A stretch of 63,862 nucleotides of DNA, the filler included, from Candidatus Hydrogenedentota bacterium (GTDB taxonomy: Bacteria; JBFMHD01), in NCBI GenBank assembly GCA_040752395.1. It is 5 parts of 5 records of this genome, joined end to end, with 100 filler letters (N's around TTAATTAATTAA, not from the genome) between each part and the next. Parts side by side here need not be neighbours in the genome. Positions count along the whole stretch, not along the records: positions 1 to 12,863 come from JBFMHD010000064.1; positions 12,964 to 25,789 come from JBFMHD010000065.1; positions 25,890 to 38,569 come from JBFMHD010000066.1; positions 38,670 to 51,295 come from JBFMHD010000067.1; positions 51,396 to 63,862 come from JBFMHD010000068.1. One strand, written 5' to 3'. The notes beneath the pieces are model-generated. The model had not been told where the DNA came from. It was given only the letters and a program-made list of their open reading frames with translations, and ran no database searches. Shown piece by piece: positions 1 through 63,862 of the stretch; the stretch's first letter is position 1, and each line of letters begins with the position of its first letter. The position numbers were made by a program, and so were the translations under genes.

Positions 1-1
1 T

Positions 2-958
2 ATTAAATATGGACCTTGTGATGATGCGATAGGCGCAGGGTTCTTTAGTGGCAGATATACTGCAACAATAGTTGCTGCAGGCTCGGTTGCTAAAAAAATA
101 TTAAAAAATTGCGGGATCTCTGTATTTGCTTTTATAAGAGAGGCTGCAGGGGTTCGATGTAAAGAAGAAAATATAAATAAAATTAAAAAATATACTGACT
201 CATTTAAACAAATGAGACGAGATTATGACTCGTTCTACAAGATTGTGTATGAACAAAATATGGTAACTATGGATATGCGGTTTTTAGAAAAGATGAAAGT
301 TTTTGCTACGATAGAAAAACAAATAGATGAAATACGAGCTAAAACTCCAAAAATTGATAGCAAAACCATTATCAAGAAATATAAAGTTCATCCTGTTGTG
401 AATTGCCCAGATATAGAGACTGCTGAAAGTATGTTTGTTTCTTGTAATAAAATTGCTAAAGCTGGTGATTCAAGTGGTGGCGTTATAGAAGTCATTGCTA
501 CTGGGTTACCTGTTGGTTTGGGTGAACCAGTATTTAACAAACTCGATGGCGAATTAGGTAGAATGCTCGGCATAGGCGCTGTAAAAGGCGTTGAGATAGG
601 CGCAGGATTCAGAGTAAAAGATATGACTGGCTCACAATGTAATGACCAGATGCGCTCACAAAACGGGAAGGTCGTGTTTGATTCAAACAATGCAGGCGGT
701 GTTACAGGTGGTCTATCAACAGGTCAACCTTTAATTATTCGGTTGACCATCAAGCCAACACCCACGATTGCTAAAGAACAGTATACGATTGATAAATATA
801 CTTTAAAAAATAAAAAACTTGCTGCGATAACCAGAAGGGACCAAACGATTGTTGGACGTATCTGGCCTGTATGCGAAAACTATACTGCAATCGTTCTACT
901 GGATTTATTAATCTCTTATTATGGATATTCCAGACTCCGTGATATAAACCAGTCTTAA
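2..958 (+). CDS. aroC: Chorismate synthase-like protein (5' partial, divergent)
   Basis: Frame is open from base 2 (KYG...SGRYTATIVAAGSVAKK). Motifs GDSSGG, GLGEPVFNKLDG, GAVKGVEIGAGF, SNNAGGVTGGLSTG, KPTPTI. Confidence 0.85.
   Translation: MKYGPCDDAIGAGFFSGRYTATIVAAGSVAKKILKNCGISVFAFIREAAGVRCKEENINKIKKYTDSFKQMRRDYDSFYKIVYEQNMVTMDMRFLEKMKVFATIEKQIDEIRAKTPKIDSKTIIKKYKVHPVVNCPDIETAESMFVSCNKIAKAGDSSGGVIEVIATGLPVGLGEPVFNKLDGELGRMLGIGAVKGVEIGAGFRVKDMTGSQCNDQMRSQNGKVVFDSNNAGGVTGGLSTGQPLIIRLTIKPTPTIAKEQYTIDKYTLKNKKLAAITRRDQTIVGRIWPVCENYTAIVLLDLLISYYGYSRLRDINQS
902..945 (+). repeat. Direct repeat copy 1 (aroC 3' end)
   Basis: 44 bp identical to 2961-3004. Degenerate similarity extends over about 875-960 vs 2934-3019. 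Confidence 0.9.
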
Positions 959-979
959 ATCTCTAAACCTTACTCTCTA

Positions 980-995
980 TAACTGAGGCATTACA
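980..995 (+). repeat. Dispersed repeat TAACTGAGGCATTACA (short copy)
   Basis: Identical to 53539-53554; related to 9147-9180 and 35668-35701. Confidence 0.6.
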
Positions 996-1049
996 CCGTC
1001 TCACAATTTTCTCTTGACAGAGTGTTTTGTTTCCCCTATAAGGACTCGT

Positions 1050-1571
1050 ATGGAAAATAAAGAAATAGAAAGAGTATTCAAAGTGGTAAATAAAATGTAT
1101 CAAGAAGGAGTGATTAAAGATTATGCAATTAGTGGAGCAGTTGCTACAATTTATTATACTGAACCTTTTGCTACACAAGATATAGATATTTTCTTTATTT
1201 CACCTAAAAAAGAAGGAATAATACTGTTGACACCTTTCTATGACTTTTTGTTAAAAAAAGGATATAAAACATTCAAAGAATACATTATGATAGGAAACAC
1301 ACCTATACAATTTATTCCGGCAAGTACTGATTTAGAAAAAGAAGCTATTGAAAACGCAAACACAGTAAAATACAAAAATATTGAAGTGAAAATTCTGAAG
1401 CCTGAATATTTAATTGCTATATTTTTAAAGGTTTACAGACCAAAAGATAGAGATAAACTGATTAAACTTTTAGACCAAACTCATATAAACAAAACCTTGC
1501 TGTTAAATATTTTAAAAACATTTAAATTAAATAAAAGGTATGATGAATTTATAAAAAAATATTATGAATAA
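1050..1571 (+). CDS. Nucleotidyltransferase-fold protein
   Basis: YAISGAVA...T.DIDIF and RPKD motifs. ATG at 1050 follows AAGGA. Confidence 0.7.
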   Translation: MENKEIERVFKVVNKMYQEGVIKDYAISGAVATIYYTEPFATQDIDIFFISPKKEGIILLTPFYDFLLKKGYKTFKEYIMIGNTPIQFIPASTDLEKEAIENANTVKYKNIEVKILKPEYLIAIFLKVYRPKDRDKLIKLLDQTHINKTLLLNILKTFKLNKRYDEFIKKYYE

Positions 1572-1734
1572 TCTGGTTGGGAAGAGAGAGAAGGATATAG
1601 AAAAATACAGAAAGAAAATATTTAAATCAAAGGAAGAGTGCCGCAGGATATTTGCAAAAGAGCCTTTTGAAAAGAAAATCAGACTTGCCTTTGAACTATA
1701 TAAAAGGGGTGAATATTTAAAAAAGTTTAAGTGA
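1564..1734 (+). CDS. Small 56-aa partner of the nucleotidyltransferase (not in ORF track)
   Basis: MNNLVGKREKDIEKYRKKIFKSKEECRRIFAKEPFEKKIRLAFELY...; overlaps the upstream stop; TA-like two-gene layout. Confidence 0.55.
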   Translation: MNNLVGKREKDIEKYRKKIFKSKEECRRIFAKEPFEKKIRLAFELYKRGEYLKKFK

Positions 1735-1932
1735 TCGACCATACAGTCATAACCACCTCTTCGAGAGTTAGTCTTGTTACCTTCTCCTCACCCTGACAAT
1801 GGAGGCTCAAAATTAGAGCTACCCCTGAGATAGTAGCTATTTTAGATACATTTATAAACATCTTTACCTTACTTAAACTTTTGTTACTTTTTAAAATTCG
1901 TGCTACTTAAAAGAAAAAATAATACCTCTCTT

Positions 1933-2322
1933 CTACAATTCTTTACTCTTCAAAAACTTTTTTATCTCTTCTAATAATTCTTTTGCTTCTCTTATAGCCT
2001 CTTTGGCATCTTCTTTCTCAAAACCAACATAAATATCGTAATCTCCATTCTCTCTTTCATCTTTAAGTTGTGATAGGAATCGACCAAATTTTTTATCTAT
2101 CTTTCCTTGCTTAATAAGATGTAATCCAAACATTGTCTTTAATCCATCATGACTTTCAACAGTTATCCCTTCAGATAATAAAGCTGCACTGACTGCATGA
2201 AAGACTGAGTAATAGGCACGGGAGATAGCATCATCTAAAAAACCTTCTTTAAAAAGAACCTTTGCCGCCTCCAGCTTCTCTTTTGCTTTATTTAACTGAG
2301 TTTCTATTATTCTCTCTTCCAT
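1933..2322 (-). CDS. HEPN domain protein
   Basis: AISRAYYSVFHA, SHDGL, R...DY motifs; coupled to the upstream MNT gene. Confidence 0.85.
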   Translation of the reverse strand: MEERIIETQLNKAKEKLEAAKVLFKEGFLDDAISRAYYSVFHAVSAALLSEGITVESHDGLKTMFGLHLIKQGKIDKKFGRFLSQLKDERENGDYDIYVGFEKEDAKEAIREAKELLEEIKKFLKSKEL

Positions 2323-2654
2323 AGTTCAACTCCTGTATTTTGAATCTCTGCCATAAAAGGTGTAGGTAATTTCATCATCCTCTGAAAGTTTTGTTGGTCA
2401 TAAATTTTTAATGAAAGATTAACCCCATATTCTAAAAGAAGATCCATAACCTTATCATAGAGACCTTCAATGATATCTCTTTCTCGTTTATCAAGAACAA
2501 TCAGAATATCAAAGTCTGACCATGGTAAAGCTACGCCTTTGGCTCGTGAGCCGAAAAAGATGACTCTTGATAAATGAACTCCAAACTCCCTTGTTATTCG
2601 ATTAACAAAATCATTCAAAATTCTCTTCTCATCGAAACTAATACTTAATGACAC
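2307..2654 (-). CDS. Minimal nucleotidyltransferase (MNT) antitoxin
   Basis: FGSRAKG...SDFDILIV. Confidence 0.85.
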   Translation of the reverse strand: MSLSISFDEKRILNDFVNRITREFGVHLSRVIFFGSRAKGVALPWSDFDILIVLDKRERDIIEGLYDKVMDLLLEYGVNLSLKIYDQQNFQRMMKLPTPFMAEIQNTGVELWKRE

Positions 2655-2662
2655 CTATTAAT

Positions 2663-2821
2663 CTCCTCTGAAAAACGTTGTAACTCTAATAATATCAAAT
2701 AGAAGCAAGAAGCAAGATAAACAAACATCTGGTTTTTCATCCTTTGTGTAGAGCGCAAAAACCCAAAAACGCAATAACCCAATAACCCAAGAACCCAATA
2801 GTGTAGAGCGCAAACCGCGCT
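2663..2821 (-). repeat. Modular intergenic element (2 GTAG-REP-like units, TTGGGTTA array, CTTGCTT array, SD end module)
   Basis: On the minus strand it ends ...ATTAGAGTTACAACGTTTTTCAGAGGAG, 8 nt before the MNT start. Nearly identical to 57312-57430. Confidence 0.85.
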
Positions 2822-2960
2822 ATTGTGGTCATACTCAAAGAGCTCAGGAGTTCTGACTCAATTGATACTCCAATTATCTTACTTCTATAAAAATAGTAAC
2901 ACAACTATAAAAAGATAACAAGAAAAAACGTCCAGAAATTATACTACAATCATTCTGCCT

Positions 2961-3004
2961 GATTTATTAATCTCTTATTATGGATATTCCAGACTCCGTG
3001 ATAT
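2961..3004 (+). repeat. Direct repeat copy 2 (duplicated aroC 3' end)
   Basis: Identical to 902-945. Confidence 0.9.
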
Positions 3005-3013
3005 GAACCGGGA

Positions 3014-3478
3014 TTAAATAGAAAGGAGTTTGTCTTTATCAAAAACAAAGTTTTCCCTTTTATAATCTGCGATACCTGTTTTAGATGTCAGCTCCAGTGC
3101 ATCGCATGGACAGACCTCCTGACAGAACCCGCAAAATATACAGCGTAACTCATCTATAACAAATTCTTTACACACCTTCTCTCTGTCACTCCAGCCTGAT
3201 TCTTCAGCTACTATTGATATACATTTTGAGGGACATACTGTAGCACATATAAAACACGCTACACACTTTGGTCTCCCATACTCGTCTTTTTTTAATCTAT
3301 GTATACCACGGTACCTTTCTCCTTTATATCCTGACTCTTTTGGATAATTTATTGTATATGGTTTTTTAAAGCTATGTTTCAAAGTAACTAATAGCCCTTT
3401 AATAATTGCAGGCAATGCTATCGTATCAATTAAATCTTCTTTTAATTCGACATTTTTTACATAATCTTTTCCCTGCAT
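3014..3478 (-). CDS. nuoI: NADH-quinone oxidoreductase subunit I
   Basis: RYRGIHRL; two CxxCxxCxxxCP ferredoxin motifs. Confidence 0.92.
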   Translation of the reverse strand: MQGKDYVKNVELKEDLIDTIALPAIIKGLLVTLKHSFKKPYTINYPKESGYKGERYRGIHRLKKDEYGRPKCVACFICATVCPSKCISIVAEESGWSDREKVCKEFVIDELRCIFCGFCQEVCPCDALELTSKTGIADYKRENFVFDKDKLLSI

Positions 3479-3488
3479 ACTATTACCA

Positions 3489-3594
3489 CTCCTCTGAAAA
3501 AGTTCGAGGTTCGGAGTTCGGAGTTCGGAGCTCGGATCTATTATTACGAACTCCTAACTCCTATCTTTCCCCTACTTTGTGCCTTTGTGCCTCT
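3489..3594 (-). repeat. Modular intergenic element (GGCACAAA and GGAGTTC/GAACTCC inverted arrays, TTTTTCAGAGGAG end)
   Basis: Heptamer arrays between nuoG and nuoI; SD lies 10 nt before the nuoI ATG. Confidence 0.8.
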
Positions 3595-3598
3595 AATT

Positions 3599-5029
3599 TT
3601 AATACACCTCGCTATGCCCTGACACCCGTTTATATACCCCTTTTAAAATATCATACTCATTAATATTTGTTAATACAGCTGGTTTAAAAGATTGTTGTTT
3701 ATTATTCTGATTTATAAAACTACCCTCTTTCTCAAAACATAAAGTGCCTGCAATTCTAATACTGACGTTCTCAAACAAACAATTATCATTAAATGGTGTA
3801 AATATAATTATCTCTTTTATCTTTCTAAACTCATCTTTAATAATGTTTTCTGGCGAATAGTCAAACAATATAACTGTATCATAACCATCAAGATTTTCTA
3901 TCTTTTCAATCTTTTGGGAAAATATCTTTTTGATCCCATTTCTATTAGGAGTCCTATCAGCGGGGATTGTAAATTTAGGGAATATAATCTCTTTGCCATC
4001 TTCTTTAAATAAGACCATTACTTTCAACGATAGATAATCTGCTAATTTTTTTATCATAAGGAGCTCTTCAATAGTCTGGTAAGGCGAAATTATCACACAG
4101 ACTTTATCTTTGTTTTTTAATAAAGTATTAGCTATTGTATCCATTGCTTCAGGAGCTTGAACAACTCTATCTCTTATTTTATTTTCAGTTAATCTTGGTC
4201 TATGATATAACCATTTATATGTAAGCCTGCCTATATCGCACATCCAGTGCGAGTTTATTTTCTCATTAAATCTCGGTCTTATTCTGTAGACAATGTTATT
4301 ATTATAGTCTAAATAGATATTGCAGCCTTTTGAACAGCCCGGACAGATAGCTTCAACAGTCTTTAAAAACCACGCTCTCTGCTTAAATAAAAAGCTTTTA
4401 CTGACAAATGCGCCAACAGGGCAGAGGTCAACAAGGTTCATAGACAAAAGATGGTCTATCCTTCTATTGAAAAAAATATCAAGCTCAGAATAAACACCGC
4501 GCTTTAATATAGTAAGTCCGTAATTACCTGATATATATTTCTCAAACCTTATACAGCGGGTACACATAACACATCTATTTGAATAAAGTAAAATACGTTC
4601 ACCCACGTCTTTTTTACCTCGAATTATTTTATCTTCACTAAATCTCGATTTATTCTGTTCAAATGTGTATGCATAATCCTGAAGCTTGCATTCACCAGCC
4701 TGGTCACAGATCGGGCAATCAAGCGGATGATTTAACAACAAAAATTCTATCATTGCTTTTCTTGTCTTTTTAATCGTATCAGAATTTGTTATTACAATCA
4801 TACCATCAGCCACCTCAGTACCGCAGGCTATCTGTAACTTTGGCATCATCTCTATTTTATCTTTCTTCTGTAGTCCTATCTCAACAAGACAGGTTCTGCA
4901 GGACCCACTTACAGTTAATTCTGGATAATAACACAAATAAGGTATCTGTATATTATTTCTTAAAGCGAGCTGTAGAACTGTTTCGCCTTTCCTGGCTTCT
5001 AAAACCTTTCCATCAATCACTACTCTCAA
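3599..5029 (-). CDS. nuoG: NADH-quinone oxidoreductase subunit G (short form)
   Basis: GSCRTC, HPLDCPICDQAGEC, CVMCTRC, CPVGA, CPGCSKGC Fe-S motifs. Confidence 0.88.
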   Translation of the reverse strand: MRVVIDGKVLEARKGETVLQLALRNNIQIPYLCYYPELTVSGSCRTCLVEIGLQKKDKIEMMPKLQIACGTEVADGMIVITNSDTIKKTRKAMIEFLLLNHPLDCPICDQAGECKLQDYAYTFEQNKSRFSEDKIIRGKKDVGERILLYSNRCVMCTRCIRFEKYISGNYGLTILKRGVYSELDIFFNRRIDHLLSMNLVDLCPVGAFVSKSFLFKQRAWFLKTVEAICPGCSKGCNIYLDYNNNIVYRIRPRFNEKINSHWMCDIGRLTYKWLYHRPRLTENKIRDRVVQAPEAMDTIANTLLKNKDKVCVIISPYQTIEELLMIKKLADYLSLKVMVLFKEDGKEIIFPKFTIPADRTPNRNGIKKIFSQKIEKIENLDGYDTVILFDYSPENIIKDEFRKIKEIIIFTPFNDNCLFENVSIRIAGTLCFEKEGSFINQNNKQQSFKPAVLTNINEYDILKGVYKRVSGHSEVY

Positions 5030-5061
5030 TTTTCTCTTTCCTCCAGTTATTACTCTCCCAT

Positions 5062-6327
5062 TTATTGTCTTGGAATTATTATGGTTTTTTTAATTGCTTC
5101 TTCGAACTCAGTTCTAAATTTAGTAATAAAACTTTCAACAGGTATAACAGCCGCATCACCAAACGGACAGACAGTCTTAAATTTTATATTCGAACATATA
5201 TCAAGCAAGAGGTCCAGATCTTCAGGTTTGCCATCACCCTTATATATCCTTCGTAAAATTTTCATAATCCAGATAGTTCCCTCTCGGCAGGGTGTGCATT
5301 GACCACAGGATTCATGAGCATAAAACCGCGATAAATTATATAATGACCTCACCATTGAGGTATCTTCATCAAGCACAATAATACCGCCTGACCCAAGCGC
5401 TGACCCGGCTTTGATAAGTGAATCAAAATCCATAGGAATATCTATCTCATCAAATTTTAGTACTGGTGTAGAGGAACCGCCCGGGATCACTGCTTTTATC
5501 TTTTTGCCATCCTTTACGCCGGCTGCATAGTTCTCTATTATCTCTCTTAAATTCGTTCCAAGTGGCAGTTCATACACCCCCGGTCTATTAACTCTGCCTG
5601 AGACACAAAATAACTTGGTTCCGCCATTATTAGGCGTACCAATAGAAGCAAACCTAACTGCACCATTTAGAATTATATACGGGATATTCGCTAATGTTTC
5701 TACATTATTTATTATTGTGGGAGATTGGTATAAACCTTTAGTAGCCGGGAATGGTGGTCTTATTCTTGGCCAGCCGCGTTTGCCCTCAAGCGATTCAAGT
5801 AACCCTGTCTCTTCACCGCAAACATAAGCACCTGCACCACGATAGACTGTGATCTCGATATCGATATTCCTGCCTAAAATATTTTTCCCAAGATAATTCT
5901 TATTTTGTGCTTCTTCAATCGCTTTATTTAATATCTCTGAGCCTTCCCTGAATTCGCCCCGTATATAAATAAACGCGTGTTTCACTGATAAAGCATAAGA
6001 AGATATAAGTATCCCCTCAATTAAAAGATGTGGATTATTCCATATAATCCATTTATCTTTAAAAGTGCCTGGCTCGCTCTCATCAGCATTACAACATAAA
6101 TATACGGGTCTTCCTGAATCTTTAGGAACAAAGCTCCATTTTAATCCAGTTGCAAAACCAGCGCCTCCCCTGCCACGCAGCGTAGATCTTTTAACCTCTT
6201 CAACTATTTCATCTTTTTTCATATCAATGGCTTTTTTAAGAGCATCATAACCGCCTGTGCTTTCATAACCCGAAAGAGTATACAAATCTTTTTTATCTTC
6301 ATACTTCATTATAATTTTTTCAGTCAT
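5062..6327 (-). CDS. nuoF: NADH-quinone oxidoreductase subunit F
   Basis: LRGRGGAGF, NADESEPGTFKD, GAGAYVCGEET, ESCGQCTPCREG. Confidence 0.96.
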   Translation of the reverse strand: MTEKIIMKYEDKKDLYTLSGYESTGGYDALKKAIDMKKDEIVEEVKRSTLRGRGGAGFATGLKWSFVPKDSGRPVYLCCNADESEPGTFKDKWIIWNNPHLLIEGILISSYALSVKHAFIYIRGEFREGSEILNKAIEEAQNKNYLGKNILGRNIDIEITVYRGAGAYVCGEETGLLESLEGKRGWPRIRPPFPATKGLYQSPTIINNVETLANIPYIILNGAVRFASIGTPNNGGTKLFCVSGRVNRPGVYELPLGTNLREIIENYAAGVKDGKKIKAVIPGGSSTPVLKFDEIDIPMDFDSLIKAGSALGSGGIIVLDEDTSMVRSLYNLSRFYAHESCGQCTPCREGTIWIMKILRRIYKGDGKPEDLDLLLDICSNIKFKTVCPFGDAAVIPVESFITKFRTEFEEAIKKTIIIPRQ

Positions 6328-6799
6328 TGTCTTCTATCTCTTTCAATATCTTATCAATCTTGTTTTCATTCAGTTCTTCATAAAATTTACCATTAATCTG
6401 CATCACAGGCGCTTTCCCGCAATTCCCTAAACACTCAACCTTTAATAAAGTAAATTTACCATCCTGTGTTGTTTCACCTGATTTTATACCTAATCTATTT
6501 TCAAGATAATCTATAATATGGTCACTACCCATAAGAGAGCAGGATAAAGTAGCGCAAACCTCGATAACATATTTACCTTGCTTCTTTTTCTTTAACATTG
6601 TATAAAACTGGAAAGTATTATGCATCTCAGTAGCCGGGATATTTAAAACTTCTGATAATTCAAGTATAATCTCATCTGAAACATAAGAATAATTATCCTG
6701 AAGATAATGTAGAATCATAAGCAACGCGGACCTTTTTTCTGGAAAAATACTACAAAACCCCTGTATTCTATCTTTATCTTCATCTCTTAAAATACTCAT
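6320..6799 (-). CDS. nuoE: NADH-quinone oxidoreductase subunit E
   Basis: CATLSC...ECLGNCGKAP 2Fe-2S motif. Confidence 0.93.
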   Translation of the reverse strand: MSILRDEDKDRIQGFCSIFPEKRSALLMILHYLQDNYSYVSDEIILELSEVLNIPATEMHNTFQFYTMLKKKKQGKYVIEVCATLSCSLMGSDHIIDYLENRLGIKSGETTQDGKFTLLKVECLGNCGKAPVMQINGKFYEELNENKIDKILKEIEDND

Positions 6800-8016
6800 C
6801 TATCCATCTCACCTGCAATAACATTCATACTCGCGAGGATACCTACAATGTCAGAGATTAAATGTCCTTTTGACATATATGGTACTGCATTAATATGTAA
6901 AAATGAAGGCGGTCTCACCCTGACTCTATAAGGTTTATCCGTTCCATCAGATACAATATAAAACCCAAGCTCACCATTAGGTGCTTCAGTTGGGACATAA
7001 GCCTCTCCCTCTCGTGGTCTTATACCATGACCATCCATTATGAGCTTGAAATGATGTATAAGTTCTTCTGCACTGGAGATATAATTTTTGCCATTCTGAG
7101 TCGGACAGGCAATATTATATTCGTCAAGTATATATTTACCTGACGGCACATTGTTCACAGCCTGATTAATAATTTTTATAGACTGCCTTACTTCTTCAAG
7201 CCTGACAAGATATCTTGAATATACATCACCTTTATAAGCCAGTGGTATCTCAAACTCAAAATCCTCATAACTCGAATACGGCTCAAGCTTTCTTATATCT
7301 CTCGGTTCACCGCTTGCACGTAAAGCAGGTCCTGTGATCCCAAGATTTATAGCATCTTCTCGCAAGATACACCCGATATTTCTTGTTCGATTAATCCATA
7401 TTTTGTTTTTTGTTAATAAAGTATCTATATCATTAAGTACCCGGATATGATTTTTTGTAAACTCTCTAATCATCTGATAAGATTTAGAAGTAAAATCTTT
7501 AGCAACACCGCCTATCCTTATAAATGAGGTTGTCATTCGTGCGCCGGAAATCTCAACAAAAATATCATAAATCTTCTCACGCTCCTGAAAACCATAGAAA
7601 AACGGAGTCATTGCACCGATATCAACCGCGTGTGTACCGAGCCAGACCATATGGTCAGCTATCCGCGATAACTCCGCAAGTATAATTCTTAAAACTTCAG
7701 CTTTTTTAGGCGCCTTTATCTCAAGGAGCTTCTCTACTGATAAACAATAGGCAAGATTATTACATAAAGGTGATAAATAATTCATTCTGTCAGTAACAGC
7801 GATATATTGATGATAAGACATACTCTCAGCCTGTTTCTCAAACCCGCAATGAAGATAACCTATGCGTGCCTTAATATTTTCAATTATCTCACCATCAACC
7901 TCAGCTTCAAAATGTATGGTCCCATGCATCGCGGGATGTGAAGGACCTAAATTAAGAAATATCGTCTTCTTGCTATTAGTCTGCACGTTCAACCCTCGGG
8001 AAATGATCTCGTTCAC
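6796..8016 (-). CDS. nuoD: NADH-quinone oxidoreductase subunit D
   Basis: GPSHPAMHG, GYLH, DRMNY, EAPNGELG, GEMDR. Confidence 0.95.
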   Translation of the reverse strand: MNEIISRGLNVQTNSKKTIFLNLGPSHPAMHGTIHFEAEVDGEIIENIKARIGYLHCGFEKQAESMSYHQYIAVTDRMNYLSPLCNNLAYCLSVEKLLEIKAPKKAEVLRIILAELSRIADHMVWLGTHAVDIGAMTPFFYGFQEREKIYDIFVEISGARMTTSFIRIGGVAKDFTSKSYQMIREFTKNHIRVLNDIDTLLTKNKIWINRTRNIGCILREDAINLGITGPALRASGEPRDIRKLEPYSSYEDFEFEIPLAYKGDVYSRYLVRLEEVRQSIKIINQAVNNVPSGKYILDEYNIACPTQNGKNYISSAEELIHHFKLIMDGHGIRPREGEAYVPTEAPNGELGFYIVSDGTDKPYRVRVRPPSFLHINAVPYMSKGHLISDIVGILASMNVIAGEMDR

Positions 8017-8479
8017 CTATTCCTTTAAGCGGATACCCTTTTCTTAACGGATGACTCTCAAAATTTTCAGGCAGTAATATCCTTTCAAGACAGGGATGGT
8101 CAAAAAACTCGATCCCGAACATATCATAGACTTCACGTTCTAACGATATAGCTGATTTCCATAACCCTGATACTGATCTCACTTTTTGGTCTTTATTTAT
8201 ATAGGATTTGATCCTCAGTCGTATATTTTTAAGAGTAGAATATAATTGATATACAATATCAAAACCCTCTGACTTACCACTAAGCTTTAATTCACTTGTA
8301 TCAATCGCGGTAATATCTATTAAAAAATCAAATGTAGGTTTGAGAAACTCCATAACAGAATAGATAGAATCTTTATCTATTCTGACTATACAATCCCCCC
8401 TATCGATTAACTTTTCTTTTATGTACTTTTTAAATCTATCGTCCAAAGAATCCAATACGGATTGGAGTAGGTCGTTCAT
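7976..8479 (-). CDS. nuoC: NADH-quinone oxidoreductase subunit C
   Basis: EREVYDMFGIEF..HP.L.RIL...HPLRK.YP. Confidence 0.93.
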   Translation of the reverse strand: MNDLLQSVLDSLDDRFKKYIKEKLIDRGDCIVRIDKDSIYSVMEFLKPTFDFLIDITAIDTSELKLSGKSEGFDIVYQLYSTLKNIRLRIKSYINKDQKVRSVSGLWKSAISLEREVYDMFGIEFFDHPCLERILLPENFESHPLRKGYPLKGIGERDHFPRVERAD

Positions 8480-8942
8480 CTCGCTCCTTTTTACCAGTTC
8501 TTATTAAATCCTGTATTCTGAAGATACCTTCAAGCAAATCTTCAGCTGATGGCGGACACCCCTGAACATAAACATCCACAGGGATGAACTTATCAATGCC
8601 CTGACATACAGCATAGTTATCAAACAATCCGCCTGATGATGCGCAGGCTCCCATAGATATACACCATTTAGGTTCGGGTATCTGTGACCAGATTCTAATT
8701 AGTACAGGCATAAGTTTTATAGGTACTCTGCCTGCAACAATCATTAAATCAGCCTGTCTCGGTGAAAACCTTAAGAATTCAGACCCGAACCTGCCTAAGT
8801 CATATCTTGACGCAGCAGCTGCCATCATTTCGATACCACAGCACGCAGTGCCAAATGGCATAGGCCACATAGAATTCCGCTCCGCCCATTTAATAATCTC
8901 ATCTATTCTCGTAATAACAAAAAATTTCTCAAGCGCTTCCAT
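8436..8942 (-). CDS. nuoB: NADH-quinone oxidoreductase subunit B
   Basis: GTACCGIEM, SPRQAD, GACASSGG, GCPP. Confidence 0.96.
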   Translation of the reverse strand: MEALEKFFVITRIDEIIKWAERNSMWPMPFGTACCGIEMMAAAASRYDLGRFGSEFLRFSPRQADLMIVAGRVPIKLMPVLIRIWSQIPEPKWCISMGACASSGGLFDNYAVCQGIDKFIPVDVYVQGCPPSAEDLLEGIFRIQDLIRTGKKERDERPTPIRIGFFGR

Positions 8943-9010
8943 ATTGTTGATAAACTATAACTCCTCTCTTTTTTCGTCAAGCTGAAATGTGAACTTCGGG
9001 TATTCCCTCA

Positions 9011-9099
9011 GAACGTGTGAAATAATCATCATTAATACTGGGCAACTCTTTTATTATCAGCCCCTATTTTCTGAAAAAGTCTAATTTTTTCACACGTTC
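9011..9099. mobile_element. 89-bp MITE, copy 1
   Basis: 12-bp TIRs GAACGTGTGAAA/TTTCACACGTTC flanked by TCA...TCA; second 89-bp copy at 58633-58721. Confidence 0.75.
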
Positions 9100-9146
9100 T
9101 CAGTCTTCAGTGGGATTCCGTAATCTTGCTTCTTGCTTCTAAAGTA

Positions 9147-9180
9147 TAAGTTCTACTGCACCAATAACCGAGGCTTTACA
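9147..9180 (+). repeat. 34-bp dispersed repeat
   Basis: 31/34 match to the reverse complement of 35668-35701. Confidence 0.75.
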
Positions 9181-9331
9181 ACTTCGGTATTATGTAAACT
9201 TATTAAAAATCCAATTTTGGGTATTGACTTTTTAGAAGATTGAATATATAATTATAAATAAAATAGGAGATCAATATAGAAAAAAGTATCTCTAAACAAG
9301 GTAAGGTAAAATAACAGGGAGGTGAACCGGT

Positions 9332-9553
9332 ATGGCGGCACAAATACAGCCAATTAATGGAATACAAAATAATGAAGACAGAATAAGAGCACAGGTACAA
9401 GCAGCAAATCAAACAACAGAACAACAGATTCCAAGAGGTGTGGTCGAACCAACAAATACTACAGGCAGCGTCTATGAACAGATAAGAGAAAGGGTTCTAG
9501 AAGAAGCTCTTGGTAACAATGGCCAGGGTCAGCAATTAAACATTATAGCATAG
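9332..9553 (+). CDS. Small Q/N-rich hypothetical protein
   Basis: Strong SD GGAGGTGA. C-terminal GQQLNIIA resembles the ends of YjfB-like small proteins (weak). Confidence 0.6.
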   Translation: MAAQIQPINGIQNNEDRIRAQVQAANQTTEQQIPRGVVEPTNTTGSVYEQIRERVLEEALGNNGQGQQLNIIA

Positions 9554-9622
9554 TAATTATTCGCATAAAAAAATCAAATCTTTTTTTTTGACTTTTAAAA
9601 AGTAACGTTATACTATAATATT

Positions 9623-10054
9623 ATGCGTTTAAATTTTTTTATTAAGATTCTGCTCCTTTGTCTTTTGTTTGATGCTGTTAGCTGTACTACGACAAATGAC
9701 AAGATTATTTCAAACCCCACCTACTCTATAGTTAAATCAAAATATTATTATACTGATATTGATTCTGTTTTAAGAGTTATTTATGAATTTATAAGGGAGC
9801 AAAACGGTAGCATTATATTTGAAGATTCTTATCATATACATTTTCAAACTACTCTACAGAGTGAGAATATCCTGATTTCAAAAGAGGTCCAGTATAAGAT
9901 CCTCATTTTTAAAGATCTGAATGCTACAAAAGTAACTCTTAACATCTTTGAAGTTTCAGAGAGTTTAGGCCGTACTATTGAACCCTCATCTAAAATATCC
10001 CAGAAACTCTATAAACAATTCTGGGTTTATCTTGATAAAAGACTAAGTTATTAA
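9623..10054 (+). CDS. Hypothetical lipoprotein
   Basis: Hydrophobic N-terminus ending AVSC. Confidence 0.55.
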   Translation: MRLNFFIKILLLCLLFDAVSCTTTNDKIISNPTYSIVKSKYYYTDIDSVLRVIYEFIREQNGSIIFEDSYHIHFQTTLQSENILISKEVQYKILIFKDLNATKVTLNIFEVSESLGRTIEPSSKISQKLYKQFWVYLDKRLSY

Positions 10055-10659
10055 CTAATCTGCAAAAGCAAATCACCAGCCTCTTTTAAAAAAATTTTAT
10101 CCGGTAATTTCATTAAAAGGTCTTTATATTCCTCTGAAGAAGCAATACTTTTCCGATGTTTTTCTGGTATGTATTTGTATATAAATTCAATCATAACAAG
10201 AGGTGGTAAGGTTTCATATATTTTATCAAGGCCGTTTTTCTTTGTTATATATCCTTTAATATTTTCTAAATCTTTTATAATTTCGTTTTCATAATATCGC
10301 GGTAATATTAACTTTATAAACTTCAAATAAGTGTTTCCTCTCTTGAGAGATTCTAATATGCATCTTTGTTTTAGATTATCAGGTAAATCACAAGCAAGTT
10401 TTTTAATGCTACCTCTCTGTGGAAACTTCTTAACGATTTTTTCAATAAATTCGTCTTTGTCTATTTTACCCATTATAAGTAGTTTCAAATCTATCTCAGA
10501 TGGCAAAATATGTTTCATATTGCCTAATTTAATAATTGTATTTTTGTTGGTATATATTTTATAGATAGTATACAAACCCTGTAATTCATTATAAAAAAGA
10601 TATATAAAAATAGCAGCGGGAATTAAAGCTATCAGAAATAAAATAATAACTTTTTTCAA
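10051..10659 (-). CDS. Hypothetical protein with N-terminal TM/signal
   Basis: 202-aa ORF translationally coupled to the upstream gene. Confidence 0.6.
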   Translation of the reverse strand: MKKVIILFLIALIPAAIFIYLFYNELQGLYTIYKIYTNKNTIIKLGNMKHILPSEIDLKLLIMGKIDKDEFIEKIVKKFPQRGSIKKLACDLPDNLKQRCILESLKRGNTYLKFIKLILPRYYENEIIKDLENIKGYITKKNGLDKIYETLPPLVMIEFIYKYIPEKHRKSIASSEEYKDLLMKLPDKIFLKEAGDLLLQIS

Positions 10660-11132
10660 AGATATACTACCTCAGCAATATTTTTTATAGTATCAAATAC
10701 AGCCACTGATGGTTTCCCACTCACCCACCCACCACATTCACCAGGATTAATTATGAGTTTATTATCTATTTCTTCAATAAGTGGCGTATGTGTGTGTCCA
10801 AAACATATTATATCAGTATTATAACCATCGTAATTATCCCTGGGCTCATGAAATAAAATAAATTTTTTATCTGATATTATTATTTCACCGGGCTGATTCA
10901 CTATTGGTCCGATATTACTAAACATTTTAACAAGACCATTCTTTTCACCATCGTTGTTGCCAAACACTCCGAAAAATGGAACCTTTAATCTCCCGAGCAC
11001 TCTGGATGTAAAAGGCGCGATATAATCTCCGCAATGTAAAACATACCCTGCTTTATAATTATTAAAAACGTCTAAAACTCTTTCCAGTAGATTAAGGTTA
11101 TCATGCGAATCAGCCATAATCCCGATAATCAT
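10656..11132 (-). CDS. YfcE-family metallophosphoesterase
   Basis: DSHDN, HCGD, GNND, FGHTH, NPG. True start is the ATG at 11132; the track's extension is repeat DNA. Confidence 0.88.
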   Translation of the reverse strand: MIIGIMADSHDNLNLLERVLDVFNNYKAGYVLHCGDYIAPFTSRVLGRLKVPFFGVFGNNDGEKNGLVKMFSNIGPIVNQPGEIIISDKKFILFHEPRDNYDGYNTDIICFGHTHTPLIEEIDNKLIINPGECGGWVSGKPSVAVFDTIKNIAEVVYL

Positions 11133-11137
11133 AAAAT

Positions 11138-11207
11138 CCTCTCCTGTGAAAAACATTGTAATTATAATAATATCAAGTAAAAGCAAGAGGCAAGAGACAA
11201 GAAGCAA
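11138..11207 (-). repeat. Modular intergenic element (CTTGCTT array + SD end module)
   Basis: Minus strand reads TTGATATTATTATAATTACAATGTTTTTCACAGGAG just before the phosphoesterase ATG. Confidence 0.8.
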
Positions 11208-11213
11208 ATTGTA

Positions 11214-11480
11214 TCACTTGGCCTTGTAGCAGTATTTACAGCCTAAAATAATGACTTTGTCTATCGCATCTGCTTTTAATTTACCATATAATTCATCGGT
11301 ATCATCAAGCTCTCTTCTACATAAAGGACAAATTTTGTTCTTTTTTTTATGTGTCTCAAATTCTTTGGTAACCTGTCTTTTATAAAGCAGGTAGCCTGTG
11401 CTGACACCAATAATTACCACGATAAAAAAAACAATCAAATCAGAATATAAGCTGCCAAATAAATTATAATAATCATTCAT
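11214..11480 (-). CDS. Small membrane protein with two CxxC pairs
   Basis: One TM helix, CPLC and CKYC; overlaps the channel gene stop. Confidence 0.55.
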   Translation of the reverse strand: MNDYYNLFGSLYSDLIVFFIVVIIGVSTGYLLYKRQVTKEFETHKKKNKICPLCRRELDDTDELYGKLKADAIDKVIILGCKYCYKAK

Positions 11481-12484
11481 TTCAAAACAAGGTCTCTTAA
11501 TCTCTGAATCTGACCAATTGAACCCATTACAATAAGTATACTATCTGAAGTAAGTAAAGTATCGGATTTAGGATTATATACATAGCCACCCCTTGAAATA
11601 TCTTTTATTGCGATTATAATTAATCCGGTTTGATTTGGGATTTGAACCTGAGCAAGTGTTTTACCGATAAAAGATGAGTTAACAGGTATTGTAACTTCTT
11701 CAAGCCTTAAAACTTCTTCTTCAGAATAGATCATAGTATCAAGAAAATTAACAACCGTCGGTCTTACAGCAATAGAAGCCATTCGAAGACCACCTAATAC
11801 ATTAGGGGAGACCACCTTATCAGCACCGGCTCTTTTAAATTTGTCTATTGCTTTATCATCTATAGCTCTTGCAATAACTGGAAGATTAGGGTTTAAAGCC
11901 TTGGCTGTGACTAAGAGGAAAAGATTATCAGCATCAGTTGAAAGTGTAGCGATAAGACCACGCGCCAGCTTTACACCAGCATCAATGAGTGTCTTCTCTT
12001 CTGTGGCATTACCATAGAGAGCTATTATTGAAGAGAAATTAGTTTCAGCCCGGCTCAAATTATCTTGATTTGTATCTATAATAACCACTGGGATATTAAT
12101 CCTGGATAACTCAGAAACTGCATAATACCCTACCCGACCTACGCCACAGACTATAATATGGTTTTTAATATCCTGTAATCTCTTCTCCATTTTCCTTCTC
12201 CTTAAAATTTTATGTAAGTCTCCCTCGACAATAAAAGCTGTCAGGTTTGCTATCGAAAATGTTAAGGCACTGATGCCGCATAATATTAACACTATCGTAA
12301 AAATTCTACCATAAAAACTTAAAGGATGAATCTCTGCATAACCAACAGAAAATATTGTTATAATCGTCATATAAATAGCATCATAATAATTCCACCCCTC
12401 TATAATAATATAACCTGATGAACCTATTAAAATTACGATGATAAGTAAAAGAATTGATAGTTTGAACTTTTTTAAAGCATCCAT
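11477..12484 (-). CDS. Potassium channel with RCK (TrkA-N/TrkA-C) domains
   Basis: Two TMs with TIFSVGYAE filter; CGVGRVG Rossmann motif; C-terminal TrkA-C. Confidence 0.9.
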   Translation of the reverse strand: MDALKKFKLSILLLIIVILIGSSGYIIIEGWNYYDAIYMTIITIFSVGYAEIHPLSFYGRIFTIVLILCGISALTFSIANLTAFIVEGDLHKILRRRKMEKRLQDIKNHIIVCGVGRVGYYAVSELSRINIPVVIIDTNQDNLSRAETNFSSIIALYGNATEEKTLIDAGVKLARGLIATLSTDADNLFLLVTAKALNPNLPVIARAIDDKAIDKFKRAGADKVVSPNVLGGLRMASIAVRPTVVNFLDTMIYSEEEVLRLEEVTIPVNSSFIGKTLAQVQIPNQTGLIIIAIKDISRGGYVYNPKSDTLLTSDSILIVMGSIGQIQRLRDLVLK

Positions 12485-12617
12485 AAGTTTCTATGCTACC
12501 CAACTACTAATTCCCTACCACCTCCATTTTGAGTCCCTCATCACCTCTTCACGCCGTTCAGCGTCATTGTTCTACATTAGAGGTTACGAAAAACTCGATA
12601 GACTACTTATTTAATAA

Positions 12618-12645
12618 TAAAGAAAAACATAATTTTTGTCGATAA
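12618..12645 (+). promoter_or_regulatory. Candidate sigma28 (FliA) promoter
   Basis: TAAA-N16-GTCGATAA. It points into the repeat element; the target gene lies beyond the contig end. Confidence 0.4.
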
Positions 12646-12669
12646 ATATATTAGAAGAAGTCAAGATAG

Positions 12670-12863
12670 GCGCGGTTTGCGCTCTACACAATATATGAAA
12701 AACTAAAGATGATATGAAAAGAGTCACAAGTCGCAAGTCGTGAGTCAAAACAGGACTCAGGACTCAAGACTCAAGACTTTTCAGCAGGCTCCGGGCTTCG
12801 GGCTCCAGCCGGCTGTAGTCCGTAGCCCGTAGCCTGTAGCCCGTCCTGATACCTCTCACTTCT
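12670..12863 (+). repeat. Modular intergenic element, long core (REP-like end, GAGTC/GACTC and GGCT/AGCC inverted arrays)
   Basis: Core shared with 38321-38470, 39950-40105, 40578-40712 and 51405-51538; truncated by the contig end. Confidence 0.9.
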
Positions 12864-12963
12864 NNNNNNNNNNNNNNNNNNNNNNNNNNNNNNNNNNNNN
12901 NNNNNNNTTAATTAATTAANNNNNNNNNNNNNNNNNNNNNNNNNNNNNNNNNNNNNNNNNNNN
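12864..12963. other. Artificial contig linker
   Basis: N run - TTAATTAATTAA - N run. Confidence 0.99.
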
Positions 12964-13336
12964 GAAATATTGAGATTGATATTAAATTAGACCCCAATGT
13001 AGAAAAGGTAAAATTTTCACAAGATGAGATTAACAGTATAATCAGAAATCTTTACAGAATGCTATTGAATCGTTTGACAATCTAAAAAATAAATTAATTA
13101 TCATAAAGACTATAAACAGGGGTGATTATATTATTTTATCGATAGAAGATAGTGGTGTTGGGATACAGGATAATATAAAAGACAGGGTTTTTGACCCATT
13201 CTTTACAACAAAAGAAAACGGGACCGGCATAGGTTTATCAATTGTAAAAGGAATTATCGAATCAAAAAATGGCAGGATAGAGATTGGGAAATCAGAACTC
13301 GGTGGTACCAAGATCGAAGTATACATAAAAAAGTAA
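12964..13336 (+). CDS. Sensor histidine kinase C-terminus (HATPase), partial, with an apparent 1-nt deletion at 13051-13053
   Basis: N box is split (RNL|QNAIES); DSGVGI, FDPFFTTK, GTGIGL follow. Confidence 0.85.
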
Positions 13337-13355
13337 GGGATGATAGGAGTAAATT

Positions 13356-14744
13356 ATGGCACGTAAGATCACATTATTATTTGTTGAGGATGAAGAGAAG
13401 TTATTAAATTTACTTAAAATCTCGTTTGAAGGTAAAGATTGTGAGATAAAGATAGCTCAAAAACCAGGCGAAGCAATGAAGATATTAAATGAGGGTGGGA
13501 TTGATATACTTGTTACTGATTTAAAGATGCCGGGTATAAGCGGTATGGAGCTACTCAAGTATGCTAAAAAGATAAAGCCCGAGATAGAAGTGGTTATGAT
13601 GACAGCCTATGCTACTACCCAAACAGCTGTGGAAGCTATGAAAGAAGGAGCCTACGATTACATTACCAAACCCTTTAAGATGGATGAGATGATTCTACTT
13701 ATAGATAGGATTGTTGAAAAGATAAATTTAAAAGAGGAAAATAGATTATTACGGGAAGAATTGTCACAGGGTGATTTCAGGGAGATTATTGGTTCTTCAG
13801 CAGGGATTGAGAGCGTTCTTGAACGAATTAAAAAAGTTGCTGATTCACCTATAACTGTCCTGATACAGGGTGAAAGTGGAACTGGTAAAGAACTTGTAGC
13901 AAGAGCTATACATAAAAACTCGCAACGAAGGAACGAAAATTATGTATCGGTCAATTGCGCAGCTATCCCGCGGGAACTTATAGAATCAGAATTATTTGGC
14001 CATGAAAAAGGGGCTTTTACTGGAGCGATGGAGATGAGGATAGGGAAATTTGAACTCGCTAATAAGGGCACCATATTTCTTGATGAGATAGCAGAACTCT
14101 CACTTGAACTTCAATCAAAATTTCTAAGAGTTCTTCAAGAAAGAGAGATAGAGAGGGTTGGTGGAAATAAAAAAATAAAAGTAGATGTTAGAGTCATAGC
14201 TGCAACTAATCGTAATTTACAACAGCTAGTTAAAGAAGGCAGATTCAGAGAAGATTTATATTACAGAATAAATGTTTTTCCGATTATTATACCGCCTTTG
14301 CGTGAAAGAAAAGAAGATATTACGGTATTAGCAAAATATTTTACTAACAAACATGCTAAAACAATAGGACTACAACCAAAAAAAATTGATAATGAGACAA
14401 TGGATATTATTTTAAGTTATGATTGGCCCGGGAACGTAAGAGAACTACAGAATGCTATGGAGCATGCCTGCGTTCTTGCTACAGATGAATATATTTTACA
14501 GGAGCATTTACCTGAATATATTCCACGATTAAAAACTACCCAGACCCCAAAGAAAGAGATAGAGATAGAGATACCAGAGCAGGGTATTAAATTACAGGAT
14601 GTTGAAAAGGAGTTATTAATAAAAGCTGTGAAAAAAGCGCGTGGCAATCTATCTAAAGCAGCTCGTCTACTCAGTATATCACGAAGGACACTCGGATATA
14701 GATTAAAAAAACATAGATTAGATAATCTTGTTGAAGAACAATGA
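13356..14744 (+). CDS. NtrC-family sigma54-dependent response regulator
   Basis: REC (TDLKMPG), GESGTGKE, GAFTGA, WPGNVREL, Fis HTH. Confidence 0.95.
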   Translation: MARKITLLFVEDEEKLLNLLKISFEGKDCEIKIAQKPGEAMKILNEGGIDILVTDLKMPGISGMELLKYAKKIKPEIEVVMMTAYATTQTAVEAMKEGAYDYITKPFKMDEMILLIDRIVEKINLKEENRLLREELSQGDFREIIGSSAGIESVLERIKKVADSPITVLIQGESGTGKELVARAIHKNSQRRNENYVSVNCAAIPRELIESELFGHEKGAFTGAMEMRIGKFELANKGTIFLDEIAELSLELQSKFLRVLQEREIERVGGNKKIKVDVRVIAATNRNLQQLVKEGRFREDLYYRINVFPIIIPPLRERKEDITVLAKYFTNKHAKTIGLQPKKIDNETMDIILSYDWPGNVRELQNAMEHACVLATDEYILQEHLPEYIPRLKTTQTPKKEIEIEIPEQGIKLQDVEKELLIKAVKKARGNLSKAARLLSISRRTLGYRLKKHRLDNLVEEQ

Positions 14745-14746
14745 GC

Positions 14747-14762
14747 TGGCAAGAATTTTGCT
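14747..14762 (+). promoter_or_regulatory. Sigma54 -24/-12 promoter
   Basis: TGGCAA-GAATT-TTGCT (GG-N10-GC), upstream of 14787. Confidence 0.65.
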
Positions 14763-14786
14763 TTGAATTTTAGATAAAACAGTACT

Positions 14787-15374
14787 ATGAACATACTAAT
14801 TTTACAGCCCGCATCTTATCTCACACGTCTTTTTTTATTCTTTTTATCTATTTACTTTTTTATAACAAATTCTATATTTTCTGCAGATGATACTCTTTAT
14901 ATTAAAATAGCAATGCTTAACAAAGAATTAGATGAAATAGACCTAACTATTATTAAAAATAATAATGAAATAGAAAGATTATCACAATCGATAGGGGAAT
15001 CTGATAGATTAAATCTGGTTAAGAGAATTATAAATAGAAAGAATCTTAAAGAACTACATAAACTGATTGAAGAAAATGAAGAAAATAAGAATAAAAAAGT
15101 AGAATTATTAAAAATGCGCGAAAATATATATTTTGCAAATATAACAGATAAAGAAGATAAAATACTTGAGATTATGTGTGGCATTTGCTTAAAGAAGAAT
15201 CAAGAAGAGATAGAAAAACAGAAAACAAAAATAGAAAAAGCTGCTAATGTCGATGAAAAAATGAAAAACGAGAAAAGATTGATAGAATTGATTAAAGAAA
15301 CAGATGAGATTCAAAAAAAGTATGAGGTTTTAAATAAAAAATATCAGGAGAAGACCTATGGTAATAAAGAATGA
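14787..15374 (+). CDS. Hypothetical coiled-coil protein with N-terminal hydrophobic segment
   Basis: K/E-rich helical ORF overlapping the next gene. Confidence 0.55.
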   Translation: MNILILQPASYLTRLFLFFLSIYFFITNSIFSADDTLYIKIAMLNKELDEIDLTIIKNNNEIERLSQSIGESDRLNLVKRIINRKNLKELHKLIEENEENKNKKVELLKMRENIYFANITDKEDKILEIMCGICLKKNQEEIEKQKTKIEKAANVDEKMKNEKRLIELIKETDEIQKKYEVLNKKYQEKTYGNKE

Positions 15375-16869
15375 TGAATCTTTAGCAAAAAAATTACAAA
15401 GCTTGATTAATCTATCACAGATTATTAATTCATTAAGAAATCTTGACGAGGTTCTGGAAAACATACTTATCAGTGCAAGCGAGGTTATGCACTGTGAAGG
15501 ATGCTCTATATTACTTATTGAGTCAGGGACCGATTATCTTTATTTCCGTGCAGCAACAGGTGAAAAAAAAGATGATATTAAGAGATACAGACTCAAATTG
15601 GGTGAAGGGATTGCAGGCTGGGTCGCTTTATTTGGTGAGCCACTTTTAGTACCGGATGTTAAAAAAGACAAGAGATTTAAGGAAAGTATATCAAAAGAAC
15701 TTAATTATCCTACAAAAGACATCTTATGTGTCCCTCTTATTTATAGAGGAAAGATAACCGGTACACTTGAGGTTGTGAACTCGTTTAATAGAGAACATTT
15801 TACAGAGGAAGATATACCGATATTACAGACATTTGCAAATGGTGTAGCTATTGCGATAGAAAACGCAAAATACGTTCAAGACTTAAGTGAAGAGAATATC
15901 AAACTAAAACGCGAACTCGATACTAAATTCTCGTTTGATGACATTATAGGCAAAAATTCAAATTTGCTTAAAATGATAGAGATAGCTAAACGTATTGCTG
16001 ATGCAAATGTCACGGTTCTTATCAGAGGTGAATCCGGTACAGGTAAAGAACTTTTAGCACAATCTATACATAATGCAAGCTCACGCCGAAATAAACCTTT
16101 TATCGCAGTAAATTGTGCAGCTATACCAGAGACACTACTTGAGAGTGAGTTGTTTGGATACGAAAAAGGAGCGTTCACAGGAGCTTTTGCTCGTAAACCC
16201 GGTAAATTTGAACTCGCACATTATGGAACCGTATTCCTTGATGAAATAGGTGAACTCTCACCAAAACTTCAGGTGAAATTATTAAGGATTTTACAGGAAC
16301 GTATCGTTGAACGTATCGGCGGGAATGAGGGAGTCCCGGTGGATGTCAGGATTATAGCTGCAACTAATAAAAATCTTGAAGAAGAGATTAAAATAGGGAT
16401 GTTCAGAGAAGATTTATTTTACAGAATAAATGTTATTACACTAAAACTGCCTGCTCTTTGCGAAAGAATGGAAGATATCCCTTTACTTGTAAACTATTTT
16501 ATAAATAAACATTCCAGACGACTTAATATCAAAACTAATGGGATAGATAAAGAAGCTGTGGAAATGCTTATGCAGTATAACTGGCCAGGCAATATCAGGG
16601 AACTTGAAAATGTTATAGAACGCGCAGTGGTTCTTGCTGGTAATGATATGATAACTAAAGAATATGTGGCTTTGCGGAGTGTTGAACAATCAATGCCAGA
16701 ATATCAGCCAAATATATCTTTAAAGGATGCTCAATTGCGGTTTAAGAAAAAATTTATAAAATTAGCACTGGAGCGTAATGATAGGAACCAATCAAAAACA
16801 GCAAAAGAGTTAAAGATCCAGAGAACATATTTATCAAGACTAATAAAAGAATTAAATGCTACCCCCTGA
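15358..16869 (+). CDS. GAF-domain sigma54 activator (NifA/FhlA-like)
   Basis: GAF (GEGIAGWV), GESGTGKE, GAFTGA, HTH. Confidence 0.93.
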   Translation: MVIKNDESLAKKLQSLINLSQIINSLRNLDEVLENILISASEVMHCEGCSILLIESGTDYLYFRAATGEKKDDIKRYRLKLGEGIAGWVALFGEPLLVPDVKKDKRFKESISKELNYPTKDILCVPLIYRGKITGTLEVVNSFNREHFTEEDIPILQTFANGVAIAIENAKYVQDLSEENIKLKRELDTKFSFDDIIGKNSNLLKMIEIAKRIADANVTVLIRGESGTGKELLAQSIHNASSRRNKPFIAVNCAAIPETLLESELFGYEKGAFTGAFARKPGKFELAHYGTVFLDEIGELSPKLQVKLLRILQERIVERIGGNEGVPVDVRIIAATNKNLEEEIKIGMFREDLFYRINVITLKLPALCERMEDIPLLVNYFINKHSRRLNIKTNGIDKEAVEMLMQYNWPGNIRELENVIERAVVLAGNDMITKEYVALRSVEQSMPEYQPNISLKDAQLRFKKKFIKLALERNDRNQSKTAKELKIQRTYLSRLIKELNATP

Positions 16870-16962
16870 TGTTTATTTTATACATAGCCTACAAAAAATA
16901 AAAACTACAAGCCCCCACCAATGTAAAAATATCTAAAAATATTGTAGATATATATAAAAAAC

Positions 16963-16976
16963 GTGATAATTATCAC
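16963..16976. promoter_or_regulatory. Palindromic operator candidate GTGATAATTATCAC
   Basis: Perfect 14-bp palindrome with GTGA-N6-TCAC spacing, 8 nt upstream of the sigma54 box. Confidence 0.4.
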
Positions 16977-16984
16977 ATCAGGAC

Positions 16985-17000
16985 TGGTATATCTATTGCA
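16985..17000 (+). promoter_or_regulatory. Sigma54 -24/-12 promoter of the sigma factor gene
   Basis: TGGTAT-ATCTA-TTGCA (GG-N10-GC). Confidence 0.6.
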
Positions 17001-17053
17001 CAATATTCTGTAACAACTCATAAATCAGCACCACTTATTTTTTCAAGGATACT

Positions 17054-17896
17054 ATGTTTCTACATTTTAAGGAACTGCCAAAAGAATTTTTTAGGAATTT
17101 AAATGGTTCTAAATTATTAAGCAAAGAACAAGAAAAAGAACTAATAGAGAGAATAAAAAAAGGGAGTACAGATGCTTATGAAATTATGGTCAATAATAAT
17201 CAGAAGCTTGTTTTAAGTATAGTCAGAAAATTTTGCAAGAATGAATTTCAGATAAATGACCTGATGCAGGAAGGTAATCTCGGTTTAATGAGGGCTATAA
17301 ACAAGTTTAATGAGAGAAGAGAGGTAAAATTTTCTACATATGCGACCTGGTGGATAAGGCATCACGTTGTCAATGCTATGAATTACAGATTCTCAAATTT
17401 CAGATTACCTGTAAAAAAGCTTAAGGTATTAAGAGAGTTCAATAGTTTTATGATACAATTTTTACAAAAAAACGGCAGACTCCCTGATGTTATAGAATTA
17501 GCCCGGGGCTTGAATATGTCTATGGGCACTGTGAAAAAAATATTAAAACTCACTCGAGGGTATTTTCAATTTGATGTATCTTATGGTGATGCTAATAATG
17601 ATTTAATACCTTTTGAAGAGATAAGCAATAGTGTTAGATGCGAAGAGAATTACGAACCTGCTCATAATACCATTAAAAATGATTTAAAAGAGAAACTTTT
17701 TGAAGCCTTGAATTTATTACCACTAAAAGTAAAAAGTATGCTACTTTATCGTTATGGCTTTATTGATGGAATGTTTCATACACTGAAAGAGACCGGTAAA
17801 AGATTTAATATGTCAGCTGAAGCAATAAGACTTTATGAAAAAAAATCATTTGATCGACTTAGAAATAGATGCCGAAATTTAAAAGAATATTTATAA
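17054..17896 (+). CDS. Alternative sigma70-family factor (RpoD/RpoS-like, no region 1.1)
   Basis: DLMQEGNLGLMRA..KF, KFSTYATWWIR, region 4 TLKETG. Confidence 0.9.
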   Translation: MFLHFKELPKEFFRNLNGSKLLSKEQEKELIERIKKGSTDAYEIMVNNNQKLVLSIVRKFCKNEFQINDLMQEGNLGLMRAINKFNERREVKFSTYATWWIRHHVVNAMNYRFSNFRLPVKKLKVLREFNSFMIQFLQKNGRLPDVIELARGLNMSMGTVKKILKLTRGYFQFDVSYGDANNDLIPFEEISNSVRCEENYEPAHNTIKNDLKEKLFEALNLLPLKVKSMLLYRYGFIDGMFHTLKETGKRFNMSAEAIRLYEKKSFDRLRNRCRNLKEYL

Positions 17897-17906
17897 GAGG
17901 CAAAAA

Positions 17907-18039
17907 ATGAATGAGGGAACTAAATATGTGAAAATTATTGAATGGTCCAAGGAAGATAGGTGTTTTATAGGCAGTTATCTAGATACCCTCTTCACTATCG
18001 GGCAAAGAGTTTGTGAATGCAATGCAAAAGATTGCATAA
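17907..18039 (+). pseudogene. Internally deleted HicB-like antitoxin relic
   Basis: N-terminus KYVKIIEWSKEDRCFIGS joins, in another frame, a C-terminus SGKEFVNAMQKIA*. Confidence 0.45.
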
Positions 18040-18048
18040 AAGTAGGGG

Positions 18049-19173
18049 CTATTTAATAAAAGTTAACTTGCCTTTGCCTTTCCTGCCGTCAACAGTATAA
18101 ACAAGATAATAATAAACACCGCTTGCTATAACTTGACCATCGCTATCTTTACCATCCCATACTATACTTGTTTTATCATTTATATTGAGTGTTATGACTT
18201 TTCTTCCACGAGCATCAAAAATATCTATTCTTGATATACCTTTACCTGGAATCCTTTGACAGATATCTTCATTAAGGTTGATAGTTACCCCATTACTACC
18301 TGAATAGATGAATGGATTAGGATAATTTATTACACTTACTGTTGCAGACTCAAGTCCAAGCAAAGTTTTTGTTACAAGGTCTACTGTATGGGGTTTACTT
18401 ATTTTTGTTTCGTAGAATCTAAAGTCATCAATAAATACGCCTGACATTAGTATAGCATCGCCCATATCTCCAACGCTGAAATAAATATCTATTATATCAC
18501 CTGGTATAACAGGGAAACAGTTTGCCAGTATCTGTGTTCTGCCATCAAATTGGGTACCAGTAGGTTCGTCTGTCCGTAAGAAGAAATCACTGTTAACACT
18601 TATTATTTTTCCTGTATTATCATACACAATGTTATAAGATGAAGAAGGTTTTGATGCTTGATAAGTAATAGCAGTCTGACCAACCTCAAAAAAATAAAAA
18701 TCATTGAATGTGCTCCCCACGTATTCAGGATATTCCTCGGATAAAAAACAGAATATATAACTTGCTGTATACATCCCGTCTGGAACTTTTAGTTTAATAT
18801 GCAACTGGACGCCGTCATCACCTCCGCCATCCATTCCTTTATTGTCCTGTATCCCCTGGTCATACGATGCACCGGTCAGGGTATTAGAGCCAGGTATAAG
18901 TCCTATATTACCACAGGTCAACACAGCAAAATTGCTGGACTGATAAGGGAACCCAAGGATATTATCACTCCAGATACCATATCCATCATGGTCTGCTGAT
19001 GTGTCTTTTCCTATAACTTTGAGTTCAGCTAAGAGTATAATTGATGAATCTATTCCCATGGCATTAGCAAGTTGAAAAGCAGTTACCCCGGAATCTATAG
19101 ACCCGGCCAGAAGTGAAAAAGGTGTAGTTACTATGATTAAAATTAAAAGAATTCTTATAAATTCATCTTTCAT
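18049..19173 (-). CDS. Secreted protein, choice-of-anchor-L-like domain plus T9SS/FlgD-like C-terminal domain
   Basis: Signal peptide from ATG 19173; FLSEEYPEYVGSTFND; NYPNPF...WDGKD..G..ASGVYYY. Confidence 0.75.
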   Translation of the reverse strand: MKDEFIRILLILIIVTTPFSLLAGSIDSGVTAFQLANAMGIDSSIILLAELKVIGKDTSADHDGYGIWSDNILGFPYQSSNFAVLTCGNIGLIPGSNTLTGASYDQGIQDNKGMDGGGDDGVQLHIKLKVPDGMYTASYIFCFLSEEYPEYVGSTFNDFYFFEVGQTAITYQASKPSSSYNIVYDNTGKIISVNSDFFLRTDEPTGTQFDGRTQILANCFPVIPGDIIDIYFSVGDMGDAILMSGVFIDDFRFYETKISKPHTVDLVTKTLLGLESATVSVINYPNPFIYSGSNGVTINLNEDICQRIPGKGISRIDIFDARGRKVITLNINDKTSIVWDGKDSDGQVIASGVYYYLVYTVDGRKGKGKLTFIK

Positions 19174-19174
19174 T

Positions 19175-20032
19175 TTATAATGTATAATCCGGTCCGTTAA
19201 AATCAGTGAATTCGCGGTCTTTGTATGCATCGCATTTTGAACATAATAAAATTTTATCACGTCTTCCTTTTGCAAGGTATTTACGATACGTCTGGTTAGG
19301 TTCACCGTTCCATATCTCGCTTACACTCTGTTTTTTTACATCCCCTATAACAGCCCGAGCATCTGTATCCCAGCAGCATAATACAGCCTCACCTGATGTT
19401 ATAAAAAACATCTCTTCAAGTATTTTTACACAGGGTTTCAGCACGCATTCATTAACATTATGCCAGGGCCAGGTATAGAGCGGGACTATCTTTATATCAT
19501 CAAAATACTTAGACCAGAACCTTTTGAACTCTGCCTGCTCGTGTTTGTTTATATCCATATCAATCATACGAATGATCAATTTCATTGAGCTTTTGCTTTT
19601 TTTAACGAGTTCTGAAAATTTTATGAGTCGTTCTTCGATAAGTTTATAATTTAATCCGGGTCTTGCTATATCGATTGTTTCCTGGCTTATACCATCCACG
19701 CTGAAACGTATTAAATCCAGTTTAGCCTCTATAAGTTTTTTACCCCATTCCTCTGTCAACAGTTCACCATTTGAGTTAAGTTCCGTGAGAGCTGTATTAT
19801 CTTCTTTAATATATTTTATAAATTCAGGTAATCGTTTATCAGTTAAAGGTTCGTTTTGCAGAAAGGGTCTATAGCAGATTCCTTTTCCACGTGTCTCGTC
19901 TACAATTTTTTTGAAAACCTTTTCATCCATTATTTTAGGTTCACGATTGATATGTTCAGTTGGGCAGAATGGACACCGAGCATTACAGAAGATGTTTGTT
20001 TCTATCTGAATAAACCGGGGTAGAGTTTTCAT
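19175..20032 (-). CDS. Radical SAM/SPASM protein
   Basis: CNARCPFC; C-terminal C...CC.D...IG...EIWNG...CxxC. Confidence 0.88.
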   Translation of the reverse strand: MKTLPRFIQIETNIFCNARCPFCPTEHINREPKIMDEKVFKKIVDETRGKGICYRPFLQNEPLTDKRLPEFIKYIKEDNTALTELNSNGELLTEEWGKKLIEAKLDLIRFSVDGISQETIDIARPGLNYKLIEERLIKFSELVKKSKSSMKLIIRMIDMDINKHEQAEFKRFWSKYFDDIKIVPLYTWPWHNVNECVLKPCVKILEEMFFITSGEAVLCCWDTDARAVIGDVKKQSVSEIWNGEPNQTYRKYLAKGRRDKILLCSKCDAYKDREFTDFNGPDYTL

Positions 20033-21309
20033 AAAAGATTGCTGATCCTCATTATTTCTATAATTTTGTCACTCGCGCCGATACTTTTCATAATAAAATC
20101 ACGAGCAGTCAAACCAAGATGTTTTCTTTTTATACTGTCATTTATTAAATCTAAAATAATATTTTTGAATTCTTTACTTGATTTTATCGAGAAACCTACA
20201 CCCAGATCCACAAGTTTACAGGCTTCTGGTGAATTGTAATATACTGGCCCAAATACAACAGGCTGACCACAAATTCCTGGTTCCATAGTATTGTGTACAC
20301 CAGTTGAAAAACTACCACCAACGTATGCTATGTCAGTTAACAGGTAGAGATTTGCAAGTATGCCGACAGCATCAACGATGACAACCGAGATGTCTTTTGT
20401 TATACATTTCTCATTTCCTAAGTTAGTCCATTTAGTATATTTTAGACCTTTGTCCTTAATCTGGGTTTCTATTGTATTTATGAATTTTTTATCTATTTCG
20501 TGTGGGACCACAATCAAAATGACGTTATTTTTTGAGACTATATCAAGTGAAGGAGCCAATACAACCTTTATATCCTCAGGCCAGACACTGCCAAGTATCA
20601 CTTTTACATCACCTGATTCAAAACGAAGAGAAGAGGAACCCTTAATTGAGTCAAGGTATCGTTTATGAACGCTATCAAAACGAGTATCACCTATAGTTAA
20701 TAGCTTTGTGTTTTTATCTAATAGCGGTTTGAATCTTTCTGTATCATATTCTGATACTGTAAAAACATAATCAAGATGTCGATGAACATATTGATAAAAG
20801 TTTTTTATTATTGGTAATAGTCTACAAGATTCAGGTTGTAAGGTAGCGTCAACAAGGAGAGTTTTGGCACCATATTTTTTAGCCGTGATAAGATGATTTG
20901 GCCATAAATCAAATTTTACAGTGATAAAAATATCTGGTTTTACGATATTGACAAATCTTTTTGCATTAAAAATCGTATCAAATGGCAGATACGTTATCAC
21001 ATCTACAAACCGATATTTTAAAGCATTTTTATAAATTGAAGAAGAGAATACGGAGAGGATTATATACGTATCATAGCGTGATTTTAGTATCTCGATAAGT
21101 GGTTTAGCCTGTTCAAACTCACCAACACTTGTTGAGTGGAACCAGATGCGTTTCTTATTTTCAGGGTATTGAATCTTATTTGATAGATTCAGAAAAAGAT
21201 TTTTTCGCTCAGAGATAAATAGCTTTATCTTTTCATTTCTATATTGTAATAATTTTAGTACCGGTATCGAAGATGAAACGATTATATTATAGAAGGTATG
21301 AAGAATCAT
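20029..21309 (-). CDS. waaA: Kdo transferase
   Basis: WFHSTSVGE, YLPFD, GDTRFD, AYVGGSF...HN.MEP. Confidence 0.9.
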   Translation of the reverse strand: MILHTFYNIIVSSSIPVLKLLQYRNEKIKLFISERKNLFLNLSNKIQYPENKKRIWFHSTSVGEFEQAKPLIEILKSRYDTYIILSVFSSSIYKNALKYRFVDVITYLPFDTIFNAKRFVNIVKPDIFITVKFDLWPNHLITAKKYGAKTLLVDATLQPESCRLLPIIKNFYQYVHRHLDYVFTVSEYDTERFKPLLDKNTKLLTIGDTRFDSVHKRYLDSIKGSSSLRFESGDVKVILGSVWPEDIKVVLAPSLDIVSKNNVILIVVPHEIDKKFINTIETQIKDKGLKYTKWTNLGNEKCITKDISVVIVDAVGILANLYLLTDIAYVGGSFSTGVHNTMEPGICGQPVVFGPVYYNSPEACKLVDLGVGFSIKSSKEFKNIILDLINDSIKRKHLGLTARDFIMKSIGASDKIIEIMRISNLL

Positions 21310-21312
21310 AAA

Positions 21313-22314
21313 TCATAATCCCTGAAGAACAGCATTAAACACCTCATCAACACTTATTGATTCGAGACACTCGTATGTACCGAATAAACAGGGAGCGCTC
21401 CCGTTTCTTGAGCAGGGTCGGCAGTGTAAATCTTTTTCAATAACCTGTACACCTTTATAGATAGGTATATAACCAAAATTTTTAACAGTTGCACCGAGGA
21501 TTATTATCTGGGGTTTATTAAAAGCGCGCGCTAAATGAATTATACCCGTGTCACCGCTTATTAACAGACCAGTCTCTTTTATAAGATATGAGAGTTCATT
21601 GATTGATAATATCCCGCAAAGCGGGATTGTATTTTTACAATTTTTATGTATCGCTTTAATTATCGGTTCATCAACCTGTGAACAGGTAAGATAGATTACT
21701 CTATCAGGATAGGTTATTTCTATCAAATTTATTAACTGCATATATTTAACGTAGCTCCATTCCTTTGCTCTCCATTTAGATTTAGGATGTATGATGATAC
21801 CTTTTTTAGAAGGAGTATGTTTTAATAATTTTATTACTCTTTCTTTTGATCCATCTTTGATTGATATAAACGGCTCTTCGATGGGTTCTTTATTTCCTGT
21901 TATCTTTGATAAAACTTCGAAGTAGAGATTAATAAGTGGTGTTACACTCACCTGTTTTTTAAGAAATATAAGAGTCAATTTCTTTAGAGACTCTTTTTTT
22001 ATCACAAATTGTTTATCAGTTCTTAGTTTGAAACGAATCCATTTGCTTCGAATATTGTTATGAATATCTATAAGGAGATCATATTTTTCGTTTTTAAGTT
22101 GTGCTATTAGATTGGAGAACTCAAAAAACGAAGTGTGAAAAGGTAACGGGATAATTTTGTCAATATATCTATGATTTTCAAATATATCAGTATAGATATC
22201 TTTTGTAAGAAGATGTACCTCATCTTTTATAAAGCATTGTTTAAGTCTTTTTAAAAACCCGGTTGCTAATACAAGATCACCAAACGACGAAAATCGTATA
22301 ACGAGTATTTTCAT
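21313..22314 (-). CDS. GT9 ADP-heptose:LPS heptosyltransferase
   Basis: IRFSSFGDLV, K.W, GDTGIIHLA, CRPC. Confidence 0.88.
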   Translation of the reverse strand: MKILVIRFSSFGDLVLATGFLKRLKQCFIKDEVHLLTKDIYTDIFENHRYIDKIIPLPFHTSFFEFSNLIAQLKNEKYDLLIDIHNNIRSKWIRFKLRTDKQFVIKKESLKKLTLIFLKKQVSVTPLINLYFEVLSKITGNKEPIEEPFISIKDGSKERVIKLLKHTPSKKGIIIHPKSKWRAKEWSYVKYMQLINLIEITYPDRVIYLTCSQVDEPIIKAIHKNCKNTIPLCGILSINELSYLIKETGLLISGDTGIIHLARAFNKPQIIILGATVKNFGYIPIYKGVQVIEKDLHCRPCSRNGSAPCLFGTYECLESISVDEVFNAVLQGL

Positions 22315-24974
22315 AGATGTGCCTCTCTCCAGCTCTTGCCGCAGCCGATATCAACCTTCAATGGTATATCGAGTTTCATAACGTTTTCCATCTCGGTTCT
22401 AATAATTTTTATAGTTTTATCTTTTTCCAGGACAGGTGTTTCGAATAGTAATTCATCGTGTACTTGCAGTATCATCTTTGTCTTAAGTTTTAATGATGTA
22501 AGTTTTTTCTGGATATTTATCATAGCCATTTTAATTATATCAGCAGCAGAGCCCTGTATCGGCATATTTATCGCTGCTCGCTCCCCAAAAGAGCGAACGC
22601 TAAAATTCCTGCTTGATAGTTCAGGTAAATAACGTTTCCTCCCTGTTATGGTTTCAGCATACCCTTTTTCCTTTGCCTGCTTGATTAACTCATCAATAAA
22701 TTCTTTTACGCCTTTTATATTCTCGAAATATTTTACAATGAATCTCTGTGCTTCTTTTTGAGAGATACTGAGGTCTTTTGCAAGCGAAAATGCACTCATA
22801 CCATAAAGAAGACCAAAATTAACAGTTTTAGCAACTCGTCTCATATTATCATTAATCTTATCGATCGACGTATCAAAAAGGATAGAAGCGGTCTCGCTAT
22901 GGATATCTCTGTCGTCAAGGAATGCTTTTATGAGCGGCTTGGATTTAGATAGATGAGCAAAGATACGCAGTTCTATCTGGGAATAATCCGCTGAGATAAA
23001 GAGATGGTCTTTCTCTGATATAAAAGATTCACGTATCCTTTCACTTTCTTCGGTACGTACAGGAATATTTTGTAGATTCGGGTCTGAACTTGAGAGACGA
23101 CCTGTTATAGTTCCTGTCTGATGAAAAATAGTGTGGATCCTGTTTGTTGATTTATTGATAAGTAGCGGCAGAGCGTCTATGTAGGTAGATTTTAGTTTGG
23201 ATAATAATCTGTATTTTAATAATAGACGGGCGATCTCGAAATCTCTTGAGAGAATCTGGAGAACATCTGAATCTGTGGAGTATCCTGTCTTTGTTTTTTT
23301 AACAGGTGGCAATTTAAGTTTTTCAAAAAGGATAATTGCAAGCTGTTTTGAAGAATTGATATTGAATTGTTCATTGCTAAGCCTGTATATATCTTTTGTA
23401 AGAGATGATAACTCTTTTGATAGTTCTAAAGATAGATCTTTAAGTTTAAAAATGTCTATCTTTACACCGTAATATTCCATAAAAGCGAGACAATAACAAA
23501 GCGGAAGCTCAATCTCATAATATAGTTTAGTAAGTCTTTCTGTTTTTAACTTCGAAACAAGGAGTGGCTGGAGCTCTATAATTGTATTTACATAGCAAGC
23601 AAGAACTGACGGGAAATCTTTATTATCAGGTGATGGGATATCTGGCATATCAAGAACACCAAGATATTCACCCTTGAGCCGGTTCAGCGGATATGTGCCT
23701 TCACCAGGCCGAAGTAAATAACTCTGAAGCAATATGTCATCTTTTATAACAGGAAGTTCAATATTATGTTTGATGAATAGACCAATCACCAATTTTGCAT
23801 TATAAGAAATAATGGATTTTTTAGAATTTATTATGGTACTCAAAAATTCTATGATACTCGCTTCTTTTAGATCTTCAAACAAGGAACCAGTTGCAGGAGC
23901 GTGGATTATATAAATTTTTTTGTCATCACCAGCTATACCGATGCCTGTTATTGATGAGTATATAAAATGCGGGTCAGAACCTGTTATATAGAGATAGTAT
24001 TGGTTTGATTGCGATAGGGTCTGTGCAAGCTTATTTAAATCAGTCTCATTATTTATAAGAACAAATTTTATTTCTTTTTTAACTGGAGAGGATGGTAGCC
24101 CAAGTTCAGTGATAATACTTTTAAAGCCAAGTGTTTGCAGCAAGTATACAAGTTTAGTTTTATCAGCTTCTTTTTTAAATGAGATTTGTTTAAAATCTAA
24201 AGGGACATCAAATTGAAGAGAGACGAGCTCCCTTGATTTAAAAGCACTTTCTTTATGTAGTTTTAGAATGTTTTTTAATCTCTCAGGTTCTATTGAATCA
24301 ATCTGTTCATATATATCTTCGAGGTCTTTATATTTTGTTAATAGCTTTTCAGCTGTTTTGATACCTATACCAGGAACACCAGGGATATTATCACTTGGGT
24401 CTCCAGAAAGACCGAGTAAATCAACAATCTTAGAAGGAGGCACACCAAATTCTAAAGATGCGCCATCACTATCAAGGTATCTATGAAACTTATCATCTTT
24501 TTTCTTCACTGCAACAAGAACATTTGGAGCAATAAGTTGAGAGATATCTTTATCATTTGAGAATATTATAACAGGATACAGAAATGAAAAATGTTTACTC
24601 AAAGTAGCGATAACATCATCTGCTTCATAACCGGGTTTAGTAACAACAGGGACCCCCATAGCTTCAAGAAGTTCAACGAGTATCGGTATCTGCAGACTGA
24701 GGTTTTCCGGGGTTGGTTGTCTTTGGGCTTTGTAATCAGCGTAAGATAAAGAACGGAACGTTGGCTCTTTAGAATCAAGTACCCATATCAGATTTTTGAT
24801 TTTTTCTTCGTTTATTATTGAGAGCAAATAGCGGATACAACCGTAAACAGCATTTGTTGGCGTACCATTAGGCGCTGTCATTTCAGGGATAGCATAGAAC
24901 GAACGATATAAAATAGAATGACCATCGATAATCCCAACCGCTTTAACTTTATCTACATTTTTAATTTGACTCAT
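22311..24974 (-). CDS. polA: DNA polymerase I
   Basis: 5'-3' exonuclease (GYEADDVI, GDPSDNIPGVPGIG); polymerase motifs DYSQIELR, AKTVNFG, QVHDEL. Confidence 0.97.
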   Translation of the reverse strand: MSQIKNVDKVKAVGIIDGHSILYRSFYAIPEMTAPNGTPTNAVYGCIRYLLSIINEEKIKNLIWVLDSKEPTFRSLSYADYKAQRQPTPENLSLQIPILVELLEAMGVPVVTKPGYEADDVIATLSKHFSFLYPVIIFSNDKDISQLIAPNVLVAVKKKDDKFHRYLDSDGASLEFGVPPSKIVDLLGLSGDPSDNIPGVPGIGIKTAEKLLTKYKDLEDIYEQIDSIEPERLKNILKLHKESAFKSRELVSLQFDVPLDFKQISFKKEADKTKLVYLLQTLGFKSIITELGLPSSPVKKEIKFVLINNETDLNKLAQTLSQSNQYYLYITGSDPHFIYSSITGIGIAGDDKKIYIIHAPATGSLFEDLKEASIIEFLSTIINSKKSIISYNAKLVIGLFIKHNIELPVIKDDILLQSYLLRPGEGTYPLNRLKGEYLGVLDMPDIPSPDNKDFPSVLACYVNTIIELQPLLVSKLKTERLTKLYYEIELPLCYCLAFMEYYGVKIDIFKLKDLSLELSKELSSLTKDIYRLSNEQFNINSSKQLAIILFEKLKLPPVKKTKTGYSTDSDVLQILSRDFEIARLLLKYRLLSKLKSTYIDALPLLINKSTNRIHTIFHQTGTITGRLSSSDPNLQNIPVRTEESERIRESFISEKDHLFISADYSQIELRIFAHLSKSKPLIKAFLDDRDIHSETASILFDTSIDKINDNMRRVAKTVNFGLLYGMSAFSLAKDLSISQKEAQRFIVKYFENIKGVKEFIDELIKQAKEKGYAETITGRKRYLPELSSRNFSVRSFGERAAINMPIQGSAADIIKMAMINIQKKLTSLKLKTKMILQVHDELLFETPVLEKDKTIKIIRTEMENVMKLDIPLKVDIGCGKSWREAHL

Positions 24975-25059
24975 ATCGACATTATAAGATAAAAAATACA
25001 GATGTAAATAAAAAAATTGAGTTTCTTATCACTCCCCACTTCTTCGCTACCTATAACCG

Positions 25060-25789
25060 ATGGAGTACAAAATTATGTATTGGGTTAGATATTTTGCATT
25101 GCAAAGTAGAATAATAAGACTTATTTATGAAAAGACATTATTTTCGTATCTTGGCTGGTTAGCTGATCCTGGTAAAAGAGCCGAGATGAAAAATAGAACC
25201 TTTCCACCTTTTAATATAGGGATTATAGGTGTGGGTAAACACGCTAAAGAGGTAATATTACCATCACTTACTTATATACAAAATATAAAGATAAAAAAAA
25301 TGTGTACAAGAACAGAACAAAACGCAAAAAAAATTGAAAGAGAATTCAATATAGAAACCGTAACGAATTTTAGAAAGATTATTAATGATCCAGAGATAGA
25401 CGGTGTAATTATTTCTGCGAAAAGCTCTTTGCATACCCCATTTACTTTAAGTGCTTTACTTGCAGGGAAATACGTTTTATGTGAAGCACCAGGAGTTACC
25501 TTACCAGCAGATATTTACCTCTTAAAAAAATATGAAGATAAAATACTGCAATGCGCAATGTATGGTTTTCATTTTTTTTATTGCCCGATTTATGTGAAAT
25601 TAAAAGAAATTTTACAAAATATCCATCATAAGAAAGAAATATATATTAAATTTCCTGCAAAATATCATCTCTATTCTCTTGCTTTATTTCTCAATGGCAG
25701 AATAAAAAAAATAAGAATTTTAAACAAAGGGGGTGAATATGAAAGGGTATTTGAGGGGTGTTTCGATAATGGGGATAGGGTTATTTTTG
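25060..25789 (+). CDS. Gfo/Idh/MocA oxidoreductase (3' partial)
   Basis: IGIIGVGKHA, AGKYVLCE.P; cut by the contig end. Confidence 0.7.
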
Positions 25790-25889
25790 NNNNNNNNNNN
25801 NNNNNNNNNNNNNNNNNNNNNNNNNNNNNNNNNTTAATTAATTAANNNNNNNNNNNNNNNNNNNNNNNNNNNNNNNNNNNNNNNNNNNN
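25790..25889. other. Artificial contig linker
   Basis: N run - TTAATTAATTAA - N run. Confidence 0.99.
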
Positions 25890-26967
25890 TTCAACGAGCA
25901 CAGAGACCACGCCAGCAACGGATATGAATTTAAACGAGACGTATTACTGGCGAGTAGCTGCGGTTGATGCGATGGGCAACTGGTCGCAATATTCTGATAC
26001 TTTCGAGTTCATTATACGGAATTCTGCACCCTATGAAACAATACTCGTTCCTGTTGATGGCGAGACGTATTCACAAAACGTAGTTTGTACATACATTGTT
26101 TTCGATGCTGATAATAATAGATGTACTTTAACAATAATACAATACACGCTTAATGATACAGACTGGTATAATTGTACTATAACAAGTGGCGAGACGGCAA
26201 ACGTAACAGCAGACGCGAATGGCGAGACGCATTATTTTGTCTGGGCTTCGGCAATAGATTTACCGAATACGAGTTGTCTTGTAAAACTACGGATACGTGC
26301 CTATGATGGCATTGATACAGGTTCAGCTGATACTACATACTGGTTTAGTATCTATAATCTAATCCCACCACCACCAGCGAACGTATCTGCGATCGCTGAT
26401 TTAACATTACCTGATACCGGGGTATATATTACCTGGGATCAGGAAACCAGTTCGATAATAAAGCAGTTTAATATTTATAGAAGTACAGGATTTAGTTATA
26501 TACTTTATGATAGTGTATCATCAAGTGATACAGATTATCTTGATAGCGGAGCTGTGCAGGGTGAGACGTATTACTATAGAATAACCAAAATAGATACCTA
26601 CAATAACGAGAGTTCATTTTCAGATACAGTGAGCGCGCCATATATAACACTACAGAAATTAATAAGTGACACAATCCTGCTACCGAATGAAACAACGACA
26701 TATACAATCCAATATACAAACAATGGTTTTGCGCCTTGCACCAATGCGGTATTGATCGAGTATTTACCTCAATACATCGAGCTTGCAGATACGCCTACAG
26801 GTTCAGGCACAGTAATAGATTATTATACCCAGGAAGCAGGGCCTGGTTGGGAGTCAGTGTGGCAGGGTAAAACAGTAATCAAGGTTCGATGGACCTTTTT
26901 AAATAAATTATATCCACAGAACACGGTTCCAGGTGGAACTGTCACGTGGGTAGGTAGAGTTAAATAA
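25890..26967 (+). CDS. Large surface protein C-terminus (FN3-like and DUF11 domains), 5' partial
   Basis: YYWRVAAVD..GNWS; FN3-like YYYRIT..D...NES; DUF11-like TYTIQYTN.G. Confidence 0.7.
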
Positions 26968-27010
26968 GCAGCCGTGTAGTTTTTTACCGCACTGCAACGG
27001 AGGTGTTTTT

Positions 27011-28033
27011 ATGTTAAAAAAATGTTTAGTAGTTTTACTGGTATTATTTATACCAGCGGCGGTGTTAGCCGTAGGAACACCGGCTAATACACAAATCGTC
27101 AATGGTGATGACAATGCCACAGCTAATCAAGCAGATACCTGGGGCGACATTGTTTTTGAGTATGTAAGCGAGTACAATGATACGTTTTATGCAACATCAG
27201 ATACAGTTCAAGCCATAGTTGACACAGCTTATGACCTTGCAGTGATAGCTGATTATGACACGGAGTATAGTGGTAAAGGAGATACAAAGTATATCTCGTA
27301 CAGTATCACAAACACAGGTAATTCAACAGACAGTATCTCATTACAGGTTGAATATGTTAGCGAGGATCCGTGGTCATACAAGATATTTCTTGATGATGAC
27401 AATGACGGTGTTCACGATGCGAACGAGTTAACCGAGATATCGTCTGTATTATTAGCTGAGGATGCAGGTGAGAGTATCTTTGTAGCTGTAATAATTCCAG
27501 ACACAGCGGTTGATTTAGACAGCACAAGGATCAGGTTAATAGTGACAGATGGAGTTGGTGCTTCTGGCGACTCGTGGCCGAATCTTGCAGCAAATAGTCG
27601 TGATAGACAGACAGATACAGTGCTTGTGATGATAGCAGGTCCTGTATTATTTGTGTCAAAGACTGTGGACACGACCACGTATGGGACAGACCCGTATGAT
27701 ACTTTAATCTACACAATATATTATGACAATGATGGTTCAGGCACAGCAACGAATGTAGTGATTTACGATGTATTGCCGCGGTATACAACGTGGGTAGTCG
27801 CGTCAATCGATACATCAGGGTTACATGATACACCAACATGTTCAGCGAGCGTGGCATTTGATACAGATTTCAGTGGTCCGTTTGAGTCGGCTGAGGGTAC
27901 GAATGTACAGAGAATACGGATAACGTTATTAACCAATATATCTCCTAATGATGGAGATGTGTACGGTACTGTTCAGAATACTGCTACTGACAAAGATGCA
28001 GGCTACATAAGGTTCAGAGTCACGATTAATTAA
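27011..28033 (+). CDS. Secreted DUF11-domain protein
   Basis: Signal peptide, GTPANTQIVN, TNTGN..D, LIYTIYYDNDG...ATNVVIYD.LP. Confidence 0.75.
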   Translation: MLKKCLVVLLVLFIPAAVLAVGTPANTQIVNGDDNATANQADTWGDIVFEYVSEYNDTFYATSDTVQAIVDTAYDLAVIADYDTEYSGKGDTKYISYSITNTGNSTDSISLQVEYVSEDPWSYKIFLDDDNDGVHDANELTEISSVLLAEDAGESIFVAVIIPDTAVDLDSTRIRLIVTDGVGASGDSWPNLAANSRDRQTDTVLVMIAGPVLFVSKTVDTTTYGTDPYDTLIYTIYYDNDGSGTATNVVIYDVLPRYTTWVVASIDTSGLHDTPTCSASVAFDTDFSGPFESAEGTNVQRIRITLLTNISPNDGDVYGTVQNTATDKDAGYIRFRVTIN

Positions 28034-28150
28034 AAACGATATAAACGCCTCTGTATAGAAAGGCTTTAAGTAAGAAACGCAACACATCCTTATGTTAGTA
28101 AGGTCAAGATGGCTTTTTTACGGTACAGATTAAGTTCTGCAATCCCTGAT

Positions 28151-28166
28151 TGGTTCATGATTTGCA
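28151..28166 (+). promoter_or_regulatory. Weak sigma54-like promoter
   Basis: TGGTTC-ATGAT-TTGCA (GG-N10-GC), upstream of 28230. Confidence 0.3.
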
Positions 28167-28229
28167 GGATATGGCGTTATTTCTTAATTCTTTAATTCTT
28201 ATTTCTTATTTTTAAGAGGAGTAGGTGCT

Positions 28230-30191
28230 TTGAAGGTTATTAAACCTTATTGCATACTATTTAAAATACTTACCAAATGGCAGAATGGCTTAAGGCACTG
28301 CCTTATGGGAATCCCTCTATTACTACTATTAGTGTGCAGTAATTCGTTATATGCACTTACTCCAGAGAATACACAAATCGAGAATGCTGCTTATTTTGAT
28401 TATGAAGATGAATATACTGATACTTATCAAACAGCAACAGATACAGTGACAATGACTGTAGGTTATTTATTCGAGGCTTATTTAAGTTCAGATTCAGGGA
28501 TAAGGTATGGAGATAGGGGGGAGAGTGTATCTTTTGGTTTCTATGTTGAGAATCGTGGTAATGCTGGTGATACGTATACCTTTGTGGCACATGGTCTCTA
28601 TGGGAATGAAATATTTGCTGATACCCTGGTTGAGAATGGTTTATACGATACGGGGGAATTGGCTATTGATACAAAATATTTTGCAATCAATGAGACATTA
28701 CCCATAGTTTTTGTTATCAAGATACCTGATGGAGCTGTGAATGGTAATAGAGACACGTTGAATCTGTATATTATTTCGTTTAAAGACCCAAGCTGTTCAA
28801 AATTATATAAAGCTCAAGCTGTATGTTCATCACTTATCTCAGGGCTATGCGGGTTCGAATTATCAATAGATACACCGCTGTATCAATATGCTGACTATAC
28901 ACTTACAATAACTGCTCTGGATGGTTTATTCCAACAATATACCGCATATAGTGGTACCACAACGTTGTATGTAAATACAGAAACAATCGTTTTAGAGAAC
29001 TGGGATAGCGGTATCATAACATATAGACTGACATTTCTTGATACTGGAATATATACAATTCGGGTAGTAGATAATACAGATACGTCAGTGGGTGAAACAG
29101 TAATTATTTATGTATATGAGGATACGAGTACACCGATAGCGCCATTAGTGTGTCCGCTTAATATTAAGATACGGGGTAATGAGGTGGCATTAATCTCGAT
29201 ATTTTCAGATACGCTATTAAACGTAGATTTTGAGTACCGCTCAAGTAGTAGTATGGATACCTGGAAATTCATAAATAACGACACAGTGCCGAGGCGGTGG
29301 GGGGTATATTGGAACACAGATAGTGTACCAGAGGGCAGCTATGAGTTACGAGTGGTAGGTTCAACGGCAAGCTGCACAGATATGACCCCAGGGATATATG
29401 AGATAATAGTAAACAGGAATGATTATGATATAGATGAGTATCGGGATGTTGTGACAAATGAGCATATAAAAAGGCAGAGAATAAGACCGAACACTGATAA
29501 TGTGACATTGTTATTAGATGGGTGTCGGGTAGAGATACCAGCTGGTATAATATCAGAGACAACGTATTTCAGGGCTACGGTGCATAACAATGCGCCGTAT
29601 GGTCCACCGAACAGGAGTGAAATAACTGATCTTGGTATATATCGTAGTTTTGAGTTTGAGAACGGGTATGTAAGGTTTCCGAAGGATATAAGATTGTGGA
29701 TGGGGTTTGAGGATGCAGGGGCAGAAGAAAAAAAATACAGGATATTTACTTATGATAATACATTATCAGTTTGGGTAGAATCAGTTGGTTCGTATGTTAA
29801 TATGGATGAGGATTATGTAGAGGTGAGCTTAAATCATTTGAGTTTATTTGCAGTATTTGGGTTCATACCTGCGACGAATCTTTCGGGTTTAGAGGTTTAT
29901 CCGAATCCGTGGAAACCGAATGACGGTGACCCGAATACCGGTAAAGAATGGACAGCTGATGATCCTACAAGCGGTATAATATTTGCGAATGTGACTGATA
30001 GAGTGAGGATACAGATTTATACTATTGCCGGGAAATTAGTTGTAGACAGGACAATCTCAAATACAGGTGGAAATGTCAGGTGGGATGTTAGAAATGACCG
30101 TGGTGGTAAGGTTGCAACAGGGATGTATATCGCTGTGATAACAGGCGATAACGGAGAGAAGGTAATAAGAAAGATAATGGTGATAAGATAG
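28230..30191 (+). CDS. Secreted multidomain protein with T9SS-like C-terminal domain
   Basis: TPENTQIEN (paralogous to the N-terminus of 27011), HLSLFAV, VYPNPW...IYTIAGKLV...WD.RN..G..VATGMY. Confidence 0.75.
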   Translation: MKVIKPYCILFKILTKWQNGLRHCLMGIPLLLLLVCSNSLYALTPENTQIENAAYFDYEDEYTDTYQTATDTVTMTVGYLFEAYLSSDSGIRYGDRGESVSFGFYVENRGNAGDTYTFVAHGLYGNEIFADTLVENGLYDTGELAIDTKYFAINETLPIVFVIKIPDGAVNGNRDTLNLYIISFKDPSCSKLYKAQAVCSSLISGLCGFELSIDTPLYQYADYTLTITALDGLFQQYTAYSGTTTLYVNTETIVLENWDSGIITYRLTFLDTGIYTIRVVDNTDTSVGETVIIYVYEDTSTPIAPLVCPLNIKIRGNEVALISIFSDTLLNVDFEYRSSSSMDTWKFINNDTVPRRWGVYWNTDSVPEGSYELRVVGSTASCTDMTPGIYEIIVNRNDYDIDEYRDVVTNEHIKRQRIRPNTDNVTLLLDGCRVEIPAGIISETTYFRATVHNNAPYGPPNRSEITDLGIYRSFEFENGYVRFPKDIRLWMGFEDAGAEEKKYRIFTYDNTLSVWVESVGSYVNMDEDYVEVSLNHLSLFAVFGFIPATNLSGLEVYPNPWKPNDGDPNTGKEWTADDPTSGIIFANVTDRVRIQIYTIAGKLVVDRTISNTGGNVRWDVRNDRGGKVATGMYIAVITGDNGEKVIRKIMVIR

Positions 30192-30199
30192 GGTTAAAG

Positions 30200-30357
30200 A
30201 TGCAAGATAACAAAAGAAGCAAGAAGCAAGAAACGGAAAACATAATCAAAGATGGAAAAAAGATTATGAGAAAAAAAGATTCAAAGATTGAAAGATTCAA
30301 AGATTCAAAGATTATTTCTGCATTCTGCATTCTTCTGATGCTTCTTGCTTCTACTTC
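30200..30357 (+). repeat. Repeat element inside the 5' coding region (AAGCAAG, AAAGATTS/A x5, CTTCTTG)
   Basis: Same modules as the intergenic copies at 39810-39874 and 40530-40550. Confidence 0.75.
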
Positions 30358-31633
30358 TTATGCATCTCGCAATGATGCTGGTGAAAACGCAGCCTCGTTT
30401 TTAGAGGTAATGAAAGGCGCAGTACCAGCAGCAATGGGTGAGGCATTTGTTGCTGTTACTGATTATCCGATGCAGGGTATGTTTTACAACCCTGGCCAGC
30501 TTGTTTACTTAAAAAGAAAGAATATATTATTCACACATCAGAACCTGATACAGGATATAGATTATGAATCATTAATGTTTGGGATACCCTTAAACCAAGA
30601 ATCTGTGATCGGTGTTGGGTTAGACTATGTAGATTTAGGCAAAGTAAAACGGACTACGATACAGAGTTTCAATCAGGGAATAAATTTAGGCACAGCGAGC
30701 GGGAATGATCTAATGCTATCAGCATATTATGCAAGACCAATTACTGAGAGCCTTGGCATAGGAGCTGGAATAAAGTGGGTGAGAGAAAAGCTTGATGAAA
30801 AGGCTGCAAACTCAGTTAGTATAGATGCAGGATTGATATATAAATTACCGATAAGAGAGCTGACCTTTGGGGTCAGTTTAAGAAATTTGGGAACAAAATT
30901 AAAGTTTTATTCTGATAAAGAAAATATACCATTAACATTACAAACAGGGTTCCAGTATCTCTCACCAAATAAGAGGTTCAGAGTCTGTATAGATGCGGAT
31001 AAAGTGAGGAGAGAGGAGATAGGGTTACATTGTGGTGGCGAGTTAATGATAAAAGAGATATTGTTTTTGAGGATGGGATATAATTCTGCGATAGATGTTG
31101 ATAACGGTTTAACATTAGGGTTCGGAATAAAGTATTACAATATAGGCTTTGATTATGCTTATGTACCATTTGGAGATATAGGAAGGAATCACAGGTTTAG
31201 CGGGTATTGTGAGTTCGGTAAGAGTTATAAAGAAGAAGAGACAACAAGTTTCATAGAGAAGATCAGAGAGAGGTTTAAGAAAAAGAAAAGGGTAGAGATA
31301 ATAAAAGAAGAAGCAAAAGAAGAAAAGGAAGAGGTAAGAGTGATTGAACCGAGGTATGGACCTTTTATCGGGGTAGGGGAAAGCAAGCGGGATTGGTTAG
31401 ACGAATTATTGCCTATTGTTTTCAAGACCCAGATTGAGTTAGCAGGAAAAGACATAAGTCCTGCGAATCAGTTAGCTGGTAGATATTATATTTATGAGGA
31501 AGAGACGATTATAAAGATACATTTAGAGATAGACTTAATAGACGAGGCTGGAACTATTATTAAGACCTTAAGCAGAGACGGAGAATTAAATAGAATAATA
31601 ATTTTGATCCAGGAATTAATAAAGCAATTATGA
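30200..31633 (+). CDS. PorV/PorQ-family outer-membrane beta-barrel protein with C-terminal extension
   Basis: AASFL...GA..AAMGEAFVA, YNPG.L, FDYAYVPFGDIG..HRFS. Confidence 0.82.
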   Translation: MQDNKRSKKQETENIIKDGKKIMRKKDSKIERFKDSKIISAFCILLMLLASTSYASRNDAGENAASFLEVMKGAVPAAMGEAFVAVTDYPMQGMFYNPGQLVYLKRKNILFTHQNLIQDIDYESLMFGIPLNQESVIGVGLDYVDLGKVKRTTIQSFNQGINLGTASGNDLMLSAYYARPITESLGIGAGIKWVREKLDEKAANSVSIDAGLIYKLPIRELTFGVSLRNLGTKLKFYSDKENIPLTLQTGFQYLSPNKRFRVCIDADKVRREEIGLHCGGELMIKEILFLRMGYNSAIDVDNGLTLGFGIKYYNIGFDYAYVPFGDIGRNHRFSGYCEFGKSYKEEETTSFIEKIRERFKKKKRVEIIKEEAKEEKEEVRVIEPRYGPFIGVGESKRDWLDELLPIVFKTQIELAGKDISPANQLAGRYYIYEEETIIKIHLEIDLIDEAGTIIKTLSRDGELNRIIILIQELIKQL

Positions 31634-31798
31634 GCGCACCTCACAAAATTTTGCCGCAGTAAGCTATCGCCAACTCTATCGTTGACTGGCATTGTTAATA
31701 AAAATACAAAAAAAGACTTTGCAAAAAAGTATTTCTTGCAAACATATTATATTTGTATTATAATCTTATTATGCTATTGATAAATTAAGGAGGCTGCA

Positions 31799-31897
31799 AT
31801 GAGAAAAAATATTGTTGCAAGTTTATCTCTGCCGCCGGAAATAGTCAGCCAAGCCGATGAGTTGGGCAAAGAAGAAAAAAAGACAAGAAGCGAATAA
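31799..31897 (+). pseudogene. Truncated ribbon-helix-helix (CopG-like) antitoxin relic
   Basis: SD AAGGAGG; MRKNIVASLSLPPEIVSQADELGKEEKKTRSE* stops at the start of helix 2. Confidence 0.5.
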
Positions 31898-31978
31898 GAA
31901 TCAACAAATTTATATTTTTGTTTTTGACTGAAATAATAATTAAATGTAATATCAAAAAAGAATTACTGGAGAACTGTT

Positions 31979-33376
31979 TTGAGAGATTTTTATAAAATTG
32001 TATTATGTTCAATTCTGGTTGCTGGTTTTATTCTCTCCTGTGGACGGAAAGAAAGTGAATACACAGCTGACGGCAGATTGATACTGGATTACTGGGAGAA
32101 GTGGACAGGGTTTGAGGCTGAGGCAATGGAAAAGGTTGTGGAAGAGTTTAACAGATCACAGGATAGATTATTTGTTAAATATGTAGTAACAGCAGGGATT
32201 GATAGAAAGCTTCTTGTTGCCACAGCTGGTGGTGATCCACCTGATATCGCCGGCATCTGGACCTGGGCAATCAATATTTATGCAGACAAAGGCGCGATAA
32301 CCCGTCTTGATGATTATGCAAAAAAAGCAGGTATTACACGCAATGATTATATTCATGTATTTTATGATATGTGTACCCACCGTGGTAAATTATGGGCGTT
32401 GCCTACCACACCAGCAACTATCGCCCTTCACTGGAATAAACGATTATTTAGAGAAGCTGGTTTAGACCCAAACAAAGCACCGAAAACTATACAGGAATTA
32501 GATGAATACGCAGAAAAAATGACATTATATAAACTTCCTGATGGCAAGATTATCTCTTATCCAGAGTTAATTAAATTACCTGATTATAAATCAATTATTA
32601 GCAATGCTGAAATTATACAGATGGGTTTTTTGCCTTTTGAGCCAGGGTGGTGGAACTGGGCGTGGAACCATTATTTTTGGGGTACTATGTGGAACGGAAG
32701 GGATAAGATGACTATAAATACGCCAGAACAAATCAAGGCTTACAAATGGATTGCGAGTTACAGCGAAAAATTTGGGAAAGACCTTGTAGAGCGGTTTACA
32801 AGCAGTTTTGCAGGTCAGTTTGCTTCAAGTCAGAACGCGTTCTTATGTGGCAGGGTTGCTATGGAGATTCAGGGCGTATGGATGTACAATTTCATAGACA
32901 AGTATGCTCCGGGGATGGACTGGGGCTGCGCACCATTCCCAACAGATGCAGAGGTCAAAGGATTGGAGAATGTTACAGTAGTTGAAGGTGATGTCCTTGT
33001 TATCCCTTTAGGTGCCCGGCACCCTGAAGAATCGTTTGAATTCATCAAGTTTGTTCAAAACCAGAAATATATGGAGATGCTGTGTATGGGTCATCGGAAA
33101 TTTACACCGCTTGCTTCTGTGAGTGAAGATTTTTATAAGAATCATCCGCATCCTTATTTAAATGTTTTCCGTGAACTTGCAAAAAGTAAGTATGCTTTTA
33201 CTGTCCCAGCAATAGGTATATCAAACGAGATTTTGAGAGAATATAATGTAGCTTGTGATTTAGTTAGAAAATTAGAGTTATCTCCAGAGAAAGCACTCAA
33301 TGATTTACAAGTGCAGCTTCAGAATAGCCTGGATAGAGAGATTCAACGACTGAAACGAAGGGGTAAATGGCAATGA
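31979..33376 (+). CDS. Sugar ABC transporter substrate-binding lipoprotein
   Basis: Lipobox ILSC; AGGDPPDI; WNKRLFREAGLDP. Confidence 0.9.
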   Translation: MRDFYKIVLCSILVAGFILSCGRKESEYTADGRLILDYWEKWTGFEAEAMEKVVEEFNRSQDRLFVKYVVTAGIDRKLLVATAGGDPPDIAGIWTWAINIYADKGAITRLDDYAKKAGITRNDYIHVFYDMCTHRGKLWALPTTPATIALHWNKRLFREAGLDPNKAPKTIQELDEYAEKMTLYKLPDGKIISYPELIKLPDYKSIISNAEIIQMGFLPFEPGWWNWAWNHYFWGTMWNGRDKMTINTPEQIKAYKWIASYSEKFGKDLVERFTSSFAGQFASSQNAFLCGRVAMEIQGVWMYNFIDKYAPGMDWGCAPFPTDAEVKGLENVTVVEGDVLVIPLGARHPEESFEFIKFVQNQKYMEMLCMGHRKFTPLASVSEDFYKNHPHPYLNVFRELAKSKYAFTVPAIGISNEILREYNVACDLVRKLELSPEKALNDLQVQLQNSLDREIQRLKRRGKWQ

Positions 33377-34257
33377 CAAAAAAAGAAAAAATGAATATTT
33401 TTAAAGGGTTGGCATTTATATCCCCCTGGATTATAGGCTTTTTAACTTTTACAGTTTACCCGGTAATAATGTCGTTTTATTACAGTTTCTGTGATTACTC
33501 AGTCTTTGAAAAACCTCTGTTGATTGGGTTTGATAATTATATTGATTTACTCTTTGATAAAATATTCTGGATATCGCTCGGCAATACGTTATATTTTGCA
33601 GCTCTTTCTATACCGCTTGGTTTAATAGTAGCCTTTATTATAGCTTTATTATTAAACGCAAAAGTAAGATGTATGGCTGTTTACAGAACCTTTTTCTTTA
33701 TGCCTACACTGGTACCGATTGTTGCGAGTGCGGTTTTATGGATGTGGATATTAAATGGTCAATATGGATTACTGAATAATTTCTTAGAATGGATAGGATT
33801 AAAAGGGCCTAACTGGCTGCAGGATAAGTACTGGGTGATACCAGCGTTAGTTGTTATGGGTTTATGGGGGCTGGGTCGCACTATAGTGATATTGCTTGCA
33901 GGTCTTCAGGAAGTACCACAGAGTTTATATGAAGCATCTGAGATTGATGGTGCAAATTATATTCAGCGTATTTTTAATGTTACGATACCGATGGTCTCGC
34001 CTATCATATATTTTAATGTAATTATGGGTATTATTGGTTGTCTTCAAGTATTCAGCGAGCCATTTATTATGACTGGTGGTGGCCCGGGCCGGGCATCTAC
34101 GTTTTATTCGTTCTATTTATATCAGAAAGCGTTTGAAGATTATAATATGGGGTATGCGAGTGCGATGGCATGGATTTTATTTATTGTTATTCTTGTTCTT
34201 ACTCTTATTGCAAACCAGATTTCCAAGCGGTTTGTCTTCTACCGCGGAGGCGATTAA
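33367..34257 (+). CDS. Sugar ABC transporter permease
   Basis: EAA loop LYEASEIDGA; MGYASAMAW. Confidence 0.93.
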   Translation: MAMTKKEKMNIFKGLAFISPWIIGFLTFTVYPVIMSFYYSFCDYSVFEKPLLIGFDNYIDLLFDKIFWISLGNTLYFAALSIPLGLIVAFIIALLLNAKVRCMAVYRTFFFMPTLVPIVASAVLWMWILNGQYGLLNNFLEWIGLKGPNWLQDKYWVIPALVVMGLWGLGRTIVILLAGLQEVPQSLYEASEIDGANYIQRIFNVTIPMVSPIIYFNVIMGIIGCLQVFSEPFIMTGGGPGRASTFYSFYLYQKAFEDYNMGYASAMAWILFIVILVLTLIANQISKRFVFYRGGD

Positions 34258-34260
34258 TAT

Positions 34261-35643
34261 ATGAACGAAAACGTTGCGGCACAAAGACTAAATAGAATGA
34301 TTATTTACGTTCTTTTGGTTATCGGCTCTATAATATTTTTCACTCCTTTTATGTGGCTTCTATGTACATCGTTTAAACCAATCGAACAAACAATGAAAAT
34401 CCCTATCACATGGCTGCCGCGGGCAGATTATATTAACTATGATTACAAAGAACTTGCAGCTTTTGATGTAATACTTGTTAAGGTTTTAGAGGGTCCAAAG
34501 CAGGGTAAAGAGGTACTGGTAGCAAGTGATGAATTCAGAGACGGGAAAGTAACGTTTATGGATGAAAAGGGGACACAATCATATGGTGCAGAACCAGTCC
34601 CATATAACACTCTATATCTTCGTATCCAGCAAAGCCTTGAAATCGCTGAACATGGTTATATGGTAAAGGTTGTAGAAGGGCCGAAGCAGGGGTTACGACT
34701 CATTATACGGGAAGAGGAGTATTGTGATGGCAAGGTGAGATTAGAGGTTCAGGAAGCTGATAGAATTTTTTCACGGGATTATAGATGTGACATAATAAAA
34801 CCTGTTAAGAAAGGCTGGGTAAAGGTTGTTGAGGATGTAGAGAAAGGGAAATCATACTGCCAGCTATTTTCTAAAGGTCGGTCCAGATATTTTGAAAAGG
34901 TGATAAGTAAACGAGATGTTCTCTGGAGTTGTATACCGAAGAGCGAGATTACAACCAGAATAGAGTTCCGGCTTGAAAACTACAAGATATTATGGAATAC
35001 AATACCATTTTTTAAATACCTGAAGAACACGCTGTTCGTTGCTGTGGTTGGTACTATTGCTATGACATTTTCGAGCGCGCTTGTAGCTTATGGATTTTCG
35101 CGCATTAAATGGAAAGGCCGAGATTTTTTCTTTGCAGTCTCTATTGCCACGATGATGATACCATTTCCGGTGACTATGGTGCCATTATATACAATTTTTA
35201 AAACGTTCGGAATGATAGGAACCCTGAAGCCGCTCTGGGTGCCGACTTTTTTTGCATCTGCGTTTAATATCTTTTTACTCCGTCAATTTTTTATGACCAT
35301 CCCATTTGAGTTATCTGAAGCAGCGATTGTTGACGGCTGCAACGAGTTCCAGATATTTTATCGTATAATACTACCTCTCTCAAAACCCGTGTTACTCGTG
35401 GTCGGGTTATTTCATTTTATGTATTCCTGGAACGATTTTATGGGACCACTTATTTATCTTAACAAACCCGAAACATTTACACTCTCACTCGGGTTGCAGC
35501 AATTCCAGAGTAAATCAGGCGGTGCTGAATGGCATCTCATTATGGCAATGAGCGTGCTTATTATATTGCCTGTTATAGTATTATTTTTCTTTACACAGAA
35601 GACGTTCATTCAGGGTATAGCTCTTACAGGCTCAAAAGAGTAG
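34261..35643 (+). CDS. Sugar ABC transporter permease with large extramembrane insertion
   Basis: AYGFSR, IPFELSEAAIVDG, WNDFMGPL. Confidence 0.9.
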   Translation: MNENVAAQRLNRMIIYVLLVIGSIIFFTPFMWLLCTSFKPIEQTMKIPITWLPRADYINYDYKELAAFDVILVKVLEGPKQGKEVLVASDEFRDGKVTFMDEKGTQSYGAEPVPYNTLYLRIQQSLEIAEHGYMVKVVEGPKQGLRLIIREEEYCDGKVRLEVQEADRIFSRDYRCDIIKPVKKGWVKVVEDVEKGKSYCQLFSKGRSRYFEKVISKRDVLWSCIPKSEITTRIEFRLENYKILWNTIPFFKYLKNTLFVAVVGTIAMTFSSALVAYGFSRIKWKGRDFFFAVSIATMMIPFPVTMVPLYTIFKTFGMIGTLKPLWVPTFFASAFNIFLLRQFFMTIPFELSEAAIVDGCNEFQIFYRIILPLSKPVLLVVGLFHFMYSWNDFMGPLIYLNKPETFTLSLGLQQFQSKSGGAEWHLIMAMSVLIILPVIVLFFFTQKTFIQGIALTGSKE

Positions 35644-35667
35644 TTAACTATCTTAAGCCGGAAATAC

Positions 35668-35701
35668 TGCAATGCCTCAGTTATTGGTGCAGTAGAACTT
35701 A
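35668..35701 (-). repeat. 34-bp dispersed repeat
   Basis: Reverse complement matches 9147-9180. Confidence 0.75.
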
Positions 35702-36123
35702 CTTAAGAAGCCAACTTATTTTTCTCAAGGCACAGGTAATTATCGAGATATAAATCAGAAGCTGAAAAATATGTATTATATTACGATAATGTTCGACAGT
35801 TCAATGCTTTGGCTGTAAATAAAGATAAATCCGCTAAAAACGATTCATTTGAATATATTGACAGAAGTGGTCAAAAGCAGGTTGTGCTTGTACCCAAAAA
35901 TAGTTTCACTTTTGCCTGTTTTGATAAAACACTCATAACATATATTAATTCTCAAAGAAAGAATACCTACGGACCCGATTGCGTAAAGCCAATTAATTAC
36001 TCTCTTGAAACGAATGATGGTAGAACAATTAATATCTTGAAAGATTATGTCTCTGCACCTTTTGGTCTGGAGATACGTGAAGCCCGGATAAAACGGATAA
36101 TAGTAGAGTTAGGAAGAAAATGA
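35702..36123 (+). pseudogene. Deleted relic of a large carbohydrate-active ('cellobiose phosphorylase'-annotated) protein
   Basis: Fragment PTYFSQGTGNYRDINQ followed by a C-terminal-like segment (35809-36123). Family recalled from motif memory, not verified. Confidence 0.35.
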
Positions 36124-36374
36124 TGGCATATAATATTAACTATGATGACAAAAGTTTAATCATTATTTATAGGTGGAATATGGCTGGACAGAGATCAATA
36201 AGTTTACATAATATACATTATCGGAAATATCATTATGCTGTTGAAGTCTGCCAAATTAAACTTGACATATTATAAAAATAGTTATACTTTTGTTATACTT
36301 AAAGATTATATAGATCGATTAAATAAAAGTATTAAAATAATATTTGATATTAATGCATATTTTTAGCTTATACT

Positions 36375-37817
36375 ATGAGATATAAAAAACTTATTGACTG
36401 GCTTGTCGCTCTTTCCTGGACTATTATTATTTATATTACTCTTCCAATTGGGCCTGATGTTATTAGATACTACACAGATTTAATAAATAATAAAAATAGA
36501 TTGCTAATTGATTATATACATAATAATCCAGTTTATAGTCAAAGTATAACTGAAAAACTGCTCTTTATACTTAATAAAATAAACGGTTATCAGCTGATCG
36601 GCTGGTTCTCTGCTTTTATAATACTATGTTTTCTTATATACATTTATGTTAAATTAATAAAACTTAAAAGAACATTAGTTGAGATAATCCTTTATTTTTA
36701 TATAGTGATTTTTTACGCCTATTTTCTTTTAACTATTAAGGTTCCTACAGAAAAGATACATTTTATTGAATACGGATTTTTATCTTATTTATTGTTTCGT
36801 GTATATTTTAATTATATATTTTCACCCGTTATATATATTTATACAATCATCACAGGCTATTATATCGGGATCTCAGATGAAATAATACAACATATTTTGC
36901 CAAATCGTAATGGTGCGTTTATTGATGTTCTGTGGAACGGGATTTCAGTTTTACTTGGTACCTGTATTGTTATAATTATCAATGGTTTAAAAAGCCTTAA
37001 AGTAAAACTTGAAGCCAAAGAACTAAGTTATGTAAACTTATGCGTTATCGTGGCTATTTTGAGCACAGACATTTTTTTAGCTGTTGTTCAGGAATATGGT
37101 TATCTACATAAATTTGATGCTAATACATATTTTTATTCTCGGTTATCAATCCAAAATCTTCAAAGACTTGATAAAGATAGTTATCAGAATTTTGCTAATA
37201 TTCTTAACTCCTCAAATGATAAAAATTATGAGGATTTTATAAACAAAAGATATACTTCAAGGAGAGCCTCTTTTCTTCATGAGCTCCGGGTTCACCTATT
37301 CAGACGTGATAGACGTTTTATGCAATACCTTCATTACTCTTTAGTAAAAGATCGAAAATTTGACATTTCTATTATTAAAAACAGTGAGTACCGTGATTAT
37401 TATTATAGATATATTCAGTATTATATGAAGAAAGAGATTGTAGATGATGGTGTGATAAAAGAATATATCAATATATTAAAAACAAAGACTCCAAAGGATG
37501 AGAGAGAGATACTTGAGGACTTATTTATATCTTATAAAGAGGACAAAATCGTATCAAATATTTTTAAGAATACATATAAAAATTCAATCTTTTATTGGGG
37601 CGATTCTTTTGTATCAGAGCTCTTCAAAAACCATAGTTTAGAATTTAATAGCCGATTTTATAAAAGCCCGGTGAGTGAGGATATAATAACCTGGGTAAGA
37701 ATGAAGGAGATATGGATTTATTCAATTATTATAATTATTTTTTTATTAGTTTTAGCTTTAAAATACTATAAATCGTGCAATAAACATAAGAGCAGCGATA
37801 CCTATCATAATCCATAA
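36375..37817 (+). CDS. Multi-TM protein with VanZ-like domain
   Basis: EKIHFIEYG.L, DEIIQ..LPNR.....DV..N. Confidence 0.7.
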   Translation: MRYKKLIDWLVALSWTIIIYITLPIGPDVIRYYTDLINNKNRLLIDYIHNNPVYSQSITEKLLFILNKINGYQLIGWFSAFIILCFLIYIYVKLIKLKRTLVEIILYFYIVIFYAYFLLTIKVPTEKIHFIEYGFLSYLLFRVYFNYIFSPVIYIYTIITGYYIGISDEIIQHILPNRNGAFIDVLWNGISVLLGTCIVIIINGLKSLKVKLEAKELSYVNLCVIVAILSTDIFLAVVQEYGYLHKFDANTYFYSRLSIQNLQRLDKDSYQNFANILNSSNDKNYEDFINKRYTSRRASFLHELRVHLFRRDRRFMQYLHYSLVKDRKFDISIIKNSEYRDYYYRYIQYYMKKEIVDDGVIKEYINILKTKTPKDEREILEDLFISYKEDKIVSNIFKNTYKNSIFYWGDSFVSELFKNHSLEFNSRFYKSPVSEDIITWVRMKEIWIYSIIIIIFLLVLALKYYKSCNKHKSSDTYHNP

Positions 37818-38132
37818 TATCATAATGTTATGTGTTTTTTTTCTTACTACAATTTCCTCCGGTGTCATCTCTTCCCAGGTTTTAGATTTCTTTCGCAATT
37901 GTTCCCAGCCTGACTCCCCTTCTTTTTTTTGTTTTCCGTAAACTTTTTTTAATCTTGAAGAAAACAGGTCATCTTCCTTTTTTTGAAAAAGTTTAAACTG
38001 TTCTTCAGCTATTTTTTCTTTAATCTCAGGAGCGACCTGCTCCAGATCTATTTTTTCAAGAGCACCACCACAACTTTTACAGTGCCTTGAATCGTTTGTG
38101 TTTTCTTCTCCACAAATCTGACATATTCTCAT
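37758..38132 (-). CDS. Zinc-ribbon protein with C-terminal TM helix
   Basis: CQICGEEN...HCKSCG; hydrophobic C-terminus. Confidence 0.7.
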   Translation of the reverse strand: MRICQICGEENTNDSRHCKSCGGALEKIDLEQVAPEIKEKIAEEQFKLFQKKEDDLFSSRLKKVYGKQKKEGESGWEQLRKKSKTWEEMTPEEIVVRKKTHNIMILWIMIGIAALMFIARFIVF

Positions 38133-38213
38133 ACAACGAATTAAACTAATTTTTACTATTTCCGTCAATTATTTTATTGACTTTTTTATTCAAATGGGAT
38201 GATATGTAAAAGC

Positions 38214-38540
38214 AGAAGCAAGAGGCAAGATAATTGGGTTATTGCGTTTTTGTGCTCTACACCCCGTTAGAGAAAGTTATTTTGTTGACATATAAGTTGA
38301 CTTAGGTTCTCTAACGGGGTACACAACGTATGAAAAACTAAAGATGATATAAAAAGAGTCGTGAGTCAAAACAGGACTCAAGACTCAAGACTTTTCAGCA
38401 GGCTTTGGGCTTTTGTCTCCAGCCGGCTGTAGTCCGTAGCCTATAGCCTGTCCTGATACCTCTCACTTCTTCCGTTATCTTGCTTCTTGCTTCTTGCTTC
38501 TACTTGATATCATTAGAGTTACAATGTTTTTCAGAGGAGG
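38214..38540 (+). repeat. Most complete modular element (outer AAGCAAG/CTTGCTT arms enclosing REP-like end, MITE and core hairpins; SD end module)
   Basis: 38214-38233 is 19/20 complementary to 38475-38494. Ends CAGAGGAGG before an ATG at 38551 whose gene is cut by the contig end. Confidence 0.9.
38262..38319. mobile_element. 58-bp MITE nested in the repeat
   Basis: TIRs CCCCGTTAGAGAA/TTCTCTAACGGGG with TACA duplicated on both sides. The empty site GCTCTACACAA is seen in other copies. Confidence 0.85.
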
Positions 38541-38569
38541 TAAATCTGGGATGAAACAACTATGTTTTA

Positions 38570-38669
38570 NNNNNNNNNNNNNNNNNNNNNNNNNNNNNNN
38601 NNNNNNNNNNNNNTTAATTAATTAANNNNNNNNNNNNNNNNNNNNNNNNNNNNNNNNNNNNNNNNNNNN
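38570..38669. other. Artificial contig linker
   Basis: N run - TTAATTAATTAA - N run. Confidence 0.99.
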
Positions 38670-38809
38670 AATTGCAAATTGTAAATTTATTTGCCTACTA
38701 CGGGTCTTGTGACCCTTACTACTTCTTTGTGCCTTTGTGCCTCTGTGCCTCAAGAAGCAGTAAGGGTCACAAGACCCGTAGTAGGCAAATAAATTTACAA
38801 TTTGCAATT
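38670..38809. repeat. Long inverted repeat (58-bp arms, 24-nt TGTGCC-repeat loop)
   Basis: 38670-38727 vs 38752-38809 with one mismatch. The right arm recurs at about 45226-45280. Confidence 0.9.
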
Positions 38810-38839
38810 TACAATGGAGCGAAGCAACAAGTGTAGTCT

Positions 38840-39037
38840 ATGATCAAAGTAACGAGGTTAAATCAGACTGAGTTTTATGTGAATCCGCATCAGATCGAGT
38901 TTATGGAAGCTACGCCTGATGTTGTGATTTCACTTGTATCTGGTAAGAAGATAGTTATAGCTGAAAAGATTGAAGAGATTTTACAGAGGATCATAGAGTA
39001 TCGGCGTAAGATAGGGATAAACATAGCAGATGATTAG
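38840..39037 (+). CDS. flbD: Flagellar protein FlbD
   Basis: MIKVTRLN..EFYVNPHQIEFMEATPD.VISL.SGKK. Confidence 0.92.
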   Translation: MIKVTRLNQTEFYVNPHQIEFMEATPDVVISLVSGKKIVIAEKIEEILQRIIEYRRKIGINIADD

Positions 39038-39052
39038 ACCGATATATATTTA

Positions 39053-39114
39053 GGAGGAGACAGGAGACAGATAAATTGTTACTGATACTTCTTGCTTCTT
39101 ACTTCTTTTAGGAG
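39053..39114 (+). repeat. Short modular element (GGAGACA and CTTCTTR arrays)
   Basis: Same modules as 39850-39925. Confidence 0.65.
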
Positions 39115-39187
39115 AAGATAGTAAGTAAGGATTGACAATTTGATTTTTTTGAGTATAATATAAAGAAGAGAGGAGGACTTAAATTTT

Positions 39188-39811
39188 ATGCCAGAAGAAA
39201 AAGATAGAAAGGTGGAAGATAAAAAGATAGACGAAAAAAAGGTTGACAGAGCAGAAAGACTAAGAGACGAAGAAAAAAAAGATGAGAAAAAAGAAAAAAG
39301 GTTTGCGAAACTATCTTCTCCTCTTGTAAAAGTGATAATTCTTGGCATAATTTTTTTAACGCTGTTATCAGTTACCACAGGTGTATCCGTGTATATGATA
39401 AAAAATATTACTCCAACGAATTGGGAACAAACAGGGGTAGAGACCAAGAATGTAGAGGAGCAGAAGGTTCAGATTCAGGAGAAAAAACAGGAACCGCTTA
39501 AAACTTACAGAATTGAGGAACCGTTCAAACTTGTATTATATGACAAAGACGGGAACACGTACAGTATGAGTATGAAGATTGCGTTCGGATTAAAGAAAGA
39601 CCATGTAGAGGATGTTCTTATTGAGCTCGAGGCACGGTTCTCTGAGATAAAGGATATAATACTTCAGACGATTTACAGTCAGAACCCTGCTGAATTAATC
39701 TACATCAATGGTCAGATATCATTAAAGATTGAGATTAAGAACAAAGTTAATGCGATATTGATAAGGCCGATTGAGAGGGTATATTTTGAAGACTTTGTGA
39801 TAAGCAAGTAA
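39188..39811 (+). CDS. fliL: Flagellar basal body-associated protein FliL
   Basis: Single TM; C-terminal IK.KVN..L...IERVYFEDFVI; gene context. Confidence 0.8.
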   Translation: MPEEKDRKVEDKKIDEKKVDRAERLRDEEKKDEKKEKRFAKLSSPLVKVIILGIIFLTLLSVTTGVSVYMIKNITPTNWEQTGVETKNVEEQKVQIQEKKQEPLKTYRIEEPFKLVLYDKDGNTYSMSMKIAFGLKKDHVEDVLIELEARFSEIKDIILQTIYSQNPAELIYINGQISLKIEIKNKVNAILIRPIERVYFEDFVISK

Positions 39812-40141
39812 GATTGAAAGATTGAAAGATTGAAAGATTAAAATTTTTTCTGATACTTCTTACTTCTTACTTTCAAAGGCACAGAGGCACAAAGGCACAA
39901 AGAAGACAGGAGACAGGAGACAGGAGGAGAAGGCACAAAGGCACAGAGGCACAACGTATGAAAAACTAAAGATGATATGAAAAGAGTCGTGAGTCGCAAG
40001 TTGTGAGTCAAAACAGGACTCGAGACTCAAGACTCAAGACTTTTCAGCAGGCTCCGGGCTTTTTGCTCCAGCAGGCTGTAGTCCGTAGGCTGTAGGCTGT
40101 AGCCCGAATTATTAGAGTTACAAAGTTTTTAATGGGAGGAG
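39812..40141 (+). repeat. Modular element upstream of the aspartyl protease gene
   Basis: AAAGATTG, CTTCTTA, GGCACAGA and GGAGACA arrays, long core, then ATTAGAGTTACAAAGTTTTT...GGAGGAG. Confidence 0.9.
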
Positions 40142-40151
40142 TTGATACCAG

Positions 40152-40529
40152 ATGGCAGTGATTCAGAAACAGGTTTTACTTGTAGGTTCTAAAGGGAAAA
40201 GAGAGGTTCAAGCATTATTTGATAGTGGAGCAAGTTACTCTTGCTTAAATCCTAAATTAGCAAAAGAGATTGAACAAATAATACCGCTTCCTGAACCGAG
40301 GGAGTTTGGTACTGCTAAAGATGGTGATAAATTAAGAGCAAAAGAGCGGGTAAGTTTAGATTTCTACATTGATAACCTGCGGTTCTCAGACGAGTTTATG
40401 CTAATAGAAGATTTATCAGAGGAAGCGATAATAGGTTCTGCAACGCTGCAGAAGTGGAGGATGAAATTAGATTTTGAGCATGATGAGGTTATTCTTGATC
40501 CACGTGTTACTAAATTAAGATTGTTATAG
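40152..40529 (+). CDS. Retropepsin-like (clan AA) aspartyl protease
   Basis: ALFDSGAS catalytic motif and AIIG..TLQ motif; 125 aa. Confidence 0.82.
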   Translation: MAVIQKQVLLVGSKGKREVQALFDSGASYSCLNPKLAKEIEQIIPLPEPREFGTAKDGDKLRAKERVSLDFYIDNLRFSDEFMLIEDLSEEAIIGSATLQKWRMKLDFEHDEVILDPRVTKLRLL

Positions 40530-40745
40530 GCAAGATGCAAGATAACGGAAAGAAAGATAACGAAAGAGGCACAGAGGCACAACGTATGAAAAACTAAAGA
40601 TGATATAAAAAGAGTCGTGAGTCAAAACAGGACTTGAGACTCAAGACTTTTCAGCAGGCTTTTGGCTTTTGGCTCCAGCCGGCTGTAGTCCGTAGCCTGT
40701 AGTCTGTACCCCGAATTATTATAGTTACAATGTTTTTCAGAGGAG
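40530..40745 (+). repeat. Modular element upstream of fliM
   Basis: Direct repeat of about 39939-40130. Ends GTTTTTCAGAGGAG 6 nt before the fliM GTG. Confidence 0.9.
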
Positions 40746-40751
40746 TAATCA

Positions 40752-41834
40752 GTGACTGATATATTGAGTCAGGATGAAATCGATGCGTTGTTATCAGCTA
40801 TTTCATCAGGTGATTTAGCTGAAACCGAGGCACCGGCTGCTGTTATTGAAGAAGAGAAAGCAGTGCCAGCTGTTACAGTAACAAAAGCTGTCACCAAGAA
40901 AAAGATAAAAGTTTATGATTTTAAGCGGCCTGATAGATTTTCTAAAGACCAGATACGTACCCTTCAAATGATGCATGAATCTTTTGCTCGGATGGCTACA
41001 ACCGCGTTATCAGGCAGATTACGTGCTCTGACACATGTTCATGTCCAGTCAGTTGACCAGATGACGTATGAAGAATTTATAAAGTCTATACCTCATATAA
41101 CAACTATTGCAATAATCGATATGGCGCCTCTTAAAGGTAAAGCAGTATTTGAGATAGACCCGGGAATAACCTATGCAATAATTGACAGATTGTTTGGTGG
41201 TGAAGGGAAAACACCGAATCTTGAACGTGAACTCACTGATGTCGAAGCCTCGGTAATGGAAAAAGTTATAATCAGGCTACTTAACGATTTAAAAGAAGCG
41301 TGGGCAGGTGTTATCTTTCTCCGACCCAAACTTGATGCGCTCGAATCAAATCCACAGTTTGTTCAGGTTGTTCCACCAACTGATATGGTTGTTTTAGTAA
41401 CTTTCTCAACCAAGATTGGTGATATAGAAGGGATGACCAATCTATGTATCCCATACATAACTATCGAATCTATAGTTTCGAAACTTTCTGCACAATTATG
41501 GTATGCTTCAATTAGAAAAGGCGGTTCTTCAGAGAGTATGCAGGCATTAAGGAAAAGAATAAGTAATATTTATGTACCTATTGTTGCTGAATTAGGGGCT
41601 ACAAAAGTTTCATTTGACCAGATTTTATCTTTACAGACAGGAGACGTTATTAAACTTGATAATAAACATAAAGAAGATATTACAGTTAAAGTCGGGTTAC
41701 AGACTAAATTTAAATGCAGACCAGGTGTATCCGGCTCTAAAAAAGCTATACAGATAACAGGTATAGCAGATGTGACATTGTCTGATGAATTAAGTCAGAG
41801 TGTTACTAAAGGAGGTGAACTCGCAAATGAGTAA
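40752..41834 (+). CDS. fliM: Flagellar motor switch protein FliM
   Basis: LSQDEIDALL, YDFKRPDRFSKDQIRTL, ESNPQF. Confidence 0.96.
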   Translation: MTDILSQDEIDALLSAISSGDLAETEAPAAVIEEEKAVPAVTVTKAVTKKKIKVYDFKRPDRFSKDQIRTLQMMHESFARMATTALSGRLRALTHVHVQSVDQMTYEEFIKSIPHITTIAIIDMAPLKGKAVFEIDPGITYAIIDRLFGGEGKTPNLERELTDVEASVMEKVIIRLLNDLKEAWAGVIFLRPKLDALESNPQFVQVVPPTDMVVLVTFSTKIGDIEGMTNLCIPYITIESIVSKLSAQLWYASIRKGGSSESMQALRKRISNIYVPIVAELGATKVSFDQILSLQTGDVIKLDNKHKEDITVKVGLQTKFKCRPGVSGSKKAIQITGIADVTLSDELSQSVTKGGELANE

Positions 41835-42912
41835 TGGTACTTTATCGCAGGATGAAATTGATGCCTTGTTATCTGAGGCAGTTGGAGGTCCCCAAACTAA
41901 AAAAACTATTGAAACTCAAATAGAAATCGGTGGTATAACTGACCGAGAGAAATCTGACCTGACTAAAATTTTCTCTGAAATATTAGTTTCAGGTGGTGTA
42001 GTGATCGGAACGATACTGAACAGAACTGCAAATTTTAAAAATGTTCATTGTAAAATTTTAAATTTATCAGAGATAGGTTCGGATATAAATAAAAAGGCAA
42101 TCATAGCTTCAACAGATTTTAAAGATGCCATTTCTGGCAGGATAAATTTTATTATTTCTTTTGAAGATACGTTAAAAATATCTGATATTATTCTTGGCGA
42201 AACAACTGAAGCAAAAGAAGAAGCAGAATTTACTATTCAACAGAAAAACGCTTTCACTGAGGTGATGAATCAGTTTTACAGTTCATTCTCGCATTCGCTA
42301 ACTGAGAAATTAGGTAGATCTATTACACAGGGATCAGTTACATTGAAAACAATCAAACCAGGCGAGAAAATTGATCTTGGGATAAGTGATAATGAAATTG
42401 TTTCTATTGAAAGTGATTTAAATGTAGAAGGCGTTATGGAGAATAAGGTGAGGATTATTATGCCAGTAGCTGTGGCAAGAGATATCAATCAGATGATTTC
42501 TGGTGGTGTTAAAGAATACACTGTTAAGGAGATAAAAACAGAGGTTAGACCTGCTGCTACTCCGCTAACACCCAGCGTGCCACAGGAAACAGGGGTAAGA
42601 GTTAAACCAGTTCAGTTTCAGCAATTTGGGGCTACGACACAAGAACCCTTACCAACTAATATGCAGTTACTTCTTGATGTGCCGATGGATGTTACAGTGG
42701 AGCTTGGCAGAACCCGTAAATTAGTAAGAGACGTTCTTGAACTCGGCACCGGCTCAATAATTGAACTTGATAAATTAGCAGGCGAGCCTGTTGATATAAT
42801 GGTGAACGGAAAACTTGTGGCCAAAGGCGAGGTTGTTGTAATAGATGAAAATTTTGGTGTAAGAGTTACTGATATTATAACGCCGATGGAAAGACTGGTG
42901 AATTTGCAGTAA
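41827..42912 (+). CDS. fliY: Flagellar switch protein FliY (CheC-like + FliN)
   Basis: LSQDEIDALL N-peptide, EVMNQ, C-terminal VELG...LDKLAGEPVD...GEVVVIDENFGVR. Confidence 0.88.
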   Translation: MSNGTLSQDEIDALLSEAVGGPQTKKTIETQIEIGGITDREKSDLTKIFSEILVSGGVVIGTILNRTANFKNVHCKILNLSEIGSDINKKAIIASTDFKDAISGRINFIISFEDTLKISDIILGETTEAKEEAEFTIQQKNAFTEVMNQFYSSFSHSLTEKLGRSITQGSVTLKTIKPGEKIDLGISDNEIVSIESDLNVEGVMENKVRIIMPVAVARDINQMISGGVKEYTVKEIKTEVRPAATPLTPSVPQETGVRVKPVQFQQFGATTQEPLPTNMQLLLDVPMDVTVELGRTRKLVRDVLELGTGSIIELDKLAGEPVDIMVNGKLVAKGEVVVIDENFGVRVTDIITPMERLVNLQ

Positions 42913-43025
42913 TAAAATTTAGCTATTTTATTAATTCCTGGCGAGATTTTTATAAATAGAGATAATTTCATTAAAAGTGCTAAAGTAATAAGAAGTGAAT
43001 TAAAGATATTGATGAAGATGTAATT

Positions 43026-43361
43026 ATGAGGACAAAAAAACTTACAGATAAAATAATAGTTGAAACATTAGAAAAAAAGAGTGAGATACTTAAAAAATAC
43101 GGAGTTAAAAAAATAGGACTATTTGGTTCTTTTATGAAGGCTAAACAGAAGAAAAATAGTGATATTGATTTTCTTATTGAATTTGAATTAAATATGTTTG
43201 GTGAAAACTTTAAAGGACTTTATGAAGCATTTATGGATTTATCAGATTATCTTGAAAATCTTTTCCATAGAAAAGTAGAGATATTAACCCCAATAAGTAT
43301 AGAAACTATAAGAATAAAAAGGATTGCAGATGAGATAAAAAGGAGCGTAGTTTATGTTTAA
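43026..43361 (+). CDS. MNT antitoxin (MntA-like)
   Basis: IGLFGSF......SDIDFLIEF. Confidence 0.85.
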   Translation: MRTKKLTDKIIVETLEKKSEILKKYGVKKIGLFGSFMKAKQKKNSDIDFLIEFELNMFGENFKGLYEAFMDLSDYLENLFHRKVEILTPISIETIRIKRIADEIKRSVVYV

Positions 43362-43701
43362 AAGAGGGGATTTAGAATTTTTGATAGATATTAAAGAGGC
43401 AATAAAGAGGATAGAAACTTATATTAACAAAGTAGATTATGAAGAATTTTAAAAAAATATAGAAAAGCAAGATGCGGTCATCAGAAACCTGGAAATCATT
43501 GGTGAGGCGGTAAAGAACCTCTCACCTTATATTAGAAAAAAACAGAAGGATATTGAATGGAGAAATTTTGCTGGAATGAGAGATAAAATAATCCATTTTT
43601 ATTTTGGAATAAAATGGGATATTGTGTGGTCTGTTATTAAAAATAAGATACCCGAACTTAAAACAAAAATTAAAATAATACTGAGAGATTTGGAAAAATA
43701 A
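43354..43701 (+). pseudogene. HepT/DUF86 RNase toxin with in-frame TAA at 43450-43452
   Basis: One frame reads ...YEEF*KNIEKQDAVIRNLEIIGEA...W...AGMRDKIIHFYFG (RX4HXY). Confidence 0.85.
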
Positions 43702-44291
43702 TGAGACCTGATAAAAACAAAGAAAACATTAAAATAAAGAGAGTTATTTTATGTGTTTTAGTATTATTTATTTATTTTTTACTTATAACAAATACTCTAA
43801 CCATAGAATCTGATACAAAAATAAGTAATATTCAGAGTGTGAAAACCGGGTTGGAATCTATTTCTGTCAAACAAGCAGAATATTCTTTTACAGGCCTTTT
43901 CATAAAGACAGTTATCGGACTTTTGATAATAATAGTAATAATATTTGTTATTTCCAGGTTTTTATGGCGGGGTAGAAGAATCTTTGAAAGAAAAAGTAAT
44001 ATTATTAAACAGCATTATATCTATCCGCTGGGAACGAATAAGTATCTTCTTTTAGTAGAGTTCAGCGAAAAATTGCTTCTTTTAGGAGTGACAGAAAATT
44101 CAATAAATTGCTTGACAGAAATAACAGAAAAAGACAAAATCGACAATATAAAGTTAGAATTAAGCAGGAGTGAGAAAAAGGGTTCGTTTACGAGTATTTT
44201 CAGGGAAGAAACAGAGAATAATAAAGGAATGGTTGACAAAAAAATCGACGAGTCATTGATTGATCGAATTCGCAGACTAAAAGAGAGATAG
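43701..44291 (+). CDS. fliO: Flagellar biosynthesis protein FliO/FliZ
   Basis: TM helix followed by LGTNKYLLLVE....LLLGVT..SI..L; upstream of fliP. Confidence 0.8.
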   Translation: MRPDKNKENIKIKRVILCVLVLFIYFLLITNTLTIESDTKISNIQSVKTGLESISVKQAEYSFTGLFIKTVIGLLIIIVIIFVISRFLWRGRRIFERKSNIIKQHYIYPLGTNKYLLLVEFSEKLLLLGVTENSINCLTEITEKDKIDNIKLELSRSEKKGSFTSIFREETENNKGMVDKKIDESLIDRIRRLKER

Positions 44292-44324
44292 TTTAAGATT
44301 AAAAACGAAGTAATCTACGGAGCA

Positions 44325-45167
44325 ATGTTCATGGGAGGGAATGTAGTACAATCCGCAACTTATATCTTACAATTTACAAATTACCTAAATAGGATTTGCA
44401 GGTTTAAAAAATATTTCTTTATTATTTTAATATTCCTATTCTTTTTTTGGAGTCGGATTTACGGAGCGGGTGAAGATTTAAATCTTCCGTTACCTGTACC
44501 AAAAGTTAATATCGACATAACAGAAGCAAAATCGCCAGAAGAAGTATCAACAGCATTACAGCTTCTTTTCCTTTTAACAATACTTGCTTTAGCGCCCTCT
44601 ATAATTTTAATGACCACCTCATTTGTACGTGTGGCAATAATCTTATCGTTTATAAAAAGAGCGTTATCACTCCAGGATTTGCCGCCAAATCAAGTAATGA
44701 TGTCACTCGCTTTGTTCCTCACTTTTTTTATAATGGCTCCCACCTTTTTAAAAATAAATAACGAGGCTATTCAGCCTTATCTGAAAGGAGAAATTACTCA
44801 AAGAGAGGCTCTTTCTAAAGCGATGGTGCCATTAAGAGAATTTATGTTTAAACAAACCCGCGAAAAAGACATAGCTTTATTTGTAAAATTAGGGAATTTA
44901 GAAAGACCTAAAAATATGAATGATATCCCAACTTATATTCTTGTGCCAGCATTTATGATATCTGAAATACATATATCTTTTATTATGGGATTATATTTGT
45001 ATTTACCCTTTGTTGTAATAGATATGGTTGTAGCCTCGACTTTGTTATCTATGGGTATGATAATGTTGCCGCCGGTTATGATATCATTACCTTTTAAAAT
45101 ATTATTGTTTATCGTTATTGATGGCTGGCATTTATTATCGTATGCGATCGTGAAGGCGTATATGTGA
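44325..45167 (+). CDS. fliP: Flagellar export protein FliP
   Basis: TSFVR, PPNQV, PAFMISE, MGMIMLPP..ISLPFK. Confidence 0.96.
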   Translation: MFMGGNVVQSATYILQFTNYLNRICRFKKYFFIILIFLFFFWSRIYGAGEDLNLPLPVPKVNIDITEAKSPEEVSTALQLLFLLTILALAPSIILMTTSFVRVAIILSFIKRALSLQDLPPNQVMMSLALFLTFFIMAPTFLKINNEAIQPYLKGEITQREALSKAMVPLREFMFKQTREKDIALFVKLGNLERPKNMNDIPTYILVPAFMISEIHISFIMGLYLYLPFVVIDMVVASTLLSMGMIMLPPVMISLPFKILLFIVIDGWHLLSYAIVKAYM

Positions 45168-45189
45168 TCCGACATTCTTTCGAATGTCG

Positions 45190-45312
45190 AATTGAAAATT
45201 GAAGTTAAAGGAACAAAGGAACAAAGTAGTAAGGGTCACAAGACCCGTAGTAGGCAAATAAATTTGCAATTTGCAATTTAAAATTTGCAATAGAGCGAAG
45301 CGACAGAGGAGG
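45190..45312 (+). repeat. Modular element upstream of fliQ (GGGTC-ACAA-GACCC hairpin, TTTGCAA array, GAGCGAAGCGAC, SD)
   Basis: Matches 38758-38828; ends CAGAGGAGG before the fliQ ATG. Confidence 0.85.
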
Positions 45313-45319
45313 CTTAACA

Positions 45320-45598
45320 ATGAGTATTAACGAAGTAGTAGCTATAGCTCGAGACACTATCTGGATAGCTATATACACTGCTGCACCTATGTTATTAACG
45401 AGCATCATTGTAGGACTTGGTATCAGCATACTTCAAACAACAACCTCTATTCAGGAACAGACGCTTACCTTTGTACCTAAATTAGTAGCTATTTTTGTGG
45501 TGACAGTGTTGTTCGGTGGTTTTATGACACAGACGATGATGGATTTTACAATCCAGATTTTCGAGAAAATAATGAATATCAAAGCAAGCAATTTCTAG
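45320..45598 (+). CDS. fliQ: Flagellar export protein FliQ
   Basis: QTTTSIQEQTLTFVPK. Confidence 0.95.
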   Translation: MSINEVVAIARDTIWIAIYTAAPMLLTSIIVGLGISILQTTTSIQEQTLTFVPKLVAIFVVTVLFGGFMTQTMMDFTIQIFEKIMNIKASNF

Positions 45599-45628
45599 AT
45601 ATCACATCAGTTATAAGTGATATAATAA

Positions 45629-45653
45629 AAGCAAGAGGCAAGAGGCAAGAAGC
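45629..45653 (+). repeat. GCAAGAG/A heptamer array before fliR
   Basis: AAGCAAGAGGCAAGAGGCAAGAAGC directly abuts the ATG. Confidence 0.7.
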
Positions 45654-46424
45654 ATGGAGATAATCCTTTATCATTTCAGGACTTTTTTTATAGTTTTTTC
45701 AAGGGTATCGGGCTTGTTTGTTGCTACACCGGTTTTTGCTTCGCAATCAATACCAATGATTTCAAAAGGCACACTCGCTTTTTTTATCTCTTTAATATTG
45801 TACCCTATTGTGAATGCTCATATCCCCAAAACGCCTGATTCAATGGTATCCTATTTATTTTTATGTGGCCAGGAGGTACTGATAGGTCTGATCATTGGTT
45901 TGACTGCGGCGGTAATAATACAGATTTTTCAAATATCAGCTGAATTTTACAGCACTCAGATTGGTTTTGGGATAATGAGTGTTTTTGATCCTTTAAGTGA
46001 AAACAATATCCCGCTAATCGGTCATTTTCAGGCGCTTCTTGGACTAATGATATTTCTACTATTAAGTGGAGATGCGTTTATTTTGATGGGGCTTAAGGAT
46101 AGTTTTGTGTTATGGGAGACCATCTCTATTAACAATGCAGAATCGTTTTACAAAATATTTTTCGATATAATTCACATGGTATTTATTGTTAGTTTTCAGA
46201 TAGGTGCGCCTTTGATGGCGACTATGTTTCTTATCTCTGTTGCATCAGGCCTTCTCTCGCGTGCAGCACCGCAAATGAATATACTTATTGTTGAGTTGCC
46301 GATAAAGATTGTTATTGGATTATTGAGTCTGGCAATACTGATGCCAATCTTTTTTAAATTAGGTGGCGAAGTGATAACAAAAATAGATTATTATATTCGA
46401 GTTTTAGTAAAAGTATGTGGCTAA
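45654..46424 (+). CDS. fliR: Flagellar export protein FliR
   Basis: QIGFG....FDP, LSRAAPQMNI. Confidence 0.93.
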   Translation: MEIILYHFRTFFIVFSRVSGLFVATPVFASQSIPMISKGTLAFFISLILYPIVNAHIPKTPDSMVSYLFLCGQEVLIGLIIGLTAAVIIQIFQISAEFYSTQIGFGIMSVFDPLSENNIPLIGHFQALLGLMIFLLLSGDAFILMGLKDSFVLWETISINNAESFYKIFFDIIHMVFIVSFQIGAPLMATMFLISVASGLLSRAAPQMNILIVELPIKIVIGLLSLAILMPIFFKLGGEVITKIDYYIRVLVKVCG

Positions 46425-47575
46425 AAGTAGAAGCAAGAAGTAACATCGGTTCGTTCTTTATAAAGGATGTCATCAGAATCGATTTGCAGTGGTTTGCAGC
46501 TGAGGACGAGGGCAGAACTGAGAAACCCACAGGAAAAAAATTAGGTAAAGCACGCAGTGAAGGTAAAGTACCTAAAAGTCAATTCTTAAATCAGGCCGTG
46601 TTACTTTTTACCGGATTTATGGTTTTATATTATTTAGCTGGATGGGCATTTAGAAATTTAATGTGGTTTACCACCTATTCAATTCAGCTGATATCAGATG
46701 CTAAAGATTTTTCATTATCAGATTTTACTAATATTTTATTTTTTACTATGTTCTTTATTTTAAAAATATTAAGTCCTTTTTTAATTATTGCTATTATCGT
46801 TGCGATTGTAATAAACATTATTCAGAGTGGTATCGTATGGTCATTCAATCCATTTAAGTTCGATTTCAATCGGGTGCTACCTCATTTACCAAGATTTTTT
46901 ACCACTAATATTTTTTCACGGCAAGCAGCTGTTAATTTTATAAGAACCATTGCTTTGCTTGTTATAATTTCTTTTATTGAGTATAAAGTTATTAAAAATA
47001 GATATGATGAGATACCCTATATGATGATGATGGGGGTGATGGATAGTGTAAGATTTACGATGGATGTAACTTTTAATATTTTTTTGAAAGTCCTGATATT
47101 AATGCTTATAATCGGGATAGCTGATTATTTGTTTCAAAAATATGAATACATCCAGAGTTTGATGATGAGGCCTGAAGAGGTAAAAGACGAGCTAAGACAG
47201 GCCGAGGGCGACCCGTTGATTAAAAAGGAGCTCAGGAAACGACAATTTGCGATGAGTGCTGCGAGAATGATGAGAGAGGTACCAAAGGCAGATGTTGTTA
47301 TAACCAACCCCACGCATTATGCAGTTGCGCTTAAGTATGACCAGCTTACTATGGATGCGCCAATGTGTATAGCTAAAGGCAAGAATTATCTCGCACTAAA
47401 AATCAAAGAGATTGCGATACAATATGGCATCCCTATTGAAGAAAACAAAGAATTAGCAAAAGCCTTGTACGATACTGTGGAGATAGGAGATTTCATACCA
47501 GCTGAGTTATATAGAGCCGTAGCTGAGATACTCGGAAGAATATTTAGAATGAGAAACAGGAGAAAGGCAGCGTGA
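46415..47575 (+). CDS. flhB: Flagellar export protein FlhB
   Basis: TEKPT.KK..KAR.EG, EGDP, NPTH cleavage motif. Confidence 0.96.
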   Translation: MWLKVEARSNIGSFFIKDVIRIDLQWFAAEDEGRTEKPTGKKLGKARSEGKVPKSQFLNQAVLLFTGFMVLYYLAGWAFRNLMWFTTYSIQLISDAKDFSLSDFTNILFFTMFFILKILSPFLIIAIIVAIVINIIQSGIVWSFNPFKFDFNRVLPHLPRFFTTNIFSRQAAVNFIRTIALLVIISFIEYKVIKNRYDEIPYMMMMGVMDSVRFTMDVTFNIFLKVLILMLIIGIADYLFQKYEYIQSLMMRPEEVKDELRQAEGDPLIKKELRKRQFAMSAARMMREVPKADVVITNPTHYAVALKYDQLTMDAPMCIAKGKNYLALKIKEIAIQYGIPIEENKELAKALYDTVEIGDFIPAELYRAVAEILGRIFRMRNRRKAA

Positions 47576-49632
47576 ATTTTAACGAATGGGTAAAACGTTC
47601 TGAGATTTTATTCCCGCTCTTTTTTGTATGTATAATTGTAATGCTTGTTGTACCACTCCCAACATTTATTTTAGACCTTTTATTATCATTAAATATTTCA
47701 TTATCGATGGTCGTTCTTCTTACAACAATCTATACACCACGAGCTATAGATTTTTCAATATTTCCTGCTTTACTTTTAGTGACAACAGTCTTTAGACTTG
47801 CATTAAACGTCTCTTCAACAAGATTGATTTTGCTTCAGGGTATAGCCTTTGGCGGCAAGATAATAAGAGCTTTTGGAGAGTTTGTTATTGGCGGCAATTA
47901 TGTAGTTGGTATAGTAATATTTTTAATACTTGTAATAATTCAGTTTATTGTAATTATAAGGGGTGCTACGAGGGTTTCTGAGGTTGCGGCACGGTTCACA
48001 CTCGATGCTATGCCAGGCAAACAGCTCGCTATAGATGCTGATCTCCAGCAGGGACTCATAACAGAAGCCGAGGCAAAAGAGAGAAGGAAAGAGATAAGAC
48101 AGGAAGCTGATTTTTATGGTGCGATGGATGGTGCTGCCAAATTTGTGCAGGGCGACACAATGGCTGGATTAATCATTACTTTTATTAATATTATTGGTGG
48201 ACTGATTATAGGTACGATATTCAGGGGGGAGCCGATAATGGAAGCAGCGCGAGTTTATACGACACTTACTGTAGGTGATGGGCTTGTGGCTCAGATACCG
48301 TCTCTTTTAGTATCGGTAGCAACTGGTTTAATAGTCACTCGCGCAGCAACCGATTCTGAGATGAGCACCGATGTAGTTAGACAGCTGACAAGACAACCAA
48401 GAGCCTTGTATATCGCATCAGGTATACTGACATTTTTTGGTATCTTTACTCCGCTGCCAGCCTCGAGTCTGTTACCTATGGCTGCTTTTTTTGCTTTTAT
48501 TGCTTATCAATCTCACCAATCAATGCAGGTACTCGCAAAAGAAAAAGAAGCCACTAAAAAGAAAAAAGAAGCTGAAGAGATTAAAAAACCAGAAAATGTT
48601 ACTGCATTATTAACAGTGGATCCTATGGAATTAGAGATCGGATATAGTTTAATACCACTTGTTGACCCTCAACGTGGCGGTGATCTACTTGATAGAATAA
48701 CTCTGATTAGAAGACAGATGGCGCTTGAGATGGGAATAATAGTTCCGCCAATACGCATAAGAGATAATTTAAAGTTAAAACCCGAGGCATACATAATAAA
48801 AATAAGAGGGGTAGAGGTTGCAGGTGGGACATTAAGGATAGATAGATATCTTGCAATGAATCCTGGTACAGTTGATGTAAAGATACCTGGCGAGGTTACG
48901 GTAGAGCCTGCATTCGGGTTCCCTGCGATATGGGTATCAGAAGAGAACAGAGAGAAGGCTGAAATGGCTGGCTATACTGTGGTCGATGTTCCGACTGTTA
49001 TAGCAACACATCTTACTGAAGTGATAAGAAATAATGCACATATAATTCTTGGCAGAAAAGAGGTAAAAGACATACTTGATAATTTGAAAAGAACAAATGA
49101 GGCTCTGGTTAATGAATTAATACCAAATGTATTAACTATGGGTGAGGTGCATAAAGTTTTACAGAGGTTACTTGAAGAGGATGTCTCGATAAGGGATATG
49201 ATTACAATATTAGAGACATTATCTGATAAAGCAGTAGCTTATGGTAAAGACATAGAATTACTGGTTGAGGCAACGAGGCAGGCTTTAGCAAGGCATATTT
49301 GTAAATCTTTACAGCAGCCTGACGGTAAAATGTATCTTGTTACGCTTGACCCTGCATTAGAAAATATCATAGTAAATTCTATACAGGAGACTCCAGAGGG
49401 CAAAATTGCGGCTATCGAACCCACCATTAATCAAAAACTTTTAAGAAATATAGCTACAGAGGTTGACAAACTTACAAAGAAAGGGTATCCTGCAGTTGTT
49501 TTGTGTAGCCCTGCTATCCGCAATGTTTTTCGGAAGCTTACAAGAAAAGTTGCTCCTGGCTTAAAAGTCATATCTTTTCAGGAGATAACAAGTGACATTG
49601 ATATTCAGGCAGTAGGTATGGTTGGTGTATGA
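47572..49632 (+). CDS. flhA: Flagellar export protein FlhA
   Basis: EVAARFTLDAMPGKQ, FYGAMDGA.KFV, GDGLVAQIP. Confidence 0.97.
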   Translation: MNFNEWVKRSEILFPLFFVCIIVMLVVPLPTFILDLLLSLNISLSMVVLLTTIYTPRAIDFSIFPALLLVTTVFRLALNVSSTRLILLQGIAFGGKIIRAFGEFVIGGNYVVGIVIFLILVIIQFIVIIRGATRVSEVAARFTLDAMPGKQLAIDADLQQGLITEAEAKERRKEIRQEADFYGAMDGAAKFVQGDTMAGLIITFINIIGGLIIGTIFRGEPIMEAARVYTTLTVGDGLVAQIPSLLVSVATGLIVTRAATDSEMSTDVVRQLTRQPRALYIASGILTFFGIFTPLPASSLLPMAAFFAFIAYQSHQSMQVLAKEKEATKKKKEAEEIKKPENVTALLTVDPMELEIGYSLIPLVDPQRGGDLLDRITLIRRQMALEMGIIVPPIRIRDNLKLKPEAYIIKIRGVEVAGGTLRIDRYLAMNPGTVDVKIPGEVTVEPAFGFPAIWVSEENREKAEMAGYTVVDVPTVIATHLTEVIRNNAHIILGRKEVKDILDNLKRTNEALVNELIPNVLTMGEVHKVLQRLLEEDVSIRDMITILETLSDKAVAYGKDIELLVEATRQALARHICKSLQQPDGKMYLVTLDPALENIIVNSIQETPEGKIAAIEPTINQKLLRNIATEVDKLTKKGYPAVVLCSPAIRNVFRKLTRKVAPGLKVISFQEITSDIDIQAVGMVGV

Positions 49633-51053
49633 CAGAGGAAAGAGTTTTTACAGGAAGAAGTCATAAAGATGCTATTACTAAAGTGAGAGAGGAGTTTGGT
49701 GAAGAAGCGATAATTTTAACTTCACGAAAATTAAAAGATAGATATGAAATCATAGCACGGGCTAATAAAAATCATTTTGATGATAAAAGCAGAATAAAAA
49801 AATCTTATGATATTAAATTACTGCAACAAAAACTGAAAGAAGAGATGGAGCGCAGGCGAAAGGCCAAAGATAATGCAGAAAAATTAAAAACCGATATATC
49901 ACTTGTCTCAGACGACGAGGTATTTCTTAAATTTTCTAAAGAACCGTATGAGGAGGCAGAGGAAGCCAAACCTCTTACTTACAAAAATATCTTAAAAATA
50001 AGACGATATACACCGGAAAAACCGAAAGTAGACAAAAACGAGATTGGAGATGGCGTTTATAAAGAAGTTGCCGATGATGAAACAACGACTATAAGAAAAC
50101 ATAACTTACAAAACGAGATAATTAAACAGTATAATCATTCATATCGTGAAACAAACAAAAGAATAGAACATTTCGAAGATATACTTAAAAACCTGCAAGA
50201 AAAAGTGAATGAGGTCTTCAATAAAATATCAATAGTTGAAGGAAGCCAGAAAAAAATTCATCATCCTGTAATAGAAAAATTCAGGATACATCTTGTTAAT
50301 AAAGGTATCGATAAAGAAATAATCGCGGATATTGTAAACAAAGTGGGACGAGAGTTAAAAGAAAGAAAAGATATCAATGATGATTTAATAAAAGAGATGT
50401 TTGTAAAAGAGATTAGAAGGTCTTTTTCTATAGGAAATATAAAATTTGGCAGTATGGATAACAATTTTGAGCTTGTGGTTTTAATGGGGCCTGCTGGTTG
50501 TGGCAAAACAACAACGTTAGTTAAGATGGCGAGATTGTTAATAAAAGAGTATAAAATGAATATCGGTATTGCAACTATGGATTATCAGAAAGTTGGTGCC
50601 AAAGAACAGATAGGAAGGTATGCCCGAGTTTTAGATGTCCCTGTGTTATACGTTACAAAACCAGTTGAAATGGATAAAAATCTCAGTATATTTGCGCGAG
50701 ACAAAAGCGTGATACTTTTTGATACCCCGGGTTTTACTCCTTCACTTGGAAAGGAGAATATACAGAATATGAAGAGGTATCTACAATTTTTTAAAAATCC
50801 CTGTAAAAAAATTTTAATTCTTCCTGCAACATGGAAAACTGAAGACTTAAAACGGCTTATTAAATCGTATGAAGAATTAAAAGTCACAAGTTATATTTTT
50901 ACTTCTATTGAAGAGACAGTTAATACAGGAAATATTTTTAATATAATGTATCGTTCTGAAGTAAATGAAATTTTATGGACTTCTGGTGCGTCGCCAACAG
51001 GTAGAATTTATATACCTCAAAAAGACGAGTTCATCAATCGGCTAATAAATTAA
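49629..51053 (+). CDS. flhF: SRP-type GTPase FlhF
   Basis: N-terminal ..A...VREEFGEEAIIL; GPAGCGKTTT, DTPG; follows flhA. Confidence 0.85.
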   Translation: MTEERVFTGRSHKDAITKVREEFGEEAIILTSRKLKDRYEIIARANKNHFDDKSRIKKSYDIKLLQQKLKEEMERRRKAKDNAEKLKTDISLVSDDEVFLKFSKEPYEEAEEAKPLTYKNILKIRRYTPEKPKVDKNEIGDGVYKEVADDETTTIRKHNLQNEIIKQYNHSYRETNKRIEHFEDILKNLQEKVNEVFNKISIVEGSQKKIHHPVIEKFRIHLVNKGIDKEIIADIVNKVGRELKERKDINDDLIKEMFVKEIRRSFSIGNIKFGSMDNNFELVVLMGPAGCGKTTTLVKMARLLIKEYKMNIGIATMDYQKVGAKEQIGRYARVLDVPVLYVTKPVEMDKNLSIFARDKSVILFDTPGFTPSLGKENIQNMKRYLQFFKNPCKKILILPATWKTEDLKRLIKSYEELKVTSYIFTSIEETVNTGNIFNIMYRSEVNEILWTSGASPTGRIYIPQKDEFINRLIN

Positions 51054-51098
51054 TAATTATTACTTGCAAAATATTACAATAATAGATAATATTTATTT

Positions 51099-51295
51099 GT
51101 GTACAAAAATGGACGGATTTTATTACTCTCTTTTTTGTTTGCAGTAATAGTTATTATTATAAGATTTGCATTTTCTTTGATTTTTAATTGGATAGATAAT
51201 TTATTTTTTTATAAAACTGCTTTTATCGGGATTGGAACATTTTGTATAGCGTGGTTTTGTTTGAGTTATATATTTATGGAGGAGGAGGTAAAATT
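51099..51295 (+). CDS. Small membrane protein (3' partial)
   Basis: Two hydrophobic segments; cut by the contig end. Confidence 0.4.
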
Positions 51296-51395
51296 NNNNN
51301 NNNNNNNNNNNNNNNNNNNNNNNNNNNNNNNNNNNNNNNTTAATTAATTAANNNNNNNNNNNNNNNNNNNNNNNNNNNNNNNNNNNNNNNNNNNN
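51296..51395. other. Artificial contig linker
   Basis: N run - TTAATTAATTAA - N run. Confidence 0.99.
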
Positions 51396-51583
51396 GCCCC
51401 CTATGAAAAGTCTTGAGTCTTGAGTCTCGAGTCCTGTTTTGACTCACGACTTGCGACTCACGACTTGCGACTCACGACTCACGACTCTTTTTATATCATC
51501 TTTAGTTTTTCATACCTTGTGTAGAGCGCAACCCGCGCTCATGAGTACTCCTTCGAAAAACTTCGGAGTTCGGAGTTCGGAGC
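51396..51583 (-). repeat. Modular element downstream of serS (GAACTCC array + SD, REP-like end, expanded GAGTCGT/AAGTCGC core)
   Basis: Reverse complement of the core at 12670-12783 with extra heptamers. Confidence 0.9.
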
Positions 51584-51743
51584 AGAGTATTTGTTCGGTT
51601 TTGTGTGGGTTTGTTTATGTGTGTGGAATTTACTGCGAGGCAGGCTGCGAAGTCTTCCTTGACAATTATTTTGTTTTTACACCGAACATCCCTGTCCAGC
51701 TATTACTTCCTATCTCCTCTATCGTCAATAGTTTTCGAAAACT

Positions 51744-53018
51744 TTATGATTTAATAATATTTTTGCCAACTATATCTCTTAAAACCTCTGGCACTATTAT
51801 AAAACCTTCTTCTGTCTGATAGTTTTCCATTATAGCAATAAGTGTTCTACTTATAGCTACCGCTGTTCCATTTATCATATGAACGAATTTTTTATCACCA
51901 TTTAGAGTTTTATATTTTATATTTAACCGTCTTGATTGATAATCAGTGCAGTTAGAAGTAGATGTAATTTCACCAAAGTCGCCTTTTTCCCCGCGGCCAG
52001 GCATCCAGGATTCAATATCAAATTTTCTATAAGCAGGTGCACCGAGCTCCCCACTGCATACTTCTACTATTCTGTATGGAATTTTTAAATCCTGATATAT
52101 TTCTTCTTCTATTTGAAGAAACTTTTCATGAATAGTATCAGAATCCTCTTGTTTTGTAAAAGCGAACATTTCTACTTTAGAAAATTGATGGACTCTAAAA
52201 AGCCCTTTAGAATATTGTCCATAAGCACCTGCCTCTGTTCTAAAGCAGTGTGAAAAACCGCAGTATAAAAGGGGTAACTCTTTCTCATATAAGATACAAT
52301 CTGAAAGCATACCAGCCAGCGTTATCTCAGCAGTACCCACAAGACATAAATCAAAGTTTGCTATAGAATAGATATTTGTCTCAGGTCCGCGGGGATTAAA
52401 ACCTGCTCCTTCAACTATTTCGCTTCGTGCAACATCAGGTGTGATTATTAATGTAAACCCCTTTTTTTGAAGTTTTTTTAAAGCAAAAACACAAAGAGCA
52501 AACTCAAGTAATACAGCCTCTTTTTTTAAGTAATAAAACTTCTGTTGGGATACCCTTGATGCTGTGTCAAAATCTATCAAATCAAGTTTTTGACCAAGCG
52601 ATATATGATCAAGTGGTTTGAAATTAAATACAGGGATATCACCCCATCGCTTTATTTCTCTATTAGAGTGTTCATCTTTACCTACAGGTATATGAGGGTG
52701 AGTGAAATTAGGTATTTTTTTGAATAGTTCCCAGAATTTTTTATCTATATCCTCATACTCTTTTTCAATGATAGATAATTCGTTTTTTATATTTTTACCT
52801 CTTTCTACCAGCGTATTTTTCTCATCAATAGCCACTTTCTGTTTAAGTTTATCAGCGATAGTATTTCTTTCGCATCGTAATTCTTCAATTCTTTTTATTA
52901 ACTCGAGACGTTTATTATAGAATGATATAACCGCATCAAGGTCGAGATTAAGATTTCTATTACGGAGATTTTGTTTTATCTCATTGTATTTTTCTTTTAA
53001 TAATTTTGGGTCGAGCAA
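51744..53018 (-). CDS. serS: Serine--tRNA ligase
   Basis: GTAE, CFRTEAG, RVHQFSKVE, EITSTSNCTDYQSRR, NGTA. Confidence 0.97.
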   Translation of the reverse strand: MLDPKLLKEKYNEIKQNLRNRNLNLDLDAVISFYNKRLELIKRIEELRCERNTIADKLKQKVAIDEKNTLVERGKNIKNELSIIEKEYEDIDKKFWELFKKIPNFTHPHIPVGKDEHSNREIKRWGDIPVFNFKPLDHISLGQKLDLIDFDTASRVSQQKFYYLKKEAVLLEFALCVFALKKLQKKGFTLIITPDVARSEIVEGAGFNPRGPETNIYSIANFDLCLVGTAEITLAGMLSDCILYEKELPLLYCGFSHCFRTEAGAYGQYSKGLFRVHQFSKVEMFAFTKQEDSDTIHEKFLQIEEEIYQDLKIPYRIVEVCSGELGAPAYRKFDIESWMPGRGEKGDFGEITSTSNCTDYQSRRLNIKYKTLNGDKKFVHMINGTAVAISRTLIAIMENYQTEEGFIIVPEVLRDIVGKNIIKS

Positions 53019-53487
53019 GTATATTCTCCTTTTTAAGTTCTATAAATTCGTCTAAAAAATTATCATAATAAAAAACATAGGATTCTTTATTTTCATTTGT
53101 CAGTATTATTCTCTTATTATTATCAGTAATTTCAAGTTTAAAGTGATACGCAGGAACAATATCATTTTTATATATTTCGTATAATTTAAATTTATTTTCG
53201 CAGGATAATAAAGAAAGCAAGGCAAATCCATTGTTATCTTTTTTGATAACAAAAAATACATAATCAAAGATACGGTCATTGTTTATATCAGCAACTTTAT
53301 AAAACGGGTATTGGGCTGTTACTTTATAGATATTATCCCAGTATTTAATTATATCTTCATAACAAGCAAGCCTGTATTCCTCGCTAATATTTTCCGTATA
53401 TTTCTTTAATATAAGCTCAATATCACTATCATCAGAATAACAGGAACAAAAAAATAATATAAACAATAGAAGCAGTGTCCCTTTCAT
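52981..53487 (-). CDS. Hypothetical exported/lipoprotein
   Basis: Signal ending FCSC; ADINND...D motif. Confidence 0.5.
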   Translation of the reverse strand: MKGTLLLLFILFFCSCYSDDSDIELILKKYTENISEEYRLACYEDIIKYWDNIYKVTAQYPFYKVADINNDRIFDYVFFVIKKDNNGFALLSLLSCENKFKLYEIYKNDIVPAYHFKLEITDNNKRIILTNENKESYVFYYDNFLDEFIELKKENILARPKIIKRKIQ

Positions 53488-53538
53488 AATAGGTTATTTT
53501 ACAGACTCAGTTTAGATTGGTCAAGGAGTGGTTTACTC

Positions 53539-53554
53539 TAACTGAGGCATTACA
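53539..53554 (+). repeat. Dispersed repeat TAACTGAGGCATTACA (short copy)
   Basis: Identical to 980-995. Confidence 0.6.
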
Positions 53555-53578
53555 AATTGTCGAATGAGATGGGGCAAT

Positions 53579-54592
53579 CTACGATAATAATTTAGATATT
53601 AAGAGTTCGGTTTCAGTGGCTCTAATCTTTTCAGAAGATGTTTTTAATGATTTTTCTAAATAGGCTAAAGTCTCTTCAAGTTTATTTAAAAAAGAATCAT
53701 CAAGACGGGAATACTTTGGCAGATTGTTCTTCTGATGATAATTTAATGGTTTTGAAAATAGCGCTTTACAGAAGTCTTCTACTTTACAGAGTGGATTCTT
53801 GATGTTTTCGTCTAACAGGTATTTGTAATATTTAATTATTCTGAGATTTTTGATACATACAGAAATAAAACCTAATAAAGAGATATCCTTTATTACATAA
53901 TTTTTAAATTCCTTTAAAAATTTTGCTAAATTTCTATCAAAAATTGAATCTAAAAGACCAAAGAAATCGTCTTGTATATAACTAACCCTTAGATTTTTCA
54001 GCTCATTTAACGTAATAATAGATTTATTTTCACCTAAAAATGTCTTTAATTTCAAAAGCTCAGGTAATATCCTTGAGGGGGAATAACCATATTCTTCAAT
54101 AAAATATCTGATAGCATCATTACTCAATTTTAATCCCAATTTGTCACCCTCTTCTCTTATGAATTCGATAAAATCATATTTATCAGGAGTCTTTATCTCA
54201 ATAAATGAATTATTTTGCTGAAACATTGTTATTATTTGTTTCATCTCTTTTATACTGCCTTTTGAATCAATGAGTAATAAAAGGCAGTCAGGATTAGTAG
54301 ACTTTAGAAAAGGACTCAGTAGTTTTTTATCCTCAATATCTTCAATACCTCGATAGAATATACATCTTAAAGAAGCAAACATATCACAGGTTGAATAAAT
54401 CTCAAAAAGTTTCTCTATAGCTAAATCAGGGTAAGAATATTTAAGTATTGATAGATTATTAATATTTTTTACTCTCTTTTCTATATCGAAGGTATAATTT
54501 TTTATAAGTAAACCATCATCACCAGAGATTAGATAAACGCCCCCGGTAAACTTATTTTCAAGTTGTTTTAAAAGTTTAAAAGACATAAGCAT
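53579..54592 (-). CDS. holA: DNA polymerase III delta subunit
   Basis: VYLISGDD, EL.KL, F.L.D; size and lptE-holA order. Confidence 0.72.
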   Translation of the reverse strand: MLMSFKLLKQLENKFTGGVYLISGDDGLLIKNYTFDIEKRVKNINNLSILKYSYPDLAIEKLFEIYSTCDMFASLRCIFYRGIEDIEDKKLLSPFLKSTNPDCLLLLIDSKGSIKEMKQIITMFQQNNSFIEIKTPDKYDFIEFIREEGDKLGLKLSNDAIRYFIEEYGYSPSRILPELLKLKTFLGENKSIITLNELKNLRVSYIQDDFFGLLDSIFDRNLAKFLKEFKNYVIKDISLLGFISVCIKNLRIIKYYKYLLDENIKNPLCKVEDFCKALFSKPLNYHQKNNLPKYSRLDDSFLNKLEETLAYLEKSLKTSSEKIRATETELLISKLLS

Positions 54593-54646
54593 TTAACCTC
54601 AAAACCATACTACCAGGCCAAAAAGAAAGCAAACTCAACTGATTTA

Positions 54647-55201
54647 TTATTGGCTTTGAGATCTCTGCTCCTGGTAAGACTCAGCTTCAGGCCAGCCCTC
54701 AATAACTCTTGAGACAATATCCTTTGCCAGATCCAGGGCAGCTCTATATTTAGCATCTTTTTCAGTCTCAGGCGTAGAAGCCACAACAGAAAAACTCGCT
54801 TCGCCAGATAGATAACCGCCTGTCTGAGTATAGTCTTCAAAAAGTAATTCGTTCTTTACTTTATCGTAAAACCTTATTCGAACACTAATCTTTAATCTGT
54901 TTTCTGTCACAATATTTTTCACATAATCCCAGGCAATCGGCTGTACTTCATATTTTGTTATAACACCCTCTAAAACAGCATGGGCTTCTGATTCTTTATC
55001 TACAATCTGTAGTCTCCCATCCTTTAAAAATTCACCTATAACAGTATTTGTAACGTCTACCTCAAGGTTATATTCACCAACTTCGTTTACGAACTTTTTC
55101 ACATAAATTTTTTCTATATAAGTTGGGAGTTCCAGTTTTACTTCATAACATGAAGCAAATAATAAAGGTATCAATAATAATAAAATAATTTTATTTTTCA
55201 T
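54647..55201 (-). CDS. lptE: LptE-family lipoprotein
   Basis: Lipobox FASC, IYV..FVN, A.AVLEG.I, C-terminal W. Confidence 0.7.
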   Translation of the reverse strand: MKNKIILLLLIPLLFASCYEVKLELPTYIEKIYVKKFVNEVGEYNLEVDVTNTVIGEFLKDGRLQIVDKESEAHAVLEGVITKYEVQPIAWDYVKNIVTENRLKISVRIRFYDKVKNELLFEDYTQTGGYLSGEASFSVVASTPETEKDAKYRAALDLAKDIVSRVIEGWPEAESYQEQRSQSQ

Positions 55202-55236
55202 AACCTCTAACCTCCGGATACGGCGACCACGCTATC

Positions 55237-55974
55237 TTACGAATATGGGTCATATTTAGAATGAACTTTTTTTGATTCAACACTTCGTTCGCCGCTAATT
55301 TTTAATAGTTCAGAAGCCATCTCGTTTAAAAACGATGGGGTCTCATTATCATATTGAGATGCTTCTTCAAAATACTTTTTAGCAAGTTCAAACGAGTTCT
55401 GTCTGAAATATGTCATCCCTACCATAAAACATATTTCCCGCTTCTTTGAGCTTTCAGGAAATCGGGTTAAAATTTCAAGATATTTTTCTCGCGCAAGAGT
55501 CCATTCCTCAACCCTGTCAAGACAATAACCCCATCTGAATAATACCTCGTCTATTATATTACTATTTGGATTATCTGTATAGAGTTTTTTATATAAAAAA
55601 GAAGCTTCTTCAAACTTTTTAAGTTCTTCAAGACATAAACAAGAGAGAAAACCAGCTTCGTTTCTATGAACGGATTGCGGAAACTCGAGGTAGAAATCTA
55701 AAAAAGATTTATGGGCTTCCTCCCACTGATGTAATTCTTTATGTATAAAACCTTTTAATAGTTTGGAAACTAAATAATATGGTGATTTAGAATCTTTAAT
55801 TAACCACTCTATTAAAGTTAAGGCTTTAGAAAAATTTTTTAGCCTGTAATATATTATTGTATATGAATAAATATAATTAGGATTAGTTGGTTCGATGTTA
55901 TTTGAGTTTAACAACATTAAAGCTTCTTCATATCTTTCATTATCTATCAAGTCTCTTAATCTATCATCAATCAT
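55237..55974 (-). CDS. Tetratricopeptide repeat protein
   Basis: Repeated TPR helices with FP.S/NP.S turns. Confidence 0.8.
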   Translation of the reverse strand: MIDDRLRDLIDNERYEEALMLLNSNNIEPTNPNYIYSYTIIYYRLKNFSKALTLIEWLIKDSKSPYYLVSKLLKGFIHKELHQWEEAHKSFLDFYLEFPQSVHRNEAGFLSCLCLEELKKFEEASFLYKKLYTDNPNSNIIDEVLFRWGYCLDRVEEWTLAREKYLEILTRFPESSKKREICFMVGMTYFRQNSFELAKKYFEEASQYDNETPSFLNEMASELLKISGERSVESKKVHSKYDPYS

Positions 55975-56555
55975 AGGAGTTTTTTATAGATATTTTGTGT
56001 TTTTATTGGTCCAAATTTTATGCATTGAATTAAAATTTCTACTATATTATCTAATATCTTTTCTAATTCGTTTATTTCGGTCTCTGTGAAATTACTTAAA
56101 ACATAATCTTTTAAATCTACGTTTTTAATTCTTGGCCCAATACCTATTCTTAACCTGAAAAAATCGTTTGAGTTGAAATGATAAATAATATTTTCAATAC
56201 CATTATGTCCCCCTGCACTTCCCCCTCTCCTGAACTTTATCTCGCCAATAGGTAAATCAACATCATCATAAATTACAAGTAATTGCGAGGAAGTAAGAGA
56301 TAAAGAATTAAAAGCACTGATTACTGATTCTCCTGAAAGATTAACGTAAGTCAAAGGTTTTAATAATGCAAAAGAACTACCACCAATGTTTCCACTACAG
56401 AAAAATCCTTTATATTTTTTTCCCCACTTTAGGATACCAATTTTTTCAAACAACCTGTCAATAACAATAAACCCTATATTATGCCTGGTATAGACGTATT
56501 CTTTTCCTGGATTACCCAGACCTACTATCAAAAACTCCACATTGGTTCTTTTCAT
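55971..56555 (-). CDS. pth: Peptidyl-tRNA hydrolase
   Basis: GLGNPG..Y..TRHNIGF, GGHNG, RLRIGIG. Confidence 0.96.
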   Translation of the reverse strand: MKRTNVEFLIVGLGNPGKEYVYTRHNIGFIVIDRLFEKIGILKWGKKYKGFFCSGNIGGSSFALLKPLTYVNLSGESVISAFNSLSLTSSQLLVIYDDVDLPIGEIKFRRGGSAGGHNGIENIIYHFNSNDFFRLRIGIGPRIKNVDLKDYVLSNFTETEINELEKILDNIVEILIQCIKFGPIKTQNIYKKLL

Positions 56556-57304
56556 TTTTTCGGTGGCTTTTCAGTTGGTTTCTCTTTTTTATCCTGTGTT
56601 TGAGCTGTTTCTTTAGCCTTTGCTTCTTCTTTTGCTTTTGGCTTTTCTAAAGGAGTAGCAGCAGCACCTTCTTCAACCTCTTCTTCTTCTTCTTTGCCTT
56701 TCTTAATAACCTCAGGCTCTTCAACAGCAGCTTTAGATACCTCGAGCTCTTCTTCCTTAGCTGGCGGCACTACCACTACAACGGTCTCATCCTGCGAATG
56801 CAAAACTTTTATTTTATCAGAAAATTTTAATTCTTTTATATGCAGAGCATCATTTATTTTCAAATTGCTGATATCTACTTCTATTTTTTCAGGAATATCT
56901 AAAGGCAGACATTTAATCTTGATACTTTTAAGGAGTATATCCAGGATACCACCCATTTTAATGCCAGGTGAAATGCCTGTGATTGTAATAGATACATTTG
57001 TTGTAACTTCCTCATCAAGCTTTATGTTTTGAAAGTCAAAATGAATTATTTTATCTGTTACTACATCCTTTTGAATAGCCTTGATAATGACAGGATATTT
57101 TTTACTATTTAGCTCAACCTCGAATAATTTTATTTTTTTATGAAGTATCCTGTCTAATTCTTTTGGATTGATTAATATAGGTATTGGTTCTATCGAGGAA
57201 CTATATATTATTCCGGGTATATCACCATTTCTACGAATAAAACGCACTAATGATTTGTTACCTGTATCTCTTTTTGTGACTTTTATAGTTAATAACTCAG
57301 CCAT
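56552..57304 (-). CDS. rplY: 50S ribosomal protein L25/Ctc
   Basis: RRNGDIPGIIY, H.DF, CLP.DIPE.IEVDIS.L. True start is the ATG at 57304. Confidence 0.93.
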   Translation of the reverse strand: MAELLTIKVTKRDTGNKSLVRFIRRNGDIPGIIYSSSIEPIPILINPKELDRILHKKIKLFEVELNSKKYPVIIKAIQKDVVTDKIIHFDFQNIKLDEEVTTNVSITITGISPGIKMGGILDILLKSIKIKCLPLDIPEKIEVDISNLKINDALHIKELKFSDKIKVLHSQDETVVVVVPPAKEEELEVSKAAVEEPEVIKKGKEEEEEVEEGAAATPLEKPKAKEEAKAKETAQTQDKKEKPTEKPPKK

Positions 57305-57311
57305 TTGCTTA

Positions 57312-57430
57312 TCCTCCTCTGAAAAACGCTGTAACTCTAATAATATCAAGTAGAAGCAAGAGGCAAGAAGCAAGAAGCAAGATAAACAAACATCTGGTTT
57401 TTCATACGTTGTGTAGAGCGCAAACGCGCT
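57312..57430 (-). repeat. Modular element between prs and rplY
   Basis: REP-like end, CTTGCTT array and ATTAGAGTTACAGCGTTTTTCAGAGGAGG, which supplies the rplY SD. Confidence 0.9.
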
Positions 57431-57450
57431 TATGTTGACTCCTTTGTTGG

Positions 57451-58395
57451 TTATATAAACAGCGAACTTACACTTGAATTGTTATGGATTCTAATAATAG
57501 CCTCGCCCAGAAGAGAAGCGACCGATAAAGCTGTTATTTTTTTACTCAGTTTTTTATTAGTAAGCGGTATAGTGTTAGTTACTATAAGTTCTTCGATTGG
57601 GGATTCTTCGATTTTATCTATAGCATTACCTGATAAGACAGGATGAGTACATGCAGCTATGATTTTTTTAGCACCGCGTTCTTTTAATACAAAAGCGGAT
57701 TTAGCTATAGTTCCCGCGGTATCAATTATATCATCGATTAAAATATTGATATAGCCCTCAATTTCGCCGATGACATTCATAACCTCGGATACATTAGCTC
57801 TAGGTCTACGTTTATCTATTATAGCAAGTGTGCAGCCAAGCCTGCTTGCAATCGCTCGAGCACGCTCAACACCACCTGCATCAGGCGAAATTATAACAAC
57901 TTCATCAACATTGTAATTAGTTTTGATATATTCGATAATAACCGGTGCAGCATAGAGATGGTCAACTGGTATATCAAAGAAGCCTTGAATCTGGTCCGCA
58001 TGTAAATCCATTGCAAGAACTCTATCTGTTCCTGCTGCTACTATAAGATTTGCTATAAGTTTAGAAGAGATTGGTACTCGCGGCTGATCTTTCCTGTCCT
58101 GCCTCGCATACCCGAAATATGGGACAACTGCTGTTATCCTTTCTGCCGAGGCGCGTTTGGCAGCATCAACCATAAGCAATAATTCCATAATATTTCTATT
58201 TGCGGGATAACAGGTGGGCTGCACGATGAATACATCAGCACCACGAATATTTTCATTGTATTTTACACTGATCTCACCATCTGAAAATTGAGTCACAACT
58301 ACATCGCCATAAGGGATCTTTAAATAATCACAGATTTCCTGACTAAGGACCGGATTTGAATTACCTGAAAATATTTTCAATGGTCTGTCCTTCAT
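57451..58395 (-). CDS. prs: Ribose-phosphate pyrophosphokinase
   Basis: [36 protein letters not shown]. Confidence 0.97.
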
Positions 58396-58632
58396 AAAGA
58401 TTACCTCGCCAAGCTAAATTAATCCCATTAGAGATAATGCTACAAAGCAGTGGGCCTCTCTCTTTAATGTAATTTTTTAACAGGTTAAAGTTTCTGGTAT
58501 CAATAATTATTATATTTGTCAAATAAATTATTTGAGCTCTCTGTTTGTCTTCTATGTATCCCATCAGTCTTTGGTTTTAGTTCCTAAGTTCGGTGTTTGG
58601 TTTATAGATTACTTATTTTTAGTAATGCATCA

Positions 58633-58721
58633 GAACGTGTGAAATAATCATCATTAATACCGACTAACTCTTTTATTATCACTCCCAGTTTTCTAAAAAA
58701 GTCTAATTTTTTCACACGTTC
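58633..58721. mobile_element. 89-bp MITE, copy 2
   Basis: Same TIRs and similar interior as 9011-9099; flanks TCA...TGA. Confidence 0.75.
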
Positions 58722-58799
58722 TGAGGGAATACTATTTTTAATTATTTTGTCTTGACATTAAAAAATAATTATATAAAAAGGGTAAGGTTTTAATAAATT

Positions 58800-58876
58800 T
58801 CCGCGGTAGCTCAATCGGTAGCAGCGGCTGGCTGTTAACCAGTAGGTTGCAGGTTCGATTCCTGCCCGCGGAGCCA
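58800..58876 (+). tRNA. tRNA-Asn(GTT)
   Basis: Acceptor TCCGCGG/CCGCGGA, anticodon loop CTGTTAA, GGTTCGATTCC, encoded CCA. Confidence 0.95.
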
Positions 58877-58921
58877 GTCAATACGATCCATGGCACCCAG
58901 ACTGGTTAACAGTGCAGGGGG
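58868..58921 (+). repeat. att-like repeat copy 1 (tRNA 3' end + ~45 bp)
   Basis: GCGGAGCCAGTCAATACGAT identical to 61470-61489, then partial match. Confidence 0.85.
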
Positions 58922-58948
58922 TTCAAAGTATATTAAGGTAAAGATTAT

Positions 58949-60505
58949 ATGCAAAAATTAAGTTTTAAAACCGAGAAAGAATTTCAGGAAGCAATCTTAC
59001 GGGAAAAAGCAAAAGGAACTCCTGATATAGAAATTGGGCAAAAATATGGAGTTACTTTCAGATATATTGAAAAACTTATTACTAAATCACAAGGGCTCAA
59101 CATTAGTGCTTTCAAGGTTTCTAAAAAAGTAAAACGACTTTACCCAAAGGACTTTAAGGAAGAACAAACTACTGTTTGGAATTTTAAAGAGAGAGGTAAT
59201 TGGGCAACTCACAGTGGAGAATACAGAGGCAATTGGTCTCCATACATTCCTCGTAATGTGATTCTTAAATATTCAAAGCCCGGTGAATTGGTTTTAGATT
59301 ATTTCTGTGGCGCGGGAACAACTGCTGTAGAATCAAGATTACTTGGAAGAAGGTGTATAGCATTTGATATTAATGATAAGGCCATTGAACTGGCAAAGAA
59401 GAATATAGATTTTAGCATAGAATCAAAGCAGTTGACTTTTATTGATGAAAAAAACAATTTGAAAATTTATGAGCCAGAATTATCAGTTGGCGACGCAAGA
59501 GATTTATCATTCATACAAGATAACTCCATAGACTTAATCTGCGCTCACCCTCCCTATGCGAATATTATTCATTACACAGATTCTAAAAAAGGCGATCTAT
59601 CATTCTTCGATATTGATGAATTCCTAAGAGAAATGGCTAAAGTTGCAAAAGAAAGTTTTAGAGTACTAAAGCCTGGTAGACAATGCGCTATCTTAATAGG
59701 TGACACACGTAGGCAAAAACATGTAATTCCATTAGGTTTTCAACTTATAAATGTTTATCTGAATGCTGGTTTTCAGTTAAGAGAGCTTGTTATTAAACGC
59801 CAACACAACTGTAAAACTACAGGATTTTGGTATGCCAATAGTATAAAATATAATTTCCTTCTCTTGGCTCACGAGTATTTACCAATTTTTGAAAAACCCA
59901 AAACACCTCTTTCTTTAAGAGTAAAAGAGAAAGGTGTGGGTTATGGTTTAGTTGCTCCCACCTTGGAAAAACCGCCACTAAAGAGGAAATTAGACGAACT
60001 TGAGGCCAGAACAGTATGGATTTTACCAGGGAAAGATTTTGAAAAACGGTTAAATAAGAATGTGATTGACCGATATTCAAACGGTGATGGCTATTCGACT
60101 GTTACTTTTAATTTTCATTCTAAAATTGAAGCATGCTTCTCTGAGAAAGGAGAAAAAAGGAACAAGGGATTGCTTTTCATAAAATCACCATTTTTGAATG
60201 GCAGTCCTTCACAACCAAATATTGAAACCTACTTACAAGAAATAAATGAGATCACAAAATTGAATTCACTCAAGAAAGGCGGTTTTTTGGTAATTCAAAC
60301 CCAGGATGTAAGAATAAATGGGTATATAGAACCTATTGCCAAAAGGTTGGTAGATATATTGGTGCTTGATAATTTATGGCTCAAGGAGATTATAGTTATT
60401 ATTCAAAAAGATACAAATTTACCCCCAAAAAACCCGGGGGATTATTTAAAAATAGCACATCAATATTTACTCGTTTATGAGGTAAAAAATGAAGAAACTC
60501 TTTAG
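58949..60505 (+). CDS. Amino-DNA methyltransferase with N-terminal HTH and degenerate second MTase-like region
   Basis: DYFCGAGT (motif I) precedes HPPY (motif IV). The TTVW and HEY motifs are echoed by RTVW and HQY in the C-terminus. Confidence 0.8.
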   Translation: MQKLSFKTEKEFQEAILREKAKGTPDIEIGQKYGVTFRYIEKLITKSQGLNISAFKVSKKVKRLYPKDFKEEQTTVWNFKERGNWATHSGEYRGNWSPYIPRNVILKYSKPGELVLDYFCGAGTTAVESRLLGRRCIAFDINDKAIELAKKNIDFSIESKQLTFIDEKNNLKIYEPELSVGDARDLSFIQDNSIDLICAHPPYANIIHYTDSKKGDLSFFDIDEFLREMAKVAKESFRVLKPGRQCAILIGDTRRQKHVIPLGFQLINVYLNAGFQLRELVIKRQHNCKTTGFWYANSIKYNFLLLAHEYLPIFEKPKTPLSLRVKEKGVGYGLVAPTLEKPPLKRKLDELEARTVWILPGKDFEKRLNKNVIDRYSNGDGYSTVTFNFHSKIEACFSEKGEKRNKGLLFIKSPFLNGSPSQPNIETYLQEINEITKLNSLKKGGFLVIQTQDVRINGYIEPIAKRLVDILVLDNLWLKEIIVIIQKDTNLPPKNPGDYLKIAHQYLLVYEVKNEETL

Positions 60506-61047
60506 CTTGTTAAAAGCAATCTATTACTATCTGGAATCCTCTTACAAAATATGGAAAGTCAAACGAATGCAAGAAGACGACCTTGTTTATATAACCAAGG
60601 CAAATGTGCATTTTGAAGTTTATCCTGGCAGCAAACAACAATCTCCCTATGACTTTATTGTAAAATTCAGAGAACCAAATAAGCGTGAAAGAACCCCTGC
60701 ACATGTTCACTTGATTGTAGAGATGTATGTTAAACATGCCTATAATTCATCATTAACTCTAAAATTAAAAGACCACATTCTAATAATGCTAAGCCAGATT
60801 AAACCTGTGGTTACATTTCCACCGGCCCTTCAGTTTTTTAAACCCGAACACATTGAACCTTTTTAGAGACTTGGATAAGGTTGGAGAATTTACAGTAGAA
60901 TTTTTGCTTGTTGCAATAGAGCTCGTGGCGATACAAGAGAAAACCAATTATCCCACAGGAACTGTGACTGAGAATTTGTATAAGAACTTTGGAGTTAAAG
61001 ATAGATTTTCAGTAATTCAAGCGGCGATATGGAAAGGTAGAAAGTAG
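60489..61047 (+). pseudogene. Unknown partner of the MTase, split by one extra T at 60860-60864
   Basis: Removing one T joins ...HIEPF to RDLDKVGEF... into a single ORF of about 185 aa. Confidence 0.6.
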
Positions 61048-61049
61048 TA

Positions 61050-61544
61050 TTAACCTGGAAGTAATTTTATTTGTTCTTTCATTTTGTTGAATTCTTGGAT
61101 TTGTTTTGATGACTCTTTTATATTAAGAAGAGGCCGCAGGCGGCGTTCCGAGAAGAAGCGGATTGTCTTCTGTTCCTGGAGGGACAGAAGAGCCTTCTGG
61201 ATTTCTGGTGCCAGTTTAAGGAGTGCCATTATCTGGCTAACTCTGGCTCTGGTAATGCCCATCTCCCGGGCTATATCGGACTGTGTTTTTATGAATGGGG
61301 CCTTGAATAGGTTCTCGTAGCGTCTGGCTTCCAGAAGTGGGCATTCATAAACCTTCTGGGGCTTGACCGGTGGCATGCCGATGCCTATAAATAGTCGTCT
61401 GTTTCTGATTTCCTGGTAGATATTGAACTCCTGCCACCAGGGAATATCTTCGCAGTGAATGGGCGGTATGCGGAGCCAGTCAATACGATTCACTGCACCC
61501 AGCGTGGTTAACACGCAGGGGAGTTTATATATAAAGTTGTGCAC
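61050..61544 (-). CDS. HTH protein of the type associated with large serine recombinases (start uncertain; ATG at 61376 possible)
   Basis: TQSDIAREMGITRARVSQIMALLKLAPEIQ...SERRLR; higher GC than its neighbours. Confidence 0.65.
   Translation of the reverse strand: MHNFIYKLPCVLTTLGAVNRIDWLRIPPIHCEDIPWWQEFNIYQEIRNRRLFIGIGMPPVKPQKVYECPLLEARRYENLFKAPFIKTQSDIAREMGITRARVSQIMALLKLAPEIQKALLSLQEQKTIRFFSERRLRPLLNIKESSKQIQEFNKMKEQIKLLPG
61470..61522 (+). repeat. att-like repeat copy 2
   Basis: Repeat of 58868-58921. Confidence 0.85.
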
Positions 61545-61620
61545 AAACGAACTGTTTCGGTTATTTTAAATTAGGCGAAATGGTGGCTTTAAGCAAGACA
61601 AAACCATTTGAGAATATGAT

Positions 61621-62910
61621 ATGAAAACGCTACACAAAATAATAATTGGTGATTCAAGGCAAATGAAGGAGGTTGTAAATGAATCAGTTCATCTCATTAT
61701 TACCTCTCCTCCCTACTGGCAGTTAAAGGATTATGGGAATGGAAGGCAGATAGGTTTCAATGATACTTATGAAGAATATATAAACAACCTTAATTTGGTG
61801 TGGGACGAATGCCACAGGGTTTTACATAAAGGTTGTCGTTTATGTATTAATATTGGCGACCAGTTTGCTCGTTCTGTATATTATGGAAGGTATAAAGTCA
61901 TTCCGATAAGAACAGAGATAATCAAGTTCTGTGAAAACGTTGGTTTTGATTACATGGGTGCTATCATCTGGCAGAAAGTCACTACTTGCCATACCACTGG
62001 TGGCGCAACAGTAATGGGTTCTTTCCCTTACCCAAGAAGTGGGATTCTTAAACTTGATTATGAATTTATCTTGATTTTCAAAAAATATGGCAATCAGCCA
62101 AAAGTAAATCACGAAGTTAAAGAACAATCAAAATTAACTCAAGAGGAATGGAATCAATACTTTACTGGACACTGGAATTTTTCGGGAGAAAAACAGGATG
62201 AACATCTGGCGATGTTTCCTGAAGAATTGCCGAAGCGACTTATTAAAATGTTCAGTTTTGTCGGGGATACTGTGCTTGATCCATTTCTTGGAAGTGGAAC
62301 TACCTCTTTGGCAGCTAAGAACCTGAATAGAAACTCAGTTGGATATGAAATAAACGAGGAATTTTTAGCAGGCATAAAAGAAAAACTCGGACTAAGACAA
62401 AGTACTATTTTTCAAAATGCCAGTTTTGAGATAATCAAGCAAAAAGATATGAGACTAAACTTTAAAGAAGAGATTAAAAGATTGCCTTACATCTTCAAAG
62501 ATCCTATAAGATTTGACAAAAAGATTGACCCCAGAAAATTAAGGTTTGGCTCTAAAATAGACAATTCTCATTCTGAAAGGGAAACATATTATACTGTGAA
62601 AGAAATAGTCTCGCCAGAAATTTTGATTTTAAATAATGGATTAGAAATCAAGTTATTGGGTGTAAAAGAGAAGCCAGAAAAGAATGGAGAGGCTATTCAA
62701 TTTTTAAGGAATAAAACGCGTGGACAAAAGGTATTCATAAAGTTCGATACTACAAAGTATGATGAGAAAAATAACTTGCTTTGTTATCTTTATTTGTGGA
62801 ATAAGACTTTTTTAAATGCTCATTTGATTAAAAATGGTTTGGCTGACGTGGATGTTGCAAAAAACTATAAATACAAATCTAAGTTCTTGACTTATCGGAA
62901 GAGAGTATAA
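61621..62910 (+). CDS. Beta-class N4C/N6A DNA methyltransferase with C-terminal SNase-like domain
   Basis: TSPPY precedes DPFLGSGT; C-terminal IKLLGV...LLCYLYL...FLNAHLIKNGLA. Confidence 0.88.
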   Translation: MKTLHKIIIGDSRQMKEVVNESVHLIITSPPYWQLKDYGNGRQIGFNDTYEEYINNLNLVWDECHRVLHKGCRLCINIGDQFARSVYYGRYKVIPIRTEIIKFCENVGFDYMGAIIWQKVTTCHTTGGATVMGSFPYPRSGILKLDYEFILIFKKYGNQPKVNHEVKEQSKLTQEEWNQYFTGHWNFSGEKQDEHLAMFPEELPKRLIKMFSFVGDTVLDPFLGSGTTSLAAKNLNRNSVGYEINEEFLAGIKEKLGLRQSTIFQNASFEIIKQKDMRLNFKEEIKRLPYIFKDPIRFDKKIDPRKLRFGSKIDNSHSERETYYTVKEIVSPEILILNNGLEIKLLGVKEKPEKNGEAIQFLRNKTRGQKVFIKFDTTKYDEKNNLLCYLYLWNKTFLNAHLIKNGLADVDVAKNYKYKSKFLTYRKRV

Positions 62911-63543
62911 ATGGCAAAAGAATGGATATTGAATCAGGCGAATATGAGGTGGGGGCTGACTAAGAAAAACAAAGTTGGTCCGGTTTCGGAATTGATAAGA
63001 AAGTGTTCCCCTAAGTCCTTGAAGGATTGGGAGGAGTATTATTATAAAAATGTCTACTCCAAACAGCATTTGGAAGAACTTGGCAGAAGGCTATACATAA
63101 AGATAACCGAAGTATGTCAAGCAGAAATAGAAAGCATAACAGAGGAAGCTTGTATTGATTTTATCATTAATTTGGTAATTGGTAGAACCTACGAGGGCTA
63201 TCAGTCTGAAATACAAACCATTTATGGGCAATTACAAGAGGCATTAGGTGTTAAAGTGGAACCGGCCCCAGATGAATGGGATAGAGGATATAATGTTGAT
63301 TTTTTCATTAAGGTTAAGGAGAAATATATTGGGCTTCAAATTAAACCAGCAGGATATGCTTACATTACCCAAATCATCAATGAATTAGAATTTCAAAAAA
63401 AGACACATGAGAAATTTACCGCCAAATATGGAGGTAAAGTATTCTATGTTATCTCAGTAAAGGAAGGGAAAAAGAAAATCATCCATAACGACTCGGTTAT
63501 TGAAGAAATCAGAAAAGAAATTGAGAGATTGAAGAAAGAATGA
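62911..63543 (+). CDS. Type II restriction endonuclease, MjaI-like family
   Basis: VGPVSELI; PD-(D/E)xK-like VDF...IGLQIKP; abuts the MTase. Confidence 0.75.
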   Translation: MAKEWILNQANMRWGLTKKNKVGPVSELIRKCSPKSLKDWEEYYYKNVYSKQHLEELGRRLYIKITEVCQAEIESITEEACIDFIINLVIGRTYEGYQSEIQTIYGQLQEALGVKVEPAPDEWDRGYNVDFFIKVKEKYIGLQIKPAGYAYITQIINELEFQKKTHEKFTAKYGGKVFYVISVKEGKKKIIHNDSVIEEIRKEIERLKKE

Positions 63544-63555
63544 CGCCACCGCATT

Positions 63556-63629
63556 ACCTAACACAGCATATATGCTGCGGGCTTATGCCCTTCTCCTTTG
63601 CAACGTTGTATATGCTGGAAATGTTATCC
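63556..63629 (+). other. attC-like integron recombination site
   Basis: ACCTAAC ... CAGCATATA / TATATGCTG ... GTTATCC; 74 bp, starting 12 nt after the REase stop. Confidence 0.5.
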
Positions 63630-63653
63630 TGCGATCTATATTCATAGAGGGGG

Positions 63654-63862
63654 CTAAATTTTCTCTTCTATTTTCTTGAATTCTTCTATCTGTTCTATCG
63701 GATCTTTTATTGTTAAGAGTGGTCGCAGGCGGTGCTCCGAGAAGAAGCGGATTGTCTTCTGTTCCTGGAGGGACAGAAGAGCCTTCTGGATTTCTGGTGC
63801 CAGTTTAAGGAGTGCCATTATCTGGCTAACTCTGGCTCTGGTAATGCCCATCTCCCGGGCTA
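63654..63862 (-). CDS. Second copy of the HTH gene (5' part outside window)
   Basis: 63736-63862 is identical to 61147-61273 (127 bp); the 3' end has diverged. Confidence 0.75.
   Translation of the reverse strand, partial: AREMGITRARVSQIMALLKLAPEIQKALLSLQEQKTIRFFSEHRLRPLLTIKDPIEQIEEFKKIEEKI

Follow-up and report, generated by a model that had tools for sequence, protein, structure and literature searches.

Modular hairpin repeats of a Candidatus Hydrogenedentota genome point at, and may supply, the ribosome-binding site of the next gene

When the last piece of an intergenic repeat points, copy after copy, at the next gene, does it supply that gene's ribosome-binding site or only abut it? The question is raised by a stretch of 63,862 nt, here called the window, from an uncultured, deep-branching Candidatus Hydrogenedentota bacterium (assembly GCA_040752395.1). 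It comprises five whole contigs with N linkers between them (positions 1-12863, 12964-25789, 25890-38569, 38670-51295 and 51396-63862, the last piece being 12467 nt long), and ORFs cover about 86% of it. We counted some 15 intergenic repeats, spread over four of the five contigs; the second contig is without any repeat family, and four contig ends (12863, 38569, 38670, 51396) fall within or directly beside repeat elements. The names of the flanking genes (nuoG/nuoI, fliL/fliM and prs/rplY, as given in a first-pass annotation, and fliP/Q/R) are backed by Pfam.

With a period of 6-9 and at least 2.5 copies as criterion, the window holds 45 merged arrays, 31 of them intergenic; 20 dinucleotide shuffles gave 2.7 on average and 6 at most. 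The GTGTAG hairpin motif, GTGTAGAGCGC, has six matches at one mismatch or fewer (shuffle mean 0.29, maximum 2); in four of them a loop and GCGC(T) come next. Dispersed copies have stretches of 46-62 nt in common at 92-98% identity. All nine composite elements, eight in the window and one at locus L002, follow the order M1<M2<M3<M4<M5<M6<M7 on one strand, with each module optional: a small GC hairpin, which sits just after the upstream stop codon, then a linker, a GAGTC hairpin, a GGCT hairpin, a CTTGCTT array and the end module. Unit number varies by copy, from 2 to 7 in the GAGTC arm and from 2.4 to 4.4 in the CTTGCTT array. Inverted array pairs fold as beaded hairpins of 4-6-bp helices at a 7-nt period (z −1.8 to −5.4, with 10 of 11 folds at z ≤ −1.8). 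The GC hairpin alone, with its 5-bp stem, folds no better than shuffles (z −1.2), and two whole spacers folded end to end did not exceed shuffles in stability (z −0.24 and −0.76). The repeats form a single modular family, a collinear mosaic whose array modules fold as hairpins.

On the first contig, E1 (2655-2860, minus strand) occupies the nuoI-MNT spacer up to the GTG start of MNT at 2654; here an AACCCAA array separates two GC-hairpin modules, and the linker, a CTTGCTT array and an end module (2663-2690) complete the element. E2 (3479-3598, minus) lies between nuoG and nuoI (ATG 3478) and combines a AGGCACAA array, a GGAGTT/GAACTCC hairpin (z −2.5) and a short end, TTTTTCAGAGGAG. The shortest form, E3 (11133-11213, minus), has only a CTTGCTT-type array and an end module with three mismatches (11141-11168), before a Metallophos_2 gene (ATG 11132) whose Pfam match begins at residue 1. 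E4 (12650-12863, plus) is cut by the contig end and contains the GC hairpin, the linker, both the GAGTC and the GGCT hairpin and a piece of M5 (folds at z −5.4 and −5.2). It faces away from a divergent kch-like gene, on the strand opposite to E1-E3, which suggests that orientation follows transcription, not replication. An isolated TCTTGCT array (9124-9140, plus) lies in the divergent stretch ahead of the nuo operon.

The third contig carries a TTATTTC/TTAATTC array followed by TTTTTAAGAGGAG (28177-28221, plus), 8 nt ahead of a TTG at 28230, and, between two large genes, an array block of AAGCAAG, five AAGATTC, TTCTGCA and CTTGCTT (30200-30345, plus), which ORF 30200 covers through a 5' extension that is probably false. 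E5 (38205-38545, plus) shows the nested form at full length, with three hairpins enclosed by an outer AAGCAAG/CTTGCTT stem of some 25 bp (MFE −123 kcal/mol, z −7.8); the interior comprises one degenerate half of the GC hairpin, then a unique hairpin, the linker and the GAGTC and GGCT hairpins. Its end module (38512-38539) and Shine-Dalgarno sequence (SD) lie outside the structure in MFE and centroid alike, followed by the ATG at 38551 of a gene cut by the contig end.

On the fourth contig, where all repeats are on the plus strand, E6 (38670-38815), upstream of flbD (ATG 38840), represents a second family; it is a near-perfect palindrome whose 58-nt arms flank a CTTTGTGC array (z −20). AGGAGAC and TACTTCT arrays (39050-39110) lie upstream of a promoter-like site of fliL (TTGACA-16-TATAAT, 39132-39159). 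E7 (39800-40138), in the spacer between fliL and the Asp protease gene (ATG 40152), has AAGATTGA, TACTTCT, AAGGCACA and AGACAGG arrays, then the linker, the GAGTC and GGCT hairpins and a degenerate end module (40111-40138). E8 (40530-40745), between the Asp protease gene and fliM, has an AGGCACA array, the linker, both hairpins and an end module (40718-40745), ahead of the GTG at 40752 of FliM, which begins MTDILSQD. E9 (45190-45310), between fliP and fliQ, corresponds to one half of the second-family element, with 95% identity to 38755-38815, and terminates in GCGACAGAGGAGG 7 nt before the ATG at 45320, while E10 (45625-45653), between fliQ and fliR, is a GCAAGAG array reaching the ATG at 45654. 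The fifth contig has E11 (51396-51590, minus), downstream of serS and cut by the contig end, with a GAACTCC array with GTTTTTCGAAGGAG, the GC hairpin, the linker and a long GAGTC hairpin (z −5.1), and E12 (57305-57450, minus), between prs and rplY (L25, ATG 57304), with the GC hairpin, linker, CTTGCTT array and end module (57314-57341).

The end module, ATTAGAGTTACANNGTTTTTCAGAGGAG, is an unstructured, U-rich sequence of 28 nt that carries GAGGAG; it has six matches in the window at three mismatches or fewer and none in 100 shuffles. In all six, a start codon in the same orientation follows 6-13 nt past the last G, and the same holds for a seventh full copy on a MAG contig. The SD-like GAGGAG in the conserved 3' end is at working distance from the start in all seven, and the short form at E2 ends 10 nt ahead of the nuoI ATG. 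Eight aligned module ends are invariant through TTTTT..A..GGAG, where identity stops. The 8-mer CAGAGGAG is identical in five of the seven full modules and in the short form before nuoI, whereas other SDs of the window vary. The module SD is of ordinary strength (5-6 nt; 9 of 57 window gene models have matches of 6-8 nt), and AGGAG occurs more often than any other SD in the window.

Much of what the first-pass annotation had described holds: one modular family on four of five contigs, with inverted complementary arrays as hairpins, nesting near 38214-38540 and an end module co-oriented each time with the gene downstream. The proximity of that module to start codons stands as well, although the range of 6-11 nt given for it was too narrow.

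To place the family, we compared it with relatives. These are distant (Prs 59-66% and L25 30-38% identical; SerRS 72% at best anywhere), and the unique modules were found only in the window and on one MAG contig of 2.2 kb. In the nearest available genomes the wider class of array hairpins occupies gene junctions about as densely as in the window; 220 kb of relative G013 has 109 arrays versus 45 in the 64-kb window. At the prs-rplY junction, read by eye, 4 of 21 relatives have inverted arrays of unrelated units, and about 13 of 21 have compact junctions with the stop codon overlapping or touching the SD. G013 has its own terminal module, GTGGCTGAAyrGTTAC (62 per 220 kb), followed by variable SDs (AAGGAG, GAGGAC, AGAGGGG) 13-15 nt ahead of starts.

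A further connection leads to ribosomal RNA. At 3392-3484 nt, the 23S genes of G018, G013 and G001 exceed a model of 2925 positions, and those of G018 and G013 contain heptamer arrays. In the cmscan alignment of the G018 gene, a 58-nt array hairpin occupies the loop of the helix directly preceding GGUAGGGGAGCG, which is helix 45, the classical site of intervening sequences (IVS) excised by RNase III. Small genes of the four-helix-bundle 23S rRNA IVS-protein family, PF05635, number 4-22 per genome in five of five relatives, compared to one of 14 control genomes in which any were found. Arrays lie beside all ten of these genes that we inspected by eye, and in eight the gene is located between an array and its inverse; variable SDs follow the 3' arrays of such cassettes at a distance of a few bases. 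A search for four-helix-bundle (TIGR02436-type) genes beside the modules, as the first-pass annotation advised, was its most fruitful lead. In the window itself, we saw no gene between inverted arrays and no rRNA, and none of the 50 scanned ORFs had a Pfam match to the IVS-protein family or a transposase, in line with the earlier statement that no mobilising enzyme is present. The IVS link is therefore drawn from distant relatives. There, the hairpin class is lineage-wide and tied to IVS sites and IVS-protein genes.

The family is best read as a species-specific collinear mosaic, part of a broader class of intergenic hairpins with tandem arrays of 7-8-nt units as their two arms. As the hairpins of relatives occur at gene junctions, in helix 45 and around IVS-protein genes, we read the window copies as gene-less, IVS-like cassettes with a species-specific end of leader plus ribosome-binding site, a reading to which we give about an even chance. 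Such cassettes, probably selfish or neutral DNA that may have spread selfishly, would settle between an upstream stop codon and the ribosome-binding site of the next gene and would be co-transcribed with the operon. Their long stems may be processed by RNase III or may stall exonucleases, after which the end module would give the downstream cistron its leader and ribosome-binding site. We propose that insertion would in this way leave the downstream gene unsilenced. The earlier description as a mobile element is not borne out: we saw neither target-site duplications nor an empty site at close range.

That identity continues through GGAG suggests an SD that belongs to the element and is donated, as the first-pass annotation had held; the hairpins of relatives, which stop a few bases before variable native SDs, weigh against this part and keep abutment a live alternative. 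Under abutment, which we consider possible but rather unlikely, each SD is native to its gene. Ancestral spacers would be only about 10-30 nt long (stop, SD, start), leaving the SD as the only place where a tolerated insertion could end, and identity would appear to continue through GGAG because SDs all look alike. The compact prs-rplY junctions, the variable SDs after the G013 module and IVS-protein cassettes, and the frequency of AGGAG in the window are consistent with this, as are the sister loci L015 and L016, which have GGAGGTTTAAATG in common downstream of different arrays. However, CAGAGGAG is repeated together with the preceding U-run, diverged copies carry substitutions in their SD part (CACAGGAG, AATGGGAG) at about the same rate as in the remainder of the module, and two copies of the E4/E5 type are found in long divergent regions, where an element is under no constraint to abut an SD.

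Simple-sequence repeats in 5' UTRs tune expression by expansion and contraction, and the differing unit numbers could reflect phase-variable leader arrays whose slippage adjusts downstream translation or mRNA processing. There are precedents in Beggiatoaceae, where heptamer arrays directly precede starts and a translational role is proposed (PMC4679880), and in Haemophilus, where 5'-UTR repeats, structure and RNase III are linked (PMC12721329). We nevertheless regard this explanation as improbable: the downstream genes are housekeeping genes (nuoI, fliM, rplY) and not typical contingency loci, the variation is between loci and not between strains at one locus, and the pairing of arrays as complements points to structure rather than spacing.

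Still more doubtful is a REP/REPIN family moved by RAYT, a Y1 HUH transposase, with GTGTAG and the GCGC hairpin as the recognised REP. The likeness is that of an extragenic GTAG-type motif beside a short palindrome (PMC3116915); the motif is over-represented, four of five relatives searched have Y1_Tnp genes, and co-orientation could stem from strand-specific insertion of single-stranded DNA. Yet REPINs are defined as inverted REP doublets beside RAYTs (PMC3116915), while in the window none of the six copies forms one, the sole adjacent pair (2746, 2801) being direct; the very short stem does not fold above shuffles, and Y1_Tnp is absent from the 50 scanned window ORFs and from G013, with all its terminal modules. 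The GTGTAG hairpin is just one of the optional parts in a longer collinear unit, and the REP/RAYT reading, for which the first-pass annotation took GTAG plus a hairpin as the signature, is weak here.

The least probable reading, a shared cis-regulatory cassette with the end module as promoter or one regulator's site and the downstream genes as its regulon, could appeal to TACAAT-like hexamers in the module and to a TTGCCT-18-TATTAT match of 9/12 in E3, but only one of five end modules in two scanned ranges (57314-57341 lies outside them) is flagged as a promoter in gene orientation, promoter-like sites show no enrichment (32 versus 27.5 ± 5.1; 63 versus 54.1 ± 8.1), the variable NN fall on the final two bases of the TACANN hexamer, its critical last T included, and most copies lie inside operons before functionally unrelated genes.

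Taken as IVS-like cassettes, the window copies have several partial counterparts. BOX elements of S. pneumoniae (boxA-boxB(n)-boxC) and enterobacterial BIMEs are intergenic hairpins of ordered optional modules that encode no enzyme, and the window family resembles them in its fixed order of optional modules and variable internal unit number; no BOX or BIME is known to end in a ribosome-binding site at working distance from the next start. The MIRUs of Mycobacterium tuberculosis, tandem units of 46-101 bp, lie within operons co-oriented with the flanking genes and preserve downstream translation through small ORFs, which run over the stop and the start of the adjoining genes. In the window the solution is an SD and not translational coupling, an open frame being present in only three of eight spacers.

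Heptamer arrays are known from other lineages. TAACTGA heptamers of marine Beggiatoaceae lie in forward orientation a few nucleotides from the starts of unrelated genes, ribosomal protein genes among them (PMC4679880); these are single direct arrays that replace the canonical SD, whereas the window arrays form hairpins that a canonical SD follows. Intergenic repeats of GGGAATC in Xanthomonas and GGGGA(C/T)T in Nostoc include 70-75 convergent array pairs per Xanthomonas genome able to form stem-loops (PMC4692102). The window likewise has tandem 7-nt units, mostly intergenic and often in convergent pairs, but its units are many and unrelated, share a set order with unique modules, and are linked to gene starts; they are not G-quadruplex motifs. 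The 23S IVS of Coxiella and Leptospira with an S23p/four-helix-bundle ORF have an extended stem that closes the inserted segment, and RNase III excises the ORF-carrying helix-45 IVS of Coxiella (PMC4990558). Unlike these, the window copies are ORF-less, multi-hairpin mosaics between protein genes with an SD-bearing end, and their excision by RNase III is putative. The likeness lies in the heptamer-array hairpin of G018 at the helix-45 site, in the arrays that flank PF05635 genes, and in the nested element of the window, which its long outer stem closes in the same manner.

Counts against shuffled sequences, Pfam assignments and a constant module order bear out the modular repeat family described in the first-pass annotation. 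The end module, a 28-nt U-rich repeat end with an SD-like GAGGAG, has six matches in the window at up to three mismatches and none in 100 shuffles, and the GTGTAGAGCGC motif is found six times against 0.29 expected, every copy being intergenic. Tandem arrays with a period of 6–9 number 45 in the window, compared with a mean of 2.7 and a maximum of 6 in 20 dinucleotide shuffles, and 31 of the 45 are intergenic, though ORFs make up about 86% of the window. The names given to the flanking genes are likewise upheld by Pfam (NuoG, NuoI-type, MNT, Metallophos_2 phosphoesterase, FliL, Asp protease, FliM, FliP/Q/R, Prs, L25).

The window has a G+C content of about 34% and is split by N linkers into five pieces, each a whole contig of a fragmented assembly. 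Four contig ends fall within or next to repeats, as would be expected if repeat copies are numerous in the genome; the repeat family explains the breaks of the assembly at intergenic sites. It also accounts for the way in which ORF callers extend genes into repeats: ORF 30200 starts within an array block (30200–30345) and its real start is probably downstream of 30345, and the rplY frame is open through the element up to TTG 57373 (57304–57373), with ATG 57304 as the probable real start. The best foreign SerRS is 72% identical, the next 61%, and further ones, from proteins labelled as belonging to several phyla, 53–58%, which indicates that few relatives of the organism have been sequenced.

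The end module had been reported to lie 6–11 nt ahead of start codons, co-oriented with the gene. The co-orientation holds in six of six cases, but the spacing past the last G is wider, 6–13 nt; the start codons of the phosphoesterase, FliM and L25 are supported by Pfam alignment or a conserved N-terminus. A short form of the module precedes nuoI, and a seventh full copy is located on a 2198-bp contig of the MAG MAG210 (L002), 9 nt upstream of a small ORF. In the eight aligned ends, the U-run and GGAG are invariant and the sequences beyond GGAG are unrelated. [quoted passage not shown] One element, E4, is on the plus strand of a contig on which the other three elements and the other genes are on the minus strand; E4 points away from a divergent gene and towards one that is located past the contig end. 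This single case suggests that orientation tracks transcription, not replication.

Canonical SDs are in use in this organism. Of 57 starts in crude gene models, 37 are preceded by an SD match of 4 nt or more, 29 by one of 5 nt or more and 9 by one of 6 nt or more; the AGGAG(G) of the end module is an ordinary SD, not the strongest. The repeats could simply abut on native SDs, an explanation that we regard as doubtful. We compared the prs-rplY junction at 21 loci of relatives that have both genes, judging the spacers by eye. About 13 of these have compact spacers, in which the stop codon touches the SD, and four (L014, L016, L018, L032) carry inverted arrays whose units are unrelated; between the sister loci L015 and L016, the sequence from SD to start is shared and the upstream repeat differs. 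The 220 kb compared of the relative G013 contain 109 arrays and, at 62 sites, a terminal-inverted-repeat-like module, only five copies of which are within 40 nt of a co-oriented start; these five are followed by variable SDs. A AAGGCACA/AAGACACA unit is common to G013 and the window. In the window, CAGAGGAG and the U-run are identical in five of seven full modules and at nuoI, and other SD contexts vary. This constancy favours an SD that is part of the repeated unit.

To describe the anatomy of the elements, we used seven modules as scan queries: M1, a GC hairpin (...GCGCTCTACAC); M2, a linker (GTATGAAAAAC); M3, the GAGTC/GACTC hairpin core; M4, the GGCT/AGCC hairpin core; M5, a unique piece; M6, the CTTGCTT array; and M7, the end module. 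The modules run from M1 to M7 along a single strand in all nine composite elements (eight in the window and that of L002), each module being optional, and the sole stray match of the scan was M2 with one mismatch, within serS. The elements are thus collinear mosaics of the BOX or BIME type, with optional modules in fixed order and variable internal units. As array copy numbers differ among elements, the number of repeats might itself serve for tuning, a reading that we consider improbable.

The GTGTAG hairpin had been likened to the REP sequences handled by RAYTs, the Y1 transposases tied to REPs. GTAG is the defining motif of REP, and the GTGTAGAGCGC copies, in excess and entirely intergenic, do show an extragenic repeated GTAG beside an imperfect palindrome. 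REPs in inverted doublets form the hairpin of a REPIN, according to PMC3116915, but none of the six copies has an inverted partner nearby, and the pair at 2746 and 2801 is direct. Further, the stem of this small GC hairpin has only 5 bp and folds no better than shuffles (z −1.2). Y1_Tnp is absent among the 50 window ORFs scanned, in agreement with the earlier statement that the window holds no mobilising enzyme; it has matches in the relatives G003, G005, G018 and G001 and none in G013. With the doublet test failed and no RAYT in the window or in G013, membership in a REP/RAYT family is very unlikely, and what stands of the first interpretation is the modular family, its hairpins and the co-oriented end. 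A promoter or regulon cassette is hardly credible, as scans for promoter-like sites do not support the end module as a promoter.

In folding, the array hairpins form helices of 4–6 bp with small internal loops every 7 nt (z −1.8 to −5.4); a unique hairpin reaches z −7.2 and the palindrome of a second family (E6 and E9) z −20. In the nested element (38205–38545), a stem of about 25 bp formed by AAGCAAG/CTTGCTT closes three inner hairpins (z −7.8), and the end module with its SD lies outside the structure. Two spacers folded end to end did not exceed shuffles in stability (z −0.24 and −0.76). The body of the elements is bracketed in six cases by an 8-bp complementary pair, TGAAAAAC in the linker and GTTTTTCA in the end module; these are all the elements that have both linker and end module, and one of them has a mismatch. 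The two sequences pair in one MFE and centroid structure and are unpaired in another spacer, and conservation runs past the pair on both sides. Their complementarity may derive from former terminal inverted repeats. Inspection by eye found no direct repeat at the element borders that would indicate a target-site duplication, orthologous junctions being available from distant genomes only, and no covariation of the variable NN of the end module with the base after the linker.

A leader peptide was considered and rejected: E11 has a 10-codon ORF from an SD-ATG before the GC hairpin, but E4 and E12 have ATA in place of the ATG, and differences in loop length shift the frame among copies. No T-run follows the stems on the sense strand, as a terminator would have, and GAGTC hairpins score as terminator-like on the antisense strand only. 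There, they are followed by T-rich tracts at 38362–38380 and 40019–40038 (minus strand). The elements might stop antisense transcription.

An Rfam search of the window matched tRNA-Asn alone. This tRNA adjoins one copy of a MITE-like element of about 104 nt that is separate from the family, with terminal inverted repeats CAGAACGTGTGAAA...TTTCACACGTTCTG; its two copies (9000–9103 and 58622–58725) are 88% identical, and the other is upstream of the nuo operon. An 84-nt direct repeat (877–960 and 2936–3019, 88%) overlaps the 3′ ends of the chorismate synthase gene (plus strand) and of nuoI (minus strand), and thus opposite coding strands. A restriction-modification island (58949–63862) with two N6_N4 DNA methylases, one of them SNase-fused, and a MjaI-type endonuclease is flanked by a 205-nt direct repeat (61069–61273 and 63658–63862, 89%) that spans a ParB-HTH gene and a partial second copy. 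Cassettes of the MNT-HEPN type are inserted in operons (1933–2654 and 43026–43700). The one after nuoI is an intact pair of MNT (2307–2654) and HEPN (1933–2322); the second MNT (43026–43361), between fliN and fliO, is followed by about 340 nt without a long ORF and is the best DNA match to G001 (72%) within the 4.9-kb stretch compared. A small retropepsin-like Asp protease gene (40152–40529) lies between fliL and fliM, with long elements in direct orientation on both sides; in G001 (L005, 1444–2393) this gene follows a tRNA as two tandem copies separated by a heptamer hairpin. Two paralogous sigma-54-dependent response regulators (13356–14744 and 15358–16869), 2158 nt apart, have AAA+ cores that are 71–75% identical in DNA.

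A scan of genome contigs with the end module matched at least two stretches among the matches listed. One, L002, is real, and the other, in a GC-rich genome, was discarded as due to chance; the MAG containing L002 is the only genome with a copy among the matches listed. The rest of that MAG, G001, is without modules, its genes are 63–72% identical to those of the window, and the L002 contig may be mis-binned. Two singletons excepted, 61 relatives of G001 yielded no further copy at up to two mismatches, and the one match in a metagenome scan was within apparent coding sequence and was taken as chance. When the nested element was compared with 25 genomes by BLAST, several modules were matched by the MAG contig alone, and the remaining matches were array matches of 20–45 nt. 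The phylum of G001, represented by 25 genomes, shows the same general phenomenon.

Genes for PF05635, the four-helix-bundle “23S rRNA IVS protein”, connect these arrays to intervening sequences (IVSs). They occur in all five relatives, with 4–22 per genome, compared with one of 14 control genomes. By eye, arrays are beside the gene at 10 of 10 inspected loci, the gene is between an array and its inverse at 8 of 10, and the 3′ array stops a few bases short of the SD of the following gene. In three relatives the 23S gene is 3392–3484 nt long compared with the 2925 positions of the model, about 470–560 nt more, and in two of the three (G018 and G013) heptamer arrays lie inside the gene. These array hairpins are found at 2815–2885 in L088 and at 3505–3585 and 4085–4190 in L089, the 23S gene of G013, which has two array insertions. 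The one insertion that we placed on the model by covariance-model alignment, from G018, is an array hairpin of 58 nt located in the loop of helix 45, the helix immediately preceding GGUAGGGGAGCG. The Coxiella IVS is also at helix 45 and is excised by RNase III (PMC4990558). Because they flank PF05635 genes and sit in 23S genes, in G018 at helix 45, the heptamer-array hairpins in the genomes of the relatives are IVS-type elements.

In the window, the ~25-bp stem of the nested element closes an inserted segment as in an IVS cassette. None of the 50 window ORFs, scanned with all of Pfam-A, is a PF05635 gene, and the window has no gene between inverted arrays and no rRNA. Gene-less IVSs exist, so the absence of a PF05635 ORF does not exclude the IVS class.

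We conclude that the elements are most likely a collinear mosaic that is specific to the species, combines IVS-like array hairpins with unique modules and lies between stop and start codons. They would be co-transcribed with the flanking genes, and the leader-plus-SD end would keep the downstream gene translatable. By the order of the modules and the parallel to IVSs, the long stems may be processed by RNase III and the GC hairpin may give 3′ protection.

A wider extension, which we consider tentative and rather unlikely, is that the elements are portable intercistronic processing cassettes, which split operons and belong to one insulator family comprising the whole heptamer-hairpin class. The small GC hairpin would then shield the 3′ end of the upstream message, RNase III would cut the IVS-type array stems, and the 28-nt U-rich end module would provide the downstream message with a new 5′ leader and ribosome-binding site. 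Their spread would turn polycistronic operons (nuo, fli, prs-rplY) into mRNAs that are stabilised and translated separately, and 23S IVSs, four-helix-bundle gene cassettes and heptamer hairpins would be one family of RNA-level mobile insulators.

Heptamer-repeat hairpins and four-helix-bundle “23S IVS proteins” occur widely and still lack an explanation. The hairpins of this organism are unusually organised: the modules keep a constant order, their co-orientation with genes is strict, and the end is a leader-plus-SD piece. This makes testable a concrete model in which processing hairpins precede a portable ribosome-binding site. Should the SD indeed belong to the repeat, the mosaic would cancel its own polar effect on operons, as a selfish or semi-domesticated element, and would provide a natural set of insulated translation-initiation cassettes.

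Our literature search, which covered neither older subscription papers on IVSs, the paper on small dispersed repeats in Nostoc nor supplements, found no mosaic or heptamer-array hairpin repeat with an SD-bearing conserved end; nor, outside older subscription papers and supplements, did it find arrays bracketing IVS-protein genes. Collinear mosaic repeats are known as BOX and BIME, which the window elements resemble in their optional modules in fixed order and their variable number of internal units. Co-oriented repeats inside operons are known as MIRU. These are marked by a small ORF that overlaps the stop and start codons of the neighbours, a trait that the window elements lack: five of eight spacers are interrupted by stops in every frame, and three have one open frame. 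Among heptamer repeats, PMC4692102 describes inverted, convergent arrays in Xanthomonas, and PMC4679880 describes arrays immediately before starts in Beggiatoaceae.
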